Source: a virus
Taxonomy: Duplodnaviria; Heunggongvirae; Uroviricota; Caudoviricetes
Virus record (IMG/VR): IMGVR_UViG_2703718798_000005
DNA length: 49,477 nucleotides
Direction: 5' to 3' (one strand)
Part shown: positions 1 through 49,477 of the stretch, in pieces
How positions within the stretch are numbered: the stretch's first letter is position 1
How the letters are laid out: the number at the start of each line of letters is the position of its first letter
The notes under the pieces: model-generated
Seen by the model: only the letters and a program-made list of their open reading frames with translations
The model's database searches: none
What the model was told of the DNA's origin: nothing
Program-made: the position numbers and the translations under genes

Positions 1-558
1 ACCTACCACCAGGAAAACCGCACCCCCGGCAGCCTGCCGGGGACGAAGACGCAGATGACCATCCGTTCCAAAACGTATATGGGCAGCGGGTTTAATGAGC
101 TGAAGTTTGACGATGCGACAGGGAAAGAACAGGTCTACATCCACGCGCAGAAGGACATGGATACCGAGGTACTCAACGATCGTACCACCACCGTAAAACA
201 CGATCATCGCGAAACCGTAAAAAATGACCAGACGGTCACGATACAGGAAGGTAATCGCCTTCTTATGGTGGAAAAAGGCGACAAGATCACAGGAGTACGA
301 AAAGGTTCTTTATCTGAGAATGTCTTTCAGGACAGAGGCACGATTGCCGGTTCGGTGCATGTTGACGCTGTAGACAATGGTGGCGAAGGCAACGGTATAC
401 AGGCTTATACGGCAATTAAGGAAATTATGCTGGCCGTGGAGGAAAGCAAAATTGCGCTGACGCCGGATGGCATTCAGCTACAGGTCGGGGAATCAACGGT
501 AATCAGGCTGTCGAAGGATGGCATCACCATCGTGGGCGGTTCTGTTTTTATCAACTGA
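1..558 (+). CDS. vgrG: VgrG (T6SS spike protein), C-terminal portion; 5' end lies upstream of the window
   Basis: Frame 1 is open from nt 1 to the stop at 558; sequence (GFNELKFDDATGKEQVYIHAQKD...) resembles the conserved VgrG C-terminal region; immediately followed by DUF1795 chaperone and PAAR-Rhs genes, the usual vgrG-eag-rhs order. Confidence 0.75.
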   Translation, partial: TYHQENRTPGSLPGTKTQMTIRSKTYMGSGFNELKFDDATGKEQVYIHAQKDMDTEVLNDRTTTVKHDHRETVKNDQTVTIQEGNRLLMVEKGDKITGVRKGSLSENVFQDRGTIAGSVHVDAVDNGGEGNGIQAYTAIKEIMLAVEESKIALTPDGIQLQVGESTVIRLSKDGITIVGGSVFIN

Positions 559-585
559 TTCACTCAGATTATCAGGGAGTATTTT

Positions 586-1047
586 ATGCAGTTCACTTTT
601 AATGAAGGCCACATTCAACTGCCGTCTCAATGGCAGGATCAGTCAATGCAGGTCCTGGTGTCCACAGATAACAGTGGCATCAACCTGGTCATTACCCGCG
701 AAGCCGTTCCACAGGGAACCCTGACACCAGAGCTGTACCAGGAAACGCTGGCGCTGTACCAGGGCAAACTTGATGGGTACACCGAACATGCCTGCCGGGA
801 AATCACTCTGGCAGAGGCCCCGGCCTGGCTGCTGGATTATTCCTGGAACGGTCCGGAAGATGAAGGGAATCAGGGGCGGATTAGCCAGATAGCCGTATTC
901 CAGCGGCGTGGAGATACGCTGCTGACCTTCACTTTCAGCACCTCCTTATCCCTGAAGAACAGTCAAAAGACGATGCTGCTGGAGGTGATAAAGAGCTTCA
1001 CCCCGTTGCCACCGGAGAATGACATCCAAAAGGACCAGCCGCGCTGA
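586..1047 (+). CDS. eagR: DUF1795-family T6SS effector chaperone (Eag/EagR-like)
   Basis: 153 aa ORF with RBS-like GGGAG upstream; N-terminal MQFTFNEGHIQLPSQWQDQS pattern recalled as typical of DUF1795; sits between vgrG and a prePAAR-Rhs gene. Confidence 0.7.
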   Translation: MQFTFNEGHIQLPSQWQDQSMQVLVSTDNSGINLVITREAVPQGTLTPELYQETLALYQGKLDGYTEHACREITLAEAPAWLLDYSWNGPEDEGNQGRISQIAVFQRRGDTLLTFTFSTSLSLKNSQKTMLLEVIKSFTPLPPENDIQKDQPR

Positions 1048-1066
1048 CATAAACGAGGGATAACAC

Positions 1067-3172
1067 ATGAGTGAAGGACCAGGCGGGCCACAGGGAGCGA
1101 CCGCAGGCGGTACGCTGGCAATGCGAATGCTGTCACAGCAGGCGATGGTCGCCAGCCAGATGAAACGGGCAGCCAACGACAAAGCCATTGCACAGATGTT
1201 GGCATCAAAAAAGTCTGGCTCCCCCGCCGCCAGGCTGGGCGATGAAATTCAGCACAAGAGTTTTTTGGGGGCGCTGGCAGGGGCCGTGCTGGGGGCGATA
1301 GTGACCATCGCAGAAGGTTGCCTGATTATGGCCGCCTGTGCCACCGGCCCTTATGCGCTGGTTCTGGTGCCTGCGCTGATGTATGCCAGCTATAAGGCGA
1401 GTGATTATGTGGAGGAGAAACAGAACCAGCTTGAATCATGGATAAACAGCTTTTGTGACACGGACGGCGCCATCAATACCGGTTCTGAAAACGTAAAAAT
1501 TAACGGAAAGCCAGCAGCCCGTGCAGCCGTCACCCTTCCCCCTCCTCCCCCACCTGGAGCAATACCTGAAGTCCCACAGGGGGAACCCTCATGGGGTGAT
1601 ATTGCCACTGACCTGCTTGAATCGGCAGCGGAAAAAGCAGTACCACTGGCGAAGGCCTGGGGGAACGCTGTTATCACCCTGACGGACAGCAATGCCAGTT
1701 TTATGGATCGCGTCAGTGCAGGCGCATCGCTTCTGTTTCCCAGCGGCCCGGTATTAATGGAATTTGCCACGATGGTGGGCGGGCGTGGCGAAATCAAAAA
1801 AGATGTGGATTTCCCGGAAGCCGGTGAGGACACGGCGCTCTGCGACAAGGAGAACAAACCACCGAGGATAGCCCAGGGCAGCAGCAACGTCTTTATCAAC
1901 AATCAGCCTGCCGCGCGCCAGGGGGACAAACTGGAGTGCAGTGCGGCGATCGTGGAAGGTTCGCCGGACGTCTTTATTGGGGGTGAGCAGGTCACCTATC
2001 TGGATATCCAGCCGGAGTTCCCGCCATGGCAGAGAATGATCCTGGGAGGAATAACGATAGCCAGCTATCTTCTGCCGCCAGCAGGACTGCTGGGAAAACT
2101 GGGGAATCTGGCGAAACTGGGCAAACTGGGAAACCTGCTGGGGAAAAGCGGAAAGCTGCTGGGCGCAAAACTCGGCGCGTTGCTGGGGAAAACAGGTAAG
2201 TCGTTAAAAAGTATTGCCAATAAAGTCATCAGATGGGTAACAGATCCTGTCGATCCGGTAACCGGCGCGTACTGCGACGAACGTACCGACTTCACCCTGG
2301 GCCAGACCCTCCCCCTCTCCTTCACCCGTTTCCACAGTTCGGTACTGCCACTGCATGGCCTGACGGGCGTGGGCTGGAGTGACTCCTGGAGCGAATACGC
2401 CTGGGTGCGTGAACAGGGAAACCGGGTGGATATCATCAGCCTGGGAGCCACGCTGAACTTCGCCTTCGACGGTGAAAGTGATACGGCGGTTAACCCGTAT
2501 CACGCCCAGTACATTCTGCGCCGCCGTGATGATTATCTGGAGCTGTTCGACAGGGATGCACTGAGCAGCCGCTTCTTTTATGACGCCTTTCCGGGAATGC
2601 GTCTGCGCCACCCGGTGACTGACGATACCAGCGATGACCGCCTGGCACACAGCCCCGCAGACCGGATGTACATGCTGGGCGGGATGAGCGACACCGCCAG
2701 CAACCGCATCACGTTTGAGCGCGACAGCCAGTACCGGATCACGGGTGTCAGTCACACCGACGGGATCCGGCTTAAACTGACGTACCACGCCAGCGGCTAC
2801 CTGAAAGCCATTCACCGCACGGATAACGGCATACAGACGCTGGCGACCTACGAACAGGATGCGCGGGGGCGGCTGACAGAAGCGGATGCGCGGCTGGACT
2901 ACCACCTGTTTTATGAGTACGACGCTGCGGACCGGATCATCCGCTGGTCCGATAACGACCAGACGTGGAGCCGTTTCACCTACGATGAACAGGGCCGGTG
3001 CGTGACCGTCACCGGGGCGGAGGGCTATTACAACGCCACGCTGGACTATGGGGACGGCTGCACCACCGTGACGGACGGCAAGGGCGCTCACCGTTATTAC
3101 TATGATCCTGACGGCAATATTCTGCGGGAAGAAGCGCCGGACGGCAGCACCACCACGTATGAATGGGTGTAA
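1067..3172 (+). pseudogene. rhs: rhs T6SS effector, 5' portion (prePAAR motif, TM helices, PAAR domain, first Rhs repeats), truncated by prophage insertion
   Basis: 701 aa ORF: AARLGDEIQH prePAAR-type motif, hydrophobic helices, PAAR-like segment (NVFINNQPAARQGDKLECSAAIVEGSPDVFIGG), YDxxGR-type repeats; stops two codons into the prophage left end; reading frame continues at about 42661. Confidence 0.8.
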
Positions 3173-3345
3173 CCAGGTGAATCATTTGATACCAACGAGG
3201 GTTTTAGTGAAAGGAGGTGAAATCACCTGTAAGATACTGAAATAAAACAGGTGATGCTAATGCGAGCGCGGAAAGTCTATTTGATACCGATTGTGCAATA
3301 ATTAGTCGTTTATTCTAAAGTCGGCAACACTTTTGATACTACGGA
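3168..3345. repeat. Prophage left end (attL-like) with three TTTGATAC(C/T) repeats, candidate transposase-binding sites
   Basis: TTTGATACC at about 3195, TTTGATACC at about 3281, TTTGATACT at about 3334; the reverse complement GGTATCAAA / AGTATCAAA recurs three times at the right end. Confidence 0.5.
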
Positions 3346-3439
3346 TTGACGCTTAAAATGGCTTTAAAAAGGCTTAAAACGCTTTTCTCCAGATTGTCTT
3401 TAAAGGAGTGTACCACAGCACAAAATTTGCACCACTCCC

Positions 3440-3994
3440 TTACGCGCTGGTCTTTTTATAGGTTACATTGAAGTGATCAACCTTAGTCTTACAAAACTCG
3501 CAAATCTCTCTAATCTGTTCATCAGATAAATCATTTAAGCTTAAGGCTAGTGCTCTACGTTGACCGTGTAAGCTATGTAATTCCTGAATATCATTATCTA
3601 AAAGTATGGTTAAAAAATCTGCGCCTTTGCGGCCTAATTTCCTAGATAATTCATCAAGTTCTGTTGGTTCTAGAGAGCTCCATATAGCGCTAATCGTCTG
3701 GTAATCTCGTTCATCTGAAGACGCAATTGTCGGCCGAGTACTTTCTTGTGGCTGTATTGTTTTCGTGCCCAATATGAGCCATTCCAACGATACGTTTTCT
3801 ACCTTGCAAATATTGCTAACTACTTTTAGGCCAGGTGTGGTCCCTTTCTCAAAGTAGTTATTCAATGTTGAGTATGACAACCCCCAATCGATAGCTGCTT
3901 GCCGCATACTTCTGCTGCCGATTAGCTGCCTGATCCTGTCCTGGATACTTTCTTTTCCCTCTTCGACAAAAGAAAAATCTTGTTCCTGTCTCAT
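3440..3994 (-). CDS. Prophage repressor (Mu c-like), putative
   Basis: 184 aa leftward ORF at the left end, divergent from ner; HTH-like segment (LSYSTLNNYFEKG); positional equivalence to the Mu repressor. Confidence 0.55.
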   Translation of the reverse strand: MRQEQDFSFVEEGKESIQDRIRQLIGSRSMRQAAIDWGLSYSTLNNYFEKGTTPGLKVVSNICKVENVSLEWLILGTKTIQPQESTRPTIASSDERDYQTISAIWSSLEPTELDELSRKLGRKGADFLTILLDNDIQELHSLHGQRRALALSLNDLSDEQIREICEFCKTKVDHFNVTYKKTSA

Positions 3995-4170
3995 GTTTTT
4001 TTCTTTTCCTTATATCGTATTGAATTAAAAAGAGTTTTCTACTTATAGATTACAGTGACAATAAAATAGAAAAGAAAGCTTGAAATTTTCTTTTCGTAGG
4101 CCAATAATCTACTAAACTTGATAACAAAATTTAGTTATCAAATTTCGTAACTTTTTAGGATAGATGAATC
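3995..4170. promoter_or_regulatory. Divergent repressor/early promoter-operator region
   Basis: AT-rich 176 bp between divergent repressor and ner genes; palindrome TTGATAAC-N8-GTTATCAA at about 4118-4141. Confidence 0.4.
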
Positions 4171-4401
4171 ATGGCGAGAAATGAAGTTAAGCCTGATTGG
4201 CATCCTCAAAGAATCTTGGGGGAAGTCAGAGCCAGAGAAGGAAGTATGAGGGCGCTGGCCCGTAAAGCTGGTGTAGGCCAGAACAACCTGTATAACGCGG
4301 TATACCGCCATGTTCCCAAGTATGAGGGAATTATTGCGGAATGCCTGGGTGTTCCACCCGAGGAGATTTGGCCCAGCCGCTACATTCGTAAGGTCGCGTA
4401 A
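4171..4401 (+). CDS. ner: Ner-like DNA-binding early regulator
   Basis: 76 aa; DWHPQRI ... IWPSRY pattern recalled from Mu Ner-family proteins; first gene of the rightward early operon. Confidence 0.75.
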   Translation: MARNEVKPDWHPQRILGEVRAREGSMRALARKAGVGQNNLYNAVYRHVPKYEGIIAECLGVPPEEIWPSRYIRKVA

Positions 4402-4403
4402 TT

Positions 4404-6491
4404 ATGTTTGCTTCAGTTAAAGAGCTGGTTGGATTACCGGGAATGCCGGGAACGGAGCAAGGCGTCCGCTATTCAATCAGGAAGTATGCAACCAGCGAAA
4501 CCAGCAGACGCCGCCAGGAAGGCACTAAAGGTTTTGAATACAGCATCGACTGTTTACCTGAAGTGACGCAGCAGGCATTACGTGAACGCTACGCCCTGCA
4601 ACTGATGACGCAAAAAGCCGACGAATCACCGGCTCCGGTGGTGACAAAGGCCAGACGCTCGCCTGCAGTGGTTGATGCGGTGGAGGCATATCGCGGATCA
4701 CCACAACTGATGGTCGAACGCCTTAATGCCCTGACTGAAAACCAGCGCCAGGTGGCTGATGCACGAATCGCGATCGTCAGCGAAGTGATGAAAGTCGCGC
4801 AACAACCCGGTTTCAGCTGCGCGAAGGCTATCCGGTTTATCGTTGACAACCTGGCACGTTCGCAACTGGACGAGCGCATTGTGGCAATGGTTGAGACGGC
4901 GAACGCCAAAAAGGGAAACAGCCGCGCGTTGAGTGAAATCACGCTGAAACGCTGGATTGCAGCCTTTAACAAGGCGCAGAACGCCGCCGAACGCCTGCTT
5001 TTGCTGGCACCGGGTAAGCGCCAGGAAATAAAAGCCGAAGATATTAACTGGCTGCCCGAGTTTCTGGCGCAGTATCGCCAGTCAAACGGTCGACCAATGA
5101 CCGAGGCTTACGAGGATTTTGTCGCTGAATGGCAGCACCGGCACGCTGATGAGCCTTATATGCTCGATATCATGCCCTCTTATGACACCATTCGCCGCGC
5201 AATGAAGAAACTGCCGGAAGTGGTGAAACAGAAAGGCCGGGTGACCGGCAGTGAATACCGTCAGCTTGAGGGATTCACGCGCCGCGACTGGTCCAGAATG
5301 CCGGTGAATTATGTCTGGATTGGTGACGGTCACGGCATGAAGCTGAAATGCGCGCACCCGGTTCACGGGCGGCCATTTGCACCGGAAGTAACCTTTGTTA
5401 TCGATGGCGGCACGCGCTTTGTGGTGGGCTGGAGCCTTGACCTGGCTGAAAATGTTTTCGCCGTAGCGGGTGCCATACAGCACGGCATTCGCCATCACGG
5501 CAAACCGTTTCTGTATTACTCGGATAACGGTTCCGGGGAAACCGCCGACATCCTGGATAAAGAAGTTGTGGGGATCCTGCCGCGACTGGGGATTAATCAC
5601 CCAACCGGGATTGCCGGTAATCCGCAGGGGCGAGGCATTATCGAACGGCTTAACCGCACATTACCGATGCGCATAGCCCGTAAATACCGCACCTATTTCG
5701 GGAAAGGTGCAGATCGCGAGACGTTACGCAAAACCAACCGCGATTTACGCTCGGCATTCACTGCCCTGCAACAGGACAAACGGCTGAACGCCCGGCAGCA
5801 GTCAGCGATGCGTGATTTACCGTCCTGGTCTGAACTGATTGATGCCATTCGTGATGGTGTTGAGTGGTACAACAACCGGCCGCACGATGAATTACCCATG
5901 AAGCCGAACGGTAAACATTACAGCCCGGCGGAGTTCAGAAAAAAACGCCTGGCGGAAGAGGACACGGAAATTGAATGGCTGTCCGATGTTGAGCTGCGGG
6001 ATATGTTCCGGCCGATGGTGAAGCGCCCTGTAAGACGCTGTGAAATACGCTGGCTGAATAATATTTACTACGCGCCGGAGCTGCGTGACGAGCATGGCCG
6101 CAAGGTGCTTATCAGCTATGACATTCATGATGCTGAGCGAATTACCGTACGCAGACTGGATGGCAGCGTGATTTGCGAGGCGGTATGGGACGGCAATAAA
6201 CGCGAAGCCTTCCCGGTCAGCGCGGAATACTACAAACAGCAGCAACGCCTTAAAGGCATGCGTAAACGCGCAGAGGAAAAAATCCGTGATGCCGAGGATG
6301 AGGTGGTCAACGTGCTGGAGCACAAACCGCAGGAGCCCTGGCTGGAAAACATCTATCGCCCGGTAGGTAATACGGTGGCCGTTCAGCAACCTGCCGTTGA
6401 TGATGAACCTGATGAAGAATACGAGCGTAATTTCCAGCGGGGATTGCAGCTGCTGGAAGCGAAATTAAAAGAAAATGACCCGCTGGCCTGA
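4404..6491 (+). CDS. Mu-type DDE transposase (MuA-like)
   Basis: 695 aa; candidate DDE triad in WIGDGHGMK, YYSDNGSGE and RGIIERLNRT contexts; follows ner as in Mu. Confidence 0.9.
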   Translation: MFASVKELVGLPGMPGTEQGVRYSIRKYATSETSRRRQEGTKGFEYSIDCLPEVTQQALRERYALQLMTQKADESPAPVVTKARRSPAVVDAVEAYRGSPQLMVERLNALTENQRQVADARIAIVSEVMKVAQQPGFSCAKAIRFIVDNLARSQLDERIVAMVETANAKKGNSRALSEITLKRWIAAFNKAQNAAERLLLLAPGKRQEIKAEDINWLPEFLAQYRQSNGRPMTEAYEDFVAEWQHRHADEPYMLDIMPSYDTIRRAMKKLPEVVKQKGRVTGSEYRQLEGFTRRDWSRMPVNYVWIGDGHGMKLKCAHPVHGRPFAPEVTFVIDGGTRFVVGWSLDLAENVFAVAGAIQHGIRHHGKPFLYYSDNGSGETADILDKEVVGILPRLGINHPTGIAGNPQGRGIIERLNRTLPMRIARKYRTYFGKGADRETLRKTNRDLRSAFTALQQDKRLNARQQSAMRDLPSWSELIDAIRDGVEWYNNRPHDELPMKPNGKHYSPAEFRKKRLAEEDTEIEWLSDVELRDMFRPMVKRPVRRCEIRWLNNIYYAPELRDEHGRKVLISYDIHDAERITVRRLDGSVICEAVWDGNKREAFPVSAEYYKQQQRLKGMRKRAEEKIRDAEDEVVNVLEHKPQEPWLENIYRPVGNTVAVQQPAVDDEPDEEYERNFQRGLQLLEAKLKENDPLA

Positions 6492-6566
6492 AATAAAAAA
6501 ATAACCCGAGCGGCAACTCAGGTTATTTAACGAAACAAAGATATTCACATAAACGAGAGGTGAATA

Positions 6567-7499
6567 ATGACCGATATTAACGATGTAATCAAGACCATTG
6601 ATGAACTTATTGATGGCGGCGTACTGACACAGTATGCCATCGCCAGAGAGGCGGGAATTTCCGACGGCACATTATCGGCTTTCCGTAAGGGAAAATATAA
6701 AGGCGATAACGCTGCTGTGGCTGCTTCCCTGCGTTCCTGGTATGAGAACTGGAATAAACAAAGCGCACTGCCGGAACCGCCGCAGTTTGTGGAAACGCAG
6801 ACAGTCCAGGAGCTGCGCGCGCTGTTTCAGGCGGTTCGCCTGATGGGCTGTATTAACGTCATTGTGGGCGTGCCGGGTGTGGGTAAAACGGCCACCGCCC
6901 GTAATTACTGCCAGGAGCAACCAAACACCTGGATGATTACCCTGTCACCCGCGCACTCCAGCGTCACGGAGTGTTTGCTGGAGCTGGCCGATGCGCTGGG
7001 GATTGATTACACCCGCGCGAACAAAGGGGCATTATCCCGCGCCATCCGCCGCCGTCTGATGGGAACGCGTGGACTGGTGATTGTGGATGAGGCGGATCAT
7101 CTTGGTATTGACGGTCTGGAGCAACTCCGGGCAATTCAGGACGCCACGGGGATCGGGATGGTGCTTATTGGTAACCCGCGCGGACTGTTTAAAGGTGGAC
7201 GCCGCGCCTTTGATGATTTATCGCGCCTGTTCAGCCGTCTTGCCCGTACAAAACAACTTCGCAAGGCCAAAAAGGCAGATGTGCTGGCCATTGCCAGGGC
7301 ATGGGGTATCAGTGGTGAGGCAGAGCTGGTCGTGATGCAGGCTATCGCTGAAAAGCCCGGTGCGTTACGTGTTCTTACACATACGCTTAACCAGGCGTGG
7401 CTCACAGCCAGCGGTGAAGGCGCGGCGCTGACAGAAAAACATATTAATGCGGCCTTTAAAGAGGTTTATACCAACCCTGAATTACTCTCACAGGTGTGA
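6567..7499 (+). CDS. MuB-like ATP-dependent target DNA activator
   Basis: 310 aa; Walker A GVPGVGKT; directly downstream of the transposase. Confidence 0.85.
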   Translation: MTDINDVIKTIDELIDGGVLTQYAIAREAGISDGTLSAFRKGKYKGDNAAVAASLRSWYENWNKQSALPEPPQFVETQTVQELRALFQAVRLMGCINVIVGVPGVGKTATARNYCQEQPNTWMITLSPAHSSVTECLLELADALGIDYTRANKGALSRAIRRRLMGTRGLVIVDEADHLGIDGLEQLRAIQDATGIGMVLIGNPRGLFKGGRRAFDDLSRLFSRLARTKQLRKAKKADVLAIARAWGISGEAELVVMQAIAEKPGALRVLTHTLNQAWLTASGEGAALTEKHINAAFKEVYTNPELLSQV

Positions 7500-7723
7500 T
7501 TATGGCTGCATTTAATATTCCTGATATTTACGGACGCTTTTACCTGGTGAATGTCGATAACGTGAAAGTGATTTCACTGGCCGAAAATAAAGAATGTGGT
7601 GATTTACTTTTTGAATTTAATGACCGCACACGAATGGTGATATCTGCCGGACTTGATCGCGAAGGTGCGACAGACGTTTACAGCGGAATATGCCGTTCTG
7701 TTGGTGCAAAACAAGTCAGATAA
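7496..7723 (+). CDS. Small early protein, unknown function (occupies the position of Mu kil)
   Basis: 75 aa ORF translationally coupled to B; function assigned by position only. Confidence 0.4.
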   Translation: MIMAAFNIPDIYGRFYLVNVDNVKVISLAENKECGDLLFEFNDRTRMVISAGLDREGATDVYSGICRSVGAKQVR

Positions 7724-7735
7724 ACGAGGTGTTAT

Positions 7736-8155
7736 ATGAATACGCAGATACAGCAGGAAATCAATGTTCTCCACAGTTTTCGTGCGTTTAACAACAATGA
7801 CTGTGAGGTTCGTGATTATATCTTTGAATTGATGAACGGTGACGGTGTGTGTTTTCTGTTTATCGACCTGTATCTATGGTATGCAGACCAGCAGTGTGAA
7901 TCTGTCCGGCAGCGTTTTTATGTTGGATACTTTAACCATCATGTCTGGGAAAGCCTGCGCTTTGGTTTTCTGATCCAGGGGGATTATCGCCAGGGGGGGC
8001 GACACGGTTACTCCATCCTTCGGGCAATCATGCGTGGCGAAACCCGAAAAATTCCGGGGATGGGTGAGGTTGATCGGAGCCTCCTGCTGGAACTGGCTGC
8101 ATCGCGCATGAATCCATTACTGATACAACCGGAGTTCACCTATGAATTTGTTTGA
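7736..8155 (+). CDS. Hypothetical early protein
   Basis: 139 aa ORF with RBS (GAGG) 7 nt upstream; no recognisable motif. Confidence 0.4.
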   Translation: MNTQIQQEINVLHSFRAFNNNDCEVRDYIFELMNGDGVCFLFIDLYLWYADQQCESVRQRFYVGYFNHHVWESLRFGFLIQGDYRQGGRHGYSILRAIMRGETRKIPGMGEVDRSLLLELAASRMNPLLIQPEFTYEFV

Positions 8156-8372
8156 TTCACTGAATAACGCCCGTCGCCTGACCGAGCTTGCCGGTGCGGT
8201 ACTGGAGCGCAGTAAACGCTACCCGCAACGCTTTGCACTGAAAACCACGCCGCCGGTAAATAAGGTTCAGGGGGGGGGAAAGGAAATTGAAATCACCGTT
8301 AAGACCAACGGCCTGCGCCGCCGTGTGAAGGCCACCCGCATCAGCGGTTGCACGGTTTACTGGGAAGTATGA
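8142..8372 (+). CDS. Hypothetical early protein
   Basis: 76 aa basic ORF overlapping the preceding stop. Confidence 0.35.
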   Translation: MNLFDSLNNARRLTELAGAVLERSKRYPQRFALKTTPPVNKVQGGGKEIEITVKTNGLRRRVKATRISGCTVYWEV

Positions 8373-8446
8373 AGTTACTTCATGGTTCGGCTCTGTCATC
8401 AGGTCAGGCGCCGGGTCAGTTATCCGAACAAAACGAGGACCAGAGG

Positions 8447-8722
8447 ATGAGTAAAGTTGTTCGCATTATTTTCGAATACAGGGAGAACGTTATCCGTAAA
8501 AACGCTGATGGAAGCACGCACATGGGGGTAAGTCTGGATATACGTTCAACCGGAATAGCAAAGCAGAAGGATGGTAGCCCCGCCATGATTTTTGGGGTGG
8601 TTATGCTCGCAGAAAGCAGAAACTTCGCAGAGCTTGTGGCAATGAAAGCCAGTGCATTCATGAAAGACAGGGGTATGGCTTCCGGGGTTATTAACGGTAA
8701 TGAATTTAATCAGCAGGGGTAA
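8447..8722 (+). CDS. Hypothetical early protein, paralog A of a tandem pair
   Basis: Start moved to the internal ATG at 8447 (RBS GAGGAC); MSKVVRIIFEYRENV resembles the next ORF's MSKVRVIFEFEHVS. Confidence 0.4.
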   Translation: MSKVVRIIFEYRENVIRKNADGSTHMGVSLDIRSTGIAKQKDGSPAMIFGVVMLAESRNFAELVAMKASAFMKDRGMASGVINGNEFNQQG

Positions 8723-8726
8723 TTCC

Positions 8727-9020
8727 ATGAGCAAAGTACGCGTTATTTTTGAATTTGAGCATGTTTCGCATGACGAAAAGCTGGCAGGCAATGACTGTGT
8801 TGAAGTGCATGAAAAGATTGGAGTGGATGTGAAAACAGAACGTGATACGGAGAACAGCCCGACGTCACTCTGTGACGTTTATGCAAGTATTCTCCAGTAT
8901 CACAGTCCTGCAATTATTCAGCTTCTCTCAGCGGAATTTCAGGCATCTGTACAGGCTTTTGGGGCGGATGCCATCATTAAACGCCACCGTGTGCATAAAG
9001 CATCAGGCGCACTGCAATAA
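8727..9020 (+). CDS. Hypothetical early protein, paralog B of a tandem pair
   Basis: Start moved to the ATG at 8727; N-terminal similarity to the preceding ORF. Confidence 0.4.
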   Translation: MSKVRVIFEFEHVSHDEKLAGNDCVEVHEKIGVDVKTERDTENSPTSLCDVYASILQYHSPAIIQLLSAEFQASVQAFGADAIIKRHRVHKASGALQ

Positions 9021-9030
9021 GGAAAACAAA

Positions 9031-9561
9031 ATGGTTAAACGTGTTACAAAATTAAAGGCCGCAGCCGAGGCCGCACCACAGACCCGCGAAGAGGTCAGCC
9101 GCGATATCCGCACCCTGGGCGATATTCAGCGAGAGGCGCTGCGCCTGGAAACGGCAATGAATGATGAAGTGGCAGAAATCACCGCCCGTTATACGCCGCA
9201 GATTGAAAACCTTAAAAAAGAAATCAAAGTGCTTTTTAAGGGGATTCATGACTGGTGTAAAACCAACCGCAATGAGCTGACGAACGGCGGCGAAACCAAA
9301 ACTGCCAATCTGACCACCGGAACGGTGTCATGGCGGCTGGGAAATCCATCATGCAGCGTCAGTCGTGATGTGGAAGGTGTGATTGAAATGCTGCGTCGTA
9401 TGGGGCTTGAGCGCTTCATCCGCACGAAAGAGGAAGTGAATAAGCAAGCTGTCCTGGCGGAGCCGGATGCGGTGAAAGGGGTTGCTGGTATTAAGGTGAA
9501 TAAAGGTGCTGAAAGTTTTCATGTCGAGCCTTTTGAACAGGACGCCGGACTGAATAAATAA
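9031..9561 (+). CDS. gam: Gam-like host-nuclease inhibitor (DNA end-binding)
   Basis: Start at internal ATG 9031; DIRTLGDIQREALRLETAMNDEVAEI and ELTNGGETKTANLTTGTVSWR match the Mu Gam family as recalled. Confidence 0.75.
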   Translation: MVKRVTKLKAAAEAAPQTREEVSRDIRTLGDIQREALRLETAMNDEVAEITARYTPQIENLKKEIKVLFKGIHDWCKTNRNELTNGGETKTANLTTGTVSWRLGNPSCSVSRDVEGVIEMLRRMGLERFIRTKEEVNKQAVLAEPDAVKGVAGIKVNKGAESFHVEPFEQDAGLNK

Positions 9562-9658
9562 CACCGCATTAAATCTTTAAATATCACTTCGTTTTAATTA
9601 TGGCGCTCGCGTCAGGGGACTGCCTGCGCCTGTAAACTGAAAATAAGGAACAGGAAAT

Positions 9659-10201
9659 ATGGCATATTTTTATTTCAAATTAGACCGTGTACAGACAAAT
9701 AAATATTTCACCAAATATCAACAGACTGTTTTACCGCTACGCAACAGTATTCTTCGGGCATTACTGAAAAATACAGGCGCTGCCGGATTGCGCTTAAAGC
9801 CGTTCGCCATGGACGTAATCAGTGAGTTTTATTTTTCTGGTTCTCTGCCTGCGGGCTGGCGTAAGCGCGATGATGTGGCTTTTATCGGGGGCGGACCGTG
9901 CTTTATTGCCAGACCTGATGAGTCATGCCCTGAAGGTCCGGCGATTGCCGCAATGGTTGAAGCCGCTGAACGCGAGTTAAGAAAGCGTCCTGATTTCCTT
10001 GTCTGGCTCTGTGAAAAGCTGGGGGTAATGAGAATCCCCTCCATGTTTAACACGGACTCCTGGTGGACCCCGTCACTCTCCCGTGATGCCCTGTGCGTGG
10101 TGTTTAAAGTAGGCGCTTATGGCAGGGAAATAAACGGGTGTATTCCTGAAGAATGCCAGGAAATTAAACATTCTGAATATGTGGCGCTGACGGAGGAATA
10201 A
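9659..10201 (+). CDS. Hypothetical early/middle protein
   Basis: 180 aa ORF, RBS AAGGAACAGG upstream. Confidence 0.45.
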   Translation: MAYFYFKLDRVQTNKYFTKYQQTVLPLRNSILRALLKNTGAAGLRLKPFAMDVISEFYFSGSLPAGWRKRDDVAFIGGGPCFIARPDESCPEGPAIAAMVEAAERELRKRPDFLVWLCEKLGVMRIPSMFNTDSWWTPSLSRDALCVVFKVGAYGREINGCIPEECQEIKHSEYVALTEE

Positions 10202-10204
10202 TTC

Positions 10205-10738
10205 ATGATTGATGCAAAAGTACTTGAAGGGGTTAAAAACTGGCTGAGTATTTACGGGCGTCTGACCTGCAGCATTCTGGCTGAAAAAATGAATATGCCG
10301 CCATCCTCGATGGTTTATTTTCTGCGTGATGCGGTCGATGCCGGGGTGCTGACGGAATGTAACGGTTTTTATGATATTCCGCGTCCCCGCCCGGTGCAGC
10401 CGGTTCGTCGCAAATGCAGCCAGGAAGGTGCGGCTGATGATGTTCAGTGGTGCAGCTTCAGAAAATCCCTGCCGTGGATTGAGGGGCATGATATTCCGTC
10501 AATGGCGTGGGAATTTGCTCAGGGCGTTCTGACCTGTGAAACCGTTTATGTGGTGGCTGAAGTTGATGAGCAGGCCATGAAAGAAGGTGTGCCCCAGTTT
10601 GTTATGGCGTATATCGACATCCGTCTGGGCGTCATTATCTGCGGTTTAAGCGGCTGGAATATCACCTCGCGCGTTCTGCGTTACCTGATTGTTGACCGGA
10701 CGGCCGCGCCTGCCGGGATATCTGCGGAGGTGGCGTAA
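10205..10738 (+). CDS. Hypothetical early/middle protein
   Basis: 177 aa ORF, tightly packed with neighbours. Confidence 0.45.
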   Translation: MIDAKVLEGVKNWLSIYGRLTCSILAEKMNMPPSSMVYFLRDAVDAGVLTECNGFYDIPRPRPVQPVRRKCSQEGAADDVQWCSFRKSLPWIEGHDIPSMAWEFAQGVLTCETVYVVAEVDEQAMKEGVPQFVMAYIDIRLGVIICGLSGWNITSRVLRYLIVDRTAAPAGISAEVA

Positions 10739-11253
10739 TGTTCTTTAAAACATCAAACCCTTCCGCGCTGGCCGCGTGGCAAAAATATCAGCAGGACTGC
10801 CAGAAAGTTAAGGATGAGGCAAAACGCCTTGAGGCCGTGCTGAATGTTGCGTGCCGGTCGGTATTTGTATCCGGTATCAGTGGCTTTTGTTTTAAAGGGC
10901 TGCGCTTTATGGATGACAAATATCCTTTTCATCGCGACTTATGGCGAAAACCGACTGCGTCGAATGGCTGGAGCTGCACACCGCGCACATCACGTATTCC
11001 CAAAGCCCTGCGCGTTGCCTCTGACGAACTTAACAGTCTGTGGCGTGAATATTCGCCCGTCACGTATGCCAGAACCGATGCCCTGTTGTTCTGGCTGGGC
11101 ATTGACTTTTCAGCAATATTGCATGGTCCCGTGAAGTGGTTCTGCGTTGACGATGTTATTTACCTTCAGTGCGAAGATGATTCCGCAAAACGGAAAATGA
11201 CCGAAATTCTGTCTGATGAGTTTTATGCTGCTGAAAAGCGAGTCAGGGGGTGA
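10738..11253 (+). CDS. Hypothetical early/middle protein
   Basis: 171 aa ORF, start overlaps the preceding stop. Confidence 0.45.
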   Translation: MFFKTSNPSALAAWQKYQQDCQKVKDEAKRLEAVLNVACRSVFVSGISGFCFKGLRFMDDKYPFHRDLWRKPTASNGWSCTPRTSRIPKALRVASDELNSLWREYSPVTYARTDALLFWLGIDFSAILHGPVKWFCVDDVIYLQCEDDSAKRKMTEILSDEFYAAEKRVRG

Positions 11254-11256
11254 TGT

Positions 11257-11808
11257 ATGATGATTTTACAACCCATGGGGCGAAAAGGCCGTGCACCCGC
11301 TCATGTCCGTGCGTGGACACCTGAAGAAGATGCACTGCTGATTGCGCTTTATCCATCCACCCCGGTTAAGGATATTGCTGTCAGGATAAAAAGAAGTTTC
11401 TGGGGTGTACATCACCGGATTGTTTTATTACGCGGTACTTACCCGGAGTTGCTCAAATGCAAACGTCCAAGATTTAAACATGATGAAGATAAATTTATCC
11501 GAAAAAATGCCAGAACAATGACCGGTAAGCAAATAGGAGAATATCTGGGGCGAGACCGGGATTCTGTCCACAATCGGGCGCGATATATTGGCGTAAGCAT
11601 GAAAAAATACGGAGAATTGCTGCCCTTCACCCGTATACCTGATGATGATGTTCGTCTTATTCGTGAATTACGGGATGCTGAATCACCACGACGTCTTACC
11701 TTCCGGGAAATAGGCGAGAAATTTGAATTATCCGAGAGTACGGTGAATTTTATTTATCACCATCGCCGGACTGCTGAAGATGTTGTATTACGGGAGTTAA
11801 TGCCATGA
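11257..11808 (+). CDS. Hypothetical protein with Myb/SANT-like and HTH-like segments (possible DNA-binding)
   Basis: 183 aa; WTPEEDALLIALY and LSESTVNFIYHHRR segments suggest DNA binding; inference only. Confidence 0.4.
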   Translation: MMILQPMGRKGRAPAHVRAWTPEEDALLIALYPSTPVKDIAVRIKRSFWGVHHRIVLLRGTYPELLKCKRPRFKHDEDKFIRKNARTMTGKQIGEYLGRDRDSVHNRARYIGVSMKKYGELLPFTRIPDDDVRLIRELRDAESPRRLTFREIGEKFELSESTVNFIYHHRRTAEDVVLRELMP

Positions 11809-12116
11809 TAACGACATTATTTGTTGAATCAGACGAGCCTCTGGTATGTGCCGCCGGAATGTCGGTTTGTGGCGGAACGCTGACCGGTGTTTATTTCGGG
11901 GATTTGCGCGGTTATCCCTGGCATTCACTGGATGACGCATTTCCGCCTGATATGGAGGCTGTCGTGCTGATTGTTCAGTATGGTGACCAACAGGAACTGC
12001 GCATCGGCCATATGGGGTATGAAGGCTTTTTTATTGATGAAGAAACCGGAGCCTGCCTTGAAGATGAGGACGGACAGGTGACGCACTGGTGCCATATTTC
12101 AGCTTTACCGGAATGA
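11805..12116 (+). CDS. Hypothetical protein
   Basis: 103 aa acidic ORF, overlapping start. Confidence 0.4.
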   Translation: MITTLFVESDEPLVCAAGMSVCGGTLTGVYFGDLRGYPWHSLDDAFPPDMEAVVLIVQYGDQQELRIGHMGYEGFFIDEETGACLEDEDGQVTHWCHISALPE

Positions 12117-12481
12117 CGGGAGGTGAATGCGTGAGAAGTTATATTGATAATGAAAAACTGAAGACAATCAGCGACTGTCTTAGCTTGCTGGCAAAAATAA
12201 AAGAAACCATTGAAGAGATTAAATTTCAGCTTGAATACGAACCCTGTGGCGATGATACATGGCGTAACTCTGCCAGAAAAGCACTGGCTGTCTTTCAGAA
12301 ACAACGCCGGACTGTTGAATACCGCCTTGCTGTATTGCGCCAGGAGGAAAAGGAAAGAAATATAAGACGTCATGAACTCGTTAATGATTTTCTTGTTCGT
12401 GAATTAAAGGAGCGTGTGCCGGAGTCGGTATTTTTTGAGTGTGAGGCTGTTGCCCGTAGCAAAGCACTGGAAACTGATTAA
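12113..12481 (+). CDS. Hypothetical coiled-coil protein (start uncertain)
   Basis: ORF track starts at 12089; internal ATG at 12113 or GTG at about 12131 follows GGGAGG. Confidence 0.4.
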   Translation: MTGGECVRSYIDNEKLKTISDCLSLLAKIKETIEEIKFQLEYEPCGDDTWRNSARKALAVFQKQRRTVEYRLAVLRQEEKERNIRRHELVNDFLVRELKERVPESVFFECEAVARSKALETD

Positions 12482-12493
12482 ACAGGCAGGTGA

Positions 12494-12829
12494 ATGATGA
12501 GTATTGAATTAAGATCGTCTTATGAATATCGTAAAATTCTCATCGCCGGAGGCATGAAACCGGAAGATGCAGAAAAAATCGTTTCTTTTATGGATAAGGA
12601 ATGTGATAAGCGGGATGTGTCAGAAATTATTATGGATGACATGATTCTGCATTCAGCCGTAGCGTTAAGCCCGTTATGGATTGTGCATTCTCTTGCTGAA
12701 ATTGCCAAAGGCACCGATAAACAGGCAGCTGTTGCTGCCCTTCAGACGCTTAATGAAATGCGTATATCTCCACGCCCGACATTAATACATATGATTCTCT
12801 CCAGTATGGAGGATAAAGCAAATGAATAG
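12494..12829 (+). CDS. Hypothetical protein
   Basis: 111 aa ORF. Confidence 0.4.
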   Translation: MMSIELRSSYEYRKILIAGGMKPEDAEKIVSFMDKECDKRDVSEIIMDDMILHSAVALSPLWIVHSLAEIAKGTDKQAAVAALQTLNEMRISPRPTLIHMILSSMEDKANE

Positions 12830-13019
12830 TCTACCCGCTGGATGGGCGCGGCCACTAATGGCCAGGAAGCATCATTTTTTTAAAACAGGCGAAAATATCA
12901 GTATATGTGGACGGTGGTTATATCTGGCTCATAATCGCGAGCCGGATACATTTGAAAGCCCTGATGACTGTGCCGAATGCCGCAGAAGAGTGAATAAGGA
13001 GAAAGATAATGGACAATAG
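12822..13019 (+). CDS. Small hypothetical protein with Cys pairs
   Basis: 65 aa; ICGRW ... CAEC could form a small zinc-binding site; weak. Confidence 0.3.
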   Translation: MNSLPAGWARPLMARKHHFFKTGENISICGRWLYLAHNREPDTFESPDDCAECRRRVNKEKDNGQ

Positions 13020-13305
13020 TTCTCTGTTGTTCTGGTGCTTATATATCACATCCTTTTTCGGCGCATTTGTTATTACCCGGTGGTTATGTCGAAAAATCAT
13101 CTGCTTTTTTGATAAAAGACATCCGGTTGAACGGGCGGCTGATGCGCTCATTCAGCAGGCCATTGTGTTATATAGCGGTGAATTTTTCTGCCGGATAACA
13201 ACCAGAGATGGCTGGCACATAATGATTATTCCACCAACACACCATGCCCGGTGGGATGAGGCAGAAAAGGCTTTCCATGTCCGTAAAAAGGTAAATACGG
13301 TATGA
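13009..13305 (+). CDS. Small hypothetical protein, predicted membrane helix
   Basis: 98 aa; hydrophobic N-terminal segment LLFWCLYITSFFGAFVI. Confidence 0.3.
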   Translation: MDNSSLLFWCLYITSFFGAFVITRWLCRKIICFFDKRHPVERAADALIQQAIVLYSGEFFCRITTRDGWHIMIIPPTHHARWDEAEKAFHVRKKVNTV

Positions 13306-13811
13306 GAGGAAAACTGATATCCGCCATTCATGTGGCAAAGCGCGAGCTTGCCCTGGATGATGAGACTTATACATCCGCGCTGCTGGCAGCCACCGGCAAA
13401 ACCAGCTGCCGGGATATGTCACCGGATGAGTTATCCCGCGTGCTGGATGTTTTCAAAAAACGCGGTTTTAAAGTGCGTCAGAACCCGGTTAACCGGGCCT
13501 TAAAACCGGGTACGGTGACCGCCAAAATTCGCGCCATCTGGAAGGTGATGCACCGGCAGGGCTTTATCACCGATGGTGCGGAAACCGCCCTTAACCGCTG
13601 GGTGAAATCGCAGACGGCCGCGCAGAACGGCAGCGAAGGTGTGGCAAACTGGCAGTGGCTGGAGCAACACCCCGCCCTGGCCTCAGATGTGCTGGAGCGT
13701 CTCAAGCGATGGCACCGCCGCAAAATGCTGGCCGCGATGGGAATGCCCGAACGCACGCTGATGGGGTATGACGCCGTTTGCAGGCAGTATGAAAAATCAC
13801 TTCCCCGTTAA
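13302..13811 (+). CDS. GemA/gp16-like protein (DUF1018 family), putative
   Basis: 169 aa; N-terminal LISAIHVAKRELALDDETYTSALLAATGKTSCRDMSPDEL pattern recalled from Mu gp16 homologs; last gene before a terminator. Confidence 0.55.
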   Translation: MRGKLISAIHVAKRELALDDETYTSALLAATGKTSCRDMSPDELSRVLDVFKKRGFKVRQNPVNRALKPGTVTAKIRAIWKVMHRQGFITDGAETALNRWVKSQTAAQNGSEGVANWQWLEQHPALASDVLERLKRWHRRKMLAAMGMPERTLMGYDAVCRQYEKSLPR

Positions 13812-13814
13812 CTC

Positions 13815-13848
13815 CAAATCCCGCCACAACGCGGGATTTTTATTTTAA
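13815..13848 (+). terminator. Rho-independent terminator after the early operon
   Basis: ATCCCGC-CACAAC-GCGGGAT hairpin followed by TTTTTATTTT. Confidence 0.55.
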
Positions 13849-13880
13849 ACTTACCGGGAACGCGAGAACCGGAGGCTGAT

Positions 13881-14306
13881 ATGGCAGAAACTCAGATGAG
13901 CATGTTTGGTGGTGACAGTGAGCAACTGCACGCCCTTATCGACCGCCTTGATGACATCCCTGATGATGTTCTCAAAAAGAACTGGCCGCGGACCCTGTCA
14001 GAACTGGTTGAAGTCACCGGCGCAGAACTTCAGCGTCAGGGGATTGAGCCGGTACTGGCCGGTAAACTGGCACGCAAGGTGGCTGCGGCTCAGGCAGCCT
14101 ATATGGGCGGACGGGGTTATTACCTGCCGGTCGGGGAATCTCTCTTTGCCGAGCTGCGAAACAATGAGATATTTTCGCGCTGGGACCGGGGCGAGAAAAT
14201 TGAATCCCTTCGCCGCCATTACCGGATGTCAGAAACCCAGATTTATACCGTCATACGTGAACAGCGCCGTCTGCATCTGGCAAGAACGCAACCGCCACTT
14301 TTCTGA
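13881..14306 (+). CDS. Mor/C-family transcriptional activator (middle/late gene activator)
   Basis: 141 aa; C-terminal HTH-like LRRHYRMSETQIYTVIREQRR; lies between the early terminator and the lysis genes as in Mu. Confidence 0.6.
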   Translation: MAETQMSMFGGDSEQLHALIDRLDDIPDDVLKKNWPRTLSELVEVTGAELQRQGIEPVLAGKLARKVAAAQAAYMGGRGYYLPVGESLFAELRNNEIFSRWDRGEKIESLRRHYRMSETQIYTVIREQRRLHLARTQPPLF

Positions 14307-14377
14307 TATTCCGCAAAGCCTGCCGCCTTTCCTTCACCGTTACGCTGACTCAGAGAACATCATGAGACAGCGTAACA

Positions 14378-14878
14378 ATGCCAAAACTCCCCGCACCACT
14401 GCGTAAAAAGCTGATTGCCCTTGTTCTGGCCGGTGCCGGGACGTTCACGATTGCCACGCATTACACCGGTTACTGGGAAGGGAAAGAAAACTCCACGTAT
14501 ATCGATCCCACCGGTACACCCACCATCTGTTACGGCCATACCGGCCCGGATGTGAAACCGGGTATGACCCTGACGGATGAAGAATGTCTGAAACTGCTGG
14601 AAAAGGACATGAAATGGGCCTTTGCGGCCATTGATCGGCGTGTTCAGGTGCCGCTTACCCGTGGTCAGACGGTGGCGCTGGCTTCGTGGATCTTCTGGGC
14701 CGGTGAAACGAACTTTCGCAACTCCACGCTTCTGCGCCTGATCAATGCCGGACAGATGCCCGCGTCCTGTAAGCAGTATATCCGCTGGATTTATTCAAAG
14801 GGGGTGAAACTTCCCGGTCTTGAGGCCCGCCGTTCGGCGGATGAATGGTTATGTCGCTACGACTTGCCGAAAGTCTGA
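14378..14878 (+). CDS. SAR-type endolysin (lysozyme, GH24-like)
   Basis: 166 aa; N-terminal weakly hydrophobic signal-anchor (LIALVLAGAGTFTIA) followed by YIDPTGTPTICYGHT lysozyme motif. Confidence 0.85.
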   Translation: MPKLPAPLRKKLIALVLAGAGTFTIATHYTGYWEGKENSTYIDPTGTPTICYGHTGPDVKPGMTLTDEECLKLLEKDMKWAFAAIDRRVQVPLTRGQTVALASWIFWAGETNFRNSTLLRLINAGQMPASCKQYIRWIYSKGVKLPGLEARRSADEWLCRYDLPKV

Positions 14879-15341
14879 ACCGCTTCTGGCGACCGCTCAT
14901 GATAGCGCTGCTGTGTGCGGTACTGCTGTTACGGGGTGTCCTGTGGCTGCGGTGAATAATGCCTTACCGGCCCTGATTGCCGGGGCGTGCATGGCGGCGC
15001 TGGGGATTATCGCTGTACTGGTTGCCGCGATATGGGGAATGCACCAGAAGACGCAGCGCCTTGAAGACAATAATCAGGTGCTTGTGCGTGAGCGGGATGA
15101 GGCGCGTCAGGTGCTGGCAAATCAGCAGCATACCCTGCAACTCATTTCACAAATCAGTGAGGCGGTCACGAATGAAAAGCAACAGAACATTCAGCACAGC
15201 GAGGAGCAGCAGAGCGTTGTCCGCCGGTCGCTGGCAGCAGTGCCTGCGGCCTCTGTCCTTGTTCCTGATGATGTGGCTGACCGGGTGCGCCGGGCCGTCT
15301 GTGAAATACGTGCCTGTGAAGCCGGTGCCGATCCCCGCTGA
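14841..15341 (+). CDS. i-spanin (Rz-like), putative; start uncertain
   Basis: TM helix (ALPALIAGACMAALGIIAVLVAAIW) followed by a Gln/Glu-rich coiled coil; overlaps the o-spanin frame. Confidence 0.5.
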   Translation: MNGYVATTCRKSEPLLATAHDSAAVCGTAVTGCPVAAVNNALPALIAGACMAALGIIAVLVAAIWGMHQKTQRLEDNNQVLVRERDEARQVLANQQHTLQLISQISEAVTNEKQQNIQHSEEQQSVVRRSLAAVPAASVLVPDDVADRVRRAVCEIRACEAGADPR

Positions 15342-15543
15342 ATGGCTGGCTGACTGCCTGGTCCCTCCTGCGCCGGAGCCGTTCACGTTTGGGGCATCGG
15401 TCACTTACAACCTGCAACTGCTGGCGGTGATCAAGAACTGCAACGTGGATAAGGCCAGTATTCGTCGTCTGGAGGCGCGGCGACAACATGAATTTACTGA
15501 TATGGCCGGAACGCCTGCTGTTCCGGCAGGAAAGACGAAGTAA
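15172..15543 (+). CDS. o-spanin (Rz1-like outer-membrane lipoprotein), putative; start may be the TTG at about 15217
   Basis: Lipobox LTGC after a hydrophobic stretch, Pro-rich mature part; starts within the 3' end of the i-spanin gene in another frame. Confidence 0.5.
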   Translation: MKSNRTFSTARSSRALSAGRWQQCLRPLSLFLMMWLTGCAGPSVKYVPVKPVPIPAEWLADCLVPPAPEPFTFGASVTYNLQLLAVIKNCNVDKASIRRLEARRQHEFTDMAGTPAVPAGKTK

Positions 15544-15553
15544 GGAAAAAGGT

Positions 15554-15781
15554 ATGGATGATTCAGATCGTGCTCAGGCTGTGATGGAGCGGGGATCAGA
15601 ACGCGCCCTTTGTAACCGGCTGACACGTAAGCGCCGGGCAATGGATGCTCCGGGCAGACGTGTCTGCGCGGACTGTGGCGGAGAGATCCCCGCCGCACGT
15701 CTTGTTGCTGTGCCGGATGCCATCCGTTGTGTGAACTGCCAGAACATCATGGAGGCCCGTCATGTGGGTCAGCATCGTTAA
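15554..15781 (+). CDS. TraR/DksA-family C4 zinc-finger protein
   Basis: Start at internal ATG 15554 (RBS AAGGAAAAAGG); CADCGGEIPAARL...RCVNCQ zinc-finger pattern. Confidence 0.7.
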   Translation: MDDSDRAQAVMERGSERALCNRLTRKRRAMDAPGRRVCADCGGEIPAARLVAVPDAIRCVNCQNIMEARHVGQHR

Positions 15782-16070
15782 AGATTATGTTGTGCCGATC
15801 CTTTCGGCGACGGCAACCGCTGGCGGGATATTCATGGCGCTGATGCGCAAAACGTTTGTCCCCCGCGAGGCCTTTGAAAAACTCTCCGACCGCGTTGAGA
15901 AGGTGGAAACCCGCCTGTCGTCACTGCCGACAGAAGCCGAGGTCAACCGTCTGAATGTGGAAATCGTGACCCTGCGGGGTGAACTGAAAACCACGAACGC
16001 CACGCTCCGCTCTGTCTCCTATCAGAACGAACTGCTGCTGGAGCAGGCTGTAAGGAAAAAAACGCAATGA
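15762..16070 (+). CDS. Small membrane protein with coiled coil (candidate lysis-associated releasin-like protein)
   Basis: 102 aa; N-terminal TM helix (VVPILSATATAGGIFMALM) then coiled coil; position downstream of endolysin and spanins. Confidence 0.4.
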   Translation: MWVSIVKDYVVPILSATATAGGIFMALMRKTFVPREAFEKLSDRVEKVETRLSSLPTEAEVNRLNVEIVTLRGELKTTNATLRSVSYQNELLLEQAVRKKTQ

Positions 16071-16357
16071 GTGATTTCATTACTGAAGATCAGCGTCTGG
16101 TCATTCTGCGGTCGCTGGCAGATTACAACGGTGAACTGGGTGAATCCGTGCTCCAGGACTGTCTGGATGATTACGGCCACCGCGTGTCCCGCGACACCGT
16201 TCACACCCACATTGCCTGGCTTGCCGAGCAGGGACTGGTGCGCAAACGCGTTCTGATTAACGGTTATTTCATCGCAGAGCTGACCGGCCGGGGGCAGGAT
16301 GTGGCGGAAGGCCGCGCCAGTGTTCCGGGTGTGAAGAAACCACGCGCAAGGGGGTAA
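16067..16357 (+). CDS. Hypothetical protein preceding terminase genes
   Basis: 96 aa ORF, translationally coupled. Confidence 0.45.
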   Translation: MSDFITEDQRLVILRSLADYNGELGESVLQDCLDDYGHRVSRDTVHTHIAWLAEQGLVRKRVLINGYFIAELTGRGQDVAEGRASVPGVKKPRARG

Positions 16358-16359
16358 CG

Positions 16360-16941
16360 ATGGACAAGCCGACGCGTGGTCGTGTACGCAAGGTGGATTT
16401 GCTCCCCGACAGCATCCGTAAGCCGCTGCTGGAAATGCTGCGTGAAAAACGTCTGACGCAGGTCCAGATCCGCGAGGAAATCAACCGTCTGATCCGCGAG
16501 GCAGGCCTGCCGGAAGAGCAGCAGCTTTCACCGGCGGCCATCAGCCGGGAAGCCTCCCGTAATGAGCTGATTGCCCGTAACCTGCGTGATTTACGCGAGC
16601 AGACAAAAGCCATGATGGCCGAACTGGGAGACAAGCCAACCGGTGAAACCACAGCGCTGATTCTGGAGATGTCCCGCGCCCTGATGTACCGCCGTCTGCG
16701 TGCCGCGACCGAATCCCTGAACAGTGACAGCGACGTGGATATGCGTCTTATTAAGGACATCCTCCTGTCAGCACAGCGTGCGGAAAGTGCCGCCGAGCGC
16801 AGCATTAAGCGTGAAAAAGAAATCCGGGCCGCATTTGCTGAAGAGATGGCAAACGCCGTCACCGACGAGCTGCGCGGCGTGGACGGGATGAGTGAACAGC
16901 TTGAGTCCCGTATTAAGGGGATTCTGTTGGGTAAAGCCTGA
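16360..16941 (+). CDS. Mu gp27-like protein (putative terminase small subunit, DUF3486-like)
   Basis: 193 aa, charged and helical, immediately upstream of the large terminase. Confidence 0.55.
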   Translation: MDKPTRGRVRKVDLLPDSIRKPLLEMLREKRLTQVQIREEINRLIREAGLPEEQQLSPAAISREASRNELIARNLRDLREQTKAMMAELGDKPTGETTALILEMSRALMYRRLRAATESLNSDSDVDMRLIKDILLSAQRAESAAERSIKREKEIRAAFAEEMANAVTDELRGVDGMSEQLESRIKGILLGKA

Positions 16942-18605
16942 TGAATAACGCCGAAGAACTCTCCCCCTTACTGACGAATACCGTCTCCACCCGCAAAATT
17001 GATCTGGCCGGTGAAAAAGCCCTGCTGGGCGTGGATGTGCCGGACAGCCTTGATTTGCCCGGTGATATGCCGGTATTTCTGGATTATCAGGCCCGCTGGT
17101 TTGAGGATGAAAGCGAGGTCTGCATCGCGGAAAAATCCCGCCGCACCGGGCTTACCTGGGCGGAAGCCGGGCGTAACGTCATTACCGCCGCAAAGCCTAA
17201 GCGGCGTGGTGGCCGCAATGTGTTTTATGTGGGGTCAAAGCAGGAGATGGCGCTGGAATATATTTCTGCCTGCGCACTGTTCTCCCGTGCCTTTAACCAG
17301 CTGGCAGATGCTGATGTGTATGAGCAGACCTTCTGGGATCGGGATAAAAAAGAAGAAATTCTGACCTACATGATCCGCTTTCCGAACAGTGGATTCAAAA
17401 TTCAGGCACTGTCTTCCCGTCCGTCAAACCTGCGCGGCCTTCAGGGGGATGTGGTGATTGATGAAGCCGCGTTCCACGAGTCACTGGATGAGCTTCTCAA
17501 GGCGGCAATGGCGCTCACCATGTGGGGCGCGCGCGTGCGTATTATCTCCACGCATAACGGCGTCGATAATCTGTTTAATCAGTACATTCAGGAAGCCCGC
17601 GAGGGGCGCAAGGATTACAGCGTCCACCGCATTACCCTGGATGATGCCATTGCGGACGGGCTGTACCGTCGTATCTGTTATGTCACCGGCCGCGAATGGT
17701 CACCGGAAAGCGAGCAGAAGTGGCGTGATGATCTCTACAAAAACGCCCCGACCCGTGAGGATGCCGACGAGGAATACGGCTGTATCCCGAAAAAATCCGG
17801 CGGTGCCTATATTCCTCACGCGCTTATTGAAATGGCGATGCTCCGCGACATCCCGATTCTGACGTTTGAAGCCCCGGACGACTTCATCAGCCGTGCCGCA
17901 TGGCTGCGTGAATCGGAGGTTTTAACCTGGTGTGAAGAACATTTAAAACCGCTTTTAGAGGCGTTAAATCCCCGTTCCCGCTTCAGCTTCGGGGAAGACT
18001 TTGCCCGCACCGGTGACCTCTCCTGCTTTGTGCTGCTGGAAATCACTGAATCCCTGGCAAAACGCGAGGTGTTTCGCGTGGAGCTGCGCAACCTGCCGTA
18101 TGCCCAGCAGGAGCAGGTGATGATGTACATCCTGACCCGCGTTCCGGCGCTGGTCGGTGCGGCGTTCGACGCCACCGGTAACGGCGGCTATCTGGCCGAA
18201 GCCGCGCTGCTGGCCTTTGGCCCGGACATCATCGACTGCGTGATGTTATCGCCGAAGTGGTACGGCGAGTGGATGCCAAAACTGAAGGCCGAGTTTGAGG
18301 ATCAGAATATCCTCGTCGCCCGCCATCAGACCACGCTTGATGATTTGCGCCATGTGAAGGTGGTGAACGGTATCCCGCAAATTGACAAGGGGCGTACGAA
18401 GGACCAGAACGCAACGGCTGTGAACGCCCGCCGCCATGGCGATTTTGCCGTGGCGCTCTGTATGGCAAACCGGGCGTCATACATGGAGGGCTTCATCCTG
18501 GATGAATCAGCCTGTCAGGCGCTGCCGGAGCGGTCGCGGGCCATGGAGGGCGGTTATCGTGATGACGATGAGGCATATCATGAATTTGATCGGGGGTGCT
18601 GGTAG
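16941..18605 (+). CDS. Terminase large subunit
   Basis: 554 aa; position and size; acidic ATPase-like motif (VVIDEAAF). Confidence 0.8.
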   Translation: MNNAEELSPLLTNTVSTRKIDLAGEKALLGVDVPDSLDLPGDMPVFLDYQARWFEDESEVCIAEKSRRTGLTWAEAGRNVITAAKPKRRGGRNVFYVGSKQEMALEYISACALFSRAFNQLADADVYEQTFWDRDKKEEILTYMIRFPNSGFKIQALSSRPSNLRGLQGDVVIDEAAFHESLDELLKAAMALTMWGARVRIISTHNGVDNLFNQYIQEAREGRKDYSVHRITLDDAIADGLYRRICYVTGREWSPESEQKWRDDLYKNAPTREDADEEYGCIPKKSGGAYIPHALIEMAMLRDIPILTFEAPDDFISRAAWLRESEVLTWCEEHLKPLLEALNPRSRFSFGEDFARTGDLSCFVLLEITESLAKREVFRVELRNLPYAQQEQVMMYILTRVPALVGAAFDATGNGGYLAEAALLAFGPDIIDCVMLSPKWYGEWMPKLKAEFEDQNILVARHQTTLDDLRHVKVVNGIPQIDKGRTKDQNATAVNARRHGDFAVALCMANRASYMEGFILDESACQALPERSRAMEGGYRDDDEAYHEFDRGCW

Positions 18606-20194
18606 TGGGACGTATAATTGATCTTGACGGAAAACCTTTCTCCTTTGACCCGGAGATGCAGAGCGCCGCGCTGGATATTCCGCAGATTGCCAGCCGTTAT
18701 ATTGAACATCCGGCCTCGGGTATCACCCCGAACCGGGCGGCACAGTGCCTTCGCGGGGCTGAACGTGGCGATCTGATTGCCCAGTCCGATCTGGCCGCTG
18801 ACATTGAAGAAAAGGATACCCACCTTTTTGCAGAGCTGGGCAAGCGACGCCTTGCCATTCAGGGGGTGCTCTGGAGTATTGAGCCGCCACCGAACGCCAA
18901 CGCGAATGAGAAAAAGGACGCGGAAATGCTCGACGAATATCTTCATTCCGCCGACTGGTTTGATGCCATGCTGTTTGATGCCACCGATGCCATCCTGAAG
19001 GGCTATTCCTGTATGGAGATTGAGCACGGGATGCTCGGTAAAATGCACATCATCCGCGCCATCCGCTGGCGTGACAGCGGGCATTTCTGCCTTAACCCGG
19101 ATGATTTGAGCGAACTGCGGCTGCGTGACGGCAGCCATGCCGGGGTGGCGTTTCAGCCCTTTGGCTGGATAGTGCATCAGTCACGTTCACGCACCGGTTA
19201 CGGCGGCACGACGGGGCTTGTCAGAACGCTTATCTGGCCGTTCATTTTCAAAAACTATTCCGTGCGCGATCTGGCTGAATTTCTGGAGGTGTACGGCCTG
19301 CCGATGAAGGTCGGTAAATACCCGTCCGGGGCAACGCCGGAGCAGAAAAGCGCCCTGATGCGGGCGGTGATGGATATCGGGCGACGTACAGGCGGGATCA
19401 TCCCGGCCGGGATGTCGCTGGAGTTTCAGGCAGCCGCGAACGGTCAGGCCGATCCGTTTGAAACCATGATTTCGTGGGGGGAGCGTTCCATCTCCAAAGC
19501 TATCCTCGGCGGCACGCTGACCACGGAAGCCGGAGACAAGGGCGCACGTTCGCTGGGTGAAGTGCATAACGAGGTGCGCCGGGAAATCAGGGATTCTGAT
19601 TTACGCCAGCTGGCCGCCACGCTGAACCGCGATCTGGTGTATCCGCTGTATGCCCTGAACACCGCCCACGCCATTGATATCCGTCGCCTGCCGCGTATCT
19701 GTTTCCAGACAAAAGAGCCGGGGGATATCACCAAAATCACCAGTGCGGTGATGCAGCTCAGTACGGGGATGGATATTTCTGATCCCTGGATAAGGGAGCA
19801 GACCGGTATTCCGCAGCCCACGCCCGGTGAAGCCATCTTCCGTGTCCGTCAGAGTGGCAATGAACCTGCTCAGACAGACAAAGAGATGCCACCGGAAAAA
19901 CAGGAGAAGACAGAGCAGACAGCGCTGGCTGCCAGACTGCCGGAAGCGAAAAGCAGCCCCCGTGATGAACTGGACGACATGGGGGATGCGGTGCCTGCCC
20001 GCCGGTTACAGGAGGCCATCGACCCGGTACTGGAGCCGGTCATTGATGCCATCAGAACGCGGGGGCTGGCGGAGGCACTGGCAGACCTGCCCGCCCTTTA
20101 CCGTGAAATGGATGATTCCCGCCTGATGACGCTGCTCAGTGATGCCATGTTTGCTGCGGAAATGAAGGGGATGCTGGATGGCACAGGGGATTGA
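18596..20194 (+). CDS. Portal protein (Mu gp29-like, DUF935)
   Basis: 532 aa following the terminase; acidic C-terminus. Confidence 0.75.
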   Translation: MLVVGRIIDLDGKPFSFDPEMQSAALDIPQIASRYIEHPASGITPNRAAQCLRGAERGDLIAQSDLAADIEEKDTHLFAELGKRRLAIQGVLWSIEPPPNANANEKKDAEMLDEYLHSADWFDAMLFDATDAILKGYSCMEIEHGMLGKMHIIRAIRWRDSGHFCLNPDDLSELRLRDGSHAGVAFQPFGWIVHQSRSRTGYGGTTGLVRTLIWPFIFKNYSVRDLAEFLEVYGLPMKVGKYPSGATPEQKSALMRAVMDIGRRTGGIIPAGMSLEFQAAANGQADPFETMISWGERSISKAILGGTLTTEAGDKGARSLGEVHNEVRREIRDSDLRQLAATLNRDLVYPLYALNTAHAIDIRRLPRICFQTKEPGDITKITSAVMQLSTGMDISDPWIREQTGIPQPTPGEAIFRVRQSGNEPAQTDKEMPPEKQEKTEQTALAARLPEAKSSPRDELDDMGDAVPARRLQEAIDPVLEPVIDAIRTRGLAEALADLPALYREMDDSRLMTLLSDAMFAAEMKGMLDGTGD

Positions 20195-21509
20195 TTTAGG
20201 TTATGCCGCCACCCTTCCCTCAAAAGAGGCGGTGGCATACTTCCGCGCCAAAGGGGTGCATATCAGCTGGAACTGGTTCGAAACAGACGCGGATGTTCAT
20301 GCCCGTTCATTCACGGCGGCAAGAGTGGCACGCCTGGACGTACTGACCACACTACAGGCGGAAGTGCAGCGTGCTGTTGATGAGGGGATTTCACAGAAAG
20401 CATTTATCAGCACGCTGACACCCCGCCTGCAAAAGCTGGGATGGTGGGGAAAACAGATTGTGGTGGACAGCGCCGGTAACGCAGAAGAAGTGCAGCTGGG
20501 CAGTCCCCGCCGTCTGGCGCTGATTTACAACGTGAATACCCGTGTGGCTTACAATGCCGGGCGTTACACGCAGATGATGAACAACACGGACACGCATCCG
20601 TTCTGGCAGTATGTGGCGGTGATGGACAGCCGCACCCGCCCGGCGCATTCCGCTCTTAACGGTCTGGTATTCCGCTATGACGATCCGTTCTGGAATACAC
20701 ACTACCCACCCAATGGCTGGAACTGTCGCTGCCGTGTCCGGCCATTGTCTCAGGTCCGTCTGGATGCAATGGGGTTATCCGTTTCATCCGGTCAGGATCA
20801 TCTCTCCACCCGCAATGTTGAGGCTGGCGTGGATAAGCAGACCGGGGAAGTCAGAGAAATGCCGGTGACCACATATTCAGATGGCACCAGAACCATGACA
20901 CCGGATGTGGGCTGGTCATATAACCCCGGTTCGGCGGCGTTCGGCACAGACCAGGCGCTGATCCGTAAACTGATCGAGGTGAAAAGCCCGGCGCTGCGGG
21001 AAATGGTGGTTCAGGAGATGAACAACAGCCCGGAGCGGCAGCTGGCGTTCCGCATCTGGGCAAAAAACATCATGAAAACCCGGCGAGGCGGTAACGATAT
21101 CCGCACGCTGGGCTTTATGACCGAAAGCATTGCGCAGGCGGTGGAAAGCCGGACGGGAACGCCACCGGCCCGCCTGCTGGCGATGAGCGGTAAAAATGTG
21201 CTCCATGCGGACAGCATGAAACATCAGAATGACGGTATCGCCCTGACGCCGGAGGATTTCGGGCGCTTACCGGCAATGCTGGCAAGGCCAAAAGCGGTAC
21301 TGTGGGACAAACGGCACAACAATCTGATGTATATCGTGGAAAATCAGGATGGCAGTGTGCAGATTGCCGTTAATGCACCGTACAGCCTGAAGCGTCAGCC
21401 GGATAAACTGGATGTGATTGTTAATGCTTACCGGGTTATCAATATGGATAAGCTGAAATCGGATATCCGGGGCGGAATGCTTGAGGTACTGGAAGGAGAT
21501 ATTGATTAA
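20178..21509 (+). CDS. Mu F-like head morphogenesis protein
   Basis: 443 aa; PFWQYVAVMDSRTRPAHSALNGLVF ... NGWNCRCRV matches the Phage Mu F family as recalled. Confidence 0.8.
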   Translation: MAQGIDLGYAATLPSKEAVAYFRAKGVHISWNWFETDADVHARSFTAARVARLDVLTTLQAEVQRAVDEGISQKAFISTLTPRLQKLGWWGKQIVVDSAGNAEEVQLGSPRRLALIYNVNTRVAYNAGRYTQMMNNTDTHPFWQYVAVMDSRTRPAHSALNGLVFRYDDPFWNTHYPPNGWNCRCRVRPLSQVRLDAMGLSVSSGQDHLSTRNVEAGVDKQTGEVREMPVTTYSDGTRTMTPDVGWSYNPGSAAFGTDQALIRKLIEVKSPALREMVVQEMNNSPERQLAFRIWAKNIMKTRRGGNDIRTLGFMTESIAQAVESRTGTPPARLLAMSGKNVLHADSMKHQNDGIALTPEDFGRLPAMLARPKAVLWDKRHNNLMYIVENQDGSVQIAVNAPYSLKRQPDKLDVIVNAYRVINMDKLKSDIRGGMLEVLEGDID

Positions 21510-21630
21510 CGGTCAGTGGCGGGGGTCGAACCCGCATACATGATCCACCCGGAGGCAGGCACCGACTTTACCAGTTAAGCGTACACTGACCGCCTGTTTA
21601 TTTTATATTCATCCTTTATGCGGAGGCAAT

Positions 21631-22104
21631 ATGTCATCCATTGATGCCGCTGTCGTTGTTGACGTTACGCGTCTCCAGCGGGTCTTTGCCCGGCTTCAGT
21701 TTGTGGGTGGCGGGAAAGGCCTGGCCCGCAGTGTGGCGTCCAGCCTTCTGTCATCGTCAGAAATGGCGTTTGAACAGGAAAAAGAGCCGGACGGCGAACG
21801 CTGGCATGACTGGTCAGATCCTTACCGCAAGTGGCGTACCCGTAAGGGATACATGCCCGGCAAAATCCTGACACTGAACGGCGATCTGGCCCGACGCCTG
21901 ACCACGGATTATGGCGACACCTGGGCGCTGATTGGATCAAATGAGCCTTATGCGGCCATTCATCAGTGGGGTGGCCTGCCCGGTATGCCGCCGGGACCGG
22001 CGGCCATTGGTGCACGTCCGTATATGGGCTTTGATCAGGTGGCAGAGCAGGAGATCATGGACGAAATCAGAAAACGCTTTAAAAAGGCCACAGAAACGCC
22101 TTAA
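21631..22104 (+). CDS. Mu G-like virion morphogenesis protein
   Basis: 157 aa; position between F and I. Confidence 0.65.
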   Translation: MSSIDAAVVVDVTRLQRVFARLQFVGGGKGLARSVASSLLSSSEMAFEQEKEPDGERWHDWSDPYRKWRTRKGYMPGKILTLNGDLARRLTTDYGDTWALIGSNEPYAAIHQWGGLPGMPPGPAAIGARPYMGFDQVAEQEIMDEIRKRFKKATETP

Positions 22105-22280
22105 TTGTTTAAGGTATGCAAATGCATTACCTTACCCCCTTCAGGCGCGTGTCGTGATTTTCTAACCTGAATTTAACGGGCTTTAAAATCTGCGTGAAGC
22201 GCCTTTGTATTTTTCCCCTGAAAGCACTTCCTGAAATCCCGCAAAACCCGCCCTGAAAATTCCCGGCCTATGCTGCCGGA
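22105..22280. promoter_or_regulatory. Central G-I intergenic region: candidate late promoter and possible gyrase-site-like element
   Basis: 176 bp non-coding gap in an otherwise tightly packed late region; CCTGAA(A) at about 22166, 22217, 22230, 22252; imperfect palindrome AAGGTATGCAAATGCATTACCTT at about 22110. Confidence 0.35.
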
Positions 22281-23405
22281 ATGAAGACGAAAAACACGCC
22301 CAAACTTGCTTATGCCATTCTGAATGCCATCAGCCTGTCCGCAGACGGGGACGGTGACTGGTGTCAGATCATGCCAGCCGGTCGGGTAAAGGCCCGTGAC
22401 GGTCGCCCGGAAAAACCGGCCGAGGGCTGGCTGATCAACCATGCAGCCGTTGAGCGCATGGTCTCCCGTGTTGTGGCGCTCAATCAGCCGGTGAAAATTG
22501 ACTACAACCACCAGACCCTGATTGAGGGACATCCGGCACCGGCTGCCGGTTTTGTGATGGCCTCACCGGAGAATTTTCGCTTCAGTGAAGAGCGAGGTTT
22601 CGAGGTGCGCCCGAAGTGGAACCCTCCGGCCCTTGAACATCTGCGTAATAACGAATTCCCCTGGTTTTCACCGGTGATTGGCTATGACGAGAGCACCGGC
22701 GAACCTGTCGAACTTCGGATGCTGGCTATTACCGGTGACCCCGGTCTGACCGGCATGAATCCTGTCGCCGCACTGTCGGCGGATGACCTTTATAACGCCT
22801 TAAACCCTCCTTTAAAGGATACCTCCATGAATGAGCAATTACGCCAGTTGCTGACGGCGCTCGGTCTGACCGTGGCTGACGGTGACGAATTTACGCCGGA
22901 GCTGGGCACGGCAGCGCTGTCTGCCCTCACCGGGATCAAAACCCGTGCGGATGCACACGACAACCTGAAAACACAGGTCGCCAGTCTGTCGGCAGAGCTG
23001 GAAACTGCAAAAGGCACACCGGCTGGCGGCAGTATTGACCTGACGAAATACGTGCCCGTTGAAACGTATAACGCCCTGCGTACCGAATACGTTGCGCTGT
23101 CGGCGCAGCACGGCAGCACCACGCTGGAGCAGTTGCTGGACAAGGCCGAGTCCGAAGGACGCATCTTCAAAAGTGAACGCGGCTATCTGGAACAACTGGG
23201 CGGGCAGATTGGCGTGGCGGCACTCTCTGCACAGCTTGACGCCCGCCAGCCGGTTGCGGCCCTGACCGGCCTTCAGACCGACACCGTGACCGTGCCGGAT
23301 AAAAAGACTGCCACCGCTGTGCTGTCGGCTGAAGATATCGCGGCCGCCAAACTGCTGGGTAAAACCGAAGCCGAGTTCCTGAAAATGAAAGAGGAAATGC
23401 AATAA
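22281..23405 (+). CDS. Mu I-like head protease/scaffold protein
   Basis: 374 aa; position upstream of the major head gene; Ala/Leu-rich scaffold-like C-terminal half. Confidence 0.7.
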   Translation: MKTKNTPKLAYAILNAISLSADGDGDWCQIMPAGRVKARDGRPEKPAEGWLINHAAVERMVSRVVALNQPVKIDYNHQTLIEGHPAPAAGFVMASPENFRFSEERGFEVRPKWNPPALEHLRNNEFPWFSPVIGYDESTGEPVELRMLAITGDPGLTGMNPVAALSADDLYNALNPPLKDTSMNEQLRQLLTALGLTVADGDEFTPELGTAALSALTGIKTRADAHDNLKTQVASLSAELETAKGTPAGGSIDLTKYVPVETYNALRTEYVALSAQHGSTTLEQLLDKAESEGRIFKSERGYLEQLGGQIGVAALSAQLDARQPVAALTGLQTDTVTVPDKKTATAVLSAEDIAAAKLLGKTEAEFLKMKEEMQ

Positions 23406-24352
23406 TGCCTACCCCGATTACACCGGCGATGATCACCGCCCTGATGACGGGCTACCGTTCTGATTTTCAGGCCGGGATGTCCATGGCCCCGTCGCAGTAC
23501 AAAAAAATTGCGATGACCGTGCCCTCCACATCGAAATCCAACACCTACGGCTGGCTGGGGCAGTTCCCGCAGTTCCGTGAGTGGATCGGCTCCCGCGTCA
23601 TCGAGAAGATGAAGGCCTATGGCTATGCCATCGTGAACAAAACCTTTGAAGGCACCGTCGCCATTAACCGCGATGACTTCGAAGACGATAACCTCGGTAT
23701 TTATTCCCCGTTGTTCCAGGAGATGGGGCGCGCTGCTGCGGCACAACCGGATGAACTGGTCTTTGCTGCTCTTCGTGACGGGATTAATGCGGCCTGCTAT
23801 GACGGCCAGAACTTCTTTGATACCGAACATCCTGTTTACCCCAAAGTGGATGGCTCCGGGGATGCGCAGATGGTCAGCAATATGTTTGTGGCAAAAACCG
23901 GCTCTGTCGGTGCACAGGCGGATTACAGCGGTCCTGCCTGGTATCTGCTCGACTGTTCACGCGCAATCAAACCGCTGATTTATCAGGATCGCCGTAAGGC
24001 TGAACTGGTTGCCCAGACCAAAGTCGATGAAGGTCGCGCATTCACCGATAACGAATTTGTGTTCGGTGCTTCCGCCCGTCGCAATGTGGGCTACGGCTTC
24101 TGGCAGATGGCCTACATGATGCAGTCACCGCTGACGCTGGATGCACTGTGGCACGGCTGGTCAGCCATGCGCGAATTTACCGCTGACGGTGGCCGCAAAC
24201 TCGGCATCAAACCCACCTGTATTGTTGTCCCCACCTCGCTGGAAAAACAGGCGGTGCAGCTGCTGGAGCGTGAACTGTTCGCAGACGGAAACGCAACCGT
24301 CTCTAACGAGATGAAGGGCAAGCTGGAGCTGGTTGTCGCGGATTATCTGTAA
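23405..24352 (+). CDS. Major head subunit (Mu T-like)
   Basis: 315 aa; position and size. Confidence 0.75.
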   Translation: MPTPITPAMITALMTGYRSDFQAGMSMAPSQYKKIAMTVPSTSKSNTYGWLGQFPQFREWIGSRVIEKMKAYGYAIVNKTFEGTVAINRDDFEDDNLGIYSPLFQEMGRAAAAQPDELVFAALRDGINAACYDGQNFFDTEHPVYPKVDGSGDAQMVSNMFVAKTGSVGAQADYSGPAWYLLDCSRAIKPLIYQDRRKAELVAQTKVDEGRAFTDNEFVFGASARRNVGYGFWQMAYMMQSPLTLDALWHGWSAMREFTADGGRKLGIKPTCIVVPTSLEKQAVQLLERELFADGNATVSNEMKGKLELVVADYL

Positions 24353-24395
24353 ACGGTGAGCCGGGTTTACGGCCCGGCCCCTGCGGAGGGCAAAT

Positions 24396-24800
24396 ATGAA
24401 TGAACATCACACTGTGGCAGCAACAGATGATTCAGGTCTTCAGGTCAGTGGTGACAATTCTGTCACGGTGCTGGCAGAAGTGCGTTGCAGTCGTTCGGCG
24501 TTTCGTCGTGCGGGGTTCCTGTTCACGCGTGGACGTCAGCAGGTTGAGGTCACCCCGGAGCAGCTTGCCCGACTGGAGGCGGAGCCATGCCTCACTGTGC
24601 GAATACTACAGACGTCTGCTGATGATGCGGGGAGCGTGGCGGGTGTGGTTCATGCAGTGGCCGGTACAGATTTAGCCGAAGCCGAAGCCGAAGCCGAAGC
24701 CGAAGCCGAAGCCGAAGCCGAAGCCGAAGCCGAAGCCGAAGCCGGACAGGATGCTCCCTGGAAAAAGACCGGTAACAAAGCGAAACAGGCCCGTGCATGA
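24396..24800 (+). CDS. Hypothetical head-region protein containing an (Ala-Glu)11 tract
   Basis: 134 aa ORF with RBS GGAGGG; contains an in-frame hexanucleotide repeat. Confidence 0.55.
   Translation: MNEHHTVAATDDSGLQVSGDNSVTVLAEVRCSRSAFRRAGFLFTRGRQQVEVTPEQLARLEAEPCLTVRILQTSADDAGSVAGVVHAVAGTDLAEAEAEAEAEAEAEAEAEAEAEAGQDAPWKKTGNKAKQARA
24675..24740 (+). repeat. Perfect tandem hexanucleotide repeat (GCCGAA)x11
   Basis: Read directly: 11 uninterrupted GCCGAA units followed by GCCG; encodes AEAEAE... Confidence 0.9.
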
Positions 24801-25216
24801 ATTACGCCACTGAAACCGATATGCGGGCGCGTTACCGCGAGGATTTGCTCAGGCCGTTACTGGCTGTGCCCCGTTCGGATGAGCCGGATACGCGCAAGCT
24901 GAACCGGGCGCTGACAGATGCGTCAGCCCTTATCGACAGCTATCTGTCCGCCCGTTACACGCTGCCGCTGGAGGTTATTCCGGCCGTTCTTGTTCAGCAC
25001 TGTTGCGCGATTGCCTTTTATTACCTGTGCGATCAGCGAGCCTCAGATCAGGCGCGTGACCGTTACCGTGAGGCGCTGGCCTGGCTGAAAGATGTCATGA
25101 ACGGCAATGTGCCGGTAGGTGTGGATACGAACGGAGCGGCCCCTGAATCCGGGGATTTACCACAGGTTCAGTCTGATGCAGCGGTATTCGGGCGCAACCA
25201 GAAGGGCTTCATATGA
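24797..25216 (+). CDS. Mu gp36-like protein (DUF1320-like), putative head-tail joining
   Basis: 139 aa; position after the major head gene. Confidence 0.5.
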   Translation: MNYATETDMRARYREDLLRPLLAVPRSDEPDTRKLNRALTDASALIDSYLSARYTLPLEVIPAVLVQHCCAIAFYYLCDQRASDQARDRYREALAWLKDVMNGNVPVGVDTNGAAPESGDLPQVQSDAAVFGRNQKGFI

Positions 25217-25773
25217 TTACGGAAACCGAACAGGCATACATCGCCCGTATCCGTGAGTATTTCGGGAATGAACTGGTGTCTGTTGACACGCATCCCGGCG
25301 ACTGGAACGACAGCGTACTGCGCACCATGCTGATTAACGCCCCGGCGATCTACGTTGCCTGGCTGGGTGCCGGTGAAGGCCGTACCCGTGGTCGCCTGGT
25401 CAGTCACTGGGTGTTCTACGTCATCGGCGACATGCTCAACGGGCGTGAGGCCAGCCGTCCCGGATTGTATCAGATTGTGGCCCGGCTGATTGCCGTGCTT
25501 AACGGCTTCAGAACAGAAAAAACCTCACCGCTTTACTTTGAAAAGGCGGTCAACGGTTACACCGAAACCCAGGCGGACAGTGGTGCGGTGATGTATGCGC
25601 TTTATTTCTCCTGCGAGGAAATGATCGCACCGCTGACCGATATCAGCTCGCTGGACGACTTCCTGCGTCATTACGAAACCTTTGTGGAGCCGCCCGGTAC
25701 GCCGCCGTTTGAGGCACATATTGATTTGCCGGGGAACACGACAACGGCGGTCGAACCGCCGGAGGAACTGTAA
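25213..25773 (+). CDS. Mu gp37-like protein (DUF1834-like)
   Basis: 186 aa; position. Confidence 0.5.
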   Translation: MITETEQAYIARIREYFGNELVSVDTHPGDWNDSVLRTMLINAPAIYVAWLGAGEGRTRGRLVSHWVFYVIGDMLNGREASRPGLYQIVARLIAVLNGFRTEKTSPLYFEKAVNGYTETQADSGAVMYALYFSCEEMIAPLTDISSLDDFLRHYETFVEPPGTPPFEAHIDLPGNTTTAVEPPEEL

Positions 25774-26019
25774 ATGAAAACCATCTTTATCAAACCCGCG
25801 CCGGGACGCCTGATTCGTGATCCCGACACAATGCGCCCGCTGGCACAGGAGGGGGAGGAAAAGCCCTTTACGCCGTTCTGGTGTCGGCGTCTTGATGACG
25901 GCGATGTCATTCAGGCTGAAAAAGCCGCTGAAGAGGCTCCGGCTGTATCTGCGGATGCAACGACTGCGACAGAAAAACCGGTCGCCCAACCGGCATCCGA
26001 TAAGGAGAAACCGCAATGA
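25774..26019 (+). CDS. Hypothetical protein (Mu gp38 position)
   Basis: 81 aa ORF immediately upstream of the sheath gene. Confidence 0.45.
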   Translation: MKTIFIKPAPGRLIRDPDTMRPLAQEGEEKPFTPFWCRRLDDGDVIQAEKAAEEAPAVSADATTATEKPVAQPASDKEKPQ

Positions 26020-27515
26020 TTAATTTTGACGGGATCGGTAATGACCGCCGTATACCGCTGATTGAGGTTGAGTTTAATAACTCCATGGCTGTCACCGGCA
26101 CTCCGGCACAGCGTCAGTGTGTGCTGCTGTTTGGTCAGGCGAGAATGAAAGAGAATGCCGTGGACGGTGCCGGTGTTCTGGATGTTCCGGTCAGGATCAC
26201 CCGTGCGTCTCAGGCAACAGAATTCTGGGGGCGCGGCTCCATGATTGCCCTGATGGTGGCGGAATTTATCGCCATCAATCCTGATGCTGAACTGTATGCC
26301 ATTGCTCAGGGGAGCGGCACCGGTCAGGCTCAGGCATGTCTCATGAATATAATTGGCACCGCCTCTCAGGATGGTGTTCTGCACATTTATATCGGCGGTC
26401 GGCGTTATCTGCTGGCTGTCACGAAGGGGCAGAAAGGTAAGGAGCTTATTGACGCTCTGGTCTCTGTTATTAATGCCGATGCTGATGCGCCCTTCAGTGC
26501 TTATGCAGGTCAGGTAGCAGATAACGCCAGCGGACTCAAGGGAAGTATGGGAATTAATGCCCGTTTTACCGGTGAATGTTCCGTACATGATATCCGTGTT
26601 AATTATCATGACGGAGAAACCACACCGGGTGGACTGACCATTGAACTTGGGTATCCCAAAACAAAAGCCACTAACCCGGATATCACCCGAAGCGTGGCGG
26701 GTATGGGCGATCGCCAGTACAACTATGTCGTCATGCCCTATAAGGATGATGCAAACCTGAAAATCATCAGTGATGAGCTTCTGAAACGCTGGGGACCGGC
26801 CAAAATGTCTGACGGTGTGCTGTGGATGGCGCATACCGGCACGTTTGGTGAGGTGCAGGCATTCGGGGCAAAACGCAATGATTTTCTGGCGACCTGCACA
26901 TTCATTCCCAAAGCCCCTGAACCGGATTACCTCTGGGCAGCGGCGGTCTGCGCCACCTGTGCGCCGTCTCTGGGGGCAGATCCTGCGCGTCCGCTTCAGA
27001 CGCTGGCGCTTCCGTCACGCATGGCCCCGGCCCCGGCCGATCGTCTGACGCGTGAAGAGCGTAACAGTCTGCTGTGGGGAGGGATTGCCACGGTCAGTGT
27101 GGCTGCCGGTGATGTGGTTCAGATCGAACGTCAGGTGACCATGTATCGCCAGAACGTGTACGGCGAAAGTGATCCCAGCTATCTGGATGTGGAAACCATC
27201 TACACCCTCTCCTGGCTGCGTTATTCCCTGCGTACTTTTATCACACAACGTTTTCCGCGCCATAAACTGGCTGATGACGGGACGCCCGTTCGTGCCGGTC
27301 AGAATATCGTGACGCCGGAGATCATGAAGCTTCAGTTAATTTCGCTGGGTGAAGAGTGGGTGGAACTCGGGCTGGTCGAAAATCTGGACACCTTTAAAAA
27401 GAATCTGCTTGTGGAGCGTAATGCGTCAGATCGAAACCGTCTTGACGTGTTATGCACGCCGGATCTGGTTAACCAGTTCCGCTTCCTGGCAGCACAGATC
27501 CGTTTCATTTTGTGA
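26016..27515 (+). CDS. Contractile tail sheath protein
   Basis: 499 aa; size and position upstream of tube and tape measure. Confidence 0.8.
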   Translation: MINFDGIGNDRRIPLIEVEFNNSMAVTGTPAQRQCVLLFGQARMKENAVDGAGVLDVPVRITRASQATEFWGRGSMIALMVAEFIAINPDAELYAIAQGSGTGQAQACLMNIIGTASQDGVLHIYIGGRRYLLAVTKGQKGKELIDALVSVINADADAPFSAYAGQVADNASGLKGSMGINARFTGECSVHDIRVNYHDGETTPGGLTIELGYPKTKATNPDITRSVAGMGDRQYNYVVMPYKDDANLKIISDELLKRWGPAKMSDGVLWMAHTGTFGEVQAFGAKRNDFLATCTFIPKAPEPDYLWAAAVCATCAPSLGADPARPLQTLALPSRMAPAPADRLTREERNSLLWGGIATVSVAAGDVVQIERQVTMYRQNVYGESDPSYLDVETIYTLSWLRYSLRTFITQRFPRHKLADDGTPVRAGQNIVTPEIMKLQLISLGEEWVELGLVENLDTFKKNLLVERNASDRNRLDVLCTPDLVNQFRFLAAQIRFIL

Positions 27516-27523
27516 GGTAAGGC

Positions 27524-27889
27524 ATGAGCGGAAAACAGTATCAGGGCACGGCCACTATCCGTGTGAACGGTCAGGAATACGAGACGCTTGAGGGGGCTAC
27601 ATTTTCTCCGTCAGGTTTTGAACGTGAAGTGGTGAAAGGCGCGAAAGTCTATGGTTACCGCCAGAAACCACGTGAAGCGACACTGGACTGCAAATTTCCG
27701 GCAGGCGGAGAAGGTTCACCAGCCGCCGATGAAATCAACAACTGGACTGCTGTCACTATCGAGTTTGTGGCGGATACCGGCGAAGTCCACATGATGACGA
27801 AGGCCTGGAGCAGTGAACCGGCCTCGCTTGACGGTGGCGGGGAGATCTCCGTGAAGTTCGCCAGCGCCACCAGTACCCGTGTTCAGTGA
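27524..27889 (+). CDS. Tail tube protein
   Basis: 121 aa following the sheath gene. Confidence 0.75.
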   Translation: MSGKQYQGTATIRVNGQEYETLEGATFSPSGFEREVVKGAKVYGYRQKPREATLDCKFPAGGEGSPAADEINNWTAVTIEFVADTGEVHMMTKAWSSEPASLDGGGEISVKFASATSTRVQ

Positions 27890-27903
27890 TCAGGAAAAAT
27901 AAA

Positions 27904-28380
27904 ATGACCACACGTAAGAAAAAAACGGCAGTTTCCGAGGCAGCCGTGATGGAGGCAATCCGGGAAGCACTTGAGGGGGCTGATCCACGCACTGCCGGGC
28001 TGACAGAGCAACTGGCAAAGGGATATGTGGATCTGCTTGATGGTCTGCCGTTTGGTGAGACCCGTGAATATCGTGTCACGTTCCGGGAACTGACAGCGAA
28101 AGACAGTATTGACGCAGAAGCAGAAGCCGAGCGCGTGGTGGAGACAAACAATGGCCCGATGCTGATAGCGTCTCCGTCGTTACGCGGTGTTGCACTGCTG
28201 CGCCGTCAGATTGCCGCAGTGGGAGACATTGAAGGTCCGTTGTCACCCCGTCAGATTGGACAGTTAAGCGAGCGCGATCTCTCCCGCCTGATGGCAGCGG
28301 TCAGCCTGCTGGATACCGCGCTTGCCGGAAAGCTGGCAGCTGACCGGGGGCGATCAGGCGCAGTGTCGGGATCAGATTGA
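27904..28380 (+). CDS. Tail assembly chaperone, putative (possible frameshift extension to 28504)
   Basis: Start moved to ATG 27904 (RBS AGGA); lies between tube and tape measure genes; the neighbouring frame is open from about 28292 to 28504. Confidence 0.5.
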   Translation: MTTRKKKTAVSEAAVMEAIREALEGADPRTAGLTEQLAKGYVDLLDGLPFGETREYRVTFRELTAKDSIDAEAEAERVVETNNGPMLIASPSLRGVALLRRQIAAVGDIEGPLSPRQIGQLSERDLSRLMAAVSLLDTALAGKLAADRGRSGAVSGSD

Positions 28381-28506
28381 AGAAGCGGCAATTATCCTGG
28401 GGATGGTGACAAAAAGCGGTCCGGAATGGGCGCTTAACCTCCCCCTGTCGCAACTTTACCGGCACTGCCGACAGACAGAAAAAATCATCAGAACGAAGCA
28501 GTAAGT

Positions 28507-30582
28507 ATGGCCCGAAATCTCAGAGCATCTCTGATAGTTGATTTGCTCGGCAATATCTCAGCCAAATCCCGCCAGTGGTCACAGGAGCTGGGGGCATTCT
28601 CACGCTCCGGCCAGGCGGGGCTGGGTGGCCTGGGAAATGCTGCCCGCCGTGCCGGGCAGGAAACAGATGTACTCGGAAGCAGGATGCAGCGCACGCTGGC
28701 CGGGGTGCGGGGCAGTATCCGCCATGTCACTTCTGATTTTGACCGTCTTCAGGGCAGTATTACCGGCACCATCGGGCGGATCAGCAATCTTTACGGAATG
28801 CTGGCCGGTGGTGCTGCTGTATATGGCTTTAACCGGGGATTTATTCGCCCGGCAGCGGAGATGGAAACCTATATGATTCGCCTGAACTCCCTTTACAAAG
28901 GGGATCGGGCGAAAACTGATGATGTCCGCAGGTGGGCAATACAGAATGCGAAGGAAACCACCTGGGGGCTGGCTGGCGTCATGCAGGAATATACGTCCAG
29001 TCTGGGCTTTGGTATGAGTGACAGGGAGGCCCGAAATTTTGTCACCATGCTTCAGGATCAGGGTGCCGTGGGCGGCTGGTCACTGTCCGATGCACAGGGG
29101 GCATCCCTGCAACTGAAACAGATGTATGCAAGAGGCAGTATTCAGGCAGCGGATGCAAATATTCTTGCCACCTACGGCATTAATGCCTACCGCGTGCTGG
29201 CTGATCGTCTGGGTGTGGACCAGAAAGTGGTCAGAAAACTTGGTGAAAAAGGGCTGCTTGGGCCGGACAGTATTCGCCTGTTATTTCAGACGCTGGCGGA
29301 ACAGGCCAGGGGAGCACAAAAGGACGCAATGAATTCCTGGAGTGGCCTGACGGCCATGATGGGTGACGTCTGGGATCAGTTTGCCCGGGATGTGATGGAC
29401 AGTGGGCCATTTGAAAAACTGAAGGGTAATCTCAGGGGATTTCTTTCATGGGTTGACAGTGCCAAATCTGATGGCAGTTACCATTCCCTGGCGGAAAGTA
29501 CGGCATCAGCCATGAACCAGGGCTTTGAGTATGCCCGTGATGCAGTGACAGGGTTTTATCAGGCGATCAGAAAGGTACGCGACACGCTTCAGGCTCTGCG
29601 GGATGCGGGCTATGGTGATGCGCTGGATCGCATTGGTCAGGGGGCACAGACCGCCGCGAAATACCTGCTGTACATGTATCTCGCCACCCGTGCCCTGAAA
29701 ATGGCGCGGGCTGTCGGAACGGGGATTATACGTCCGGGTGCTGCATTGCTGGGATACGGATTATCAGCGGCGGCCTTCCTTACCTCACCTTTCCGGCGCT
29801 CTCCTCCGGCCGGAACACCACCAGGCACATCTCAGGGACGAGGGCAACGTTTTATAAACTTTCTTACCGGGGTAAATCCGGCAGCCGTTCAGCCAGTACT
29901 TGTAACAAACTGGCCCACAGGAGGACTGTCCGGCACCGGCGCGACCGATACATCCTCAGGCGGACGTCAGGGGCGGGGCCGCAGGAAACGCGGACCGGGG
30001 CGCGGAAGACCGGTCACGCCTCCCCTGCCACCGTCCCCAGTGCCACCGTCTCCCTCTTCTGGTGGGGCAGGGTTCTGGGGGCGCATGATGGGGCGCGCCG
30101 GTGGGTTACTTTCGTCTGTCGGTAGCCGCATGGGGCTGGGGCGTTTCTCCGGCTTTTTCCGCAGTGCCGGTGGACTGGCCGGCCGGCTGGGTGGAGGTGC
30201 CCTGTGGGCTGGCGCGATGGCAGCCCCGGTTCTGCTGGATGGCAGCGCCAGTGCCACAGACAAGGGAGAAGCGGTCGGCTCTCTTGCAGGCAGTATTGCC
30301 GGTGGTGCGCTGGGGGCGGCAGCCGGACCTGTGGGGATTGCCATTGGTTCTACGGTGGGCAGCTATCTCGGTAACTATCTGGGGGGATGGCTGACTGAAG
30401 CCTGGCAGAAATTACGGGGCAGTGATGATGAAAGCAGTGGACAGGCGGTACAAAAAGCCTCTGCCCGTGTGGAGCTGGTTGCCCCGGAAGGGTGGCAGGC
30501 TCGCAGTATTGATATTGATGACACGTCCGGTCACGGACTGGATGTGAATGTCTGGAACGGAGGGAATTATGGCCTCTGGTGA
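28507..30582 (+). CDS. Tail tape measure protein
   Basis: 691 aa; Gly/Ala-rich C-terminal region; follows the chaperone. Confidence 0.8.
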   Translation: MARNLRASLIVDLLGNISAKSRQWSQELGAFSRSGQAGLGGLGNAARRAGQETDVLGSRMQRTLAGVRGSIRHVTSDFDRLQGSITGTIGRISNLYGMLAGGAAVYGFNRGFIRPAAEMETYMIRLNSLYKGDRAKTDDVRRWAIQNAKETTWGLAGVMQEYTSSLGFGMSDREARNFVTMLQDQGAVGGWSLSDAQGASLQLKQMYARGSIQAADANILATYGINAYRVLADRLGVDQKVVRKLGEKGLLGPDSIRLLFQTLAEQARGAQKDAMNSWSGLTAMMGDVWDQFARDVMDSGPFEKLKGNLRGFLSWVDSAKSDGSYHSLAESTASAMNQGFEYARDAVTGFYQAIRKVRDTLQALRDAGYGDALDRIGQGAQTAAKYLLYMYLATRALKMARAVGTGIIRPGAALLGYGLSAAAFLTSPFRRSPPAGTPPGTSQGRGQRFINFLTGVNPAAVQPVLVTNWPTGGLSGTGATDTSSGGRQGRGRRKRGPGRGRPVTPPLPPSPVPPSPSSGGAGFWGRMMGRAGGLLSSVGSRMGLGRFSGFFRSAGGLAGRLGGGALWAGAMAAPVLLDGSASATDKGEAVGSLAGSIAGGALGAAAGPVGIAIGSTVGSYLGNYLGGWLTEAWQKLRGSDDESSGQAVQKASARVELVAPEGWQARSIDIDDTSGHGLDVNVWNGGNYGLW

Positions 30583-31914
30583 CGGTCGTGGTGCGTTCCG
30601 TGGTGTGCCGTTCCTCGTCTGGCGTGAGCAGCGCGAACGTGGTGGGCGAAACATTGTCCGTCGGGAATATCCGTTACGGGAAACCGGTGGGGCAGACGAT
30701 CTGGGACCTAAACTGACTGAATTTACGTTCAGTGTACTTGTGATGGGGGATGATGTTCAGACACAGCGAAATCGTCTGCGTGATGCCCTTCGTGCTCCCG
30801 GTGCCGGGGAGCTGCTTCACCCGGATTACGGCACGTTAAATGTGCTGATAAACAGCTTTGAAAGTCGTTATAACGCCGCTGAACAGGGCGTGGTTGAGTT
30901 CACCATTAATGTCACGCCGGTAAGTGATGATACCGCACCTGCTGTCACACAGGACACGGCCGCCATTCTGGAGCAGAAGAGTACCACCGCGCTCGGGCAG
31001 GTTTTTGAAACCCTGGAAGCGGGCTGGACGGTGATCTCTGACGGAATGCACGATGTCCAGGCAATGACCGAAACCATCAGTGATAAGGTGTCCGCCCTGG
31101 AAAATGCCGTTTCCGGCATGGGGATTGTACAGGATATCAGTGCCTTTACTGCCACGTTCACGGCGCTGAAAGGGAATGCCACGGCATTACTGACAGCACC
31201 TTCCCGCATGGCCTCATCTTTTGCGGGGCTTTTCAGTGCCCTGATCACCCTGCCATCGCTGCCGTCACTGTCTTCAGGAGGCCTGAATACCCGGCCGGCA
31301 GTATCGGCCGGACGACATCCGCCGTCTCTCAGGGAATGCCGCAACTGTACAGGACATTATCTTCCCTGCGTTACGTGCTGGATGAGCAGGATAATCCGCA
31401 GACTCTCATCGGTCTGACACCGGCAGCACAAAAGAATATTCGTCTGATACGGGCGGTAATGCAGAGTGCTGCCGTGGTGGCCCAGGCACAGACCGTGGGA
31501 AAACTGCTGGATCAGGTTCTCAGTCAGGAAACCCTGCCGGACAGTGACGCAGCCCACCGTACCTGGCCTGTCTGGCTGGAAAGTTCAGTTGATCTTCAGC
31601 GCATTAACCGTGACTTAAGCGAAGCGCTCGAACGGCAGGTGATGACACTGTCCGGGCAGGGGTATACCGCCACGGCGCTGACGCTTCGTGATGCCAGACT
31701 GGCACTGACAGAGGATCTGAATACACGGGGAGTTCAGCTACCCGGTGCAACAGTAGTGACTGTACGTACCACCGAGCCTGCACTGGTGACCCTGTACCGT
31801 GCCACCGGGAACAGTACCGGCTGGCAACGTTTTGTGCGCCGTAACGGTATTGTTGATCCGCTGTTCATTCCCGGAGGCCATTCAGTGGAGGTGATTAGTG
31901 AGCAGCAGGGTTGA
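30569..31914 (+). pseudogene. DNA circularization protein (Mu N/gp43-like), apparently frameshifted
   Basis: N-terminal part in frame 2 (30569-31417), C-terminal part in frame 1 (open from about 31084, ATG at 31336, to 31914); the frame-2 tail is Cys-rich and implausible while frame 1 reads like protein. Confidence 0.55.
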
Positions 31915-33022
31915 ACTGTATCTGGGCGGTGAGATTTTTTCCGGCTGGCTGACGGTGAGTGTTCGTCGCTCTCTTGAACATCTGGCGGGCTCCTTTGAAC
32001 TGGGGGTAATGATGCCCGGTGTACGCCTTCCGTCATCCGTCCGTGCCGGTCAGTCTCTGGAATTGCGCATTGACGGTCAGCCTGTGATCACTGGCTGGCT
32101 GGATCAGGTCCGGCAGCGCATCAGCGCCACGCGTTTTCAGATCACGCTCAGCGGACGGGATAAAACCGGTGACCTGGTGGACTGTTCAGCCATTCATCCG
32201 GGCAGCCAGTGGAGGAACCGCACGCTGGAGCACATTGCTTCAGATTTGTGTGCTCCGTTCGGGGTCACGGTGCGCTGGCAGGTAAATGATGCAACGGCAG
32301 CCCGGCCCTTTTCCACCTTCACACTGGAAAATTCAGAAACCGTGGCAGATGCGCTGACACGGGCCGCGAGACACAGAGGCGTCCTGGTAACCAGTAATGC
32401 CGCCGGTGAACTGGTTTTCACTCAGGCCGGCAGTCAGCGTGGCGACACGCTGACGCTGGGCGAAAATCTGCTGGATTTGGATCACAACGTGGATCACCGT
32501 CTGCGCCACAGTGAATACCGTGTACGGGGGCACGGGCGTGGTGGTGGTCATGCCGGGGATGCACTGACAGCCGGAACGCTGGCCGCACCAGTTGGTACGG
32601 TGACAGACAGTGCCATCCACCGTTACAGACCGAAAATTGTGCTGGCGGATCATGCTGTTGATGCAGACGGTGCACGCCAGAGGGCTGTCCGGGAAATGCG
32701 CCGGGCGGTTGCCCGCTCTGTGCGCCTGACAGCCACCGTGCGGCACTGGTTTCGGGAGAACGGCCAGTTGTGGGATATCAACCTGCTGACGGCTGTCACG
32801 GCTCCCCGCACCGGAGTGGAAGAGCGTGATCTTCTTGTCTGTCAGGTGGAGTTTTCGCTGGATGCAAATCACGGCGAAACCACCCGTCTGATTCTGGCAC
32901 CCCGTGACGGCTTTATTGTTCCGGCAGAGCCGGGAAACAGCGGAAGCGGAAATGCGGGTGACGTGGACGCCTTCGTGCGGGCACAGATGAAAAAACAGGG
33001 GATTAAATTCAATGATGAATGA
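31898..33022 (+). CDS. Baseplate hub / late control D-like tail protein (Mu gp44-like)
   Basis: 374 aa; position after the tape measure and N genes. Confidence 0.7.
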   Translation: MSSRVELYLGGEIFSGWLTVSVRRSLEHLAGSFELGVMMPGVRLPSSVRAGQSLELRIDGQPVITGWLDQVRQRISATRFQITLSGRDKTGDLVDCSAIHPGSQWRNRTLEHIASDLCAPFGVTVRWQVNDATAARPFSTFTLENSETVADALTRAARHRGVLVTSNAAGELVFTQAGSQRGDTLTLGENLLDLDHNVDHRLRHSEYRVRGHGRGGGHAGDALTAGTLAAPVGTVTDSAIHRYRPKIVLADHAVDADGARQRAVREMRRAVARSVRLTATVRHWFRENGQLWDINLLTAVTAPRTGVEERDLLVCQVEFSLDANHGETTRLILAPRDGFIVPAEPGNSGSGNAGDVDAFVRAQMKKQGIKFNDE

Positions 33023-33626
33023 CGAAGTCATCAGCCGCCTTCTGGCCCCCGTGATGCGGGGTGTTCGTCTGCTGTTCGGGCGTGGTGTACTGACCGGCAC
33101 AACGGACACGCTGAAAATCCAGAATGTGCAAATCACCGGTATGGATGGTGAAACCTTTGATGACGTTGAACGCCCCCAGCAGTACGGGCAAATCAGCGTC
33201 CCCCTGCCTGGTGCGGAAGTTTTTCTGGCCTGTGCTGGCGGACAACGGGATCAGGCCGTGGTGCTTGTGGTGGAAGACCGCCGCAGTCGCCCGACCGGAC
33301 TTACCGCCGGAGATACCGGCGTGTATCACCATGAGGGGCACCGTATACGTCTGACAAAGAACGGCCGGATCATTGTGACCTGTAAGACACTGGAGATTTA
33401 CGCCGATGAAGGTGTTCAGGTGGATACACCGGAGGCTCACTTTACCGGTAATATCACAGTGGATAAGAACCTGCATGTCAAAGGCAATGTGTCCATTGAC
33501 GGCACCGGAAGATCACAGGGGGCGTTCACGATGTCCGAAGCGGTTATTGCCGGGATCACCTATTCAGGTCATGTGCATCACGATAACGGTGAAGGCAGCA
33601 AAACGGGAGGACCAGAGAATGGCTGA
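33012..33626 (+). CDS. Baseplate assembly/spike protein (Mu gp45-like)
   Basis: 204 aa; position. Confidence 0.7.
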   Translation: MMNDEVISRLLAPVMRGVRLLFGRGVLTGTTDTLKIQNVQITGMDGETFDDVERPQQYGQISVPLPGAEVFLACAGGQRDQAVVLVVEDRRSRPTGLTAGDTGVYHHEGHRIRLTKNGRIIVTCKTLEIYADEGVQVDTPEAHFTGNITVDKNLHVKGNVSIDGTGRSQGAFTMSEAVIAGITYSGHVHHDNGEGSKTGGPENG

Positions 33627-34056
33627 TATTGCTGTCGTCTGGGATCAGGGTTGTGGTTCCCTGCAACTGAACGGCGCAGATCTTCTGACGGATAACAGCC
33701 TGCTGACTGCGGTCATTATTTCACTGTTTACGGACAGGCGGGCGCTGGATTCCGATGAAATCCCTGACGGCACCCGTGACCGTCGGGGATGGTGGGGAGA
33801 CAGTTTCCGGGAGCGCCCCATTGGCTCCCGTCTCTGGCTGTTAAGCCGTGAAAAGACGCTGTCCTCCGTGGTCAGCCGTGCACAGGCCTATGCTGATGAA
33901 GCGCTGGCGTGGCTGCATAAAAGCGGTGCTGCCACATCCGTGGTATGTCATGCCATGCGTGTGGGGCATGATCGCCTTTCGCTTTCCGTGAAAATCACCC
34001 TGCCGGACGGAAGCAGACATCCGATGATTTTTTATGCTGATATGAAGGGGGAATGA
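33619..34056 (+). CDS. Baseplate protein (Mu gp46-like)
   Basis: Start moved to ATG 33619 overlapping the preceding stop; position. Confidence 0.65.
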   Translation: MADIAVVWDQGCGSLQLNGADLLTDNSLLTAVIISLFTDRRALDSDEIPDGTRDRRGWWGDSFRERPIGSRLWLLSREKTLSSVVSRAQAYADEALAWLHKSGAATSVVCHAMRVGHDRLSLSVKITLPDGSRHPMIFYADMKGE

Positions 34057-35138
34057 TGCCTTATCAGCCCTTACCACTGGCGCAACTGATCACACAGACA
34101 CAACAGGATATCAGCCAGCGCCTGCCCGGTTCGCAGCCGGGCGTGAATGAAACCACCCTGAATGCCATTGCGTATGCACTGGCGGGTCTGTCAGCACAGG
34201 AGCATGAACATCTGGCCTGGATCTCCCGGCAGATAATTCCGACAGAAGCTGATGAAGCCGAACTCCTGAAACACTGCGCATTCTGGGGTGTCATCCGTAA
34301 ACCGGCTTCCCGCGCTGACGGACCGGTACAACTGATGCTGACCACGGATGCAGGGATCACGGAAGGCGTACTCCTTCAGCGAAGCGATGGTGTTGTGTAC
34401 CGCATCACCGGCTCTGCGACCGGAAAAGCCGGAACACTGAATGTTAATGTGGAGGCGGAAAGTGCGGGGCGCGCCGGAAATACCCCGACCGGAACCCGCC
34501 TGTCCTTTATCACGCCACAGGCGGGCATCAACCAGACAGCCACGGTTACCGGCACGGGACTCACCGGTGGTGCGGATGTGGAAACGGTGCCGGAGTTGCT
34601 GTCCAGGCTGGTATTCCGGGTACAGAACCCGCCATCAGGGGGAACACAGTATGATTTTGAACGCTGGGCACGGGAAGTACCGGGCGTGACGCGGGCATGG
34701 TGTAAGCCTGAATGGCCTGAGGCGGGTAGTGTTGGTGTGACTTTTGTTCAGGATAATAACCCTGACATTTTCCCCGGAGAAGGTGATGTGAAGCGGGTGG
34801 CGGATTATATCCGCAGTCATGATGATCCGGCGACGGGCCAGCCCGTTGGTCAGCCACTTGGGCCGACAATCAGCGTGTTTAAGCTGACCAATAAGCCGGT
34901 GGCGTTTGAGATCAGGATTGTACCCAAAACGCCGGAAAATCAGGCTGCCGTAAAACAGGCATTAACGGACCTGCTTTATAACGAATCGCGGCCGGGTGGA
35001 CTTGTATTGCCTTCATCATTCTGGCGGGCTGTTGCAGGGGTGAAAGGACTGGAGGATTTTGAAGTTCGCAGTCCGCTGAAGTCCGTGATGGCCGGAGATA
35101 CAGAGTTGCTGACCGTGGGGGAAATCACATGGCTGTAA
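34053..35138 (+). CDS. Baseplate J-like protein (Mu gp47-like)
   Basis: 361 aa; position and size. Confidence 0.75.
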   Translation: MMPYQPLPLAQLITQTQQDISQRLPGSQPGVNETTLNAIAYALAGLSAQEHEHLAWISRQIIPTEADEAELLKHCAFWGVIRKPASRADGPVQLMLTTDAGITEGVLLQRSDGVVYRITGSATGKAGTLNVNVEAESAGRAGNTPTGTRLSFITPQAGINQTATVTGTGLTGGADVETVPELLSRLVFRVQNPPSGGTQYDFERWAREVPGVTRAWCKPEWPEAGSVGVTFVQDNNPDIFPGEGDVKRVADYIRSHDDPATGQPVGQPLGPTISVFKLTNKPVAFEIRIVPKTPENQAAVKQALTDLLYNESRPGGLVLPSSFWRAVAGVKGLEDFEVRSPLKSVMAGDTELLTVGEITWL

Positions 35139-35689
35139 CCCTGACCCCGCATCAGCGCGCCCTGTTGCAGTTGCTGCCTGACGGGCTGGCATGGGATAAG
35201 CGGCCGTCATCCGTTCTTGCGGCTTTGTGCCTGGGCCTCAGTCATTCCACGGAGCGTGTTTCCTGGACCGGTAACCAGATGCTGGCAGAACGTTTTCCTG
35301 ATTCATCCCGTCTGCTGCTGGAAGACTGGGAGCGTTATCTGGGGTTACCGGAATGTGATATGACCGGCGCAACCATTCAGGAACGTCAGCGTTATGCAGG
35401 GAATAAATACCGGATGAAACCCTCTCTTAACCGTGAATTTTATATCCGGTTTGCGGCAGAGTTTGGTTATGAAATAGATATTCAGCCATCACCGGATTCA
35501 CAGTGGGTCAGTATTGTCACGATAAACAGTGAAACCGGCTACCGGAATATGAATGTGCTGGATGATATTCTCACCCCGCTGCGTATTTATGAGGGTGGTG
35601 CGCTGGAATGTATTCTGAACCGTTATAAGCCTGCATGGCAGACGTTTATTTACGTGTATGCAAACAGTCACAAAGAGGAGAATATTTAA
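35129..35689 (+). CDS. Tail protein (Mu gp48-like, DUF2313-like)
   Basis: 186 aa; position before the tail fibre gene. Confidence 0.65.
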   Translation: MAVTLTPHQRALLQLLPDGLAWDKRPSSVLAALCLGLSHSTERVSWTGNQMLAERFPDSSRLLLEDWERYLGLPECDMTGATIQERQRYAGNKYRMKPSLNREFYIRFAAEFGYEIDIQPSPDSQWVSIVTINSETGYRNMNVLDDILTPLRIYEGGALECILNRYKPAWQTFIYVYANSHKEENI

Positions 35690-36600
35690 TGTTCCATGTT
35701 GATAATAATTCCGGCGTGGCGAATATGCCTGAACTGGCTCCGGCGCAGAGTAATACCACCACCTGGTTTACCGAAGGTGACGGACAAAAAGGTATCAGCT
35801 GGATTGGTCAGGACTGGCTGAATATTCTCCAGGCCGAACTGCTGAATATTCTGGCTGAAGCCAGTATTCAGCCGGATAAGGCGCAGTTAAACCAGCTTAC
35901 GCTGTCCATTAAAGCCATTATCGCTGCGAATGCCTTTTCCCGGAAAAACAACCTGAAAGAAATTGCTGATGCCGGTGCGGAAGCCCAGCGTCTGGCCCGT
36001 GGTTATCTTGGTCTGGGGACGCTTGCCACAAAAAACAGTCTTGGTCCCGCTGACGTTAATGCCCTGGCGAAGGATCAGAACCTTGCCGACCTGGAGAATG
36101 CGGAAACCGCCCGTAATAATCTGGATGTTTACAGCAGGAGCGAAGGTGATAACCGTTACCTGCGCAGGGACCAGAATGGCGCGGATATCCAGGACAAAGG
36201 AACCTTTATCGATAACCTCGGTTTACGGGAAACGGTAAATAAGGCTGCTGATGCCCTGCCATCGGCTGGAACCGCCGTGGCAGCAAACAGACTCGCCACC
36301 CCAAGAAATATTAATGGTGTTCCTTTTGACGGAACGCTGGATATCAACATCACGTCAGGAATGACGCAGTCAACCGCAGATGGCCGGTATGTACAGAATG
36401 TTCAGCTTGGAGCACAGAGCTATCATTCACCCGGAGGCAATGAAATGTCATGGAATTACAGCGCACCTTCCGGTTGTATGCTTTCCGGTATTAACGTGCA
36501 GGAAACCGGCTCCCGGTCTGCGGACAATATCGGTGGGGTCTATTATCGCCCGGTTCAGATTTATATTAATAATACCTGGAGAACGGTAAGTTCAGTGTAA
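35689..36600 (+). CDS. Tail fibre protein S (constant part plus currently fused variable tip)
   Basis: Start at ATG 35689 overlapping the preceding stop; crosses the left recombination site at about 36206-36231; last roughly 120 aa lie inside the invertible segment. Confidence 0.8.
   Translation: MFHVDNNSGVANMPELAPAQSNTTTWFTEGDGQKGISWIGQDWLNILQAELLNILAEASIQPDKAQLNQLTLSIKAIIAANAFSRKNNLKEIADAGAEAQRLARGYLGLGTLATKNSLGPADVNALAKDQNLADLENAETARNNLDVYSRSEGDNRYLRRDQNGADIQDKGTFIDNLGLRETVNKAADALPSAGTAVAANRLATPRNINGVPFDGTLDINITSGMTQSTADGRYVQNVQLGAQSYHSPGGNEMSWNYSAPSGCMLSGINVQETGSRSADNIGGVYYRPVQIYINNTWRTVSSV
36206..36231. repeat. Left recombination site (gix-like) inside the tail fibre gene
   Basis: TTATCGATAACCTCGGTTTACGGGAA, close to the Mu gix sequence as recalled. 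Confidence 0.7.
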
Positions 36601-36634
36601 ACCACAGAAAAGGGTGCTGAATGCACCCTCTGAA

Positions 36635-37156
36635 TTATTCCGGTTTTTCCGGCCAGGGAATCGCCTGGTAATGCCCCTCACTGGCAATATCATTAAAGTG
36701 CATTTCTTTAAGCTGTCGGATATACGCCATCCAGCGCGTCAGCTGTAATTTATTTTCATCGCTAATCATGTCCAGTTTTAATTCTGTTTTCCAGTCATCC
36801 ACGGTTTCGTTGGCTTCCTGGAGCAGCGATGAGCGACGCTTTTCAGCAACCGTCTTCCAGTTTACCGGCACCTTTGATATCAGGCCATCAGAAAACTGCC
36901 AGTTACCGTCAATATTCACACCTTCCGGCAGTTCGTCCACTTCAACAACAGTAAAACCTGCCGGATATAAAGCAGAGACATCTTCAGCAACAGAGCAGAT
37001 AATACCCGTTACAGGCGAAATACAGAGTTTGTATTTCTTTGTAAAAAGCGGGATAGATTCATAAAAATCCCTTCCGTCCTCACTCTGGAAATACTGAACA
37101 TCCTCACCATAGGGTTTGTCTTTCGGGTAATATCGTTTGACATTAATCAGTTGCAT
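36635..37156 (-). CDS. Tail fibre assembly protein (Tfa/U-like)
   Basis: Start moved to internal Met (MQLINVKRYY); C-terminal ...QAIPWPEKPE typical of Tfa chaperones; inside the invertible segment. Confidence 0.75.
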   Translation of the reverse strand: MQLINVKRYYPKDKPYGEDVQYFQSEDGRDFYESIPLFTKKYKLCISPVTGIICSVAEDVSALYPAGFTVVEVDELPEGVNIDGNWQFSDGLISKVPVNWKTVAEKRRSSLLQEANETVDDWKTELKLDMISDENKLQLTRWMAYIRQLKEMHFNDIASEGHYQAIPWPEKPE

Positions 37157-37277
37157 AAACATCACCATGTAAATCAATGATAAAAACAGGAATAATACTA
37201 TCGCCATATACAGGCAATGCTTGTCTGAAATAACGCATATTTCAGATGCTGGCTGCTGTGTGCTATGCCCCCGTTAA

Positions 37278-37649
37278 TTAAATACTTGCAGCGGATACCC
37301 AATGCCCATTAATACAATATTGTATCTGTCTGTAATAAACACGGTCATCACCACCACGCATTTCCCAGTCTCCGTCAGTCTTAAAACCGGTAATCACATT
37401 TCCTGATGACAGGGAGTAATTATATTCCAGTCCGCCGCTTAATGCCTGCGCTCCCAGTCTTACCCCTGTAACATAACGCTGATTGGCCGTTGATTCCGGC
37501 ATTCCTGACGTAATGTTTATATCCTGCGTGCCGTCAAAGGCGACACCATTGATTCTGCGGGCATTTGCCAGCCTGCTTGCTGCAACAGCCGTACCGTTTG
37601 ATGGCAGGGCATTCGCGGCCCTGTTTACCGTATCCCGTAAACCGAGGTT
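37278..37649 (-). CDS. Alternative tail-fibre C-terminal segment (promoterless until inversion)
   Basis: Minus-strand frame reads NLGLRDTVNRAANALPSNGTAVAASRLA..., parallel to NLGLRETVNKAADALPSAGTAVAANRLA... of the expressed tip; a stop lies immediately outside the right recombination site. Confidence 0.7.
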   Translation of the reverse strand, partial: NLGLRDTVNRAANALPSNGTAVAASRLANARRINGVAFDGTQDINITSGMPESTANQRYVTGVRLGAQALSGGLEYNYSLSSGNVITGFKTDGDWEMRGGDDRVYYRQIQYCINGHWVSAASI

Positions 37650-37657
37650 TCAGGGAT
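37632..37657. repeat. Right recombination site (gix-like), inverted
   Basis: ATCCCGTAAACCGAGGTTTCAGGGAT, inverted relative to the left site. Confidence 0.7.
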
Positions 37658-37711
37658 GCCGTATATCTACTTTAAAAGGCTTTTCCACCTCTTTTTAAGG
37701 AAGGTAAATAC

Positions 37712-38272
37712 ATGCTGATTGGCTATATACGCGTATCAACAAATGACCAGAACACCGGTTTACAAAGAAATGCGCTGGAATGTGCAGGATGTGAGCAGAT
37801 TTTTGAAGACAAAATGAGTGGTAAAACGACACAGCGGCCGGGACTGAAGCGGGCACTGAAGAAACTAAAACCCGGTGACACGCTGATGGTCTGGAAACTG
37901 GACAGGCTGGGGCGCAGTATGCGCCACCTTGTTGCGCTGACAGATGAATTACAGCAACAGGGGATAAATTTTCGTAGTCTTACTGACAACATTGATACGT
38001 CAACCCCCATGGGGCGCTTCTTTTTTCACATAATGGGTGCGCTGGCAGAAATGGAGCGTGAATTAATTGTCGAACGGACACGGGCTGGTCTTGCAGCTGC
38101 CCGTGAAAGGGGACGAACCGGCGGCAGACCCCGCCGTCTCACGCAGGAACAATACGAGCAGGTCGGGCGTTTACTGGCCGGGGGTGTCAGTCGAAGACAG
38201 GTGGCACTTATTTTTGATATCGGTCTTTCAACCCTTTATCGTTATTATCCTGCGAGCGTTTCGGAAAAATAA
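37712..38272 (+). CDS. gin: Serine DNA invertase (Gin/Hin/Cin family)
   Basis: 186 aa; N-terminal MLIGYIRVSTNDQN catalytic-Ser motif; C-terminal HTH; adjacent to the invertible segment. Confidence 0.9.
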   Translation: MLIGYIRVSTNDQNTGLQRNALECAGCEQIFEDKMSGKTTQRPGLKRALKKLKPGDTLMVWKLDRLGRSMRHLVALTDELQQQGINFRSLTDNIDTSTPMGRFFFHIMGALAEMERELIVERTRAGLAAARERGRTGGRPRRLTQEQYEQVGRLLAGGVSRRQVALIFDIGLSTLYRYYPASVSEK

Positions 38273-38371
38273 GACGCTCTCTTTGTTGGGCCTTTACTGA
38301 ATTAACGCAAAATGGCGTTTATCGGTCTGTGGATATGATAATTCAGTTTATTCAGGAACAGGCTGATTATT

Positions 38372-40411
38372 ATGACGTCCAAATGGGTTCAACTATCATC
38401 AATGCCCGGAAACTTTACTGTTAAAGTTTCCGGTGGTACAGCGGCATTTCTTGAGGCTCCCTTTCCTCCGGCCGAAACAAAAGGAGGAATGACATTTGCT
38501 GACTGTCTCATCAGTTTTAATACACGGGATTGCCTGTGGGTAAGGCCAGTATCCGGTGATCCGAGTGTGGAAATTACCGGAGCGGGTATTGGTGCGGTCA
38601 TTCCGTTAAGTGCTGATGTTGCCGGTACTGCTGAACCGTCAGACTGGGATAATGCTGAAACACATACCCGTCCGTCAGGAAATGAAACTGCTTCCAGCTC
38701 CCCTTCCTGGTATTACGTGGTGGTTCTTGCTGGTCAGTCAAACGGTATGGCTTACGGTGAAGGTCTGCCACTGCCGGAGACATATGACCGCCCCGAACCG
38801 CGTATTATGCAGTTAGCCCGTCGCAGTACAGTCACGCCGGGAGGTAAAGCCTGTCAGTATAACGACATCATTCTGGCCGACCACTGTCTGCATGATGTGC
38901 AGGATATGAGTGGAAAAAATCACCCGAAAGCGGATGTGGCTAAAGGGCAATATGGCACCGTGGGTCAGGGGCTTCACATTGCCAAAAAACTGCTGCCGTT
39001 TATTCCGGCAGATGCGGGGATTCTGCTGGTTCCCTGCTGCCGTGGTGGTTCTGCATTCACGGCGGGTGCTGACGGCACGTACAGTGACAGCACGGGTGCT
39101 TCAGAGGACTCAGCCCGCTGGGGTGTGGATAAGCCGCTGTATAAGGACTTAATCAGCCGGACAAAAGCGGCACTGGCGAAGAACCCGAAAAACCGCCTGC
39201 TTGCTGTGGTGTGGATGCAGGGCGAGTTTGATATTGATGCGAAGCCGACGGAGCATTCTGCGCTGTTTCTGGCGATGGTGGAAAAATTCCGCGCAGACCT
39301 GGCTGAACAGGCGGAACAGTGTACCGGTGGCAGTGCTGCTGGCGTTCCGTGGATTTGTGGCGATACCACGTATTTCTGGAAACAGAAAAATGAACCAGCA
39401 TACCAGGCAATCTATGGCGGCTACAAAAACAAAACAGATAAAAACATTCATTTCGTTCCATTAATGACAGATGAAAATGGCGTGAATGTACCCACCAACA
39501 ATCCGGCAGAAGACCCGGATATTGAATCCATTGGTTATTACGGCTCAACGTGGCGTAACAGTGCCGCTACCTGGACATCTGCGGACCGGGCCAGCCATTT
39601 CAGTGCCTGGGCGCGCCGGGGTATTATTTCTGACCGTCTGGCCACGGCTGTTCTGACTCATGCAGGGCGAACCACAGTAAAAGCCGATGTTCCATCTTCT
39701 GAAACTGAAGCACCAGTGCCGTCACCTTCAGAAACTGAAGCAGTAACCACAACACTGCTGTCTTACCGTGTCAGTGAGTCAGAAGGAAATCTGAAAGCCC
39801 AGGGCTGGGAGCCGGCTGGCGGTAAAGCTGAAATTATCAGTGATGCAGGAGGCACAGGTGGTAAGGCAATGAAACTGACCAAGGAAACAGGTAAATCATC
39901 CTGGTATCTGGATCATGATGCCGGTACTGGTGCTGAACTGCTGAAAAATGGTGGTTTAATCAGTTGTCGTTTTAAAGTACCTGGCGACCTGGTGGCAAAC
40001 CAGTATGTCATGGCGCTTTACTGGCCGGTTTCCTCTCTGCCGCAGGGTGTCACCCTGACAGGGGATGCAGGGAATAATCTGCTGGCATCGTTCTACATCC
40101 AGACAGACGCAAAAGACCTGAATGTGATGTACCACAATGCAAAAGTGGCAACAAATAACCAGAAACTGGGAACCTTTGGTGCATTTGATAATGAATGGCA
40201 TACGCTGGCCTTCCGTTTTGCAGGAAATAACAGCCTTCAGGTTATTCCGGTTATTGATGGTCAGGATGGTGCCGCGTTTACCCTGACGCAGTCACCAGTA
40301 GGAACTTTCCCGGTGGACAAACTCCGCGTAACGGATATCACCAAAAATGCAACTTACCCGGTGCTGATTGACAGCATTGTGGTGGAAGTGAAAAAAGCGG
40401 TAACAGAATAA
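38372..40411 (+). CDS. Cargo protein: SASA/SGNH-type esterase domain (sialate O-acetylesterase-like, NanS-p-like) with a lectin-like C-terminal domain
   Basis: 679 aa; YYVVVLAGQSNGMAYGEG block resembles the GQSN motif of DUF303/SASA esterases; C-terminal 200 aa may be a ConA-like beta-sandwich; no counterpart at this position in Mu. Confidence 0.55.
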   Translation: MTSKWVQLSSMPGNFTVKVSGGTAAFLEAPFPPAETKGGMTFADCLISFNTRDCLWVRPVSGDPSVEITGAGIGAVIPLSADVAGTAEPSDWDNAETHTRPSGNETASSSPSWYYVVVLAGQSNGMAYGEGLPLPETYDRPEPRIMQLARRSTVTPGGKACQYNDIILADHCLHDVQDMSGKNHPKADVAKGQYGTVGQGLHIAKKLLPFIPADAGILLVPCCRGGSAFTAGADGTYSDSTGASEDSARWGVDKPLYKDLISRTKAALAKNPKNRLLAVVWMQGEFDIDAKPTEHSALFLAMVEKFRADLAEQAEQCTGGSAAGVPWICGDTTYFWKQKNEPAYQAIYGGYKNKTDKNIHFVPLMTDENGVNVPTNNPAEDPDIESIGYYGSTWRNSAATWTSADRASHFSAWARRGIISDRLATAVLTHAGRTTVKADVPSSETEAPVPSPSETEAVTTTLLSYRVSESEGNLKAQGWEPAGGKAEIISDAGGTGGKAMKLTKETGKSSWYLDHDAGTGAELLKNGGLISCRFKVPGDLVANQYVMALYWPVSSLPQGVTLTGDAGNNLLASFYIQTDAKDLNVMYHNAKVATNNQKLGTFGAFDNEWHTLAFRFAGNNSLQVIPVIDGQDGAAFTLTQSPVGTFPVDKLRVTDITKNATYPVLIDSIVVEVKKAVTE

Positions 40412-40447
40412 AAAAATCCCGCCGGTCATGATATGGCTGGCGGGAGC
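40412..40447. terminator. Hairpin flanked by an A-tract (terminator-like, better oriented for the minus strand)
   Basis: AAAAAAA-TCCCGCC...GGCGGGA; on the minus strand the hairpin is followed by TTTTTTT. Confidence 0.4.
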
Positions 40448-40557
40448 TACCTAACCCATAAAGGAAAATAAAAATACTCCCGAAGGAGTGGTTATCAGTC
40501 GCTTCGATGTTTTTACCCGATAACGAATTATGTAGTCAATATCAAAGGTAAGGTTAT

Positions 40558-40740
40558 ATGACATTCGTTCATACAATGCTGCTTTATTTCTGCGCTGTGG
40601 TCAGTGCGTTATATCTGGTGAGCGGCGGTTATAAGGTCATCAGAAATTATATTCGCCGTAAAATTGATGATGCGGCAGCTGAAAAACTCAGTAAAACAGC
40701 ACAGGCACCGTCATCCCCAAACGACCCGACCCCGCTCTGA
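40558..40740 (+). CDS. Small predicted membrane protein (cargo region)
   Basis: 60 aa; N-terminal TM helix LLYFCAVVSALYLVSGG. Confidence 0.35.
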   Translation: MTFVHTMLLYFCAVVSALYLVSGGYKVIRNYIRRKIDDAAAEKLSKTAQAPSSPNDPTPL

Positions 40741-40775
40741 TAACGGGGCAATATACCTGCAAAAGGAGAATATTC

Positions 40776-41021
40776 ATGCCAGAGATTAAAGGCACGGTTA
40801 CTGAAGAGCTTGTCAAACAGGCACTTTATTCTGAAGAAGTGAACCGCGTGCTGAAGGCGCAGGTTCGCAAGGATTTTGAGGCACAAATCGACGCATATGT
40901 TGATGAAGTGCTGGCCCGAATGGTTGGCCGTTCTCCGGCTGAAAACAGCACGGAAAATGATCCTCAACCCGTAGAGCAACCAGAGCCGGTTCAGCCCGGA
41001 ACTGACGGTACTATGATGTAA
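40776..41021 (+). CDS. Small acidic hypothetical protein (cargo region)
   Basis: 81 aa ORF with RBS AAAGGAGAA. Confidence 0.4.
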   Translation: MPEIKGTVTEELVKQALYSEEVNRVLKAQVRKDFEAQIDAYVDEVLARMVGRSPAENSTENDPQPVEQPEPVQPGTDGTMM

Positions 41022-41569
41022 CAATACCGACCGGCAGGTTTCCCTGCCGGGTGAGTTTGTTAATGCACGTTTTGTGTATTTTCCCTCCTGGGAGAACAGG
41101 CAGGACATATCAGCATCCTGAAACAGGAAGCATTTTTGGGTTTGTATGTCTTGCCATTTTGAGATCGAGAACGGCGATAGATGAGCTGTAAGGGAGTCTT
41201 ACAGGCAGGGCAAACAGGCTCTTTCATCCATGATAAAGATCTCCTTTTTATGCATCTCTGCTTTACAGGAGACTGGGGAATATCATAGGATACGCCACGA
41301 GCTCGAAGTAAAGCATTGATGCAAAATTGTCTAAATCGGCCCAGAATAGTTCGCGCTATCTGGGTCGCTCTTTATGTATGTAGTATCCCATTGATTTGAA
41401 ACATACTACATATACGCGCGATCCTACCTTCACTATATAAAAAGTCAATAAAATGATCATTTTATGATCGTTTTCACCACCTAACTCTTCGTTTTCTTTA
41501 AGTAAATAATCACCTACCTGAATCATTGTTGATGACTTTTCAATCTATTTGTTGTATCAATTAAACAAA

Positions 41570-41640
41570 TCGAATCGATCGTTTTTGTCGATCGATTGCA
41601 TGAGAAAGGCATCAACAACAAAGCAGGAGGTTATGCGGCC
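41570..41640 (+). promoter_or_regulatory. com-mom promoter-proximal region with paired GATC sites
   Basis: GATC at about 41577 and 41590 within ATCGAATCGATCGTTTTTGTCGATCGATTG; RBS AGGAGG before com. Confidence 0.4.
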
Positions 41641-41841
41641 ATGTATCGAAACATACGGTGCCGACACTGCAATAAGCTACTGGCACGGGCCAGTTTCAGT
41701 TATCTGGAAGTAAAATGTCCGCGCTGTAAAACCCTCAATCAAATCACATCTCCGAGCGCCACAGAGCACCCCACATACACAAGGAAATCCTGTCGTGGGG
41801 AACAGAAAGCAAGTCACATCCCGAATCATCAGCACGCCTGA
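41641..41841 (+). CDS. com: Com-like zinc-finger translational activator of mom
   Basis: Start moved to ATG 41641; [14 protein letters not shown]...[11 protein letters not shown] four-Cys pattern like Mu Com; overlaps the mom start. Confidence 0.75.
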
Positions 41842-42532
41842 ACTTATTCGCTATAACGACAATATCGTTGGTTATGGCTCCCGTGAGTTGCGGGTTGAGA
41901 CAATAAGTTGCTGGCTGGCCAGACTGGTCATCGTCAATAAACATTACAGCCACCGTTTCGTAAATAACTCCTACCTTCATCTGGGCATATTTTCAGAACG
42001 GGAACTTGTTGGCGTAATGCAATGGGGTTACGCCCTTAACCCAAACAGTGGTGCACGCGTCGTAACGGGTACGCAGAACCGAGAATATATGGAGCTTAAC
42101 CGGCTATGGCTGCATGACTGTATGCCGAGAAACTCCGAATCAAGGGCAATCAGTTACGCGCTCAAGCTAATCAGGCAGCTTTATCCGCAGGTACAGTGGG
42201 TTCAGTCGTTTGCAGATGAGCGTTGTGGCTGTCTTGGTGTCGTGTATCAGGCAAGCAATTTTGATTATGTAGGCAGCCATGAATCAATATTCTATGAACT
42301 TGATGGCGAGTGGTATCACGAGATTTGCAGGAATGCCATTAAACGAGGCGGACAACGAGGTGAACATCTGAGGGCTAATATTGACAGAGCCAATGTTCAT
42401 AAGTTCCGACAGTTTCGTTACATCCGGTTTCTGAACAAGAGGGCCAAAAAACGCCTCAACACAAAGCTATTCAAAGTCCAGCCTTACCCAAAACCACAAA
42501 CAGTTAAAACTGGTTTGAAAGAGAGTGAATGA
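41795..42532 (+). CDS. mom: Mom-like DNA modification protein
   Basis: 245 aa; last gene at the right end and overlapped by com, as in Mu; start codon uncertain. Confidence 0.75.
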
Positions 42533-42584
42533 GCGCTTAAAAACTCATTCTAAAACTCAAAAGAAAAGCGCCGATTTAGTATCA

Positions 42585-42659
42585 AATAAGTTGCGTATCG
42601 GCGTTTTTCAGCAGTATCAAATGAAATGCAAATCGGTATCAAAAAAATCGCCGCGCTAT
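42585..42659. repeat. Prophage right end (attR-like) with three inverted TTTGATAC repeats
   Basis: AGTATCAAA at about 42588, AGTATCAAA at about 42613, GGTATCAAA at about 42636. Confidence 0.5.
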
Positions 42660-42660
42660 A

Positions 42661-45441
42661 TGGGATGAATACCATCACCTGCTGGCCCGCCACTCCCCTG
42701 CCGGGCGGGTGGAGAAATTTGAATACAACGCCGCACATGGTCAGTTAAGCTGTTATACGGCGGCAGACGGCGCGGAGTGGCAGTACTGCTATGATGAGCG
42801 CGGCCTGCTCAGCAACATCACCGACCCTGCCGGGCAGACGTGGACGCAGCAGTGTGATGAACGCGGCCTGCCGGTGAGTCTGGTGTCGCCACAGGGCGAA
42901 GAGACCCGGCTGGCATACACCGCACAGGGGCTGCTGTCGGGAATATTCCGCCAGGATGAACGGCACCTGGGCATAGAGTACGACCACCACAACCGGCCGG
43001 AAACACTCACCGACGTGATGGGCCGTGAACACCACACCGAATACAGTGGTCACGACCTGCCGGTGAAGATGCGCGGCCCCGGCGGTTAGTCAGTGCGGTT
43101 GCAGTGGCAGCAGCACCATAAACTGAGCGGCCTTGAGCGGGCAGGAACCGGCGCAGAAGGATTCCGCTATGACCGCCACGGCAACCTGCTGGCGTACACG
43201 GACGGTAACGGCGTTGTCTGGACAATGGAATACGGCCCGTTTGATTTGCCGGTGGCGCGAACGGACGGTGAAGGCCACCGCTGGCAGTACCGCTACGATA
43301 AAGACACGCTGCAACTGACAGAAGTCATTAACCCGCAGGGCGAGTCTTATCTTTATATTCTGGACAACTGTGGCCGGGTGACGGAAGAACGTGACTGGGG
43401 CGGCGTGGTCTGTCGTTACCGCTATGACGCCGATGGCCTGTGTACCGCCAGGGTTAACGGCCTGGAGGAAACTATCCTCTACAGCCGGGACGCCGCAGGC
43501 CGCCTGGCAGAAATCATCACGCCGGAAGGCAAAACGCAGTATGCGTATGACAAATCCGGCAGGCTGACGGGTATCTTCAGCCCGGACGGCACATCACAGC
43601 GCACCGGCTATGATGAACGCGGGCGGGTGAATGTCACCACTCAGGGCCGACGGGCCATTGAATACCACTACCCCGACGAACACACCGTCATCCGCTGTAT
43701 CCTGCCACCGGAAGATGAACGCGACAGACACCCCGATGAATCCCTGCTGAAAACCACGTACCGTTATAACGCCGCCGGAGAACTGACGGAGGTCATTCTG
43801 CCGGGGGATGAGACGCTGACGTTCAGCCGTGATGAGGCGGGACGTGAAGTGCTCCGGCACAGTAACCGGGGTTTTGCCTGTGAGCAGGGCTGGAATGCAG
43901 CCAGCCAGCTTGTCACCCAGCGCGCCGGATTTTTCCCGGAGGAAACCACATGGGGCGGGCTGCTCCCCTCACTGGTACGGGAGTACCGTTACGACAGCGC
44001 GGGCAATGTGTCGGCTGTCACCAGCCGGGAAGATTACGGACGGGAAACACGGCGGGAGTACCGGCTGGACCGGAACGGTCAGGTCACGGCGGTGACAGCC
44101 TCAGGCACCGGGCTGGGCTATGGCGAAGGCGATGAGTCCTATGGCTATGACAGTTGTGGCTACCTGAAGGCGCAGTCTGCGGGCAGGCACCGGATAAGTG
44201 AAGAGACTGACCAGTATGCCGGAGGCCACCGGCTGAAACAGGCCGGAAACACGCAGTATGACTATGACGCCGCAGGCCGGATGGTCAGCCGCACAAAACA
44301 CCGTGACGGCTACCGCCCGGAAACAGAGCGGTTCCGGTGGGACAGCCGGGACCAGCTGACCGGGTATTGCAGCGCACAGGGTGAACAGTGGGAATACCGC
44401 CACGACGCCAGCGGCAGACGAACAGAGAAACGCTGTGACAGGAAGAAAATCCGCTTCACGTACCTGTGGGATGGCGACAGTATTGCGGAAATCCGGGAAT
44501 ACCGCGATGATGAACTGTACAGCGTACGGCACCTGGTGTTTAACGGCTTTGAGCTGATAAGCCAGCAGTGCAGCCGGGTACGGCAGCCGCACCCGTCCGT
44601 GGCCCCGCAGTGGGTGACGCGAACGAATCATGCGGTGAGCGACCTGACGGGCCGCCCGCTGATGCTCTTTAACAGTGAAGGTAAAACCGTCTGGCGGCCG
44701 GGGCAGACCAGCCTGTGGGGGCTGGCACTCAGCCTGCCCGCAGACACCGGCTACCCGGACCCGCGCGGGGAGCGGGACCCGGAAGCGGACCCCGGCCTGC
44801 TGTATGCGGGACAGTGGCAGGATGCAGAATCGGGGCTGTGCTATAACCGGTTCCGGTACTACGAGCCGGAAACCGGGATGTACCTGGTGAGTGATCCGCT
44901 GGGGTTGCAGGGAGGGGAGCAGACTTACCGGTATGTGCCGAATCCTTGTGGGTATATCGATCCTTTGGGGCTGGCTATATGTCAGTTAGCCCGCTGGACG
45001 AAATGGGGGAGTGAGCAAAGCAACATATCTGATGTTTTGAACTCATTAGGGAATAGAGCACTTAAATATGCTAATGGTGATTGGATAAAATCAGAGGCTG
45101 CATTCAATAAATACATAAACATGATAAATAAAAGACTAGAATTAACAGGTAGTAAATTTAGAGTTGAGATTCAACCAGCCATAAAAAATGGAGAGCGAGT
45201 TCCTGCGACAACGAATGGACCATTTAAAGTAAATGGTAAGTGGACATCCGGCACTCATTATACAGGTGGTTCCAAACGTCTAGATGCCGGTATTATTGAT
45301 ATCACATCTCCTACAAACCAATATGGATTACATCCAGTTATTGAAGGATTTGATATAACACTTAATAAAACAAAACCATCAGCAGTGGATATATATTCAG
45401 ATGTGTTTGGTGGGATTGATATTAACGACATTCGGTTATAA
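42661..45441 (+). pseudogene. rhs: rhs effector, 3' portion (Rhs repeat core and C-terminal toxin tip), with in-frame TAG at 43087-43089
   Basis: Frame continues the 5' fragment; ORF track splits it into 42709-43089 and 43093-45441 around a TAG; DPLGL-type demarcation (YIDPLGLA) at about 44960; low-GC C-terminal tip of about 150 aa. Confidence 0.8.
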
Positions 45442-45458
45442 AACAATAAGGCGGCAAT

Positions 45459-45866
45459 ATGAAAGAGATTGATTTATTATATGAAAATATTTATCAGCTT
45501 TTAATTAAACCTTACCTACTCGATCTTTCTAGCCAGTCTGGAAAAAAAATAGAAGTAAATTACACATGCAAAATAAAAGATGCTGCTGATGAAATAAAGG
45601 GTAGTATGATTTTTAATGATGTAGATGGTAAACAAAAAGCAACTTGCACTATCAGGGTGTTAATACTAAAAACATTTCACGATGGTCGTTATAGATTTGT
45701 AATTGAATCTGTGATTTATGATTTAATTAATAATTACAGTGGATTTATTTTAACGGGGAGATTGTTTTGGCAAGGGGAAGGTTTTGGCCATGAATTATTC
45801 CCCGTGACAAACAAATATAATGCTTGGAGATGGAAAAATAAAAAAATAATAGATATTTCTTGGTAA
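45459..45866 (+). CDS. Putative Rhs immunity protein (cognate to the main toxin tip)
   Basis: 135 aa AT-rich ORF 17 nt downstream of the rhs stop. Confidence 0.6.
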   Translation: MKEIDLLYENIYQLLIKPYLLDLSSQSGKKIEVNYTCKIKDAADEIKGSMIFNDVDGKQKATCTIRVLILKTFHDGRYRFVIESVIYDLINNYSGFILTGRLFWQGEGFGHELFPVTNKYNAWRWKNKKIIDISW

Positions 45867-45879
45867 GGAAAATATTCCC

Positions 45880-46905
45880 CGAAAGAGGCCACATGGGGAA
45901 TACTGCTCCCCTCACTGGTACGGGAGTACCGTTACGACAGCGCGGGTAACGTATCAGGCGTCACCAGCCGGGAAGATTACGGACGGGAAACACAGCGGGA
46001 GTACCGGCTTGACCGGAACGGCCAGGTCACGGCGGTGACAGCCTCAGGCACCGGGCTGGGCTATGGCGAAGGCGATGAGTCCTATGGCTATGACAGTTGT
46101 GGCTACCTGAAGGCGCAGTCTGCGGGCGGGCACCGGATAAGTGAAGAGACTGACCAGTATGCCGGAGGCCACCGGCTGAAACAGGCCGGAAACACGCAGT
46201 ATGACTATGACGCCGCAGGCCGGATGGTCAGCCGCACCAGACACCGTGACGGCTATCGCCCGGAAACAGAGCGGTTCCGGTGGGACAGCCGGGACCAGCT
46301 GACCGGGTATTGCAGCGCACAGGGTGAGCAGTGGGAATACCGCCACGACGCCAGCGGCAGACGGACGGAAAAACGCTGTGACCGGAAGAAAATCCGTTTT
46401 ACGTACCTGTGGGACGGCGACAGTATTGCGGAAATCCGGGAATACCGCGATGATGAACTGTACAGCGTACGGCACCTGGTGTTTAACGGCTTTGAGCTGA
46501 TAAGCCAGCAGTGCAGCCGGGTACGGCAGCCGCACCCGTCCGTGGCCCCGCAGTGGGTGACACGAACGAATCATGCGGTAAGCGACCTGACGGGCCGCCC
46601 GCTGATGCTCTTTAACAGTGAAGGCAAGACGGTCTGGCGACCGGGACAGACCAGCCTGTGGGGGCTGGCACTCAGCCTGCCCGCAGACACAGACTACCCG
46701 GACCCGCGCGGGGAGCTGGACGCGGAAGCCGACCCCGGCCTGCTGTATGCAGGACAGTGGCAGGATGCAGAATCGGGGTTGTGCTATAACCGGTTCCGAT
46801 ATTACGAGCCGGAAACCGGGATGTACCTGGTGAGTGATCCACTGGGGTTGCTGGGGGGTAAGCAGACTTACCGGTATGTGCCGAATCCACTGGGGTATAT
46901 TGATC
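45880..46905 (+). repeat. Duplicated rhs core segment (orphan copy of about 43945-44930)
   Basis: Near-identical DNA to the main rhs core; translations match over long stretches (ASGTGLGYGEGDESYGYDSCGYLKAQSAG...). Confidence 0.85.
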
Positions 46906-47306
46906 CGCTGGGGCTGGTAAAAACTTCTGTTCCCGCAGAAAAAATAAGCCTTTCGGATAAAGCAAGAGATCTTTTTAGACAAGGAAAAGTAAGAGAAGCA
47001 TTAGATGTTCATTATGAGGATCTTGTACGAAGAAAGCTTGGTGGTATATCTCAAGAAATTGCCGGGCGTGAATATGATGTTGTTACTGACAAGATCATAG
47101 CGCAGGTCAAGAGGACTTATAGCTCTATAGATAATCCAAAAAACTTCTTAAGTAAGTCTACTCGGACACAAATTAAGAAGACAATTGAGCTGGCTGAAGA
47201 ACAGGGGAAAGAGGCTCAGTTTTGGTTTAAATATGGAGTAAGCCCTAAAGTAAGAGAATATATAGAAAGCAAAGGTGGGAAAGTTATATTGGGTATGGGG
47301 AATTAA
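46035..47306 (+). CDS. Orphan Rhs C-terminal module with a different toxin tip
   Basis: ORF starting at an internal start codon within the duplicated core; after DPLGLV (about 46905) the sequence differs completely from the main tip and becomes AT-rich. Confidence 0.65.
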   Translation: MTASGTGLGYGEGDESYGYDSCGYLKAQSAGGHRISEETDQYAGGHRLKQAGNTQYDYDAAGRMVSRTRHRDGYRPETERFRWDSRDQLTGYCSAQGEQWEYRHDASGRRTEKRCDRKKIRFTYLWDGDSIAEIREYRDDELYSVRHLVFNGFELISQQCSRVRQPHPSVAPQWVTRTNHAVSDLTGRPLMLFNSEGKTVWRPGQTSLWGLALSLPADTDYPDPRGELDAEADPGLLYAGQWQDAESGLCYNRFRYYEPETGMYLVSDPLGLLGGKQTYRYVPNPLGYIDPLGLVKTSVPAEKISLSDKARDLFRQGKVREALDVHYEDLVRRKLGGISQEIAGREYDVVTDKIIAQVKRTYSSIDNPKNFLSKSTRTQIKKTIELAEEQGKEAQFWFKYGVSPKVREYIESKGGKVILGMGN

Positions 47307-47307
47307 C

Positions 47308-47673
47308 ATGTCAAGATATATACTTATTAGAGGTTGGTTTGAGTGCGACTTTGAACAAGTAAAAAAAATAAAAGAAGCTAATGAAGAATTTTTCAAACAT
47401 TCTGAAAAATATTTATTACCAGAAAACACGAAACGACTTTATTTAAATGGGTGGTGTTACCCAGAATATCCTATCAACTGGGTTAGCGTTATTTCCTTAG
47501 GTGTTAATATAAATCAAATTGCATTTGATTATATAAAAGACATGATTGTAAATGTTTCAAGAACTGAAAGATTGGATGGTTATTTTCGTGTGAATGATGA
47601 TGAAGATAATTTATTCTTAGAATGGATTGTAAAAGATGGTTATTTAGAGGAAATAATTTTGTCTGGTTCATAA
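47308..47673 (+). CDS. Putative immunity protein for the orphan toxin tip
   Basis: 121 aa ORF beginning at the ATG overlapping the toxin stop; AT-rich. Confidence 0.55.
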   Translation: MSRYILIRGWFECDFEQVKKIKEANEEFFKHSEKYLLPENTKRLYLNGWCYPEYPINWVSVISLGVNINQIAFDYIKDMIVNVSRTERLDGYFRVNDDEDNLFLEWIVKDGYLEEIILSGS

Positions 47674-47703
47674 ATTCATCTTCTTTGTTGAGAAGATTAA
47701 CTG

Positions 47704-47848
47704 CCTAGGTGAAATTATCCTCTATGACCGGGACGCTGCAGGCCACCTGGCAGAAGTCATCACGCAGGAAGACAAGTCGCTGTATCCCTTTGAAAAATCC
47801 GGCAGGCTAATGGGCATCTTCAGCCCAGGCGGCACATCACAGCGAATT
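47704..47848 (+). pseudogene. Decayed rhs core remnant
   Basis: About 75 percent identity to rhs core at about 43470-43612 by eye; no intact ORF. Confidence 0.55.
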
Positions 47849-47947
47849 TGAAGGCAAATGCGAAAATTAGTGATCTTGAAGTTCATACAGTATTGGTAAA
47901 AACAGGCGAAGCTTTTCCAATGTGTAAGAATTTTCAAATTTCAATAT

Positions 47948-48415
47948 TTGGCGCTGTTGTTACAAGCGGGTGATTATATGTGTGAATTAATTAATGAAGC
48001 ATCAAAATATGGGAAAGTCAATGTAAGAAAGATGGACATTGATTTGTGTTGTAAAAAAATAGAGGAAGAAGGGTATTCTGTTTTCGTTGCGTTCTATGAT
48101 TTTATAAAAAAATATGGCGGTTTATATGGCTTTCATTCAGCTTACAAAGACACCACTATAAGTGAGGCTTTTTTTATAGATCCAGAAAGGGCCTCTAATC
48201 GCATTTTTATAGAAAGAGTCAATGATTATATTGAGAGAGCTGGTTACAATATGATTCCTGTTGGCGAGTGCAGTAATGGTCATATCACATTATTATATGG
48301 GGAAAATAATGTGATATATGGCGGCTTGGATGATTATCTTTGGAAGTATGGGGATAATTTATCTTCATCAATTGATATATTGATTAATGGCAAGGAGGCA
48401 GTTGAAATTCCGTAA
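47948..48415 (+). CDS. Hypothetical protein, possible stand-alone immunity gene
   Basis: 155 aa AT-rich ORF after an rhs remnant, with no intact toxin tip upstream. Confidence 0.35.
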   Translation: MALLLQAGDYMCELINEASKYGKVNVRKMDIDLCCKKIEEEGYSVFVAFYDFIKKYGGLYGFHSAYKDTTISEAFFIDPERASNRIFIERVNDYIERAGYNMIPVGECSNGHITLLYGENNVIYGGLDDYLWKYGDNLSSSIDILINGKEAVEIP

Positions 48416-48429
48416 GGCCAACTTGATAT

Positions 48430-48698
48430 GACACCTGGCACACAACCCCGACGACCGGATGTATATGCTGGGCGGGATGAGTGACACCTCCAGCAACCGC
48501 ATCACGTTTGAGCGCGACAGCCAGTACCGGATCACAGGTGTCAGTCACACCGACGGGATCCGGCTTAAACTGACGTACCACGCCAGCGGCTACCTGAAAG
48601 CCATTCACCGCACGGGTAACGGCATACAGACGCAGGGAAAGATCATCAGAAGTACACTTTTTGTACTAAATAATTCGCATTTTATGTTTAAAAATTGA
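48430..48698 (+). pseudogene. Remnant derived from the 5' part of rhs
   Basis: Encodes MYMLGGMSDTSSNRITFERDSQYRITGVSHTDGIRLKLTYHASGYLKAIHRT, near-identical to the rhs segment at about 2660-2840; homology ends at about 48650. Confidence 0.6.
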
Positions 48699-48776
48699 GA
48701 TATTCCTCATTACCTGAAGCTGTTTTTTATTGCTTATACATGATCAAATACTCCTTACATAATTAAGGAGAACAAA

Positions 48777-49477
48777 ATGGAACTTAAAAAATTGATGGAA
48801 CATATTTCTGTTATTCCCGATTACAGACAACCCTGGAAAGTGGAACATAAATTATCGGATATTCTACTGTGGACTATTTGTGCCGTTATTTCTGGTGCAG
48901 AAGGTTGGGAAGATATAGAGGATTTTGGGGAAACACATCTCGATTTTTTGAAGCAATATGGTGATTTTGAAAATGGCATTCCTGTTCACGATACCATTGC
49001 CAGAGTTGTATACTGTATCAGTCCCGCAAAATTTCACGAGTGCTTTATTAACTGGATGCGTGACTGCCATTCTTCAGATGATAAAGACGTCATCGCAATT
49101 GATGGAAAAACACTCCGGCATTCTTATGACAAGAGTCGCCGCAAGGGAGCGATTCATGTCATTAGTGCGTTCTCAACAATGCACAGTCTGGTCATCGGAC
49201 AGATCAGGACGGATGAGAAATCCAATGAGATTACAGCTATCCCTGGACTTCTTAACATGCTGGATATTAAAGGAAAAATTATCACAACTGATGCTATGGG
49301 TTGCCAGAAAGATATCGCAGAGAAGATACAAAAACAGGGCGGTGATTATTTATTCGCTGTAAAAGGAAATCAGGGGCGGCTTAATAAAGCCTTTGAGGAA
49401 AAATTTCCACTGAAAGAATTAAATAATCCAGAGCATGACAGTTACGCAATGAGTGAAAAGAGTCACGGCAGAGAAGA
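48777..49477 (+). CDS. ISAs1-family transposase (H-repeat-associated protein), 3' end beyond the window
   Basis: Frame 3 is open from ATG 48777 to the window end with no stop (absent from the ORF track for that reason); [54 protein letters not shown] matches the E. coli H-repeat protein as recalled. Confidence 0.8.

Follow-up and report, generated by a model that had tools for sequence, protein, structure and literature searches.

In the DNA studied here, the rhs gene of an E. coli vgrG-eag-rhs island is split between codons 700 and 701 by a Mu-like, transposable prophage, and is a pseudogene of the T6SS class I prePAAR Rhs effector family. The window, meaning the whole stretch of 49,477 nucleotides that was analyzed, is a single assembled contig from a public collection (ENA ERZ26120531:IMG_VR_364), and the junctions are known from this assembly. 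The island is the vgrG-2 orphan island, located between cusS and nfrB (Table 1). The initial annotation had already placed a Mu-type transposable prophage within a T6SS Rhs effector gene; we can now specify the effector as being of the class I prePAAR type and the insert as 39,493 bp long. Transposition of an Sp18-type prophage into the rhs gene of this island very probably explains the arrangement as a whole. Specifically, a Mu-like prophage of the Sp18 family would have been inserted at codon 700/701 through strand transfer by its DDE transposase, with a 4-bp stagger.

Table 1. Features of the window, with positions in nucleotides from its first base.
Feature	Position	Strand	Remarks
vgrG 3' end (T6SS spike)	1..558	+	Pfam Gp5_trimer_C, E 1.2e-22; collinear with annotated VgrG genes in loci L001 and L005
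eag chaperone gene (DcrB/DUF1795 family)	586..1047	+	Pfam DcrB, E 1.4e-27
rhs 5' fragment	1067..3172	+	700 native codons, then Val and TAA supplied by the prophage end
Target-site duplication, left copy	3164..3167	.	TGGG; same 4-bp pattern in 11/11 family copies
Prophage, Sp18-type, Mu-like, transposable	3168..42660	+	ends TGTAACC...CGCTATA, defined from 11 copies
Left end (attL-like)	3168..3339	+	TTTGATAC repeats at offsets 18, 113 and 165 from the terminus
Repressor (CI-type HTH)	3440..3994	-	Pfam Phage_CI_repr; phrog_3037
Small HTH DNA-binding protein, position of Mu ner	4171..4401	+	Pfam HTH_35, E 1e-21
Transposase A, intact, 695 aa	4404..6491	+	Pfam Mu-transpos_C, HTH_Tnp_Mu_1; phrog_310 transposase, E 1e-211
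MuB-type transposition ATPase, intact	6567..7499	+	Pfam Phage-MuB_C, AAA_22; phrog_296
DNA-circularization/baseplate-hub homologue	30569..31914	+	named gpN by analogy to Mu; probable pseudogene
Tail-fibre invertible segment, inverted repeats	36214-36392 and 37471-37649		
Gin-type serine invertase	37712..38272	+	Pfam Resolvase, HTH_7; adjoins the invertible tail-fibre segment
com	41641-41841		precedes mom
mom (DNA modification)	41795..42532	+	Pfam Mom, E 2.6e-77
Right end (attR-like)	42579..42660	+	GTATCAAA (reverse complement of TTTGATAC) at offsets 18, 40 and 75; terminal A at 42660
Target-site duplication, right copy	42661..42664	.	TGGG; same 4-bp pattern in 11/11 family copies
rhs 3' fragment	42665..45441	+	remaining RHS repeats of the cage, DPLGL-x18-DPLGL, C-terminal toxin domain
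Nonsense codon TAG (codon 842)	43087..43089	+	CAG/Gln in intact alleles
DPLGL-x18-DPLGL autocleavage motif	44893-44973		
C-terminal toxin domain, 155 aa	44974..45441	+	36.5% GC
Putative cognate immunity gene, 135 aa, intact	45459..45866	+	29% GC; Shine-Dalgarno-like AAGG upstream
Downstream orphan array	46035..48415	+	intact modules
Orphan rhs core fragment fused to Tox-REase-3	46035-47306		
Putative immunity gene of the Tox-REase-3 orphan	47308-47673		
SUKH-3 immunity gene	47948-48415		

The two junctions define the insertion to the nucleotide. As the initial annotation had read them, the upstream frame (1067-3172) ends in ...TTTYEW, a valine and a stop, the rhs frame is picked up again at 42661 with WDEYHHLLARHSPAGRVEKFEYN, and joining nt 3167 to nt 42665 gives ...TYEWDEYHH.... 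Uninterrupted rhs genes have exactly this joined sequence, and the empty site reads TATGAATGGGATGAATAC. It had been suggested that the flanks be aligned with an uninterrupted related locus, and this comparison was clear-cut. Once the prophage and one repeat copy were removed, 9,980 bp of joined flank were gap-free and collinear with DSM 103246, in which rhs is intact (1,625 codons) and the toxin, immunity gene and orphan array are the same as those of the window. Moreover, among 5,426 complete E. coli genomes, 2,036 match a 404-nt joined junction from end to end, the best of them at 99.8%. The prophage-rhs junction was absent from the genomes searched and is private to the contig. The two flanks are halves of one gene, and not, as would have spoken against the proposal, parts of different genes. 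The Eag protein does not differ from the one encoded in the intact locus L005, and vgrG is truncated by the left window edge.

Since the window is an assembled contig, and since assemblers are misled by multi-copy repeats such as Sp18-like phages and rhs genes, we also considered a chimera in which a Mu-like phage had been joined to non-adjacent rhs fragments. Both junctions coincide exactly with the termini of the phage family and carry the 4-bp duplication that is to be expected, and the two flanks meet at one nucleotide position of one gene. A misjoin would not give this combination, and we therefore consider an assembly artefact hardly credible. The insertion is a simple one, with two halves of one gene, a duplicated TGGG and the family's exact termini.

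Target duplications are 5 bp long in Mu and 6 bp long in B3. The initial annotation had pointed to ATGGG on both sides of the insert, which is indeed present at 3163-3167 and 42660-42664, and had taken it for a 5-bp target duplication. This length has to be corrected to 4 bp (TGGG), the A at 42660 being the prophage's own last base. All 11 Sp18-family copies that were compared run from TGTAACC to CGCTATA and are flanked by perfect 4-bp repeats; the base that precedes the repeat was A, G, C, A, G, T, T, T, T and G in ten of them, and the matching fifth base in our window is a 1-in-4 coincidence. The terminal 26 nt on the left and 22 nt on the right are identical in Sakai Sp18 (L010) and nine other copies, and the depositors' annotation of GenBank LC727881 and LC727895 likewise gives 4-bp duplications. 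Three inverted, putative transposase-binding repeats (TTTGATAC) are found per end, spaced widely on the left and tightly on the right as in Mu, and the outermost ones lie at offset 18 from both termini only when A 42660 is counted as phage, which supports the 4-bp duplication. The inserted DNA begins with TG, as had been stated, and ends in TA in all 11 copies instead of the canonical Mu CA. This prophage has neither the TG...CA ends nor the 5-bp or 6-bp duplication of Mu-like phages, and TG...TA ends with a 4-bp duplication characterize the Sp18 family and not Mu itself. Termini of Mu-like phages are usually TG-CA, with Leptospira prophages that have TA-TA as an exception (PMC8705779). For annotators, this means that Sp18-type prophages should be delimited as TGTAACC...CGCTATA plus a 4-bp duplication, and not by the 5 bp and CA end of Mu.

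The gene content is that of a phage with a transposition-based lifestyle like that of Mu (NC_000929). A Mu-type transposase is accompanied by a MuB-type AAA+ partner, and the Mu order of repressor, small HTH gene, A, B, gam, mor, lysis, head, contractile tail, Gin-invertible tail-fibre segment and com/mom is conserved; profile searches additionally identified Mor, the Mu portal and gpT. Nucleotide similarity to Mu is restricted to short patches of 72-78%. The match of the transposase to solved MuA (E 4.5e-5) is confined to the N-terminal DNA-binding domain; against the core of the enzyme, retroviral integrases score at least as well as MuA, and the rve-core matches are weak (E ~0.005-0.008).

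Judged by sequence, the prophage belongs to the known Sp18 family of E. coli O157 Sakai. Of its first 19.8 kb, 83-90% align at 96-97% identity with what is annotated in LC727881 and LC727895 as 'inserted Bacteriophage Mu-like phage', and it matches gene by gene the copy in FRIK804, which is reported to be the Sp18 homologue (PMC7430833). Termini, 4-bp duplication and gene order are shared with Sakai Sp18, Phi804-3 of FRIK804, the CC119 STEC Mu-like phages and the 'Mu_JNE...' inserts in Stx phages (LC727881, LC727895), and most genes show 90-100% protein identity to these relatives. It differs from them in its new insertion site, the rhs gene of the vgrG-2 orphan island, in an additional early ORF at 7736-8155, and in a 4-bp deletion (CGGT, after nt 31296) that shifts the frame of the DNA-circularization/baseplate-hub gene, making the latter a probable pseudogene. 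In addition, the repressor and ner-position genes are divergent from those of FRIK804 (42-43% identical). Because the repressor itself is only 42% identical, the prophage would be of a different immunity type. With A, B and both ends intact it may still transpose, but probably without forming infectious particles, given the frameshift in the hub gene.

Members of the Sp18 family occupy ~280 places in ~230 genomes, in diverse unrelated genes. Sp18 DNA is packaged, and published sites are strain-specific (PMC2669165, PMC7430833, PMC10132054). The Sakai copy, for instance, lies in sorM and that of FRIK804 in the spacer between prpD and prpE, and others sit in Stx phages (PMC7430833, PMC10132054). 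Independent insertions of the family in other strains split the core gene tssL, rhsD and another rhs that is linked to a vgrG. Such cases raise the question of whether Sp18-type phages hit T6SS genes above chance, either through target bias or because effector loss is tolerated or favoured in these lineages; the atypical 4-bp stagger with TG...TA ends might accompany a distinct target preference. The count of T6SS-gene insertions was made post hoc from hit tables in which lineages were not de-replicated, against a target size roughly assumed to be 1.2% of the genome, and most Sp18-family sites are unrelated genes and other prophages. An excess in T6SS genes is therefore doubtful, and we think it improbable to a similar degree that Sp18-type transposition is a recurrent, possibly biased or selected route of T6SS weaponry loss in STEC-like E. 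coli.

An Rhs toxin has to form one polypeptide with its cage and with the PAAR tip needed for mounting on VgrG. Because of this requirement, the architecture of the split gene predicts that the toxin would no longer be deliverable. As had been claimed, the insertion parts the secretion determinants from the toxin and the immunity gene. The 5' fragment holds a prePAAR motif (AARLGDEIQH, aa 54-63, fitting AARxxDxxxH; prePAAR_I 26.5 bits at a cut-off of 25), a hydrophobic TM region (aa ~64-105), PAAR (aa 266-310; PAAR_motif E 1e-17), DUF6531 and the first RHS repeats, amounting to ~40% of the Rhs cage, and ends in ...YEWV and the stop; on the 3' side lie the toxin, the DPxGL cleavage motif and what remains of the cage. 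VgrG and Eag (DUF1795/DcrB) are encoded directly upstream. This organization, namely VgrG and Eag upstream, prePAAR, one TM region, PAAR, an Rhs cage, DPxGL-x18-DPxGL, a variable toxin and then a small immunity ORF, is that of class I prePAAR Rhs effectors such as the EagR-dependent P. protegens RhsA and Photorhabdus Tre23 (PMC7773334, PMC8636562, PMC8765631). In contrast to those effectors, the gene is here split by a 39.5-kb prophage and contains a nonsense codon, and its toxin domain is in no described family.

The nonsense codon modifies one claim of the initial annotation, namely that removing the prophage in silico restores one long rhs ORF, since the in-frame TAG at 43087-43089 persists. 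This position is CAG (Gln) in all three intact rhs genes that were aligned, and the TAG allele was found in none of the 2,023 genomes that have the segment. Because the joined frame keeps this codon, rhs is inactivated twice: the cage, the DPxGL-x18-DPxGL motif and the toxin are all present, but their continuity is broken at codon 701 by the prophage and at codon 842 by TAG. After in silico 'healing' of a prophage-split gene, annotators should hence look for secondary lesions. It is conceivable, although we lean against it, that the TAG came first and that the prophage later landed in a pseudogene without being the cause of the loss of function. Neither the junction nor the TAG allele occurs in any other genome searched. 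The distal 2.8 kb are 97-99% identical to intact alleles and, TAG aside, free of frameshifts and further stops, which fits a recent single hit before or after selection relaxed; the data favour neither order.

Phages of the Mu type replicate by transposition and are not known to excise. Together with the second lesion in rhs, this would make the knockout effectively permanent and not a switch. The opposite reading is active lysogeny, in which the prophage excises upon induction and functional rhs returns. Prophage-mediated gene disruption with fitness effects is a known phenomenon, also for Mu-like transposable phages of Pseudomonas that insert into functional genes (PMC8284892). Precise, inducible excision restoring the target gene is nevertheless highly improbable here. 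The transposition module is of the Mu type, no integrase or excisionase was found in the prophage by Pfam searches and gene comparison with FRIK804 (the Gin-type invertase being the sole recombinase), Sp18 DNA is not circularized (PMC2669165), the circularization gene is frameshifted, and the TAG in the joined frame would stay even after precise removal. As in the Pseudomonas case, insertion inactivates a host gene for social or competitive behaviour; host and phage lineage differ, however, and the event in our window is known as a gene disruption only, without sign of selection or benefit. A permanent insertion of this kind is an ordinary knockout. Because both the random disruption of genes by Mu-like phages and this phage family are already known, the biological news is small. 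The window does provide one concrete route of warfare-effector loss, in which a transposable prophage cuts the delivery module from the toxin and would leave an orphan toxin/immunity cassette. For this strain, the loss of one T6SS effector is predicted, with self-protection possibly kept.

In the 3' rhs fragment, no start codon in frame was found to have a strong ribosome-binding site. The toxin domain gave no match to a sequence family, and its predicted fold weakly resembles restriction-endonuclease-like nucleases. The downstream ORF, a putative immunity gene by its position, matches WP_000658319.1 of the intact locus at 100% identity; the claim that immunity is retained thus stands for the ORF itself. 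Its expression is less certain, as the gene now lies 39.5 kb from the upstream region of the operon and a simple scan of its strand gave no consensus promoter. The distal rhs fragment may now act as one more orphan rhs-CT/immunity cassette. Like the natural orphan cassette at 46035-47673, it combines core homology, toxin and immunity and could recombine with other rhs cores. Unlike natural orphan cassettes, it was made by phage insertion and not by displacement through recombination, and it has kept far more of the core (2.3 kb).

The rhs ORF that begins at 1067 is translated as ...DGSTTTYEW, after which a GTG (Val) and a TAA codon end it at 3172, and at 42661 the rhs frame resumes as WDEYHHLLARHSPAGRVEKFEYN. 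The sequence ATGGG occurs at both 3163-3167 and 42660-42664. The coordinates and sequence observations of the initial annotation were accurate, and joining 3167 to 42665 indeed gives ...TYEWDEYHH.... A 404-nt query made of the joined flanks gave full-length alignments at 95-99.8% identity in 2,036 of 5,426 complete E. coli genomes, each time inside an annotated, uninterrupted RHS gene. Since uninterrupted related loci match the joined flanks in this way, both rhs parts belong to one gene, as had been proposed. The locus lies between cusS and nfrB in the order vgrG, DcrB-like eag, rhs, followed by immunity genes and orphan cassettes, and is named the vgrG-2 orphan locus in EDL933 (PMC12981562). 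Over 9,980 bp the joined flank aligns to strain DSM 103246 with zero gaps and 98.3% identity; this strain has an intact rhs of 1,625 codons and shares toxin tip, immunity gene and orphan array with the window.

Neither the left nor the right junction was present in the complete E. coli genomes searched, and when the truncated Rhs was looked up as an exact protein, the sole match was the contig of the window itself (ENA ERZ26120531:IMG_VR_364). The window is a complete 49,477-bp contig filed as 'viral', of which 3.2 kb plus 6.8 kb are host chromosome; the prophage is therefore located in a bacterial chromosome and is not virion DNA. The finding is real and was read essentially correctly, but two facts need amending: a nonsense codon is left in the joined gene, and the target duplication measures 4 bp, with TA at the right end of the prophage. 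A known prophage family is found here at a site new for it, and the outcome is an ordinary gene knockout. In strain TB06051, the closest relative at the junction (L001 9450-12959, compared with window 45889-49398), the toxin/immunity module of the window is missing and the downstream Tox-REase-3 module is fused to the main rhs instead. Together, the two arrangements are a textbook case of Rhs tip displacement into the orphan array.

The first correction concerns the claim that removal of the prophage restores one long ORF. It does not, because an in-frame TAG stays at 43087-43089 (codon 842). This codon is CAG (Gln) in all three intact alleles aligned, and a 61-nt probe centred on the TAG matched 2,023 complete genomes with 0 exact matches, which makes the nonsense allele private to this contig. 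Beyond the TAG, comparison of the healed rhs (prophage and one repeat copy removed in silico) with DSM 103246 revealed no further stops or frameshifts, and the two proteins differ at 29 positions in total, the stop included. The rhs gene is inactivated twice, by the prophage and by the TAG, and the data favour no order of events.

Secondly, the duplication is not the 5 bp that had been read from ATGGG; it consists of the 4 bp TGGG at 3164-3167 and 42661-42664. We compared the prophage ends in the window copy and in ten further family copies, each inserted at a different site (see the table). All 11 start with TGTAACCAGG, end with CGCCGCGCTATA and have an exact 4-bp repeat on either side, which led us to reject a 5-bp duplication. 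For ten of the copies the base just left of this repeat was recorded, reading A, G, C, A, G, T, T, T, T and G. Given this variation and the shared ends, the element ends with the A at 42660, and the match at a fifth position in the window (the A of ATGGG) is a coincidence. Shifted ends (start GTAACC, or end CGCTAT) were rejected, as the repeats become unequal across copies under either. The TTTGATAC repeat occurs three times per end, with spread offsets on the left (18, 113 and 165) and tight ones on the right (18, 40 and 75), a layout that we take to resemble L1-L3 and R1-R3 of Mu. Counting the A at 42660 as phage is the only way to place the start of the repeat at offset 18 from each terminus, and in LC727881 and LC727895 the depositors marked a 4-bp 'duplication due to insertion of Mu'; these two independent lines agree in supporting a 4-bp duplication. 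Usual values are 5 bp for Mu and 6 bp for B3, with TG-CA termini (PMC8705779). The Sp18-type family is therefore mildly atypical, having TG...TA and 4 bp in 11/11 copies in contrast to the TG...CA and 5 bp usually quoted for Mu-like phages.

Gene content of the prophage, in listed order (window coordinates), and insertion sites of the further family copies used in the end comparison
Feature or copy	Coordinates	Size or strand	Description
Sp18-type Mu-like prophage	3168-42660	39,493 bp	
CI-type repressor		minus strand	first gene of the prophage
Small HTH protein			position that ner has in Mu
Transposase	4404-6491	695 aa	Mu-transpos_C, HTH_Tnp_Mu_1; phrog_310, E 1e-211
MuB-type ATPase			directly after the transposase
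Gam, Mor			after the MuB-type ATPase
Lysis genes, terminase, Mu-type portal, gpT major head protein			after Mor
Contractile-tail genes			after the gpT head gene
Invertible tail-fibre segment and Gin-type invertase			after the contractile-tail genes
SASA-esterase/DUF6645 cargo protein	38372-40411		after the Gin-type invertase
com, mom			last genes of the prophage
Copy L003			site lsrC
Copy L004			site rihA
Copy L007	NZ_CP062717 2827318-2867875		site in a second, vgrG-linked rhs
Copy L008			site in the prpD-prpE spacer
Copy L009			site in a DUF3748 gene
Copy L010			site in Sakai sorM
Copy L011			site in an Stx phage
Copy L012			site in an Stx phage
Copy L014	NZ_CM139231 589236-605704		site rhsD
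Copy L015	NZ_CP020106 4373088-4411865		site tssL (T6SS core cluster, strain 13E0780)

The prophage shares 96-97% identity with the 'inserted Bacteriophage Mu-like phage' of two Stx-phage records and matches gene by gene the FRIK804 copy, which has been described as the Sp18 homologue (PMC7430833). In published studies, the DNA of Sp18 was packaged but not circularized and was located at strain-specific sites (PMC2669165, PMC7430833, PMC10132054). We found the family at ~280 places in ~230 of the 5,426 complete genomes, in varied genes and in other prophages. By sequence, the match of the transposase to solved MuA is confined to the N-terminal DNA-binding domain (1tns, E 4.5e-5); for its catalytic region, retroviral integrases give comparable scores (E ~1e-4). 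Members of the family have independently split another vgrG-linked rhs (L007), rhsD (L014) and tssL (L015). T6SS insertions accounted for ~3 of ~59 events versus ~0.7 expected (post hoc P ~0.03), the ~59 being events whose flanking gene was readable from hit tables; because this count is post hoc and was not de-replicated, an excess of T6SS targets may exist but is a weak hint only.

For the effector, the insertion separates an upstream part with the prePAAR motif AARLGDEIQH (aa 54-63), a hydrophobic stretch (aa 64-105), PAAR (aa 266-310), DUF6531 and the first RHS repeats from a distal part with the remaining RHS repeats, DPLGL-x18-DPLGL and a 155-aa toxin. In related effectors, structural work shows the toxin enclosed by its own Rhs cage and attached to VgrG by way of the N-terminal PAAR region, with the help of an Eag chaperone (PMC8636562, PMC8765631, PMC7773334). 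By analogy, severing the polypeptide should abolish toxin delivery, in line with the initial annotation. In the distal fragment there is no in-frame start behind a strong Shine-Dalgarno sequence, and a promoter/terminator scan of 41500-46100 gave no signal above shuffled expectation and, for the plus strand, no consensus promoter. To our knowledge, Mu-type elements have no excision system, and removal would in any case leave the TAG in place; the knockout is thus permanent, and an active-lysogeny switch was rejected on the same two grounds. The ORF at 45459-45866, by its position a putative immunity gene, is intact, 100% identical to its counterpart in the intact locus and preceded by its own ribosome-binding-like sequence. 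Since 39.5 kb now separate it from the upstream part of the operon, the earlier statement that immunity is retained is only plausible.

Sequence searches of Pfam, NCBIfam and PDB gave matches at the end of the Rhs core only and none in the toxin domain (44974-45441), which is in no curated family. A word-indexed homologue search with the toxin returned a single match, from Xenorhabdus. Fifty-four relatives of the domain are located at the C-termini of large polymorphic toxins, in proteins of up to 5,666 aa. An AlphaFold (AF2) model built from 21 of these relatives was confident (pLDDT 95) and weakly resembles restriction-endonuclease-like folds. R102, D104, D127 and K134 are invariant or nearly so, a pattern compatible with a candidate PD-(D/E)xK-type nuclease, which we regard as a lead and not as a result.

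The A and B genes and both ends of the prophage are intact. Relative to three other copies, CGGT (4 bp) is deleted after nt 31296, which frameshifts the DNA-circularization/baseplate-hub gene (30569-31914). Judged from its sequence, the prophage can probably still transpose and has probably lost the capacity to form infectious virions. PADLOC gave no defence-system match for the accessory ORFs, including the SASA/DUF6645 protein, which has a SASA domain of the sialate-O-acetylesterase type and is itself conserved in the Sp18-type copies examined. An extra early-region ORF of 139 aa (7736-8155) is absent from the FRIK804 copy and matched nothing in Pfam, PHROGs or PADLOC. ARAGORN found no tRNA; RefSeq marks a 'tRNA-OTHER' in some copies. 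A hypothetical gene at 41063-41526 (minus strand) is frameshifted, as RefSeq also flags in L003, L004, L007 and L015, and its counterpart is intact in FRIK804 and Sakai. Inverted repeats at 36214-36392 and 37471-37649 (179 nt, 75% complementary) bracket the tail-fibre-assembly genes beside the Gin-type invertase, and the tail-fibre orientation varies among copies (for example, L004 versus L003).

What the first reader, a model, noticed from the sequence alone, without database searches (positions are those of the whole stretch)
7496..13305. Block of about fifteen small early ORFs without recognisable domains (candidate anti-defence or host-takeover module)
Between B and the GemA-like gene lie about fifteen tightly packed, often translationally coupled ORFs of 65-185 aa. 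Only Gam (9031-9561) is recognisable by motif. In Mu the equivalent semi-essential early region encodes host-interaction functions (Kil, Gam and others), and this region varies among Mu-like phages. Proteins with a Myb/SANT-like segment (11257-11808) and a possible small Cys-pair site (12822-13019) are present. This is the most likely place in the window for uncharacterised inhibitors of host defence or host replication.
Basis: inference. Interest (0 to 1): 0.55.

Follow-up and report, generated by a model that had tools for sequence, protein, structure and literature searches.

The report
Mu-like prophage accessory early gene block
This is the well-known "semi-essential early" accessory region of a Mu-type transposable prophage of E. 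coli: fifteen real, tightly packed small genes, two with a known role (Kil, Gam); no known anti-defence family matched any of the other thirteen.

Summary
There are 15 same-strand ORFs (65-183 aa) between B and GemA. They cover 5613 of 5810 nt, 13 of 16 junctions are at most 14 nt, and 6 of these overlap. All but one hit a PHROG family, and most show purifying selection.

The block is the SEE region of a Mu-like prophage found at 90-97% identity in 232 of 5426 complete E. coli genomes, where these genes are annotated as hypothetical.

More is recognisable than Gam:
- o03 is a Kil-family protein.
- o08 and o09 are orthologues of Mu gp11 and gp12.
- o10 is a Mu gp9-like protein that looks like three helix-turn-helix repeats.
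- o02 is weakly gp8-like.
- o04 and o05 are tandem paralogues.
- o07 (DUF5420-like) is a remote paralogue of o09.
- o14 has a conserved His/Cys3 site.
- o15 has one predicted membrane helix.

No ORF matches a known anti-defence or defence family. The gp12 model has no solved structural relative.

The region is strongly mosaic, with 17 computed gene orders among 23 prophages whose B is at least 98% identical. That fits an accessory host-interaction module but proves no function.

A conserved non-coding hairpin element lies after gam, in Mu as well. Interest is modest.

The parts
7502..7723 (+). o01, 73 aa, first gene after B; unknown function (phrog_3375)
   Evidence: PHROG E 7e-45. Present in 38 of 54 related loci but not in Mu. 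pN/pS 0.31. Two alleles among close relatives, about 97% and about 75% identity.
7736..8155 (+). o02, 139 aa, rare and fast-evolving cassette gene, weakly Mu gp8-like
   Evidence: No PHROG, Pfam or NCBIfam hit. BLASTP to Mu gp8 gives E 4e-4 on the N-terminal half, and both proteins are 139 aa. It clusters with gp8 through intermediates. The segment 7724-8446 (o02, o03 and the gap after it) is at least 80% covered in only 13 of 231 E. coli genomes that match it; the rest match only its kil part. One of 50,697 phage records has it. pN/pS 0.51. It is fused in frame to kil in NZ_AP045172.
8142..8372 (+). o03, 76 aa basic protein (pI 10.7), Kil family
   Evidence: phrog_2679 'Kil protein for bacterial septation inhibition', E 7e-38. 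32% identity to the C-terminal half of Mu Kil, E 5e-5. It is the most conserved gene of the region, present in 50 of 54 loci. pN/pS 0.13-0.17.
8373..8446 (+). 74-nt non-coding gap where most relatives carry an extra 93-aa gene
   Evidence: In NZ_CP040316 and most close relatives a 93-aa ORF (WP_153021281, labelled 'host nuclease inhibitor protein') lies between kil and o04.
8447..8722 (+). o04, 91 aa, tandem paralogue of o05 (phrog_4107)
   Evidence: PHROG E 2e-51. hhalign of the o04 family against the o05 family: probability 89%, E 2e-6, 77 columns.
8727..9020 (+). o05, 97 aa, tandem paralogue of o04 (phrog_2230); possibly Mu gp7-like
   Evidence: PHROG E 2e-37. hhalign to the Mu gp7 family: E 4e-5 with o04 and o05 merged, E 0.004 with o05 alone. 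Two alleles, 93% and 57% identity. pN/pS 0.54.
9031..9561 (+). Gam, 176 aa, Ku-like protein that binds double-strand DNA ends and inhibits host nucleases
   Evidence: Pfam Phage_Mu_Gam E 2.6e-39. 55% identity to Mu Gam over the full length.
9585..9648 (+). Conserved non-coding hairpin element in the gam-o07 gap
   Evidence: Covariance model R1 finds one copy per locus, always on the + strand, in 33 of 47 sources, including Mu at 6351-6415. 91.9% of cells are paired, two pairs show compensatory changes, and G-U pairs fall on the + strand. There is no Rfam match. The fold energy z-score is only -0.34.
9659..10201 (+). o07, 180 aa, DUF5420-like; remote paralogue of o09 (gp12)
   Evidence: phrog_2260 E 6e-74. 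36% identity, E 2e-22, to a Salmonella 'DUF5420 family protein'. hhalign against the broad gp12 family: probability 85%, E 6e-6, 153 columns end to end. In close relatives the slot holds this gene, a 24%-identical allele, or nothing.
10205..10738 (+). o08, 177 aa, orthologue of Mu gp11; possible N-terminal winged helix plus the Gp11_C domain
   Evidence: 67% identity to Mu gp11. Pfam Gp11_C E 8e-40. The N-terminus aligns with MarR and AsnC winged helix-turn-helix regions only at E 0.4-1.7.
10738..11253 (+). o09, 171 aa, orthologue of Mu gp12; start overlaps the o08 stop by 1 nt
11257..11808 (+). o10, 183 aa basic protein (pI 10.1) that looks like three helix-turn-helix repeats; Mu gp9-like
   Evidence: phrog_323 'transcriptional regulator' E 1e-58. 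Repeats 2 and 3 match the two repeats of Mu gp9 (z 12.5 and 4.8). Similarity among the three o10 repeats themselves is weak (z 0.8-2.7), so the three-repeat layout rests mainly on reading the sequence. Pfam HTH and Myb hits are all below cutoff. RefSeq labels it 'AsnC family protein'.
11805..12116 (+). o11, 103 aa, very acidic (pI 4.05, net charge -17), narrow family
   Evidence: phrog_6925 E 2e-52. Only 16 clusters at 90% identity, in E. coli and Salmonella. pN/pS 0.14. DUF551 scores only E 0.2. The AF2 model is poor, pLDDT 52.
12131..12481 (+). o12, 116 aa; function unknown (phrog_6158)
   Evidence: PHROG E 2e-57. The start is set by the PGAP call and the GGGAGG motif. pN/pS 0.15. Present in 12 of 54 loci. 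PDB sequence matches are non-significant (best E 0.045).
12494..12829 (+). o13, 111 aa, restricted to Mu-like phages (phrog_1988)
   Evidence: PHROG E 1e-44. tblastn hits only SfMu and Yersinia Mu-like phages. pN/pS 0.17.
12822..13019 (+). o14, 65 aa, small protein with a conserved His/Cys3 putative zinc site
   Evidence: H18, C29, C50 and C53 are invariant against PB1 ORF85 and a Sa179lw protein. Homologues occur in 197 phage records, 167 of them from Pseudomonas phages (those listed are PB1-like).
13009..13305 (+). o15, 98 aa, one predicted N-terminal membrane helix; overlaps o14 and gemA
   Evidence: Maximum 19-residue hydropathy is 1.82 at residue 5. phrog_17269 E 2e-32. Alleles of 100% and 51% identity. 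pN/pS 0.16.

Best explanation
[quoted passage not shown] It forms the distal part of the early lytic operon that starts upstream of ner-A-B.

After repressor inactivation, the genes would be transcribed as one long message and translated in series through short or overlapping junctions.

The block has two layers.

1. A conserved backbone shared with Mu and with Citrobacter- and Edwardsiella-type relatives:
- Kil arrests or kills the host cell.
- Gam binds double-strand DNA ends and shields phage DNA from RecBCD-type nucleases.
- gp11 (o08) is flanked by two remote paralogues, o07 (DUF5420-like) and gp12 (o09).
- o10 is a gp9-like multi-HTH DNA-binding protein.

2. Interchangeable small cassettes that recombination swaps between near-identical prophages: o01, o02, o04/o05 and o11-o15.

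Most likely the backbone supports replicative transposition and control of host DNA metabolism, and the cassettes are dispensable host-interaction or fitness genes.

Shown here: gene content, homologies, packing, selection and mosaicism.

Inferred, not shown: co-transcription, translational coupling, and every biochemical role except those carried over from Mu Kil and Gam.
For: Context:
- The order is c repressor (3440-3994, minus strand), ner, A, B, the block, GemA, Mor, lysozyme.
- A promoter-like site lies at 4080-4108. The strongest intrinsic-terminator-like hairpin on the + strand comes only after gemA, at 13816-13839.

Homology:
- Gam: Pfam E 3e-39.
- Kil: PHROG E 7e-38.
- o08 and o09 are 67% and 53% identical to Mu gp11 and gp12; o10 matches gp9 and o02 matches gp8.

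Mosaicism:
- 85 protein families were found in 54 B-to-GemA regions.
- There are 17 computed gene orders among 23 loci whose B is at least 98% identical, although a few differ only through ORF-calling effects or frameshifts.
- Several genes show bimodal allele identities.

Backbone:
- Kil is in 50, gp11 in 42, gp12 in 38 and o07 in 36 of the 54 loci.
- o07 and gp12 are remote paralogues: hhalign probability 85%, E 6e-6.

Gam as counter-defence: a Mu-Gam-like protein is reported to block SIR2+HerA and DUF4297+HerA and to trigger retron Ec86 (bioRxiv 10.1101/2024.04.14.589459).

The block occurs in 232 of 5426 complete E. coli genomes.
Against: - No expression data were available, so co-transcription from the early promoter is an inference.
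- Thirteen of the 15 proteins have no experimentally known relative.
- The Kil assignment rests on family membership, and identity to Mu Kil is only 32% over 40 residues.
- The split into 'backbone' and 'cassette' comes from 54 loci that were all recruited through B homology.
- The o07/gp12 paralogy was not significant with narrower profiles (P 0.01-0.13).
Confidence: 0.8

Rival explanations
1. The block is mainly a counter-defence island. Most of the unknown small proteins, especially the swappable ones (o02, o11-o15, o01, o04/o05), would be direct inhibitors of host immune systems such as restriction, CRISPR or abortive infection.
For: - The genes are small, early and tightly packed.
- Cassette turnover is very high between near-identical prophages.
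- o02 and o05 evolve fast (pN/pS 0.51 and 0.54).
- o11 is very acidic (pI 4.05, net charge -17), as DNA-mimic inhibitors are.
- o14 homologues sit in clusters of small ORFs in unrelated phages, including PB1 and Sa179lw.
- Gam-like proteins do counter some defences.
Against: - No hit to any known anti-defence family in Pfam or PHROGs, nor any annotation in NCBIfam.
- The alternative cassettes in relatives are also only DUFs: DUF3164, DUF7694, DUF7168/DUF2786.
- o11, o12, o13 and o15 are under strong purifying selection (pN/pS 0.14-0.17).
- The structure prediction for o11 failed (pLDDT 52).
- Position and flux also fit other accessory roles.
Confidence: 0.3
2. The cassette genes are prophage-encoded protection for the lysogen, such as superinfection exclusion or anti-phage defence, rather than tools of the lytic cycle. 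For example, the o14/o15 pair (a zinc-site protein and a membrane protein) could act at the envelope.
For: - o15 has a predicted membrane helix and overlaps o14.
- A 61-aa, largely hydrophobic ORF (family F17) occupies a nearby slot in relatives.
- Weak promoter-like sites lie at 12509, 12908 and 13195.
Against: - No PADLOC hit for any ORF.
- The genes lie inside the repressor-controlled early operon.
- Promoter-like sites are fewer than chance expects (6 found against 14.1 expected).
- Packing implies expression with the lytic genes.
Confidence: 0.08
3. Some of the ORFs, chiefly o02 and perhaps o05, are decaying or non-functional remnants rather than working genes.
For: - o02 has no PHROG family.
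- Its pN/pS of 0.51 is only modestly below that of the other frames (0.88 and 0.98).
- PGAP left it uncalled in NZ_AP045172, where it is fused to kil.
- It is absent from most relatives.
Against: - o02 is kept as an intact 139-aa frame in at least 10 loci at 69-87% identity.
- It has a Shine-Dalgarno motif.
- It has the same length as Mu gp8 and a matching N-terminus.
- RefSeq annotates it in other genomes.
Confidence: 0.1

Closest known systems
Semi-essential early (SEE) region of Escherichia phage Mu (AF083977, genes kil/gp5 to gp15, 4.3-8.2 kb)
   Same: - Same position between B and gemA-mor, same strand, and the same tight packing.
- Shares Kil, Gam, gp11 and gp12.
- Also shares gp9-like, gp8-like and possibly gp7-like genes.
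- Shares the conserved hairpin element downstream of gam.
   Different: - Gene order differs: in Mu, kil is the first gene after B, whereas here o01 and o02 come first.
- Mu lacks o01, o07, o11, o12, o13, o14 and o15.
- The window lacks Mu gp6, gp13, gp14 and gp15.
- o10 looks like three HTH repeats against two in gp9.
- Identities are low (32-67%).
Mu-like prophages of E. coli O157 and other STEC strains, and the Mu-like inserts in Stx phages (for example NZ_CP040316; LC727881)
   Same: 90-97% nucleotide identity over 93-100% of the block, with the same backbone and mostly the same cassettes.
   Different: Most of them lack o02 and carry an extra 93-aa gene between kil and o04. The segment 7724-8446 (o02, o03 and the gap after it) is at least 80% covered in only 13 of the 231 genomes that match it.
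Clustered counter-defence and accessory gene regions of phages (for example anti-CRISPR loci of Pseudomonas Mu-like phages, or the early gene clusters of virulent phages). The comparison rests on general knowledge.
   Same: Small genes, high turnover between close relatives, and early expression implied by position.
   Different: None of the ORFs belongs to a described anti-defence family, and no marker gene of such loci was found. Activity is untested.

Membership tests
Mu SEE region | Lies between transposition gene B and gemA/mor on the early-operon strand | tested here: met
   B at 6567-7499, GemA at 13302-13811 (Pfam E 3e-30) and Mor at 13881-14306 (Pfam E 3e-32) are all on the + strand.
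Mu SEE region | Contains kil and gam | tested here: met
   Kil: PHROG E 7e-38. Gam: Pfam E 3e-39 and 55% identity to Mu Gam.
Mu SEE region | Dispensable for plaque formation (semi-essential) | not testable with these tools
   This needs a deletion mutant. Indirect support: many genes are present or absent among close relatives.
Mu Gam / Ku-like end-binding proteins (PF07352) | Full-length match to the family profile above the curated cutoff | tested here: met
   135 bits against a cutoff of 28.3, covering profile positions 1-149 of 149.
Kil (Mu gp5) family | Sequence membership | tested here: met
   phrog_2679 E 7e-38. BLASTP to Mu Kil E 5e-5 over the C-terminal 40 residues. Same single-linkage cluster as Mu Kil.
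Kil (Mu gp5) family | Expression kills the host or blocks its division | not testable with these tools
   This needs an expression experiment.
   15.8 and 17 bits against cutoffs of 24.4 and 22.9, with only 13 residues aligned. Generic HTH models also score below cutoff. The fold class is plausible but membership is not shown.
Mu gp9-like HTH proteins | Significant similarity to Mu gp9 | tested here: met
   BLASTP E 3e-8 over residues 66-166. Repeat 2 matches gp9 repeat 1 at z 12.5, and repeat 3 matches gp9 repeat 2 at z 4.8.
Zinc-ribbon-like small proteins (o14) | Four conserved metal-ligand residues | tested here: met
   H18, C29, C50 and C53 are invariant across 35-47% identical homologues from PB1 and Sa179lw. 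Metal binding itself was not tested.
DUF551 (PF04448) for o11 | Pfam match above the gathering score | tested here: not met
   E 0.2, 13 bits against a cutoff of 22, in one of 12 family members.
DUF5420-named proteins for o07 | Homology to a named member | tested here: met
   36% identity over the full length, E 2e-22, to a Salmonella 'DUF5420 family protein'. No model in the local Pfam copy matched.
Known anti-defence proteins (Ocr, ArdA, KlcA, Acr, Tad, Gad and others, as represented in Pfam and PHROGs) | Sequence match to a described family | tested here: not met
   No such hit for any ORF except the Gam hit to phrog_18351 'host nuclease inhibitor'. No dedicated anti-defence library was available.
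Known anti-phage defence systems (PADLOC) | Sequence match to a defence protein model | tested here: not met
   The only hit was a chance-level one, o10 to a homing-endonuclease model at E 0.003. Gam was not scanned.

The most novel reading that the evidence does not exclude
At least one swappable small protein is a new inhibitor of an E. coli immune system. Candidates are the rare, fast-evolving o02, the very acidic o11, and the o14/o15 pair. Separately, the gp12/DUF5420 superfamily has no solved structural relative and flanks gp11 in two copies. Together with the conserved mRNA hairpin after gam, it could form an undescribed functional unit of Mu-type early development, for example the genetically defined but unassigned 'arm' (amplified replication) function.
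Probability: 0.3. Interest if true: 0.6.

Novelty: new member of a known kind. Interest (0 to 1): 0.32.

Why it matters
Mu's SEE region has been known for about forty years. Even so, the curated Mu record still lists gp6-gp9 and gp11-gp15 as hypothetical.

This analysis turns a vague 'block of small ORFs' into a ranked list for experiments.
- It separates a conserved backbone from a fast-turnover layer. The backbone is Kil, Gam, the o07-gp11-gp12 trio and the gp9-like HTH protein.
- The fast-turnover layer is where counter-defence or host-range genes would be sought first.
- It also adds two small observations about Mu itself: gp12 belongs to a broad family with a second, diverged copy in many relatives, and a conserved hairpin element lies after gam.

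None of this changes current understanding unless experiments assign functions.

Tried and rejected
No annotation or no useful result:
- NCBIfam gave nothing for 14 ORFs.
- PADLOC gave nothing meaningful.
- Rfam found no family in the window or in the gam-o07 gap.
- PDB sequence searches with o08, o10, o02, o12, o13 and with profiles of the o07 and gp11 families gave only non-significant hits.

Structure work:
- The afdb50 library was unavailable.
- The o11 model had pLDDT 52, so its fold search is meaningless.

Hypotheses tested:
- My by-eye idea that o11 is a DUF551 protein got only E 0.2.
- o07/gp12 paralogy was not significant with narrow profiles. The o07 profile hit none of 146 gp12-family representatives. 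It became significant only with the broad gp12 profile.
- The mini-ORF MALASGDCLRL in the gap was rejected as a peptide. Its frame is not conserved in Mu and the ATG is missing in the Edwardsiella relative.
- A second copy of the hairpin core at 14033 has 2 mismatches and is compatible with chance.

Literature: searches for DUF5420, for work on the Mu early genes, and for Sp18 found nothing on function.

Context: Pfam scans of the alternative cassettes in relatives returned only DUFs, so guilt by association gave nothing.

Full report
**1. What is there**

The window is an E. coli whole-genome-shotgun contig. One of its proteins, o08, is on record from a contig of exactly 49,477 bp (KYS90323.1).

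It carries a Mu-type transposable prophage with this gene order:
- repressor, 3440-3994, minus strand
- ner, 4171-4401
- transposase A, 4404-6491
- B, 6567-7499
- the block under study
- GemA, 13302-13811
- Mor, 13881-14306
- lysozyme

After start refinement they cover 5613 of 5810 nt. Thirteen of 16 junctions are at most 14 nt, and six of those are overlaps. Only two gaps are longer, at 74 and 97 nt. Shine-Dalgarno-like motifs precede nearly all starts.

The ORFs are real genes:
- Fourteen of the fifteen hit a PHROG family at E 2e-32 or better.
- Against diverged copies, in-frame pN/pS is 0.14-0.33 for most, while the other two frames give about 1 or more.
- o02 (0.51) and o05 (0.54) are the least constrained.

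A promoter-like site lies upstream of ner at 4080-4108. The strongest terminator-like hairpin on the + strand comes only after gemA, at 13816-13839. Promoter-like sites inside the block are fewer than chance expects. This fits a single early transcript, but that is an inference.

**2. What each gene is**

- Gam is certain: Pfam E 3e-39 and 55% identity to Mu Gam.
- o03 is a Kil-family protein. It hits phrog_2679 at E 7e-38 and is 32% identical to the C-terminal half of Mu Kil. It is the most widespread gene of the region, in 50 of 54 loci.
- o08 and o09 are orthologues of Mu gp11 (67%) and gp12 (53%). As in Mu, the gp11 stop shares its last base with the gp12 start codon.
- o10 is basic (pI 10.1) and looks like three helix-turn-helix repeats.
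  - Repeats 2 and 3 match the two repeats of Mu gp9.
  - Similarity among the three o10 repeats themselves is weak (z 0.8-2.7), so the three-repeat layout rests mainly on reading the sequence.
  - The Myb and other HTH Pfam hits are all below cutoff, so 'Myb/SANT-like' describes the fold class at best.
- o02 is the same length as Mu gp8 (139 aa). It matches gp8's N-terminal half weakly (E 4e-4) and clusters with it through intermediates.
- o04 and o05 are adjacent distant paralogues: hhalign probability 89%, E 2e-6. A link to Mu gp7 is only suggestive.
- o07 is 36% identical to a Salmonella protein named 'DUF5420 family protein'.
- o11 is very acidic (pI 4.05, net charge -17). Its family is confined to E. 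coli and Salmonella.
- o14 has four invariant ligand-type residues (H18, C29, C50, C53). These are shared with small proteins of the virulent Pseudomonas phage PB1 and an E. coli siphophage. Homologues occur in 197 phage records.
- o15 has one predicted N-terminal membrane helix.
- o01, o12 and o13 remain blank. o13 occurs only in Mu-like phages.

**3. Deeper look at the largest unknowns**

An exhaustive HMMER search showed that the gp12 family is much wider than the indexed search suggested. It found 181 clusters at 50% identity. None of 50 sampled members has a Pfam hit in the local library.

With this broad profile, the o07 family aligns end to end with gp12: hhalign probability 85%, E 6e-6, 153 columns. 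The two share an N-terminal YFK motif and a C-terminal E-I-x-x-S-E-F motif. Narrower profiles had not reached significance, so I treat the paralogy as probable rather than proven.

The conserved core is therefore o07 (gp12-like), gp11, gp12. Mu has only the last two.

The o11 model failed (pLDDT 52). My idea that o11 is DUF551-like scored only E 0.2.

**4. Variation**

I collected 54 B-to-GemA regions from IMG/VR, GTDB genomes, E. coli genomes and Mu. Their ORFs fall into 85 families.

Among the 23 loci whose B is at least 98% identical to the window's, there are 17 computed gene orders. A few of these differ only through ORF-calling effects or frameshifts.

The variable slots are:
- o02 is present or absent. 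The segment 7724-8446 (o02, o03 and the gap after it) is at least 80% covered in only 13 of 231 matching E. coli genomes.
- A 93-aa gene lies between kil and o04 in most relatives. Here a 74-nt gap takes its place.
- The o07 slot holds o07, a 24%-identical allele, or nothing.
- o01, o04, o05, o10 and o15 each occur as two or more alleles.
- There are several alternative right-end sets. Some relatives carry homologues of Mu gp13 and gp14 in place of o12-o15.

In Citrobacter-type relatives, Gam is replaced by a DUF3164 protein.

**5. Does this make it an anti-defence module?**

Position, small size and cassette flux fit that idea. Gam-like proteins are reported to counter SIR2/HerA-type defences and to trigger retron Ec86 (bioRxiv 10.1101/2024.04.14.589459).

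However:
- No other ORF matches a described anti-defence, host-takeover or defence family in Pfam, PHROGs, NCBIfam or PADLOC.
- The alternative cassettes in relatives are also only DUFs.
- Several cassette genes are under strong purifying selection.
- The biggest unknowns (o07, o08, o09) behave as conserved backbone.

I therefore put the counter-defence reading at about 0.3 for at least one new inhibitor. The plain reading, an SEE region with a conserved backbone plus swappable accessory genes, I put at about 0.8.

**6. Comparison with what is known**

[quoted passage not shown] The current Mu record still calls gp6-gp9 and gp11-gp15 hypothetical.

The block occurs at 90-97% identity in 232 of 5426 complete E. 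coli genomes and in Mu-like inserts within Stx phages. These ORFs are mostly annotated 'hypothetical protein' there; Gam is named and o10 is sometimes labelled 'AsnC family' or 'DNA-binding protein'.

This is a new member of a known kind. The uncharacterised status of most of its genes is shared with Mu itself.

**7. A by-product inside the coordinates**

The 97-nt gap after gam holds a conserved element (about 9585-9648) with the near-invariant core CGTCAGGGGACTG inside a GGCGC/GCGCC stem.
- A covariance model finds exactly one copy, on the + strand, in 33 of 47 sources searched. These include Mu at 6351-6415 and the Citrobacter-, Edwardsiella- and Sodalis-type relatives, whatever gene follows.
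- 91.9% of cells are paired, two pairs show compensatory changes, and the G-U pairs fall on the + strand.
- It has no T-run, no Rfam match and an unremarkable folding energy.
- The short ORF that overlaps it is not conserved as a peptide.

Its role is unknown. It could be an mRNA processing or stability signal, the leader of an internal promoter, or a protein-binding site.

**8. Verdict**

This is an ordinary though poorly understood region. Its value is mainly as a prioritised list for experiments.

Noticed in passing
window 9585-9648 (+): A conserved non-coding hairpin element sits downstream of gam. Its core is CGTCAGGGGACTG and its stem is GGCGC/GCGCC. There is one copy per Mu-like prophage, including Mu itself (AF083977 6351-6415). 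It is not annotated there and has no Rfam match.
   Followed up: partly
window 1067-3172 and 42709-45441: The prophage (about 3.2-42.6 kb) appears to be inserted inside an rhs (YD-repeat toxin) gene. The Rhs reading frame stops at the left prophage end and Rhs repeats resume after the right end. They are followed by a small ORF and a second ORF (46035-47306) that repeats the Rhs C-terminal region, with low-GC tips.
   Followed up: no
window 8373-8446; L004 1497-1778: Most close relatives carry a 93-aa gene between kil and o04, labelled 'host nuclease inhibitor protein' in RefSeq (WP_153021281). It has no Pfam hit. It is missing here and tends to alternate with o02 among near-identical prophages.
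   Followed up: partly
L003 1741-2376 (NZ_AP045172): In this relative the o02 homologue is fused in frame to kil, giving a 211-aa ORF. PGAP annotated only the kil part.
   Followed up: no
L006, L056-L061, L067, L068 and others: In Citrobacter-type and other Mu-like prophages the Gam slot is taken by a DUF3164 protein (Pfam E 1e-78). The hairpin element still follows it in the Enterobacterales relatives, which suggests functional replacement of Gam.
   Followed up: partly
window 41795-42532 (+): The last prophage gene is a 245-aa ORF in the position of Mu mom (DNA modification, a known anti-restriction function). I did not check it with any tool.
   Followed up: no
window 10738-11253; Homologues of o09 carry a precomputed Pfam accession, PF26885, that is absent from the local Pfam copy. 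The 'DUF5420' name on an o07 relative likewise has no matching model in the local library.
   Followed up: no

Follow-up and report, generated by a model that had tools for sequence, protein, structure and literature searches.

Two adjacent early genes of a Mu-like Escherichia coli prophage as putative deep paralogs in the Mu gp7 (Gnarl2) family

Two small genes lie side by side in the early region of a Mu-like transposable prophage of Escherichia coli, and the proteins that they encode begin in a very similar way. An earlier note, made from the DNA sequence without database searches, read them as the outcome of a local duplication followed by divergence. This locus raises the question of whether the two proteins are homologous along their whole length and, if so, whether the pair arose where it is now found; a related question is what such a pair might do in the host cell.

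The window, that is, the whole stretch of 49,477 nucleotides that was analysed (IMG/VR record IMGVR_UViG_2703718798_000005), contains the prophage, and the two genes, here called ORF1 and ORF2, occupy the kil-gam interval of its early operon. Upstream of this interval, MuB (6567-7499; Pfam Phage-MuB_C and AAA_22) is followed by a 75-aa ORF (7496-7723), a 139-aa ORF (7736-8155) with weak similarity to Mu gp8, and kil (76 aa; 8142..8372, plus strand), which matches phrog_2679 'Kil' with an E-value of 6.8e-38. Between kil and ORF1 is a 74-nt leader (8373..8446, plus strand) with a GAGG 5' of the ORF1 ATG; the content of this slot is variable in related prophages. ORF1 (8447..8722, plus strand) encodes a basic protein of 91 aa (pI 9.6) that belongs to subfamily phrog_4107 and begins MSKVVRIIFEYRENV..., and ORF2 (8727..9020, plus strand) encodes an acidic protein of 97 aa (pI 5.8) that belongs to subfamily phrog_2230, represents allele type 'a', and begins MSKVRVIFEFEHVS... 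The coordinates and N-termini given for the two ORFs in the earlier note are exact. The pair lies directly upstream of gam (176 aa; 9031..9561, plus strand), the gene for a host-nuclease inhibitor (PF07352, E = 2.6e-39) that is 55% identical to Mu Gam. The ORF1 stop is separated from the ORF2 start by 4 nt, and the ORF2 stop from the gam start by 10 nt. Homologs of Mu gp11 and gp12 are located further downstream of gam.

On the plus strand, zero matches to promoter-like or terminator-like sites were found between 7400 and 9800. Since no such site occurs in this interval and the gaps are short, ORF1 and ORF2 probably belong to a long early transcript; this placement draws on what is known of the Mu early operon (PMC3325207). 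The two would thus be co-transcribed early genes, probably with translational coupling.

The surroundings of the pair show some further peculiarities. The 139-aa ORF, which overlaps kil by 14 nt, resembles Mu gp8 at 30% over 76 aa (E = 3e-4), and it is missing from some members of the window's clade. In Mu, gp8 (L001 2063-2482) lies downstream of gp7, whereas its counterpart in the window lies upstream of kil, and therefore the early region has been rearranged with respect to Mu. At the other end of the interval, the gam frame is open back to 8842 (8842-9561) and thus reaches into the 3' half of ORF2. Among the database 'homologs' of ORF2, several (P0047, P0048, P0057, P0059) are frameshifted into the gam frame, and these are probably sequencing errors or pseudogenes.

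ORF1 and ORF2 are real genes under purifying selection. The dN/dS ratios among close relatives are 0.30 for ORF1, 0.41 for ORF2 of type a and 0.22 for type b, compared with 0.10 for gam. ORF1 matches phrog_4107 with an E-value of 4.9e-52 and the superfamily HMM with 1e-19, and ORF2 matches phrog_2230 with 2.4e-37 and the superfamily HMM with 5e-24. Both genes are called in RefSeq, with lengths of 90 and 97 aa and the label of hypothetical proteins, and the homologs of ORF1, of 90-91 aa, are likewise annotated 'hypothetical protein'. For ORF1 we preferred the start at 8447, which is supported by the family-wide N-terminus and by the RefSeq calls of 90-91 aa, and rejected the longer frames that begin at 8348 or 8369. 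The net charges are +2.6 for ORF1 and -4.0 for ORF2; the members of the family described below are mostly acidic, in contrast to ORF1. A transmembrane peptide like Iap of Pseudomonas phage D3 was also considered and rejected, because the maximum hydropathy over a 19-residue window is 1.0-1.2 in the two proteins and no stretch could span a membrane.

An identical ORF1 protein, encoded by near-identical DNA, is present in E. coli. Among 5426 complete E. coli genomes, 228 contain ORF1 and 232 contain ORF2 (about 4%), O157:H7 strains being among them. Pfam, NCBIfam and PADLOC scans gave no match for either protein. A tblastn search of 50,697 phage records returned only two records of Stx phages with an inserted Mu-like element and missed Mu itself, and word-indexed homolog searches found nothing beyond close E. 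coli relatives.

When the two proteins are compared directly, the similarity is slight. The BLASTP alignment spans 74 aa with 20% identity (E = 0.007). When significance was judged by shuffling, with Smith-Waterman alignment, the full proteins scored z = 4.1 (p = 0.003), and after removal of the first ~10 residues the score fell to z = 0.66 (p = 0.25). The pairwise significance thus comes from the first ~10 residues (MSKV.R.IFE), and the "further similarity apparent on reading" of which the earlier note spoke is, in a pairwise comparison, at the level of chance. Profiles built from the close relatives of each gene, all of which are from E. coli and at least 60% identical, behave in the same way: hhalign gave a probability of 59-89% over the N-terminal 32-46 columns only, and the probability of 89% obtained with the N-terminus dropped to 0.4% without it. 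The likeness was noticed at the N-terminus because no other part of the family is conserved as strongly as the N-terminal strand. This family-wide conservation, together with synonymous differences between the 5' ends, led us to reject recent gene conversion as the source of the likeness.

To find relatives at intermediate distances, we assembled a set of 112 loci, anchored on Gam and drawn from genomes and viral contigs, and searched the plus-strand ORFs upstream of gam with the HMMs of both families. The ORF1 HMM detected a 91-aa protein of locus L106 (E = 1.2e-6), and the ORF2 HMM an 89-aa 'MAKVIFEF' protein that is found at many Mu/D108-like loci (E = 8e-6). Iterated HMMs started from either ORF reached one common set of 81-83 ORFs that contains the respective other ORF as well as Mu gp7, which was first crossed at an E-value of 3e-4 to 9e-4 and afterwards matched at about 1e-17. 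In addition, an exhaustive HMM search with the joint alignment against 1.84 billion representative proteins returned 41 matches at E <= 1e-3, so the family is a small one, and contributed diverse members of 78-100 aa. Two of the 41 matches, P0122 (710 aa) and P0147 (430 aa), are long repeat proteins that score through many short repeats and are apparent false positives.

With profiles enriched in this way, the ORF1 side and the ORF2 side were aligned by hhalign with a probability of 98.7% (E = 1.8e-16, 78 columns); after the first 12 residues of every sequence had been removed, the probability was still 98.1% (E = 6.4e-14, 59 columns). The Mu gp7 clade was aligned with the ORF1-side profile at 96.4% (E = 1.2e-9) and with the ORF2-side profile at 92.0% (E = 6.7e-7). 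The same connection can be followed as a chain of BLAST matches, from ORF1 to P0130 (E = 2.5e-4; 27%, 78 aa) and from P0130 to ORF2b, the type b form of ORF2 (E = 8.7e-13), with further links between ORF1 and L106 (2e-6), L106 and P0130 (8e-11), and Mu gp7 and P0134 (1e-8). Bridges also exist among the PHROG profiles: the L106 type matches both phrog_2230 and phrog_4107, and P0134 matches both phrog_2230 and phrog_10252. Taken by itself, the pairwise alignment proposed in the earlier note as a check confines the similarity to the N-terminus, an outcome that the note had named as a refutation, but the intermediates reveal homology over the full length.

The full-length alignment of the family is colinear. 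It consists of a conserved strand, M-[AS]-K-V-I-F-E-F, a variable hairpin, a loop that often reads G-P-x-D, and a long helix with a near-invariant Gly; the near-invariant residues are the I, F and E of strand 1 and G76. A C-terminal His is frequent in the family (...KH, ...IH, ...TH, ...AH), and both ORF1 (...NQQG) and ORF2 (...GALQ) are without it. Profile and transitive evidence supports the view that ORF1 and ORF2 are deep paralogs with about 20% identity, a link that runs through intermediates and through small, shallow alignments, the direct similarity beyond the N-terminus being not significant. By their profiles, both are members of an enterobacterial family, that of Mu gp7/E6 (Gnarl2), which comprises phrog_10252, phrog_2230 and phrog_4107. 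They share with it the profile homology to Mu gp7, a single domain of ~80-100 aa with the conserved N-terminal strand and a central helix that ends in the conserved Gly, and a location in the early semi-essential region between kil and gam, or the gene that stands in for gam. All members of the family are annotated as hypothetical, and they are spread over three PHROGs that have no function assigned.

AlphaFold2 models are in agreement with this relationship. The ORF1 model (pLDDT 79) has strands at residues 6-18 and 24-35 and a helix at 45-74, and the ORF2 model (pLDDT 85) has strands at 4-21 and 24-39 and a helix at 48-77. The order of elements, a beta-hairpin followed by a long helix, is identical; note that one joint alignment stands behind both models, so that the agreement is supportive and not independent evidence. 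Each protein is thus predicted to be small and soluble, with an N-terminal beta-hairpin and then a long helix. Foldseek searches of both models against BFVD and of the ORF2 model against PDB gave nothing below E = 0.06, the top PDB matches for ORF2 being trivial long hairpins of pore-forming toxins, and a profile search of PDB sequences gave no match.

The copy number of the family was surveyed with HMMs in six frames in the window and 117 loci (118 sources in total). The family is present in 62 sources, with one copy in 36 and two copies in 26. Every two-copy source (26/26) belongs to the window's clade, in which Gam is at least 93% identical, and the window itself has exactly two; the copy-number survey that the earlier note called for thus shows a two-copy state confined to this clade (26/62) and one copy elsewhere. 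The single copy of Mu, of D108-like prophages and of other Mu-like prophages of enterobacteria is located downstream of kil, directly or after gp6. The family is absent at the Gam loci of the sampled non-enterobacterial hosts (Xenorhabdus, Gilliamella, Pseudomonas and others).

The interval is mosaic even among close relatives. Near-identical ORF1 genes are paired with either of two ORF2 alleles, a or b, whose proteins are about 57% identical, which points to recombination inside the pair. The two allele types are seen in L035, L037, L043, L050 and L054-L057, about 330 nt upstream of gam. In O157-type relatives, the gap between kil and the ORF1 homolog holds an additional gene of 93 aa with the annotation 'host nuclease inhibitor protein' (L116 1223-1504, E. 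coli CV261). Where the window has its 74-nt gap, L114 has, between kil and the family gene, an unrelated 90-aa gene of phrog_1518 ('host nuclease inhibitor'); in both L114 and L115 a single family gene follows the unrelated 90-aa gene. In these two loci, a 212-aa DUF3164 protein (4303-4941) is found at the gam position, straight after the family gene, while the flanking kil, DUF5420, gp11 and gp12 genes are conserved. Another relative, L054 (3597-3989; Gam 94% identical), contains an ORF2b-type gene alone, with the leader of ORF1 fused exactly at its ATG; this one-gene state either is ancestral or arose when a deletion joined the similar 5' ends. In L117 (1826-3244; E. coli 23CRST049), an element of the IS66 family lies straight after the ORF1 homolog, at the place expected for ORF2 and gam.

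As to the origin of the pair, the model closest to the earlier note, in which a gene of this phage lineage was recently duplicated in tandem and the copies then diverged very fast, agrees with two adjacent genes of similar length on the same strand, with a two-copy state limited to one clade, and with the MSKV start and the strand-1 Arg, which are exclusive to ORF1 and ORF2 (the relatives have MAKV or MVKV). However, neither copy has the other as its closest relative. The nearest relatives of ORF2 are single-copy genes of other Mu-like prophages (P0128, 34% identity, E = 2.6e-10; for ORF2b, P0130, 37%), and those of ORF1 outside its clade are the single-copy genes of the L106/L058 type (E = 1e-6 to 2e-6, the latter for L106), whereas ORF1 and ORF2 score 20% identity and E = 0.23 in the same nearest-neighbour BLAST. 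A neighbour-joining tree, calculated without bootstrap, likewise groups the ORF2 clade with the MSNK group of proteins and leaves ORF1 outside, and dN/dS values of 0.3-0.4 inside the clade bear no signature of runaway divergence. Since each copy is closer to single-copy genes elsewhere than to its neighbour, a recent local duplication is unlikely, and we consider this model highly doubtful; the paralogy that the note proposed is supported by the profile and transitive evidence, and the recent local event is not. The opposite view, that ORF1 and ORF2 are not homologous and owe their N-terminal likeness to convergence or to a constraint on translation initiation, could appeal to the loss of the pairwise signal without the first ~10 residues and to the clade-only profiles, which match at the N-terminus alone. 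It is scarcely credible in the face of the N-terminus-trimmed profiles with intermediates, the shared length, order of secondary-structure elements and genomic slot, and the joining of independent PHROG profiles via the L106 type. The pair of deep paralogs is then either an old duplication, older than these lineages, that was kept in one clade or two alleles of a single accessory slot that were stacked by recombination between Mu-like phages.

The placement of the pair in this family gives a first indication of function, because one member has been studied. Mu E6/Mup07 (NP_050611.1; NC_000929 4784-5047) is the gene that Silas and co-workers named 'gnarl2' (orf63) in their screens of accessory genes (PMC12373910; bioRxiv 10.1101/2023.04.06.535777), and it is the Mu gene that our profiles recruit (L001 1785-2048). 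When gnarl2 was expressed in wild E. coli, the O-antigen bands of ECOR1 and ECOR22 were shifted downward, and infection by T5 increased 1e5-1e6 fold (PMC12373910); transposon disruption of O-antigen genes phenocopies gnarl2 (PMC12373910; bioRxiv 10.1101/2023.04.06.535777). The O-antigen phenotype comes from heterologous expression and is specific to the host strain, and a direct target of Gnarl2 was not found, AP-MS having given no clear partner (PMC12373910).

The resemblance of the pair to Mu gp7 is considerable in organisation and low in sequence. The Mu protein has 87 aa, compared with 91 and 97 aa, and its gene also lies in the early semi-essential region with kil upstream and gam downstream; the alignment is colinear through the N-terminal strand, variable hairpin, loop, long helix and conserved Gly. 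The differences are that the two ORFs share less than 20% identity with gp7 and have no significant match to it in direct BLAST, that Mu has one copy and the window's phage two, that ORF1 is basic, that both ORFs lack the C-terminal His, and that gp8 and gp9 lie between gp7 and gam in Mu, whereas ORF2 adjoins gam in the window. In addition, a phenotype is known for gp7 alone, while ORF1 and ORF2 are known from their sequences. Nearer to ORF2 than any other proteins are two groups of phrog_2230: the 89-aa 'MAKVIFEF' proteins of D108/Mu-like prophages in E. coli, Salmonella, Yersinia and Cronobacter (27% identity to ORF2 for P0060, and 34% to ORF2b), and the 'MSNKAQVIFTFE' MSNK group of 93-98 aa (28-34% to ORF2, 37% to ORF2b). 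Both groups are likewise encoded downstream of kil, but they are single-copy, and all of them are annotated as hypothetical. Nearest to ORF1 outside its clade are the 91-aa proteins of the L106/L058 type (MVKVEFIFTS...), which bridge phrog_4107 and phrog_2230 and differ from ORF1 in being single-copy and acidic. Possible functional analogues are Gnarl1, Gnarl3 and Iap of Pseudomonas phage D3, which are small, non-enzymatic phage proteins that alter the O-antigen, in other phages and other genomic contexts. A sequence relationship between these three and ORF1 or ORF2 is not expected. GalU is described as the protein to which Gnarl3 binds, and the O-antigen polymerase as the enzyme that Iap blocks (PMC12373910).

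Taken as a whole, the explanation that we find rather probable is that the locus contains two early genes of the Mu gp7/Gnarl2 family that are deep paralogs, and not recent duplicates, and that act in a Gnarl2-like manner. By analogy with Gnarl2, each protein would be a non-enzymatic binder of a host protein, presumably one of envelope biogenesis, and once the prophage is induced or a cell is infected the binding would interfere with the assembly of O-antigen/LPS or with a different envelope pathway; two diverged copies might then bring more host variants within reach. The function proposed here is carried over from Gnarl2, whose phenotype may not transfer at an identity below 20%. It is plausible, as the earlier note suggested, that the genes are versions of an inhibitor adapted to different host targets: the family includes Gnarl2 with its host-strain-specific O-antigen phenotype, and this specificity, the variable hairpin and the shuffling of alleles would fit two copies with different specificities.

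Different roles for the pair must be weighed against this explanation. The family might act elsewhere than at the cell surface, for example in counter-defence against intracellular immunity, in the modulation of transposition or replication, or in the toxicity of the semi-essential region, so that the O-antigen effect of Gnarl2 would be indirect. The neighbouring genes are host-takeover genes (kil and gam, and a 'host nuclease inhibitor' in relatives), deletion of the Mu semi-essential region relieves host killing (PMC3325207), gnarl2 is among the genes that are conditionally lethal in some hosts (bioRxiv 10.1101/2023.04.06.535777), and the AP-MS result mentioned above, with no clear partner, could be understood in the same way. 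Nevertheless, the sole experimental phenotype in the family is an LPS band shift with sensitisation to T5, phenocopied by disruption of O-antigen genes, and the scans with PADLOC, Pfam and NCBIfam gave no match, so that we regard a role away from the surface as somewhat unlikely. Less likely still is the case that basic ORF1 and acidic ORF2 are subunits of one hetero-oligomeric effector and form a single working unit: their opposite net charges, a 4-nt spacing that is compatible with coupled translation, near-constant co-occurrence in E. coli genomes (228 and 232), and the bare hairpin-plus-helix shape, which would usually be expected to oligomerise, all agree with it, but single copies are the rule elsewhere, Mu gp7 alone yields a phenotype (PMC12373910), L054 has ORF2b only, and one ORF1 is combined with ORF2a or ORF2b even though these are merely 57% identical. 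Also unlikely in our estimation, but attractive, is a broader form of the Gnarl2-like explanation, in which the kil-gam interval would be a hot spot that swaps Gnarl2-type alleles, stacked in one E. coli clade including O157:H7 prophages; each allele would recognise a different variant of the host O-antigen or envelope, or the basic and acidic copies would hetero-oligomerise with a new specificity. If this were true, the pair would extend the range of serotypes open to a transposable prophage.

In conclusion, the pair is a two-copy variant of a known, barely characterised family of accessory genes, that of Mu E6/Gnarl2, and the observation from which this analysis started is real, although it is weaker on its face than was stated. 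The link to Mu E6/Gnarl2 provides a testable function for two genes that about 4% of the complete E. coli genomes contain, those of O157:H7 and other Shiga-toxin strains among them. Should the copies have different host specificities, they would offer a natural pair with which to map the binding partners of Gnarl2-type proteins, and could reveal in what way the O-antigen of a host is remodelled by its prophage; otherwise, they would be ordinary mosaic accessory genes of a phage early region.

Follow-up and report, generated by a model that had tools for sequence, protein, structure and literature searches.

A putative Mu-like lysis module with a candidate releasin and a conserved micro-ORF in a transposable prophage of E. 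coli

The window (the whole analysed stretch of DNA, 49,477 nt) contains a Mu-like prophage of 39.5 kb (3168-42659) that is inserted in an rhs gene, bordered by an intact 5-bp target duplication, and equipped with the hallmarks of transposable phages: GemA, Mor, Mom, and Gp27. Judged by its sequence, it appears to be an Sp18-type, active-looking prophage of E. coli. Positions 14378-16070 form the start of its late operon. Just upstream is the gene of a Mor/C-family late transcription activator (13881..14306, + strand; PF08765 Mor, E=2.8e-32; 39% identity to Mu C, E=2.5e-34), separated from gemA by a terminator-like hairpin (13816-13839); unlike in Mu, it is the only Mor-family gene adjoining the cassette. 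A candidate activator-dependent, Plys-like late promoter (14303..14346, + strand) consists of an 18-bp box (CTGATATTCCGCAAAGCC), 20 nt, and the -10-like TACGCT, and both box and spacing are repeated at 22231-22274, upstream of an ORF at 22281. Shuffled sequences gave no matches to this box/-10 pattern, which was itself built from these two sites and is hence a lead only. A promoter scan of positions 13700-17000 found no sigma-70 consensus promoter, as expected for activator-dependent late promoters.

The first gene of the cassette, lys (14378..14878, + strand), encodes a GH24 muramidase of 166 aa (PF00959, E=7e-37; phrog_7, E=1.2e-50) that shares 39% identity with Mu gp22 and begins with MPKLPAPLRKKLIALVLAGAGTFTIATHY. 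Its catalytic residues are spaced E34-x8-D43-x5-T49, with E34, D43, and T49 invariant in our alignment A2. Four basic residues (K3, R9, K10, and K11) precede a weakly hydrophobic segment, L12-T27 (Kyte-Doolittle mean 1.68), in which 9 of 16 residues are Ala, Gly, or Thr. The nearest solved structures, 3hde_A (E=1.2e-24), 3hdf_A, and 4zpu_A (RrrD), match from residue 5 onward, so that the hydrophobic N-terminus falls inside the match, and this segment, presumably uncleaved, aligns with those of 3hde_A and Mu gp22. We take 3hde and 3hdf, named only 'Lysozyme' in the search output, to be the R endolysin of phage 21. Together, these features agree with a SAR-type endolysin, as the first-pass annotation had proposed. 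Its relatives in phage 21 (S21/R21) and DLP12 (RrrD) have a pinholin gene directly upstream of the endolysin, whereas here the Mor/C-family activator lies upstream and a DUF2730 gene downstream.

Further into the cassette, two overlapping spanin genes, likewise claimed previously, were confirmed by profile matches. The i-spanin (14943..15341, + strand; phrog_214, E=4e-32) is an Rz/LysB-like protein of ~132 aa with an N-terminal TM segment (Kyte-Doolittle mean 2.64) and a periplasmic domain, 26% identical to Mu gp23 (E=3e-5). Its start is most likely GTG 14943 (or GTG 14952) and not one of the TTG or GTG sites further upstream: GTG 14943 lines up with the ATG starts of the i-spanin homologues from Citrobacter and from lineage L071, and the frame 5' of it shows pN/pS >1. 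The o-spanin (15172..15543, + strand; PF23793 LysC, E=3e-17; phrog_3001, E=7.8e-42) is an Rz1/LysC-like outer-membrane lipoprotein of 123 aa that resembles the Mu 23.1 reading frame. It carries the lipobox L-T-G-C within MMWLTGC (Cys39, codon 15286-15288), and ATG 15172 is its most likely start, which would yield a 38-residue signal peptide; the N-terminal M(M)KSN is kept in L007, L071, and L124. The o-spanin gene begins within that of the i-spanin but runs on for 202 nt beyond it, so the pair is 'overlapped' and not embedded. An Rz-like i-spanin with a TM segment and a lipobox o-spanin encoded by overlapping genes are what is expected of a two-component spanin. The overlapped architecture, together with the membership of the o-spanin in the Pfam LysC family, is shared with LysB/LysC of phage P2. 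In P2, the holin (Y) and LysA adjoin the endolysin; neither has a counterpart here.

The spanin genes are followed by that of a 75-aa C4 zinc-finger protein (15554..15781, + strand), whose earlier description as TraR/DksA-like holds and can be narrowed to the TraR family (TIGR02419, 77.8 bits against a cut-off of 59.7; PF01258, E=7.7e-12; phrog_54). Residues 2-69 align end to end with F-plasmid TraR (5w1s_M, 6n57_M), the CxxC...CxxC motif is formed by C38/C41/C59/C62, and D2 and D5 align with two Asp of the N-terminal DEADEA of TraR; in lambda Orf73, D3A/D6A served as the loss-of-function control (PMC9239242). The protein is thus a probable RNA-polymerase secondary-channel binder. With F-plasmid TraR and lambda Orf73 it shares the four zinc-binding Cys, the acidic N-terminal tip Asp, and a similar length (72-79 aa in solved TraR chains), but its gene lies inside a late lysis operon, whereas those of Orf73 and TraR belong to an early (pL) and a transfer operon, respectively. 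It also differs from the protein encoded at the same position in Mu: gp24 has no zf-dksA_traR match in Pfam and shares only the zinc ribbon, which is linked to TraR-like proteins by profile-profile comparison alone (hhalign probability 86%), whereas the protein in the window is a bona fide TraR-family member.

The last gene of the cassette (15762..16070, + strand), preceded by GGAGG 7 nt 5' of its ATG, encodes a DUF2730 protein of 102 aa (PF10805, E=7e-20, 71.4 bits against a cut-off of 24.9, profile positions 3-101 of 102; phrog_736, E=8.6e-32) that is 34% identical to Mu gp25 over 93 aa (E=4.7e-17). A hydrophobic segment (residues 10-28) is followed by R29 and K30, from which the positive-inside rule would place the N-terminus outside and a C-terminal domain in the cytoplasm. 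AlphaFold2 models helices at 3-30, 35-54, and 58-101 (mean pLDDT 74), predicting an N-terminal TM helix and a cytoplasmic helical hairpin. The gene overlaps that of a gp26-like winged-helix protein (16067-16357, + strand; 62% identity to Mu gp26), which is followed by a gp27-like gene (16360-16941, + strand; 57% identity to Mu gp27). This pair, matched by NF050184/PF11985, carries the same operon on into the packaging genes.

How does this locus compare with known lysis systems? In Mu, lysis involves the SAR endolysin gp22, the spanins gp23/gp23.1, gp24, and the releasin gp25 (Chamblee et al. 2022, PMC9239132). Gene by gene, the cassette follows the order of Mu C-22-23-23.1-24-25-26-27. Its Mor, lysozyme, LysC, TraR, and DUF2730 matches all score above the curated cut-offs of these families. 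Common to both are lysis genes that open the late operon directly behind the C/Mor activator gene, a lysozyme with a SAR-like segment and a dibasic motif, overlapped spanins, no holin-like ORF adjoining lys, and a DUF2730 protein of equal predicted topology. The comparison with the Mu lysis genes, suggested at the outset as a check, hence turned out favourably, at only 26-39% identity between the lysis proteins; gp19/gp20, two membrane proteins of Mu, have no homologues here. By homology, the lysis system would be of the kind already described (Chamblee et al. 2022). We consider it probable that the locus is the lysis module heading the late operon of an active-looking, Sp18-type Mu-like prophage, most likely working as in Mu.

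That the cassette has no canonical holin, another claim of the first-pass annotation, was borne out on the prophage coding strand. Hydropathy analysis of six-frame and non-nested + strand ORFs found none with two or more TM segments on that strand, and none of 16 candidate ORFs matched a PHROG holin family. One further ORF, 37483-37698, shows two hydrophobic stretches at a low threshold, but was rejected as a holin: it starts with TTG within the invertible tail-fibre segment and mirrors the minus-strand ORF 36156-36353, and is hence a frame read antisense to the repeated ends of the fibre genes. Three small single-TM ORFs are present on the coding strand, namely 14851-14955 (orf36), 13009-13305, and 40558-40740, and for this reason we use 'holin-less' as an inferred label. 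We surveyed 55 distinct related lysozyme loci, 7 of them Mu-like. A TM ORF abutted lys at none of the 7 Mu-like loci and at 43 of the 48 others, whereas DUF2730 lay downstream at all 7 Mu-like loci and at none of the 48 others. Within the surveyed sample, DUF2730 is therefore exclusively associated with holin-less loci. A lysozyme scan of genome contigs returned a single locus, from Citrobacter braakii.

The genes named by the first-pass annotation are all in place, but its list overlooked a micro-ORF between lys and the i-spanin gene. This ORF, orf36 (14851..14955, + strand), encodes 34 aa (36 aa if read from ATG 14845) with one hydrophobic segment, MSLRLAESLNRFWRPLMIALLCAVLLLRGVLWLR. Its start sits within the 3' end of lys, and its last codons carry the start and ribosome-binding site of the i-spanin gene. 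Across four lineages, orf36 occurs in 21 different nucleotide versions that encode 17 different peptides, all with the reading frame intact. Over its 20 non-overlapped codons, pN/pS in the orf36 frame is 0.24-0.37 in most comparisons and 0.67-1.12 in two comparisons with L071, the most divergent lineage; in the i-spanin frame over the same codons, it is 2.7-5.8 in most comparisons. Purifying selection thus conserves orf36 in the four lineages, and the ORF constitutes a new element of an otherwise known kind of cassette. A programmed frameshift joining it to the i-spanin was considered and rejected, as the sequence contains no slippery heptamer. orf36 is missing from Mu, from all annotations examined, and from all protein databases searched, and has no PHROG or Pfam match, holin families included. 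Homologue searches with the 48-aa L071 version, exact look-ups of four variants in protein collections, and a literature search with the peptide string likewise returned nothing. On phage sequences, tblastn hit only two Stx-phage records, both carrying an inserted Mu-like phage, and the back-translated motif retrieved only known, lys-linked lineages from viral contigs (31 and 33 hits) and metagenome contigs (15 hits).

What might orf36 do? It is possible, though rather unlikely, that it specifies a real inner-membrane peptide in lysis control, either as a timer (minimal holin-like, antiholin-like, or membrane-perturbing) or as a regulator of the tethered endolysin or of the i-spanin. A stronger version of this idea would challenge the reading of the cassette as holin-less altogether: endolysin release could be timed by a small single-TM protein serving as minimal holin, as pinholin, or as membrane-depolarising peptide, with orf36, translationally coupled to lys and the i-spanin gene, as the first candidate and the ORFs 13009-13305 and 40558-40740 behind it. 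The location of orf36 inside the cassette, its purifying selection, and the arginines that flank its hydrophobic core (R16 to R30 in the 36-aa numbering) speak for such a role. Against it, the core spans only 13 residues and the charged C-terminal domain expected of a holin is lacking; moreover, orf36 is missing from Mu and from 4 of the 7 surveyed Mu-like loci, and those four are still without an upstream TM ORF. To our knowledge, all described holins are well above 34-36 aa in length. Of the other candidates, 40558-40740 has in its favour that its DUF1378 product combines a single TM segment with a charged C-terminal tail and is of a family that adjoins the pinholin gene in Stx phages; against 13009-13305 stands its place in the early region, 5' of the terminator-like hairpin. 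In Mu itself, none of the TM-protein candidates passed the holin test, and lysis was delayed and not triggered by DNP. On balance, we regard a minimal holin at this locus as unlikely. If orf36 did contribute to lysis, the 'holin-less' label would need qualifying.

A second alternative concerns the DUF2730 protein, which had been proposed as a releasin-type regulator from its position and membrane topology; its full-length family membership and resemblance to gp25 favour that proposal. Instead, the SAR lysozyme might escape from the membrane spontaneously, and the DUF2730 protein might serve some other late function, for example one tied to the gp26, gp27, or terminase genes. The gene indeed sits at the transition to the packaging genes, and neither a sequence search for solved relatives nor a structure search of BFVD, which gave no significant fold match, offers a structural relative hinting at mechanism. 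In other Mu-like phages, DUF2730 proteins also occur alongside cytoplasmic, non-SAR endolysins (PMC9239132), so that the role of the family may exceed SAR release. However, the protein belongs to the sequence type of gp25 (DUF2730 type I), with homology over its full length, and gp25 is the releasin prototype of the DUF2730 family and required for release of gp22 (PMC9239132). Its TM segment and juxtamembrane residues are the most invariant part among homologues, suggesting a specific role within the membrane. Counting orf36, the gene is the fifth after lys, as expected of a releasin gene in a transposable phage (at most five genes downstream). The lysozyme, for its part, retains a dibasic motif at the boundary of its SAR segment. 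Residues K6/K7 of Mu gp22 confer its dependence on gp25 (PMC9239132); alignment A2 sets R9-K10-K11-L against K7-L8-K9-A10 of gp22, while a one-column shift by eye equates K10-K11-L with K6-K7-L of Mu. Such a basic cluster alone does not predict releasin dependence, since surveyed SAR lysozymes that are associated with holins have 2-3 basic residues near the N-terminus as well (e.g., MIKKRL and MSLKRRL), and the basic-residue count was dropped as a predictor because it did not separate these from Mu-like lysozymes. Considering both sides, a DUF2730 protein without releasin function seems quite unlikely here.

Of 5426 complete E. coli genomes, 231 carry the cassette, in up to four copies each; every ORF is intact in the window and across those genomes, which show 90-99% identity, and freshly inserted Mu-like phage copies bearing it also sit in Stx phages, all of which argues for an active phage. 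While Shiga-toxin-producing E. coli carry many defective prophages (PMC2669165), it is very improbable that this one is a decaying remnant whose recognisable cassette no longer works, given these intact, multiple, and in part recent copies, the intact target duplication, and the fact that Sp18, the Mu-like prophage of O157, was judged intact (PMC2669165).

If the module works as in Mu, which is most likely, lysis would proceed as follows. The late promoter just upstream of lys would be switched on by the Mor/C-family activator. The lysozyme would be exported by its N-terminal SAR segment and stay tethered and inactive in the inner membrane, where R9-K10-K11 on the cytoplasmic side, by analogy with Mu K6/K7, may lock it in place. 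The DUF2730 protein, like its homologue gp25, would then promote escape of the SAR segment, giving rise to active muramidase with no need for a holin, after which the outer membrane would be broken by the i-spanin/o-spanin complex. The late transcript would also give rise to the TraR-like protein, which would bind host RNA polymerase and turn down ribosomal promoters, a role that would be transcriptional and not lytic.

For the annotation of phage genomes, it matters that the RefSeq starts of both spanin genes appear wrong and that orf36 is unannotated, as automated lysis-gene mining builds on such records. Should orf36 prove to be involved in lysis, this Mu-like branch would have a lysis component that is missing from Mu and annotated by no pipeline. 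Natural variation at this locus also helps to dissect the mechanism: the lysozyme has four basic residues near its N-terminus, the candidate releasin is best conserved in its TM segment, the gp24 position is taken by a genuine TraR-family member, and an additional conserved micro-ORF lies between the lys and spanin genes. The cassette would extend the holin-less, releasin-dependent lysis scheme, so far tested only in Mu, beyond the close relatives of that phage, to a Mu-like prophage branch of pathogenic E. coli that is widespread, apparently active, and also present inside some Stx phages.

What kind of lysis module does the prophage carry? The genes for a Mor/C activator, the lysozyme (lys), the i-spanin, the o-spanin, a zinc-finger protein, a DUF2730 protein and gp26- and gp27-like proteins follow one another in the order C-22-23-23.1-24-25-26-27 of phage Mu, with protein identities of 39% (C), 39% (gp22), 26% (gp23), 34% (gp25, E=4.7e-17), 62% (gp26) and 57% (gp27). 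Mu itself has no holin: its endolysin, gp22, is of the SAR type, its spanins are gp23/23.1, and release of gp22 needs the DUF2730 prototype gp25, a membrane-tethered 'releasin'; this requirement is conferred by K6/K7 of gp22 at the cytoplasmic edge of its SAR domain (Chamblee et al., PMC9239132). The first-pass annotation had proposed a comparison with the Mu lysis genes; the cassette proves colinear, at 26–39% identity for gp22, gp23 and gp25, and every feature listed there (lysozyme, spanins, zinc finger, 102-aa protein) was found in the window. Together, this supports a Mu-type, apparently holin-less lysis cassette in which a SAR endolysin and overlapped spanins are joined by a TraR-family protein and a homologue of the DUF2730 releasin, with functions assigned throughout by homology. 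Because its type of system was described in 2022 and the cassette itself is common in sequenced E. coli, it is a member of an already-known kind.

The 166-aa lysozyme (14378-14878, + strand) belongs to the GH24 family (PF00959, E=7e-37; phrog_7) and has the catalytic spacing E34-x8-D43-x5-T49. Its N-terminus, MPKLPAPLRKKLIALVLAGAGTFTIATHY, includes a weakly hydrophobic segment, L12-T27, with a Kyte-Doolittle mean of 1.68 as compared to 2.64 for the i-spanin transmembrane (TM) segment, and with Ala, Gly or Thr at 9 of its 16 residues. The closest solved relatives are 3hde_A and 3hdf_A, which we take to be the phage 21 SAR endolysin, and 4zpu_A (RrrD); the match begins at residue 5 and therefore covers the N-terminal hydrophobic segment. 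The segment is SAR-like, in keeping with the N-terminus initially proposed. When the protein is aligned with its relatives, R9-K10-K11-L is paired with K7-L8-K9-A10 of Mu gp22; a one-column shift, made by eye, places K10-K11-L on K6-K7-L of Mu.

The releasin candidate (102 aa, 15762-16070, + strand) matches DUF2730 over its whole length (PF10805, E=7e-20). Its hydrophobic segment, residues 10-28, is followed by R29 and K30, and it is therefore predicted to adopt an N-out/C-in topology, as does gp25. An AlphaFold2 model, built from an input alignment of ten close homologues, consists of a helix (3-30) and a hairpin of helices 35-54 and 58-101 (mean pLDDT 74; >90 in the last helix), in agreement with the single TM helix and coiled coil originally predicted. 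Domain assignment, 34% identity to gp25 and equivalent gene position are likewise consistent with a releasin-type protein. Across the 70–88% identical homologues of E. coli, Shigella, Salmonella and Serratia, the TM and juxtamembrane part is the most invariant (S15, A16, T19-G21, I23-R29, F32, V33, R35 and E36), which hints at a sequence-specific role within the membrane. Neither a solved structure nor a BFVD model was found to resemble the protein. Ala, Gly, Thr and Ser abound in the invariant TM segment, much as in a SAR domain.

That the cassette has no canonical holin was borne out by our scans. A hydropathy scan of all six frames returned no coding-strand ORF with at least two TM segments in the prophage, and a lower-threshold scan of its 62 non-nested + strand ORFs returned none except 37483-37698, an antisense frame of repeated invertible tail-fibre gene ends. 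Homologues of Mu gp19/gp20 were not detected in the prophage, and the gene directly 5′ of lys is the Mor/C activator. Loci encoding related lysozymes were then fetched and 55 distinct ones classified. All seven Mu-like loci (Mor upstream) had a DUF2730 gene downstream and none a TM ORF abutting the lys start, as opposed to none and 43, respectively, of the 48 other loci. Across these 55 loci, DUF2730 genes downstream and holin-position ORFs upstream exclude each other, a prediction of the releasin model that supports this reading, short of proof.

Downstream, the o-spanin reading frame, with the motif MMWLTGC, has a match to PF23793 (Rz1-like LysC), and the two spanin genes overlap, in line with the overlap and LTGC lipobox noted before. 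The o-spanin most likely starts at ATG 15172, preceded by GAGG, with a 38-residue signal peptide according to comparison with relatives; the M(M)KSN start is kept in the Citrobacter, L071 and L124 homologues. As the gene extends 202 nt beyond the end of the i-spanin gene, the architecture is of the 'overlapped' type. The i-spanin most likely starts at GTG 14943, which aligns with the ATG start of its homologues and has GGGG 6 nt upstream, GTG 14952 being the alternative. In identical prophages, RefSeq (PGAP) places the i-spanin ('endopeptidase') start at 14913 and that of lysC at 15301. Both look wrong: the latter cannot be right because it lies 3′ of the lipobox Cys codon (15286-15288), and the former falls in a stretch lacking conservation in the i-spanin frame.

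The interposed 75-aa C4 zinc-finger protein (15554-15781, + strand) is TraR/DksA-like as described previously, matching PF01258 and, above cut-off, TIGR02419 (phage/conjugal plasmid TraR family; 77.8 bits, cut-off 59.7). Residues 2-69 align with F-plasmid TraR of RNA-polymerase complexes (5w1s_M, 6n57_M), and D2 and D5 match both Asp residues of the TraR N-terminal DEADEA. RNA polymerase is bound by TraR and by its phage homologues, lambda Orf73 among them; these proteins inhibit the promoters of rRNA and ribosomal-protein genes and increase the yield of phage, and the inactive control for Orf73 was D3A/D6A (PMC9239242). Modulation of host transcription, as first suggested, is a reasonable expectation for this protein, which is probably not a lysis protein. 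TraR-like genes occupy this position in five of seven surveyed Mu-like loci, including loci with gp26/gp27 more than 80% identical to those of Mu. Mu gp24 (3025-3219 of its locus) has no Pfam TraR match, but since its zinc ribbon matches the TraR-like set of other Mu-like loci (hhalign probability 86%, E=4.6e-6, 32 columns) and two close Mu relatives (L127, L128) have a full TraR-like gene at the gp24 position, gp24 may be a degenerate TraR.

A strong terminator-like hairpin (13816-13839, + strand; 9-bp stem, then a T-run) directly follows gemA and is probably the early-operon terminator, parting that operon from the single Mor/C-family gene. No sigma-70 consensus promoter was found 5′ of lys. 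The 18-bp sequence CTGAwATyCCGCAAArCC, separated by exactly 20 nt from a TAyGCT hexamer, precedes lys (14303-14346, + strand), and the same arrangement recurs at 22231-22274 (+ strand), in the intergenic gap 5′ of an ORF at 22281. These look like candidate Mor/C-dependent late promoters comparable to Mu Plys and PI; the pattern was built from the two sites themselves, which makes it a lead rather than a test.

The Mu-like prophage (3168-42659, 39,492 bp) lies inside an rhs/PAAR toxin gene, bordered by the 5-bp direct repeat ATGGG (3163-3167 and 42660-42664), and has the hallmark genes GemA, a Mor-family activator, Gp27, a large terminase-like ORF, a Gin-like invertase, Com and Mom. An Rhs ORF lies on either side (1067-3172; 42709-45441), the frame picking up directly past the repeat. 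Region 13800-16400 is 99% identical to an 'inserted Bacteriophage Mu-like phage' annotated in two Stx-converting phage records; beyond these, its DNA-level match to Mu, D108 and SfMu is the gp26 gene only. Of 5426 complete E. coli genomes, 231 carry the cassette (14300-16100), O157:H7 strains among them, at 90–99% identity and in up to four copies per genome. The O157 Sakai Mu-like prophage Sp18 was described as apparently intact (PMC2669165), and we infer that the window prophage is of this type. Near-identical peptide strings on opposite strands (36156-36353, −; 37483-37698, +) on either side of a tail-fibre assembly gene, adjoining the invertase gene (37712-38272), are inverted repeats of a G-segment-like invertible host-range region. 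Just 5′ of com/mom, an accessory module at the right end (38372-41021, + strand) resembles the Stx-phage region downstream of stx; it encodes a NanS-p-like sialate O-acetylesterase (SASA + DUF6645), a phrog_311 ORF and a 60-aa DUF1378 protein (40558-40740) that combines a single TM segment with a charged tail. DUF1378 has its place between nanS-p and the pinholin gene in Stx phages.

A single-TM micro-ORF, orf36 (+ strand), is situated between the lys and i-spanin genes; it has 36 aa (14845-14955, ATG 14845) or 34 aa (14851-14955), the ATG at 14851 being kept in all relatives. Its peptide reads M(VM)SLRLAESLNRFWRPLMIALLCAVLLLRGVLWLR. It starts inside the last lys codons, its stop overlaps the i-spanin start, and its LRG codons supply the i-spanin gene with its GGGG ribosome-binding site. 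The ORF is conserved in four lineages. It is intact, and its length does not vary, in 21 distinct nucleotide versions encoding 17 distinct peptides; these come from E. coli-type elements, from Citrobacter braakii-type elements, whose lysozyme is 84% identical, and from L071 (lysozyme 55% identical). The fourth lineage, L124/L125 (49%), has a 37-aa homologue at the equivalent position. Over the 20 codons overlapping neither neighbour, Nei-Gojobori pN/pS in seven comparisons was 0.24–0.37 in most, and 0.67 and 1.12 against L071, the most divergent lineage; in the i-spanin frame it was 2.7–5.8 in five and 0.83–1.61 in the other two, and the third frame contains stops. Its conservation and these ratios favour orf36 being a translated gene, a reading we consider likely and hold at that level because the numbers are small and the sequences related. 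It has no match in Pfam, PHROG or NCBIfam and no PGAP annotation, was found neither in a 5.8-billion-cluster protein collection nor by exact look-up, and is absent from Mu and four of the seven surveyed Mu-like loci; when viral and metagenome contigs were scanned with DNA patterns, it turned up only beside this lysozyme. Four contigs of unrelated, non-Mu phages (L168, L176, L177, L180) have a holin-position ORF, a SAR-type lysozyme and a 52–55-aa single-TM ORF near the lysozyme gene 3′ end or just 5′ of an i-spanin-like gene; these ORFs lack sequence similarity to orf36, and a small single-TM ORF after the lysozyme may be a recurrent gene position. With a hydrophobic core of 13 residues between R16 and R30 (36-aa numbering) and no charged C-terminal domain, orf36 does not fit the description of a holin. 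It could instead regulate the tethered endolysin or the spanin, perturb the membrane or serve mainly to couple translation, and is the only element of the cassette foreseen neither by the Mu paradigm nor by any annotation.

What the first reader, a model, noticed from the sequence alone, without database searches (positions are those of the whole stretch)
22105..22280. Central G-I intergenic region with iterated CCTGAA(A) motif: late promoter and possible strong gyrase site analogue
This is the only sizeable non-coding gap in the late region and lies near the physical centre of the prophage. In Mu the G-I interval holds a C-activated late promoter and, as I recall, the centrally located strong gyrase site. 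The sequence carries CCTGAA(A) four times (about 22166, 22217, 22230, 22252) and an imperfect 23-bp palindrome at about 22110.
Basis: partly seen in the sequence, partly recalled or inferred. Interest (0 to 1): 0.4.

Follow-up and report, generated by a model that had tools for sequence, protein, structure and literature searches.

The report
Mu-like prophage gyrase site and late promoter
This 176-base gap at the centre of a Mu-like prophage of pathogenic E. coli holds the phage's known central gyrase site, a probable terminator and a late promoter; the repeated CCTGAA word is an accident of this particular copy.

Summary
CCTGAA occurs at 22166, 22217, 22230 and 22252 (+) and at 22140 (-), and an imperfect 25-bp palindrome lies at 22110-22134. 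The repeat is not conserved: among 15 distinct versions of this spacer only the window has four copies, Sakai has two and six have none.

The window is an Sp18-type Mu-like prophage (3168-42659). Its G-I spacer differs at two bases from Sp18 of E. coli O157 Sakai. A review reports that the Sakai strong gyrase site was the only foreign site able to replace Mu's.

The spacer is colinear with Mu's. It holds a core that aligns with Mu's cut site (predicted stagger 22120-22123, at the palindrome's centre, 48.0% along the prophage). It also holds T-run/A-run elements spaced 10-11 bp apart and kept at fixed distances in Mu-like phages, a hairpin plus U-tract, and a late promoter. The promoter has a box at 22228-22252 and a -10 TATGCT at 22269-22274. 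The same box-to--10 spacing recurs at the lys and P promoter positions.

One possibly new point: the -10 lies 6 nt before the I start codon and there is no Shine-Dalgarno sequence, which predicts a leaderless I mRNA.

The parts
21631..22104 (+). Gene G (virion morphogenesis / neck protein); its 3' end lies under the left arm of the gyrase site
   Evidence: Pfam PF05069, E 1.9e-33; 54% identical to Mu G
22057..22186 (.). 130-bp span a gyrase complex would cover if it cleaves at 22120-22123 (motif positions -63 to +66)
   Evidence: Rebuilt Topo-Seq weight matrix: best site in the spacer, score 5.9, z 2.4
22110..22134 (.). Imperfect 25-bp palindrome, proposed core (G segment) of the gyrase site; GGTATGC-AAAT-GCAT aligns with Mu GGCATAA-AATC-AGCC
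22120..22123 (.). Predicted 4-bp gyrase cleavage stagger (AAAT); cuts between 22119/22120 on the top strand and 22123/22124 on the bottom strand; centre coincides with the palindrome centre (22121.5)
   Evidence: Matrix maximum in the spacer; same offset from the G stop as in Mu and 13 other lineages
22154..22191 (.). Right arm: three T-run/A-run elements spaced 10-11 bp apart (GATTTTCTAAC, GAATTTAAC, CTTTAAAATC), with T-to-A junctions at 22164, 22175 and 22185 (+44, +55, +65 from the predicted cut)
   Evidence: Conserved block in all Mu-like groups; only 4 of 66 positions vary among 15 Sp18-type variants
22143..22214 (+). Long RNA hairpin (AGGCGC 22143-48 pairs with GCGCCU 22199-204) followed by UUGUAUUUUU; probable intrinsic terminator of the lys-to-G late transcript; overlaps the right arm
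   Evidence: RNAfold -32 kcal/mol, z -2.5; analogous hairpin in Mu, annotated there as a terminator; similar hairpin plus U-run in L005, L047, L007 and L085
22228..22252 (+). Late-promoter activator box TTCCTGAAATCCCGCAAAACCCGCC, covering -53 to -29 (and so the -52 to -34 region required in Mu Plys) if the start is at 22281; contains CCTGAA copy 3
   Evidence: Same box at the lys promoter position (14300-14324); CCGCAAANCCNGCC occurs exactly at only these two places in 49 kb
22263..22279 (.). Inverted repeat CCGGC / GCCGG bracketing the -10 hexamer
   Evidence: Read from the sequence; the same arrangement with other arm sequences in L005, L040, L047 and L052
22269..22274 (+). -10 hexamer TATGCT of late promoter PI; no -35 hexamer (ACCCGC at the expected place)
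   Evidence: Invariant in 15 variants; relatives have TAAGCT, TACGAT or CACACT at the same offset from the box; no complete sigma-70 promoter found by scan
22280..22281 (+). Predicted transcription start, on or one base before the A of the I start codon (leaderless mRNA)
   Evidence: Inferred from the 6-7 nt between the -10 and ATG in four diverged groups and weak anti-Shine-Dalgarno pairing
22281..23405 (+). Gene I (head protease / scaffold)
   Evidence: Pfam PF10123, E 1.4e-76
22166..22171 (+). CCTGAA copy 1: private substitution of this window (all relatives read CCTGTA; Mu reads CCGGTA); lies inside the right arm
22217..22222 (+). CCTGAA copy 2: present in 6 of 15 variants (Sakai reads CCTGGA)
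22252..22257 (+). CCTGAA copy 4: starts on the last base of the box and runs into the variable stretch before the -10; present in 9 of 15 variants
13881..14306 (+). C-like late activator (Mor/C family), presumed to bind the box
   Evidence: Pfam PF08765; 39% identical to Mu C
14298..14346 (+). Companion late promoter at the lys position: box CTTTTCTGATATTCCGCAAAGCCTGCC, 16 nt, -10 TACGCT
   Evidence: box and -10 conserved while the 16-nt stretch between them varies in sequence but not length
31525..31560 (+). Candidate late promoter at the P position inside gene N: CAGGAAACCCTGCC, 16 nt, CACCGT
   Evidence: Pattern match; the box falls at the codons that align with the Mu PP box in the N protein alignment

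Best explanation
The G-I spacer of this Sp18-type Mu-like prophage is a compact composite of three elements, the same three that Mu has there.

(1) A central strong gyrase site. Its core is the palindrome at 22110-22134, with a predicted 4-bp stagger at 22120-22123. Its right arm carries T-run/A-run bending elements spaced 10-11 bp apart (junctions 22164, 22175, 22185). By analogy with Mu, the arm wraps a GyrA C-terminal domain so that gyrase supercoils processively, extrudes the prophage as a loop and brings the two ends together for transposase.

(2) A hairpin plus U-tract (22143-22214) overlapping the right arm, which probably ends the lys-to-G late transcript.

(3) Late promoter PI. It has an activator box at 22228-22252 for the phage's C-like protein, a -10 TATGCT at 22269-22274 and no -35. 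Its start falls on or next to the A of the I start codon, so I would be translated from a leaderless mRNA.

The fourfold CCTGAA is incidental. One copy overlaps the promoter box, two arise from substitutions absent from most relatives, and the motif is lost in many working-looking relatives.

Shown here: the anatomy, the homology and the conservation. Taken from the literature: gyrase function of the near-identical Sakai site. Inferred: the exact cut position, termination, dependence on C and the leaderless start.
For: Identity of the element. The window matches Sakai Sp18 at 94-98% over the whole prophage. The two spacers are both 176 bp and differ at 22170 and 22221 only.

Literature. The Sakai prophage site was the one foreign site that promoted Mu replication (PMC10052514). 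Strong gyrase sites of this kind are stated to occur only in Mu-like prophages (PMC3820752). The right arm is essential, the left arm is dispensable, and the sequence carries phased bending signals.

Mu reference. The annotated record shows the cut site, a terminator and PI between G and I.

Colinearity. MAFFT aligns Mu GGCATAAAATCAGCC with window GGTATGCAAATGCATTACC, and Mu GATTTTTAAACCGGTATTTAACGG with window GATTTTCTAACCTGAATTTAACGG.

Architecture. In 14 of 16 diverged lineages the best gyrase-matrix position in the first 70 nt after the G stop lies 9-18 nt past that stop. T-to-A junctions follow at about +22, +43, +54 and +65 from it. The window keeps +44, +55 and +65.

Matrix control. The rebuilt matrix correlates at r 0.77 with published scores on held-out sites and ranks the Mu site 2nd of 36,588 positions.

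Position. The predicted cut is at 48.0% of the prophage, against 48.7% in Mu.

Selection. Among 15 Sp18-type variants the right arm varies at 6% of positions, against 22% in the core, 52% in the T-tract and 38% in the stretch between box and -10.

Promoter. CCGCAAANCCNGCC occurs exactly at only 14311 and 22239, each 30 nt upstream of TAYGCT. The looser pattern gives 4 hits against 0.01 expected, including the P-promoter position. Box and -10 are conserved at the lys promoter while the 16-nt stretch between them varies. Citrobacter-type, L047 and L052 relatives keep the 30-nt spacing and place a -10-like hexamer 6-7 nt before ATG. The box occupies -52 to -34, the region required for C activation of Mu Plys (PMC2582627). 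Anti-Shine-Dalgarno pairing is weak (-1.7 to -2.9 kcal/mol) against -3.2 to -6.3 in eight Mu-type enterobacterial leaders.
Against: The gyrase matrix does not single out this site. It scores 5.9 (z 2.4) and ranks 253 of 39,497 positions in the prophage, and each of its three parts is only mildly positive.

The window lacks the first phased element (+22) that nearly all other lineages have. The core varies among close relatives, and the palindrome's inner arms are not kept.

Oram and Pato 2004 could not be read. The cleavage position in Sp18 and the exact fragment they tested therefore rest on a review's one-sentence summary.

The terminator scanner found nothing, because the loop is long. No hairpin plus U-run is predicted in the Kluyvera type.

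The promoter box is not the Mu C box (CATAACCCC), and its dyad symmetry is weak (5-7 of 10 pairs). By sequence homology to Mu PI, CCCGCAAA is the Mu -10 region, which would place the start near 22254 and give a 27-nt leader. The Citrobacter-type relative L040 has stronger anti-Shine-Dalgarno pairing (-6.0) than the other window-type leaders. No 5'-end data exist.
Confidence: 0.8

Rival explanations
1. The late promoter uses the Mu-homologous register. CCCGCAAAAC (22238-22247) would be the -10 region (Mu CAAACT, L007 CAAAAT), or else GAAAAT at 22255-22260 (L054 has CCTGAAAATGG as its -10). The I mRNA would then have a 14-27 nt leader containing the CCGGC/GCCGG hairpin, as Mu-type leaders carry a hairpin before ATG.
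For: CCCGCAAA lies 42-43 nt before ATG in both Mu and the window. Mu-type relatives have (C/G/T)AAA(A/C)T here, 20 nt after CATAACCCC, and a hairpin in the leader. An inverted repeat precedes ATG in the window type too.
Against: CAAAAC, CAAACC, TAAACC and CAGACC in the window-type groups all lack the nearly invariant T at -7. GAAAAT is absent at that place in L005, L047 and L052 and is altered in close variants (22254, 22255 and 22260 vary). At this prophage's own lys promoter the same CCGCAAA box lies 30 nt upstream of TACGCT. That hexamer is homologous to the Mu Plys -10 and is followed by the shared TCAGAGAA. No CATAACCCC box lies upstream.
Confidence: 0.17
2. The conserved T-run/A-run block (22154-22191) is conserved mainly for another reason, such as the terminator hairpin or binding of a nucleoid protein (IHF, Fis or HU), and gyrase is secondary.
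For: The block lies inside a predicted hairpin followed by a U-tract. IHF, Fis and HU contribute to the Mu prophage domain (PMC3820752). The matrix score of the right arm is only z 1.4.
Against: The elements are direct repeats, not inverted ones, and their spacing (about 21, 11 and 10 bp) and distance from the core are kept even where the hairpin differs or is absent. Published deletion work assigns the essential function of the Mu site to this right arm. The Sakai site substituted for Mu's.
Confidence: 0.1
3. The iterated CCTGAA(A) is itself a repeated binding site for a regulator, or a structural repeat.
For: Four non-overlapping copies in 176 bp is unusual in shuffles (P about 0.003). Copies 2-4 lie within 40 bp, upstream of gene I.
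Against: Only this copy of the spacer has four. Six of 15 near-identical variants have none on the + strand. Copy 1 is private to the window and copy 2 is absent from Sakai. The hexamer is 2.6-fold over-represented throughout the window. The spacings (51, 13 and 22 bp) are irregular. No such repeat occurs at the lys or P promoter positions.
Confidence: 0.04

Closest known systems
Strong gyrase site of prophage Sp18, E. coli O157:H7 Sakai (Oram and Pato 2004, J Bacteriol 186:4575; cited through PMC10052514)
   Same: Same prophage type, same G-I spacer, same length (176 bp), identical except at two bases (22170 and 22221), both outside the predicted cleavage core.
   Different: The A at 22170 falls inside the second phased element of the right arm (CCTGTATTTAA becomes CCTGAATTTAA). 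Its effect is untested. This prophage also carries a different immunity region and a 4-bp deletion in N.
Bacteriophage Mu strong gyrase site (G-I spacer; cut annotated at 17879/17880)
   Same: Central position (48.0% against 48.7% of genome length). It starts about 16-17 nt after the G stop. The core GGYATNN-4 nt aligns. Phased elements lie at about +43 and +54 from the cut. It overlaps a hairpin plus U-tract and is followed by PI.
   Different: Overall sequence identity is low outside two short blocks. The window lacks the +22 element and has an extra one at +65. The gyrase-matrix score is 5.9 against 10.0.
Mu C-dependent late promoters (Plys, PI, PP, Pmom)
   Same: A -10 without a -35. A conserved element covers about -52 to -34 and is shared by several late promoters of one genome. 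The genomic positions match (after C, before I, inside N). A Mor/C-family activator is encoded upstream.
   Different: The box sequence differs (CTGAwATyCCGCAAArCC, not CATAACCCC) and the C proteins are only 39% identical. PI here lies 6 nt from ATG instead of leaving a leader of about 26 nt with a Shine-Dalgarno sequence. No Pmom-like copy was found.
Leaderless phage mRNAs such as lambda cI from PRM (established knowledge)
   Same: The predicted start falls on the A of the start codon and there is no usable Shine-Dalgarno sequence.
   Different: Here the gene is a late structural one (head protease / scaffold) under an activator-dependent promoter, and the start is not mapped.

Membership tests
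Mu-type strong gyrase site (SGS) | Located at the centre of a transposable Mu-like genome, in the G-I spacer | tested here: met
   Prophage 3168-42659; predicted cut at 22120, which is 48.0% of the length; flanked by G and I homologues
Mu-type strong gyrase site (SGS) | Core and right arm homologous to and colinear with the Mu site, with phased bending elements in the right arm | tested here: met
   Alignment; T-to-A junctions at +44, +55 and +65 from the predicted cut, against +21, +42 and +54 in Mu and about +22, +43 and +54 in most relatives. The first element is missing in the window.
Mu-type strong gyrase site (SGS) | Outstanding match to the gyrase cleavage motif (top-scoring site of its genome, as published for Mu, pSC101 and pBR322) | tested here: not met
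   Rebuilt Topo-Seq matrix: score 5.9, rank 253 of 39,497, although it is the best site in the spacer. The Mu control ranks 2nd of 36,588. The matrix is an approximation built from 360 sites.
Mu-type strong gyrase site (SGS) | Single strong quinolone-induced gyrase cleavage, and ability to support Mu replication | not testable with these tools
   Reported for the near-identical Sakai site only through a review. The primary paper is not held.
Mu C-dependent late promoter | A -10 hexamer present and no recognisable -35 | tested here: met
   TATGCT at 22269-74; ACCCGC at the -35 position; the scan finds no complete sigma-70 promoter
Mu C-dependent late promoter | Conserved element at about -52 to -34, shared by the late promoters of the same phage | tested here: met
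   Box at the lys, I and P positions with identical spacing to the -10; footprint pattern in relatives
Mu C-dependent late promoter | Mu C-box sequence (imperfect dyad ending in CATAACCCC) | tested here: not met
   The box is CTGAAATCCCGCAAAACC. The Mu-type box is present in L007, L051 and L054 but not here. This points to a different specificity, not to a different mechanism.
Mu C-dependent late promoter | Transcription depends on the C protein and starts about 7 nt after the -10 | not testable with these tools
   No transcript data are available
Intrinsic terminator | G+C-rich hairpin immediately followed by a U-tract | tested here: inconclusive
   RNAfold hairpin 22143-22204 followed by UUGUAUUUUU, z -2.5. 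The consensus scanner finds none because the loop exceeds its limit. An analogous feature is annotated in Mu.
Leaderless mRNA | Transcription start on the start codon and no Shine-Dalgarno sequence | tested here: inconclusive
   The -10 lies 6-7 nt before ATG in four diverged groups. Anti-Shine-Dalgarno pairing is -2.6 kcal/mol. The start is not mapped.

The most novel reading that the evidence does not exclude
In the Sp18 family and three related enterobacterial lineages of Mu-like phages, late promoter PI has been rebuilt. A different activator box (CTGAwATyCCGCAAArCC, matching a C protein only 39% identical to Mu C) drives a -10 placed 6-7 nt before the I start codon. The head protease/scaffold would then be made from a leaderless mRNA, and read-through transcripts from the lys operon, which lack a Shine-Dalgarno sequence and carry a CCGG hairpin at the start codon, would translate I poorly. 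The terminator and the gyrase right arm share the same DNA.
Probability: 0.5. Interest if true: 0.4.

Novelty: already known. Interest (0 to 1): 0.25.

Why it matters
The central gyrase site explains how a 39-kb transposable prophage pairs its distant ends, and it is the strongest natural gyrase site studied. Recognising it here adds little, because the near-identical Sakai site has already been tested.

Two things are useful. First, the comparison shows one fixed architecture across Mu-like phages down to 41% G-protein identity: a core, then T-run/A-run junctions at about +22, +43, +54 and +65. The Sp18 type works without the +22 element, which helps define what a right arm needs. Second, the predicted leaderless PI and its distinct activator box give a simple, testable case of how a late promoter and its activator specificity co-evolve in the Mor/C family.

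Tried and rejected
1. Matching to the published 133-bp gyrase consensus by identity or by G+C/A+T pattern failed the positive control, since the Mu site was not among the top hits in Mu. I dropped it.

2. The published gyrase matrix (Sutormin 2019, Table DS10) is cut off in the held supplement. I rebuilt a matrix from 462 listed cleavage coordinates (360 after clustering) and 192 kb of W3110 sequence. The register was verified (G at position 0, C at +3). The result for the window is only mildly positive.

3. Oram and Pato 2004 and Oram et al. 2006 are not held.

4. The consensus promoter and terminator scan found nothing in 21900-22500. Rfam found nothing at E up to 1.

5. CCTGAA as a functional repeat is rejected on conservation.

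6. RNA or DNA hairpin function for the palindrome at 22110-22134: variants break pairs without compensation (22118 G to A opposite an unchanged C at 22125), so there is no support.

7. A clear dyad in the promoter box: only 5-7 of 10 pairs, so the half-sites are not defined.

8. A mom promoter copy of the box upstream of com (41560-41643): none seen.

9. A literature search for a leaderless I mRNA in Mu-like phages found nothing relevant.

Full report
WHAT IS THERE. The window carries a Mu-like prophage. It encodes a CI-type repressor (3440-3994, minus strand), transposase A (4404-6491), a Mor/C-family activator (13881-14306), portal H, F, G (21631-22104), I (22281-23405) and T (Pfam). BLASTN against E. 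coli O157:H7 Sakai shows it is an Sp18-type prophage, 94-98% identical along its length, with three short replaced segments. Its ends are TGTAACCAGG... at 3168 and ...GCGCTAT at 42659, flanked by a 5-bp duplication ATGGG. The finding's region is the 176-bp G-I spacer, at 47.9-48.4% of the 39,492-bp prophage.

THE OBSERVATION. CCTGAA is at 22166, 22217, 22230 and 22252 (+) and at 22140 (-). The palindrome is TAAGGTA-TGCA-AA-TGCA-T-TACCTTA at 22110-22134. The hexamer is 2.6-fold over-represented in the whole window (68 against 26). Four non-overlapping copies of any hexamer arise in 0.26% of dinucleotide-preserving shuffles of the spacer, and three copies in 14%. So the fourfold repeat is statistically unusual in this sequence.

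It is not conserved, however. I collected 15 distinct Sp18-type spacers from 26 loci: the window, Sakai, a Mu-like element inside Stx phages, and IMG/VR contigs. Copy 1 is private to the window; all the others read CCTGTA and Mu reads CCGGTA. Copy 2 reads CCTGGA in Sakai and CCTGTC in many others. Copy 3 reads TCTGAA in 9 of the 15. Copy 4 is lost in 6. The number of + strand copies per variant is 4 (window only), 3 (four variants), 2 (three), 1 (one) and 0 (six). The window differs from Sakai's spacer at exactly two bases, 22170 and 22221, and each of those creates a CCTGAA.

THE MU REFERENCE. The curated Mu record AF083977 annotates four features between G (ends 17859) and I (starts 18056). 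They are a gyrase cut site at 17879/17880, a predicted terminator at 17908-17953 and late promoter PI at 17977-18043. Reviews state several relevant points. The site is central and is needed for synapsis of the prophage ends. Its right arm is essential while its left arm is dispensable. The right arm carries phased bending signals. Among many sites tested, only the one from the Sakai Mu-like prophage could replace it (PMC10052514; PMC3820752; PMC13284261). The primary papers are not in the held library.

THE GYRASE SITE: HOMOLOGY. MAFFT aligns the window with Mu colinearly. GGTATGCAAATGCATTACC pairs with GGCATA-AAATCAGCCGCAC, and GTGATTTTCTAACCTGAATTTAACGG pairs with GGGATTTTTAAACCGGTATTTAACGG, at the same distance from the G stop. 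G-I spacers from relatives, with G-protein identity to the window falling from about 73% (Citrobacter type) to 41%, all carry the same block after the G stop. They come from Citrobacter, Edwardsiella, Erwinia, Kluyvera and many IMG/VR contigs. The block reads TTTAAAACGC, 7-9 nt, GATTTTTAAAC, 3 nt, TTTTAAACGG.

THE GYRASE SITE: MATRIX. To place the cut independently I rebuilt a gyrase weight matrix. I took 462 Topo-Seq cleavage coordinates from the supplement of Sutormin et al. 2019 and four stretches of W3110 sequence. The register was confirmed: G in 70-83% of sites at position 0 and C in 70-85% at +3. I clustered the sites to 360, symmetrised them and masked positions 0-3 as the authors did.

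The matrix correlates at r 0.76-0.78 with the published scores on held-out sites. It ranks the Mu site (position 0 at 17876, whose bottom-strand cut is the annotated 17879/17880) 2nd of 36,588 positions in Mu. In the window the best position in the spacer is 22120 (GGTATGC^AAAT^GCATTAC). This is the position homologous to Mu's GGCATAA^AATC^AGCC, and its centre (22121.5) is the centre of the palindrome.

Across 16 lineages the best position within 70 nt of the G stop is 9-18 nt past that stop in 14 of them. The T-to-A junctions of the phased elements then lie at +21 to +23, +41 to +44, +52 to +55 and +64 to +65 from it. The window has +44, +55 and +65 (22164, 22175, 22185) and lacks the +22 element.

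Against this, the window's score is modest: 5.9, z 2.4, rank 253 of 39,497 in the prophage. The left arm, core and right arm score z 1.9, 1.2 and 1.4. The enterobacterial relatives score between 6.7 and 12.6, most of them 8.3 or higher. The matrix therefore locates the site but does not single it out.

THE GYRASE SITE: SELECTION. Among the 15 Sp18-type variants the right arm (22139-22204) varies at 4 of 66 positions. The core varies at 8 of 37, the T-tract and box-upstream stretch at 12 of 23, and the stretch between box and -10 at 6 of 16.

THE TERMINATOR. RNAfold predicts a long hairpin in which AGGCGC at 22143-48 pairs with GCGCCU at 22199-204. It encloses the phased elements and is followed by UUGUAUUUUU (-32 kcal/mol, z -2.5). 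Mu folds in the same way (ACGGGAU...AUCCCGU followed by UUUAUCUU), and that feature is annotated as a terminator. A hairpin followed by a U-run also sits between the right arm and PI in L005, L047, L007 and L085, but not clearly in the Kluyvera type. The simple scanner reports none because its loop limit is 8 nt. I regard termination of the lys-to-G transcript here as likely but unproven.

THE LATE PROMOTER: SHARED BOX. The motif CCGCAAANCCNGCC occurs exactly at only two places in 49 kb. One is 14311, between the C-like gene and lys, which is the Plys position. The other is 22239, before I. Each lies exactly 30 nt, start to start, upstream of TAYGCT: TACGCT at 14341 and TATGCT at 22269. The shared box extends to TTyCTGAwATyCCGCAAArCCyGCC.

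The window's TACGCT GAC TCAGAGAA aligns with Mu's Plys -10 and downstream sequence, TAGACT GCCA TCAGAGAA. In Sp18-type phages whose C protein is only 83-84% identical, the lys-position box and TACGCT are conserved. The 16 nt between them change in sequence but not in length.

A looser pattern, GNAAANCCYGCC-N16-YANNNT, has 4 hits against 0.01 expected. The pattern was derived from the first three hits, so only the fourth is an independent surprise. The third hit, at 31527, lies inside N. Its box encodes S-Q-E-T-L-P-D, which aligns in the N protein with Mu's A-I-T-P-D, the codons that carry the Mu PP box CCATAACCCC.

THE LATE PROMOTER: RELATIVES AND GEOMETRY. Three further lineages keep the PI arrangement: box, 30 nt, then a hexamer with A at position 2 and T at position 6, then 6-7 nt, then the ATG of I. 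The Citrobacter type has TAAGCT or TACGAT, and L047 and L052/53 have CACACT. The sequence between box and hexamer is unrelated among them.

With the start at 22280/22281 the box covers -52 to -34. That is the region shown to be required for C activation at Mu Plys (PMC2582627). The weak dyad is centred near -44/-45, against -43.5 in Mu. There is no -35 (ACCCGC), as expected for an activator-dependent promoter. The box is not the Mu C box. Other lineages (L007, L051, L054, Kluyvera) have the Mu-type PI: CATAACCCC, 20 nt, (C/G/T)AAA(A/C)T, and a leader of about 30 nt with a hairpin and GAGCAGG. The two C proteins are 39% identical, so a changed specificity is plausible.

THE LEADERLESS PREDICTION. 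In all four window-type lineages the A of the ATG is the 7th or 8th base after the -10. The N-terminal residues (MKTK...) are shared with Kluyvera-type I proteins, so this ATG is the real start. Pairing with the anti-Shine-Dalgarno sequence is -1.7 to -2.9 kcal/mol in eight of nine window-type sequences. It is -3.2 to -6.3 in eight Mu-type enterobacterial leaders.

The rival register treats CCCGCAAAAC as the -10, by homology with Mu's CCCGCAAACT at the same distance from ATG. It has in its favour the sequence homology and the CCGGC/GCCGG inverted repeat, which would then sit in a leader. Against it, the hexamer lacks T at -7 in every window-type lineage, and the same box demonstrably sits upstream of a separate -10 at the lys promoter. 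I put the leaderless model at about 0.55-0.6 and the promoter's presence at about 0.85.

ROLE OF CCTGAA. Copy 3 (22230) overlaps the left part of the promoter box, of which only CTGAA is invariant. Copy 1 sits in the right arm and is a private T-to-A change. The minus-strand copy (22140-45) is part of the invariant hairpin stem. Copy 2 and most of copy 4 lie in variable sequence; only the first base of copy 4 is in the box. There is no evidence for a repeated site.

VERDICT. The main finding is not novel. The distinct late-promoter box, the predicted leaderless I mRNA and the fixed site architecture across Mu-like phages are modest, testable additions.

Noticed in passing
window 31289-31300 (gene N, 30569-31914): A 4-bp deletion relative to Sakai ECs_4983 (CCCGGCC----GGCAG) splits the DNA-circularisation / baseplate-hub gene N into ORFs 30548-31417 and 31336-31914. 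This copy of the prophage is probably defective for tail assembly.
   Followed up: partly
window 36951-36984 (+), inside the invertible tail-fibre segment (inverted repeats 36214-36392 / 37471-37649): A fourth, unexpected match to the late-promoter pattern GNAAANCCYGCC-N16-YANNNT (4 found, 0.01 expected). It lacks the CTGAwAT left part and lies antisense to the ORF 36635-37207. It could be chance or an orientation-dependent promoter.
   Followed up: no
window 22263-22279; L005, L040, L047 and L052 at the equivalent place: An inverted repeat (CCGGC...GCCGG here; GACCGCC...GGCGGTC in L040) brackets the -10-like hexamer just before the I start codon in all window-type lineages, with different arm sequences. 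Its function is unknown. In read-through RNA it would form a hairpin abutting the start codon.
   Followed up: partly
window 3340-4520, 7746-8381, 11811-12482: Three segments, including the repressor / early-operator region, do not match Sakai Sp18 although the rest is 94-98% identical. This suggests mosaic exchange and probably a different immunity type.
   Followed up: no
window 41560-41645, upstream of com (ATG 41643) and mom (41795-42532): A cluster of GATC sites (cgATCGATCgtttttgtcGATCGATtgc) lies upstream of the com/mom homologues, as in the Dam/OxyR-controlled Mu mom promoter. No copy of the Sp18-type late-promoter box was seen there.
   Followed up: no
window 21510-21630 and 28381-28506: Two other non-coding gaps in the late region (121 bp between F and G, where the Mu genes overlap, and 126 bp before the tape-measure gene). 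Neither was examined.
   Followed up: no
L003 (Mu) 18024-18055; L009, L054 and L080 leaders: Mu-type I leaders carry a conserved hairpin that ends in or next to the Shine-Dalgarno region (Mu CTGCTCA...TGAGCAG; Kluyvera GGCCTG...CAGGCC just before ATG). This may be 5'-end stabilisation or translational control of I.
   Followed up: no
L005, L040-L046 (Citrobacter-type) about 15 nt after the G stop: These relatives score higher on the rebuilt gyrase matrix (12.2-12.6) than Mu itself (10.0) and have all four phased elements. They would be good candidates for very strong gyrase sites.
   Followed up: no
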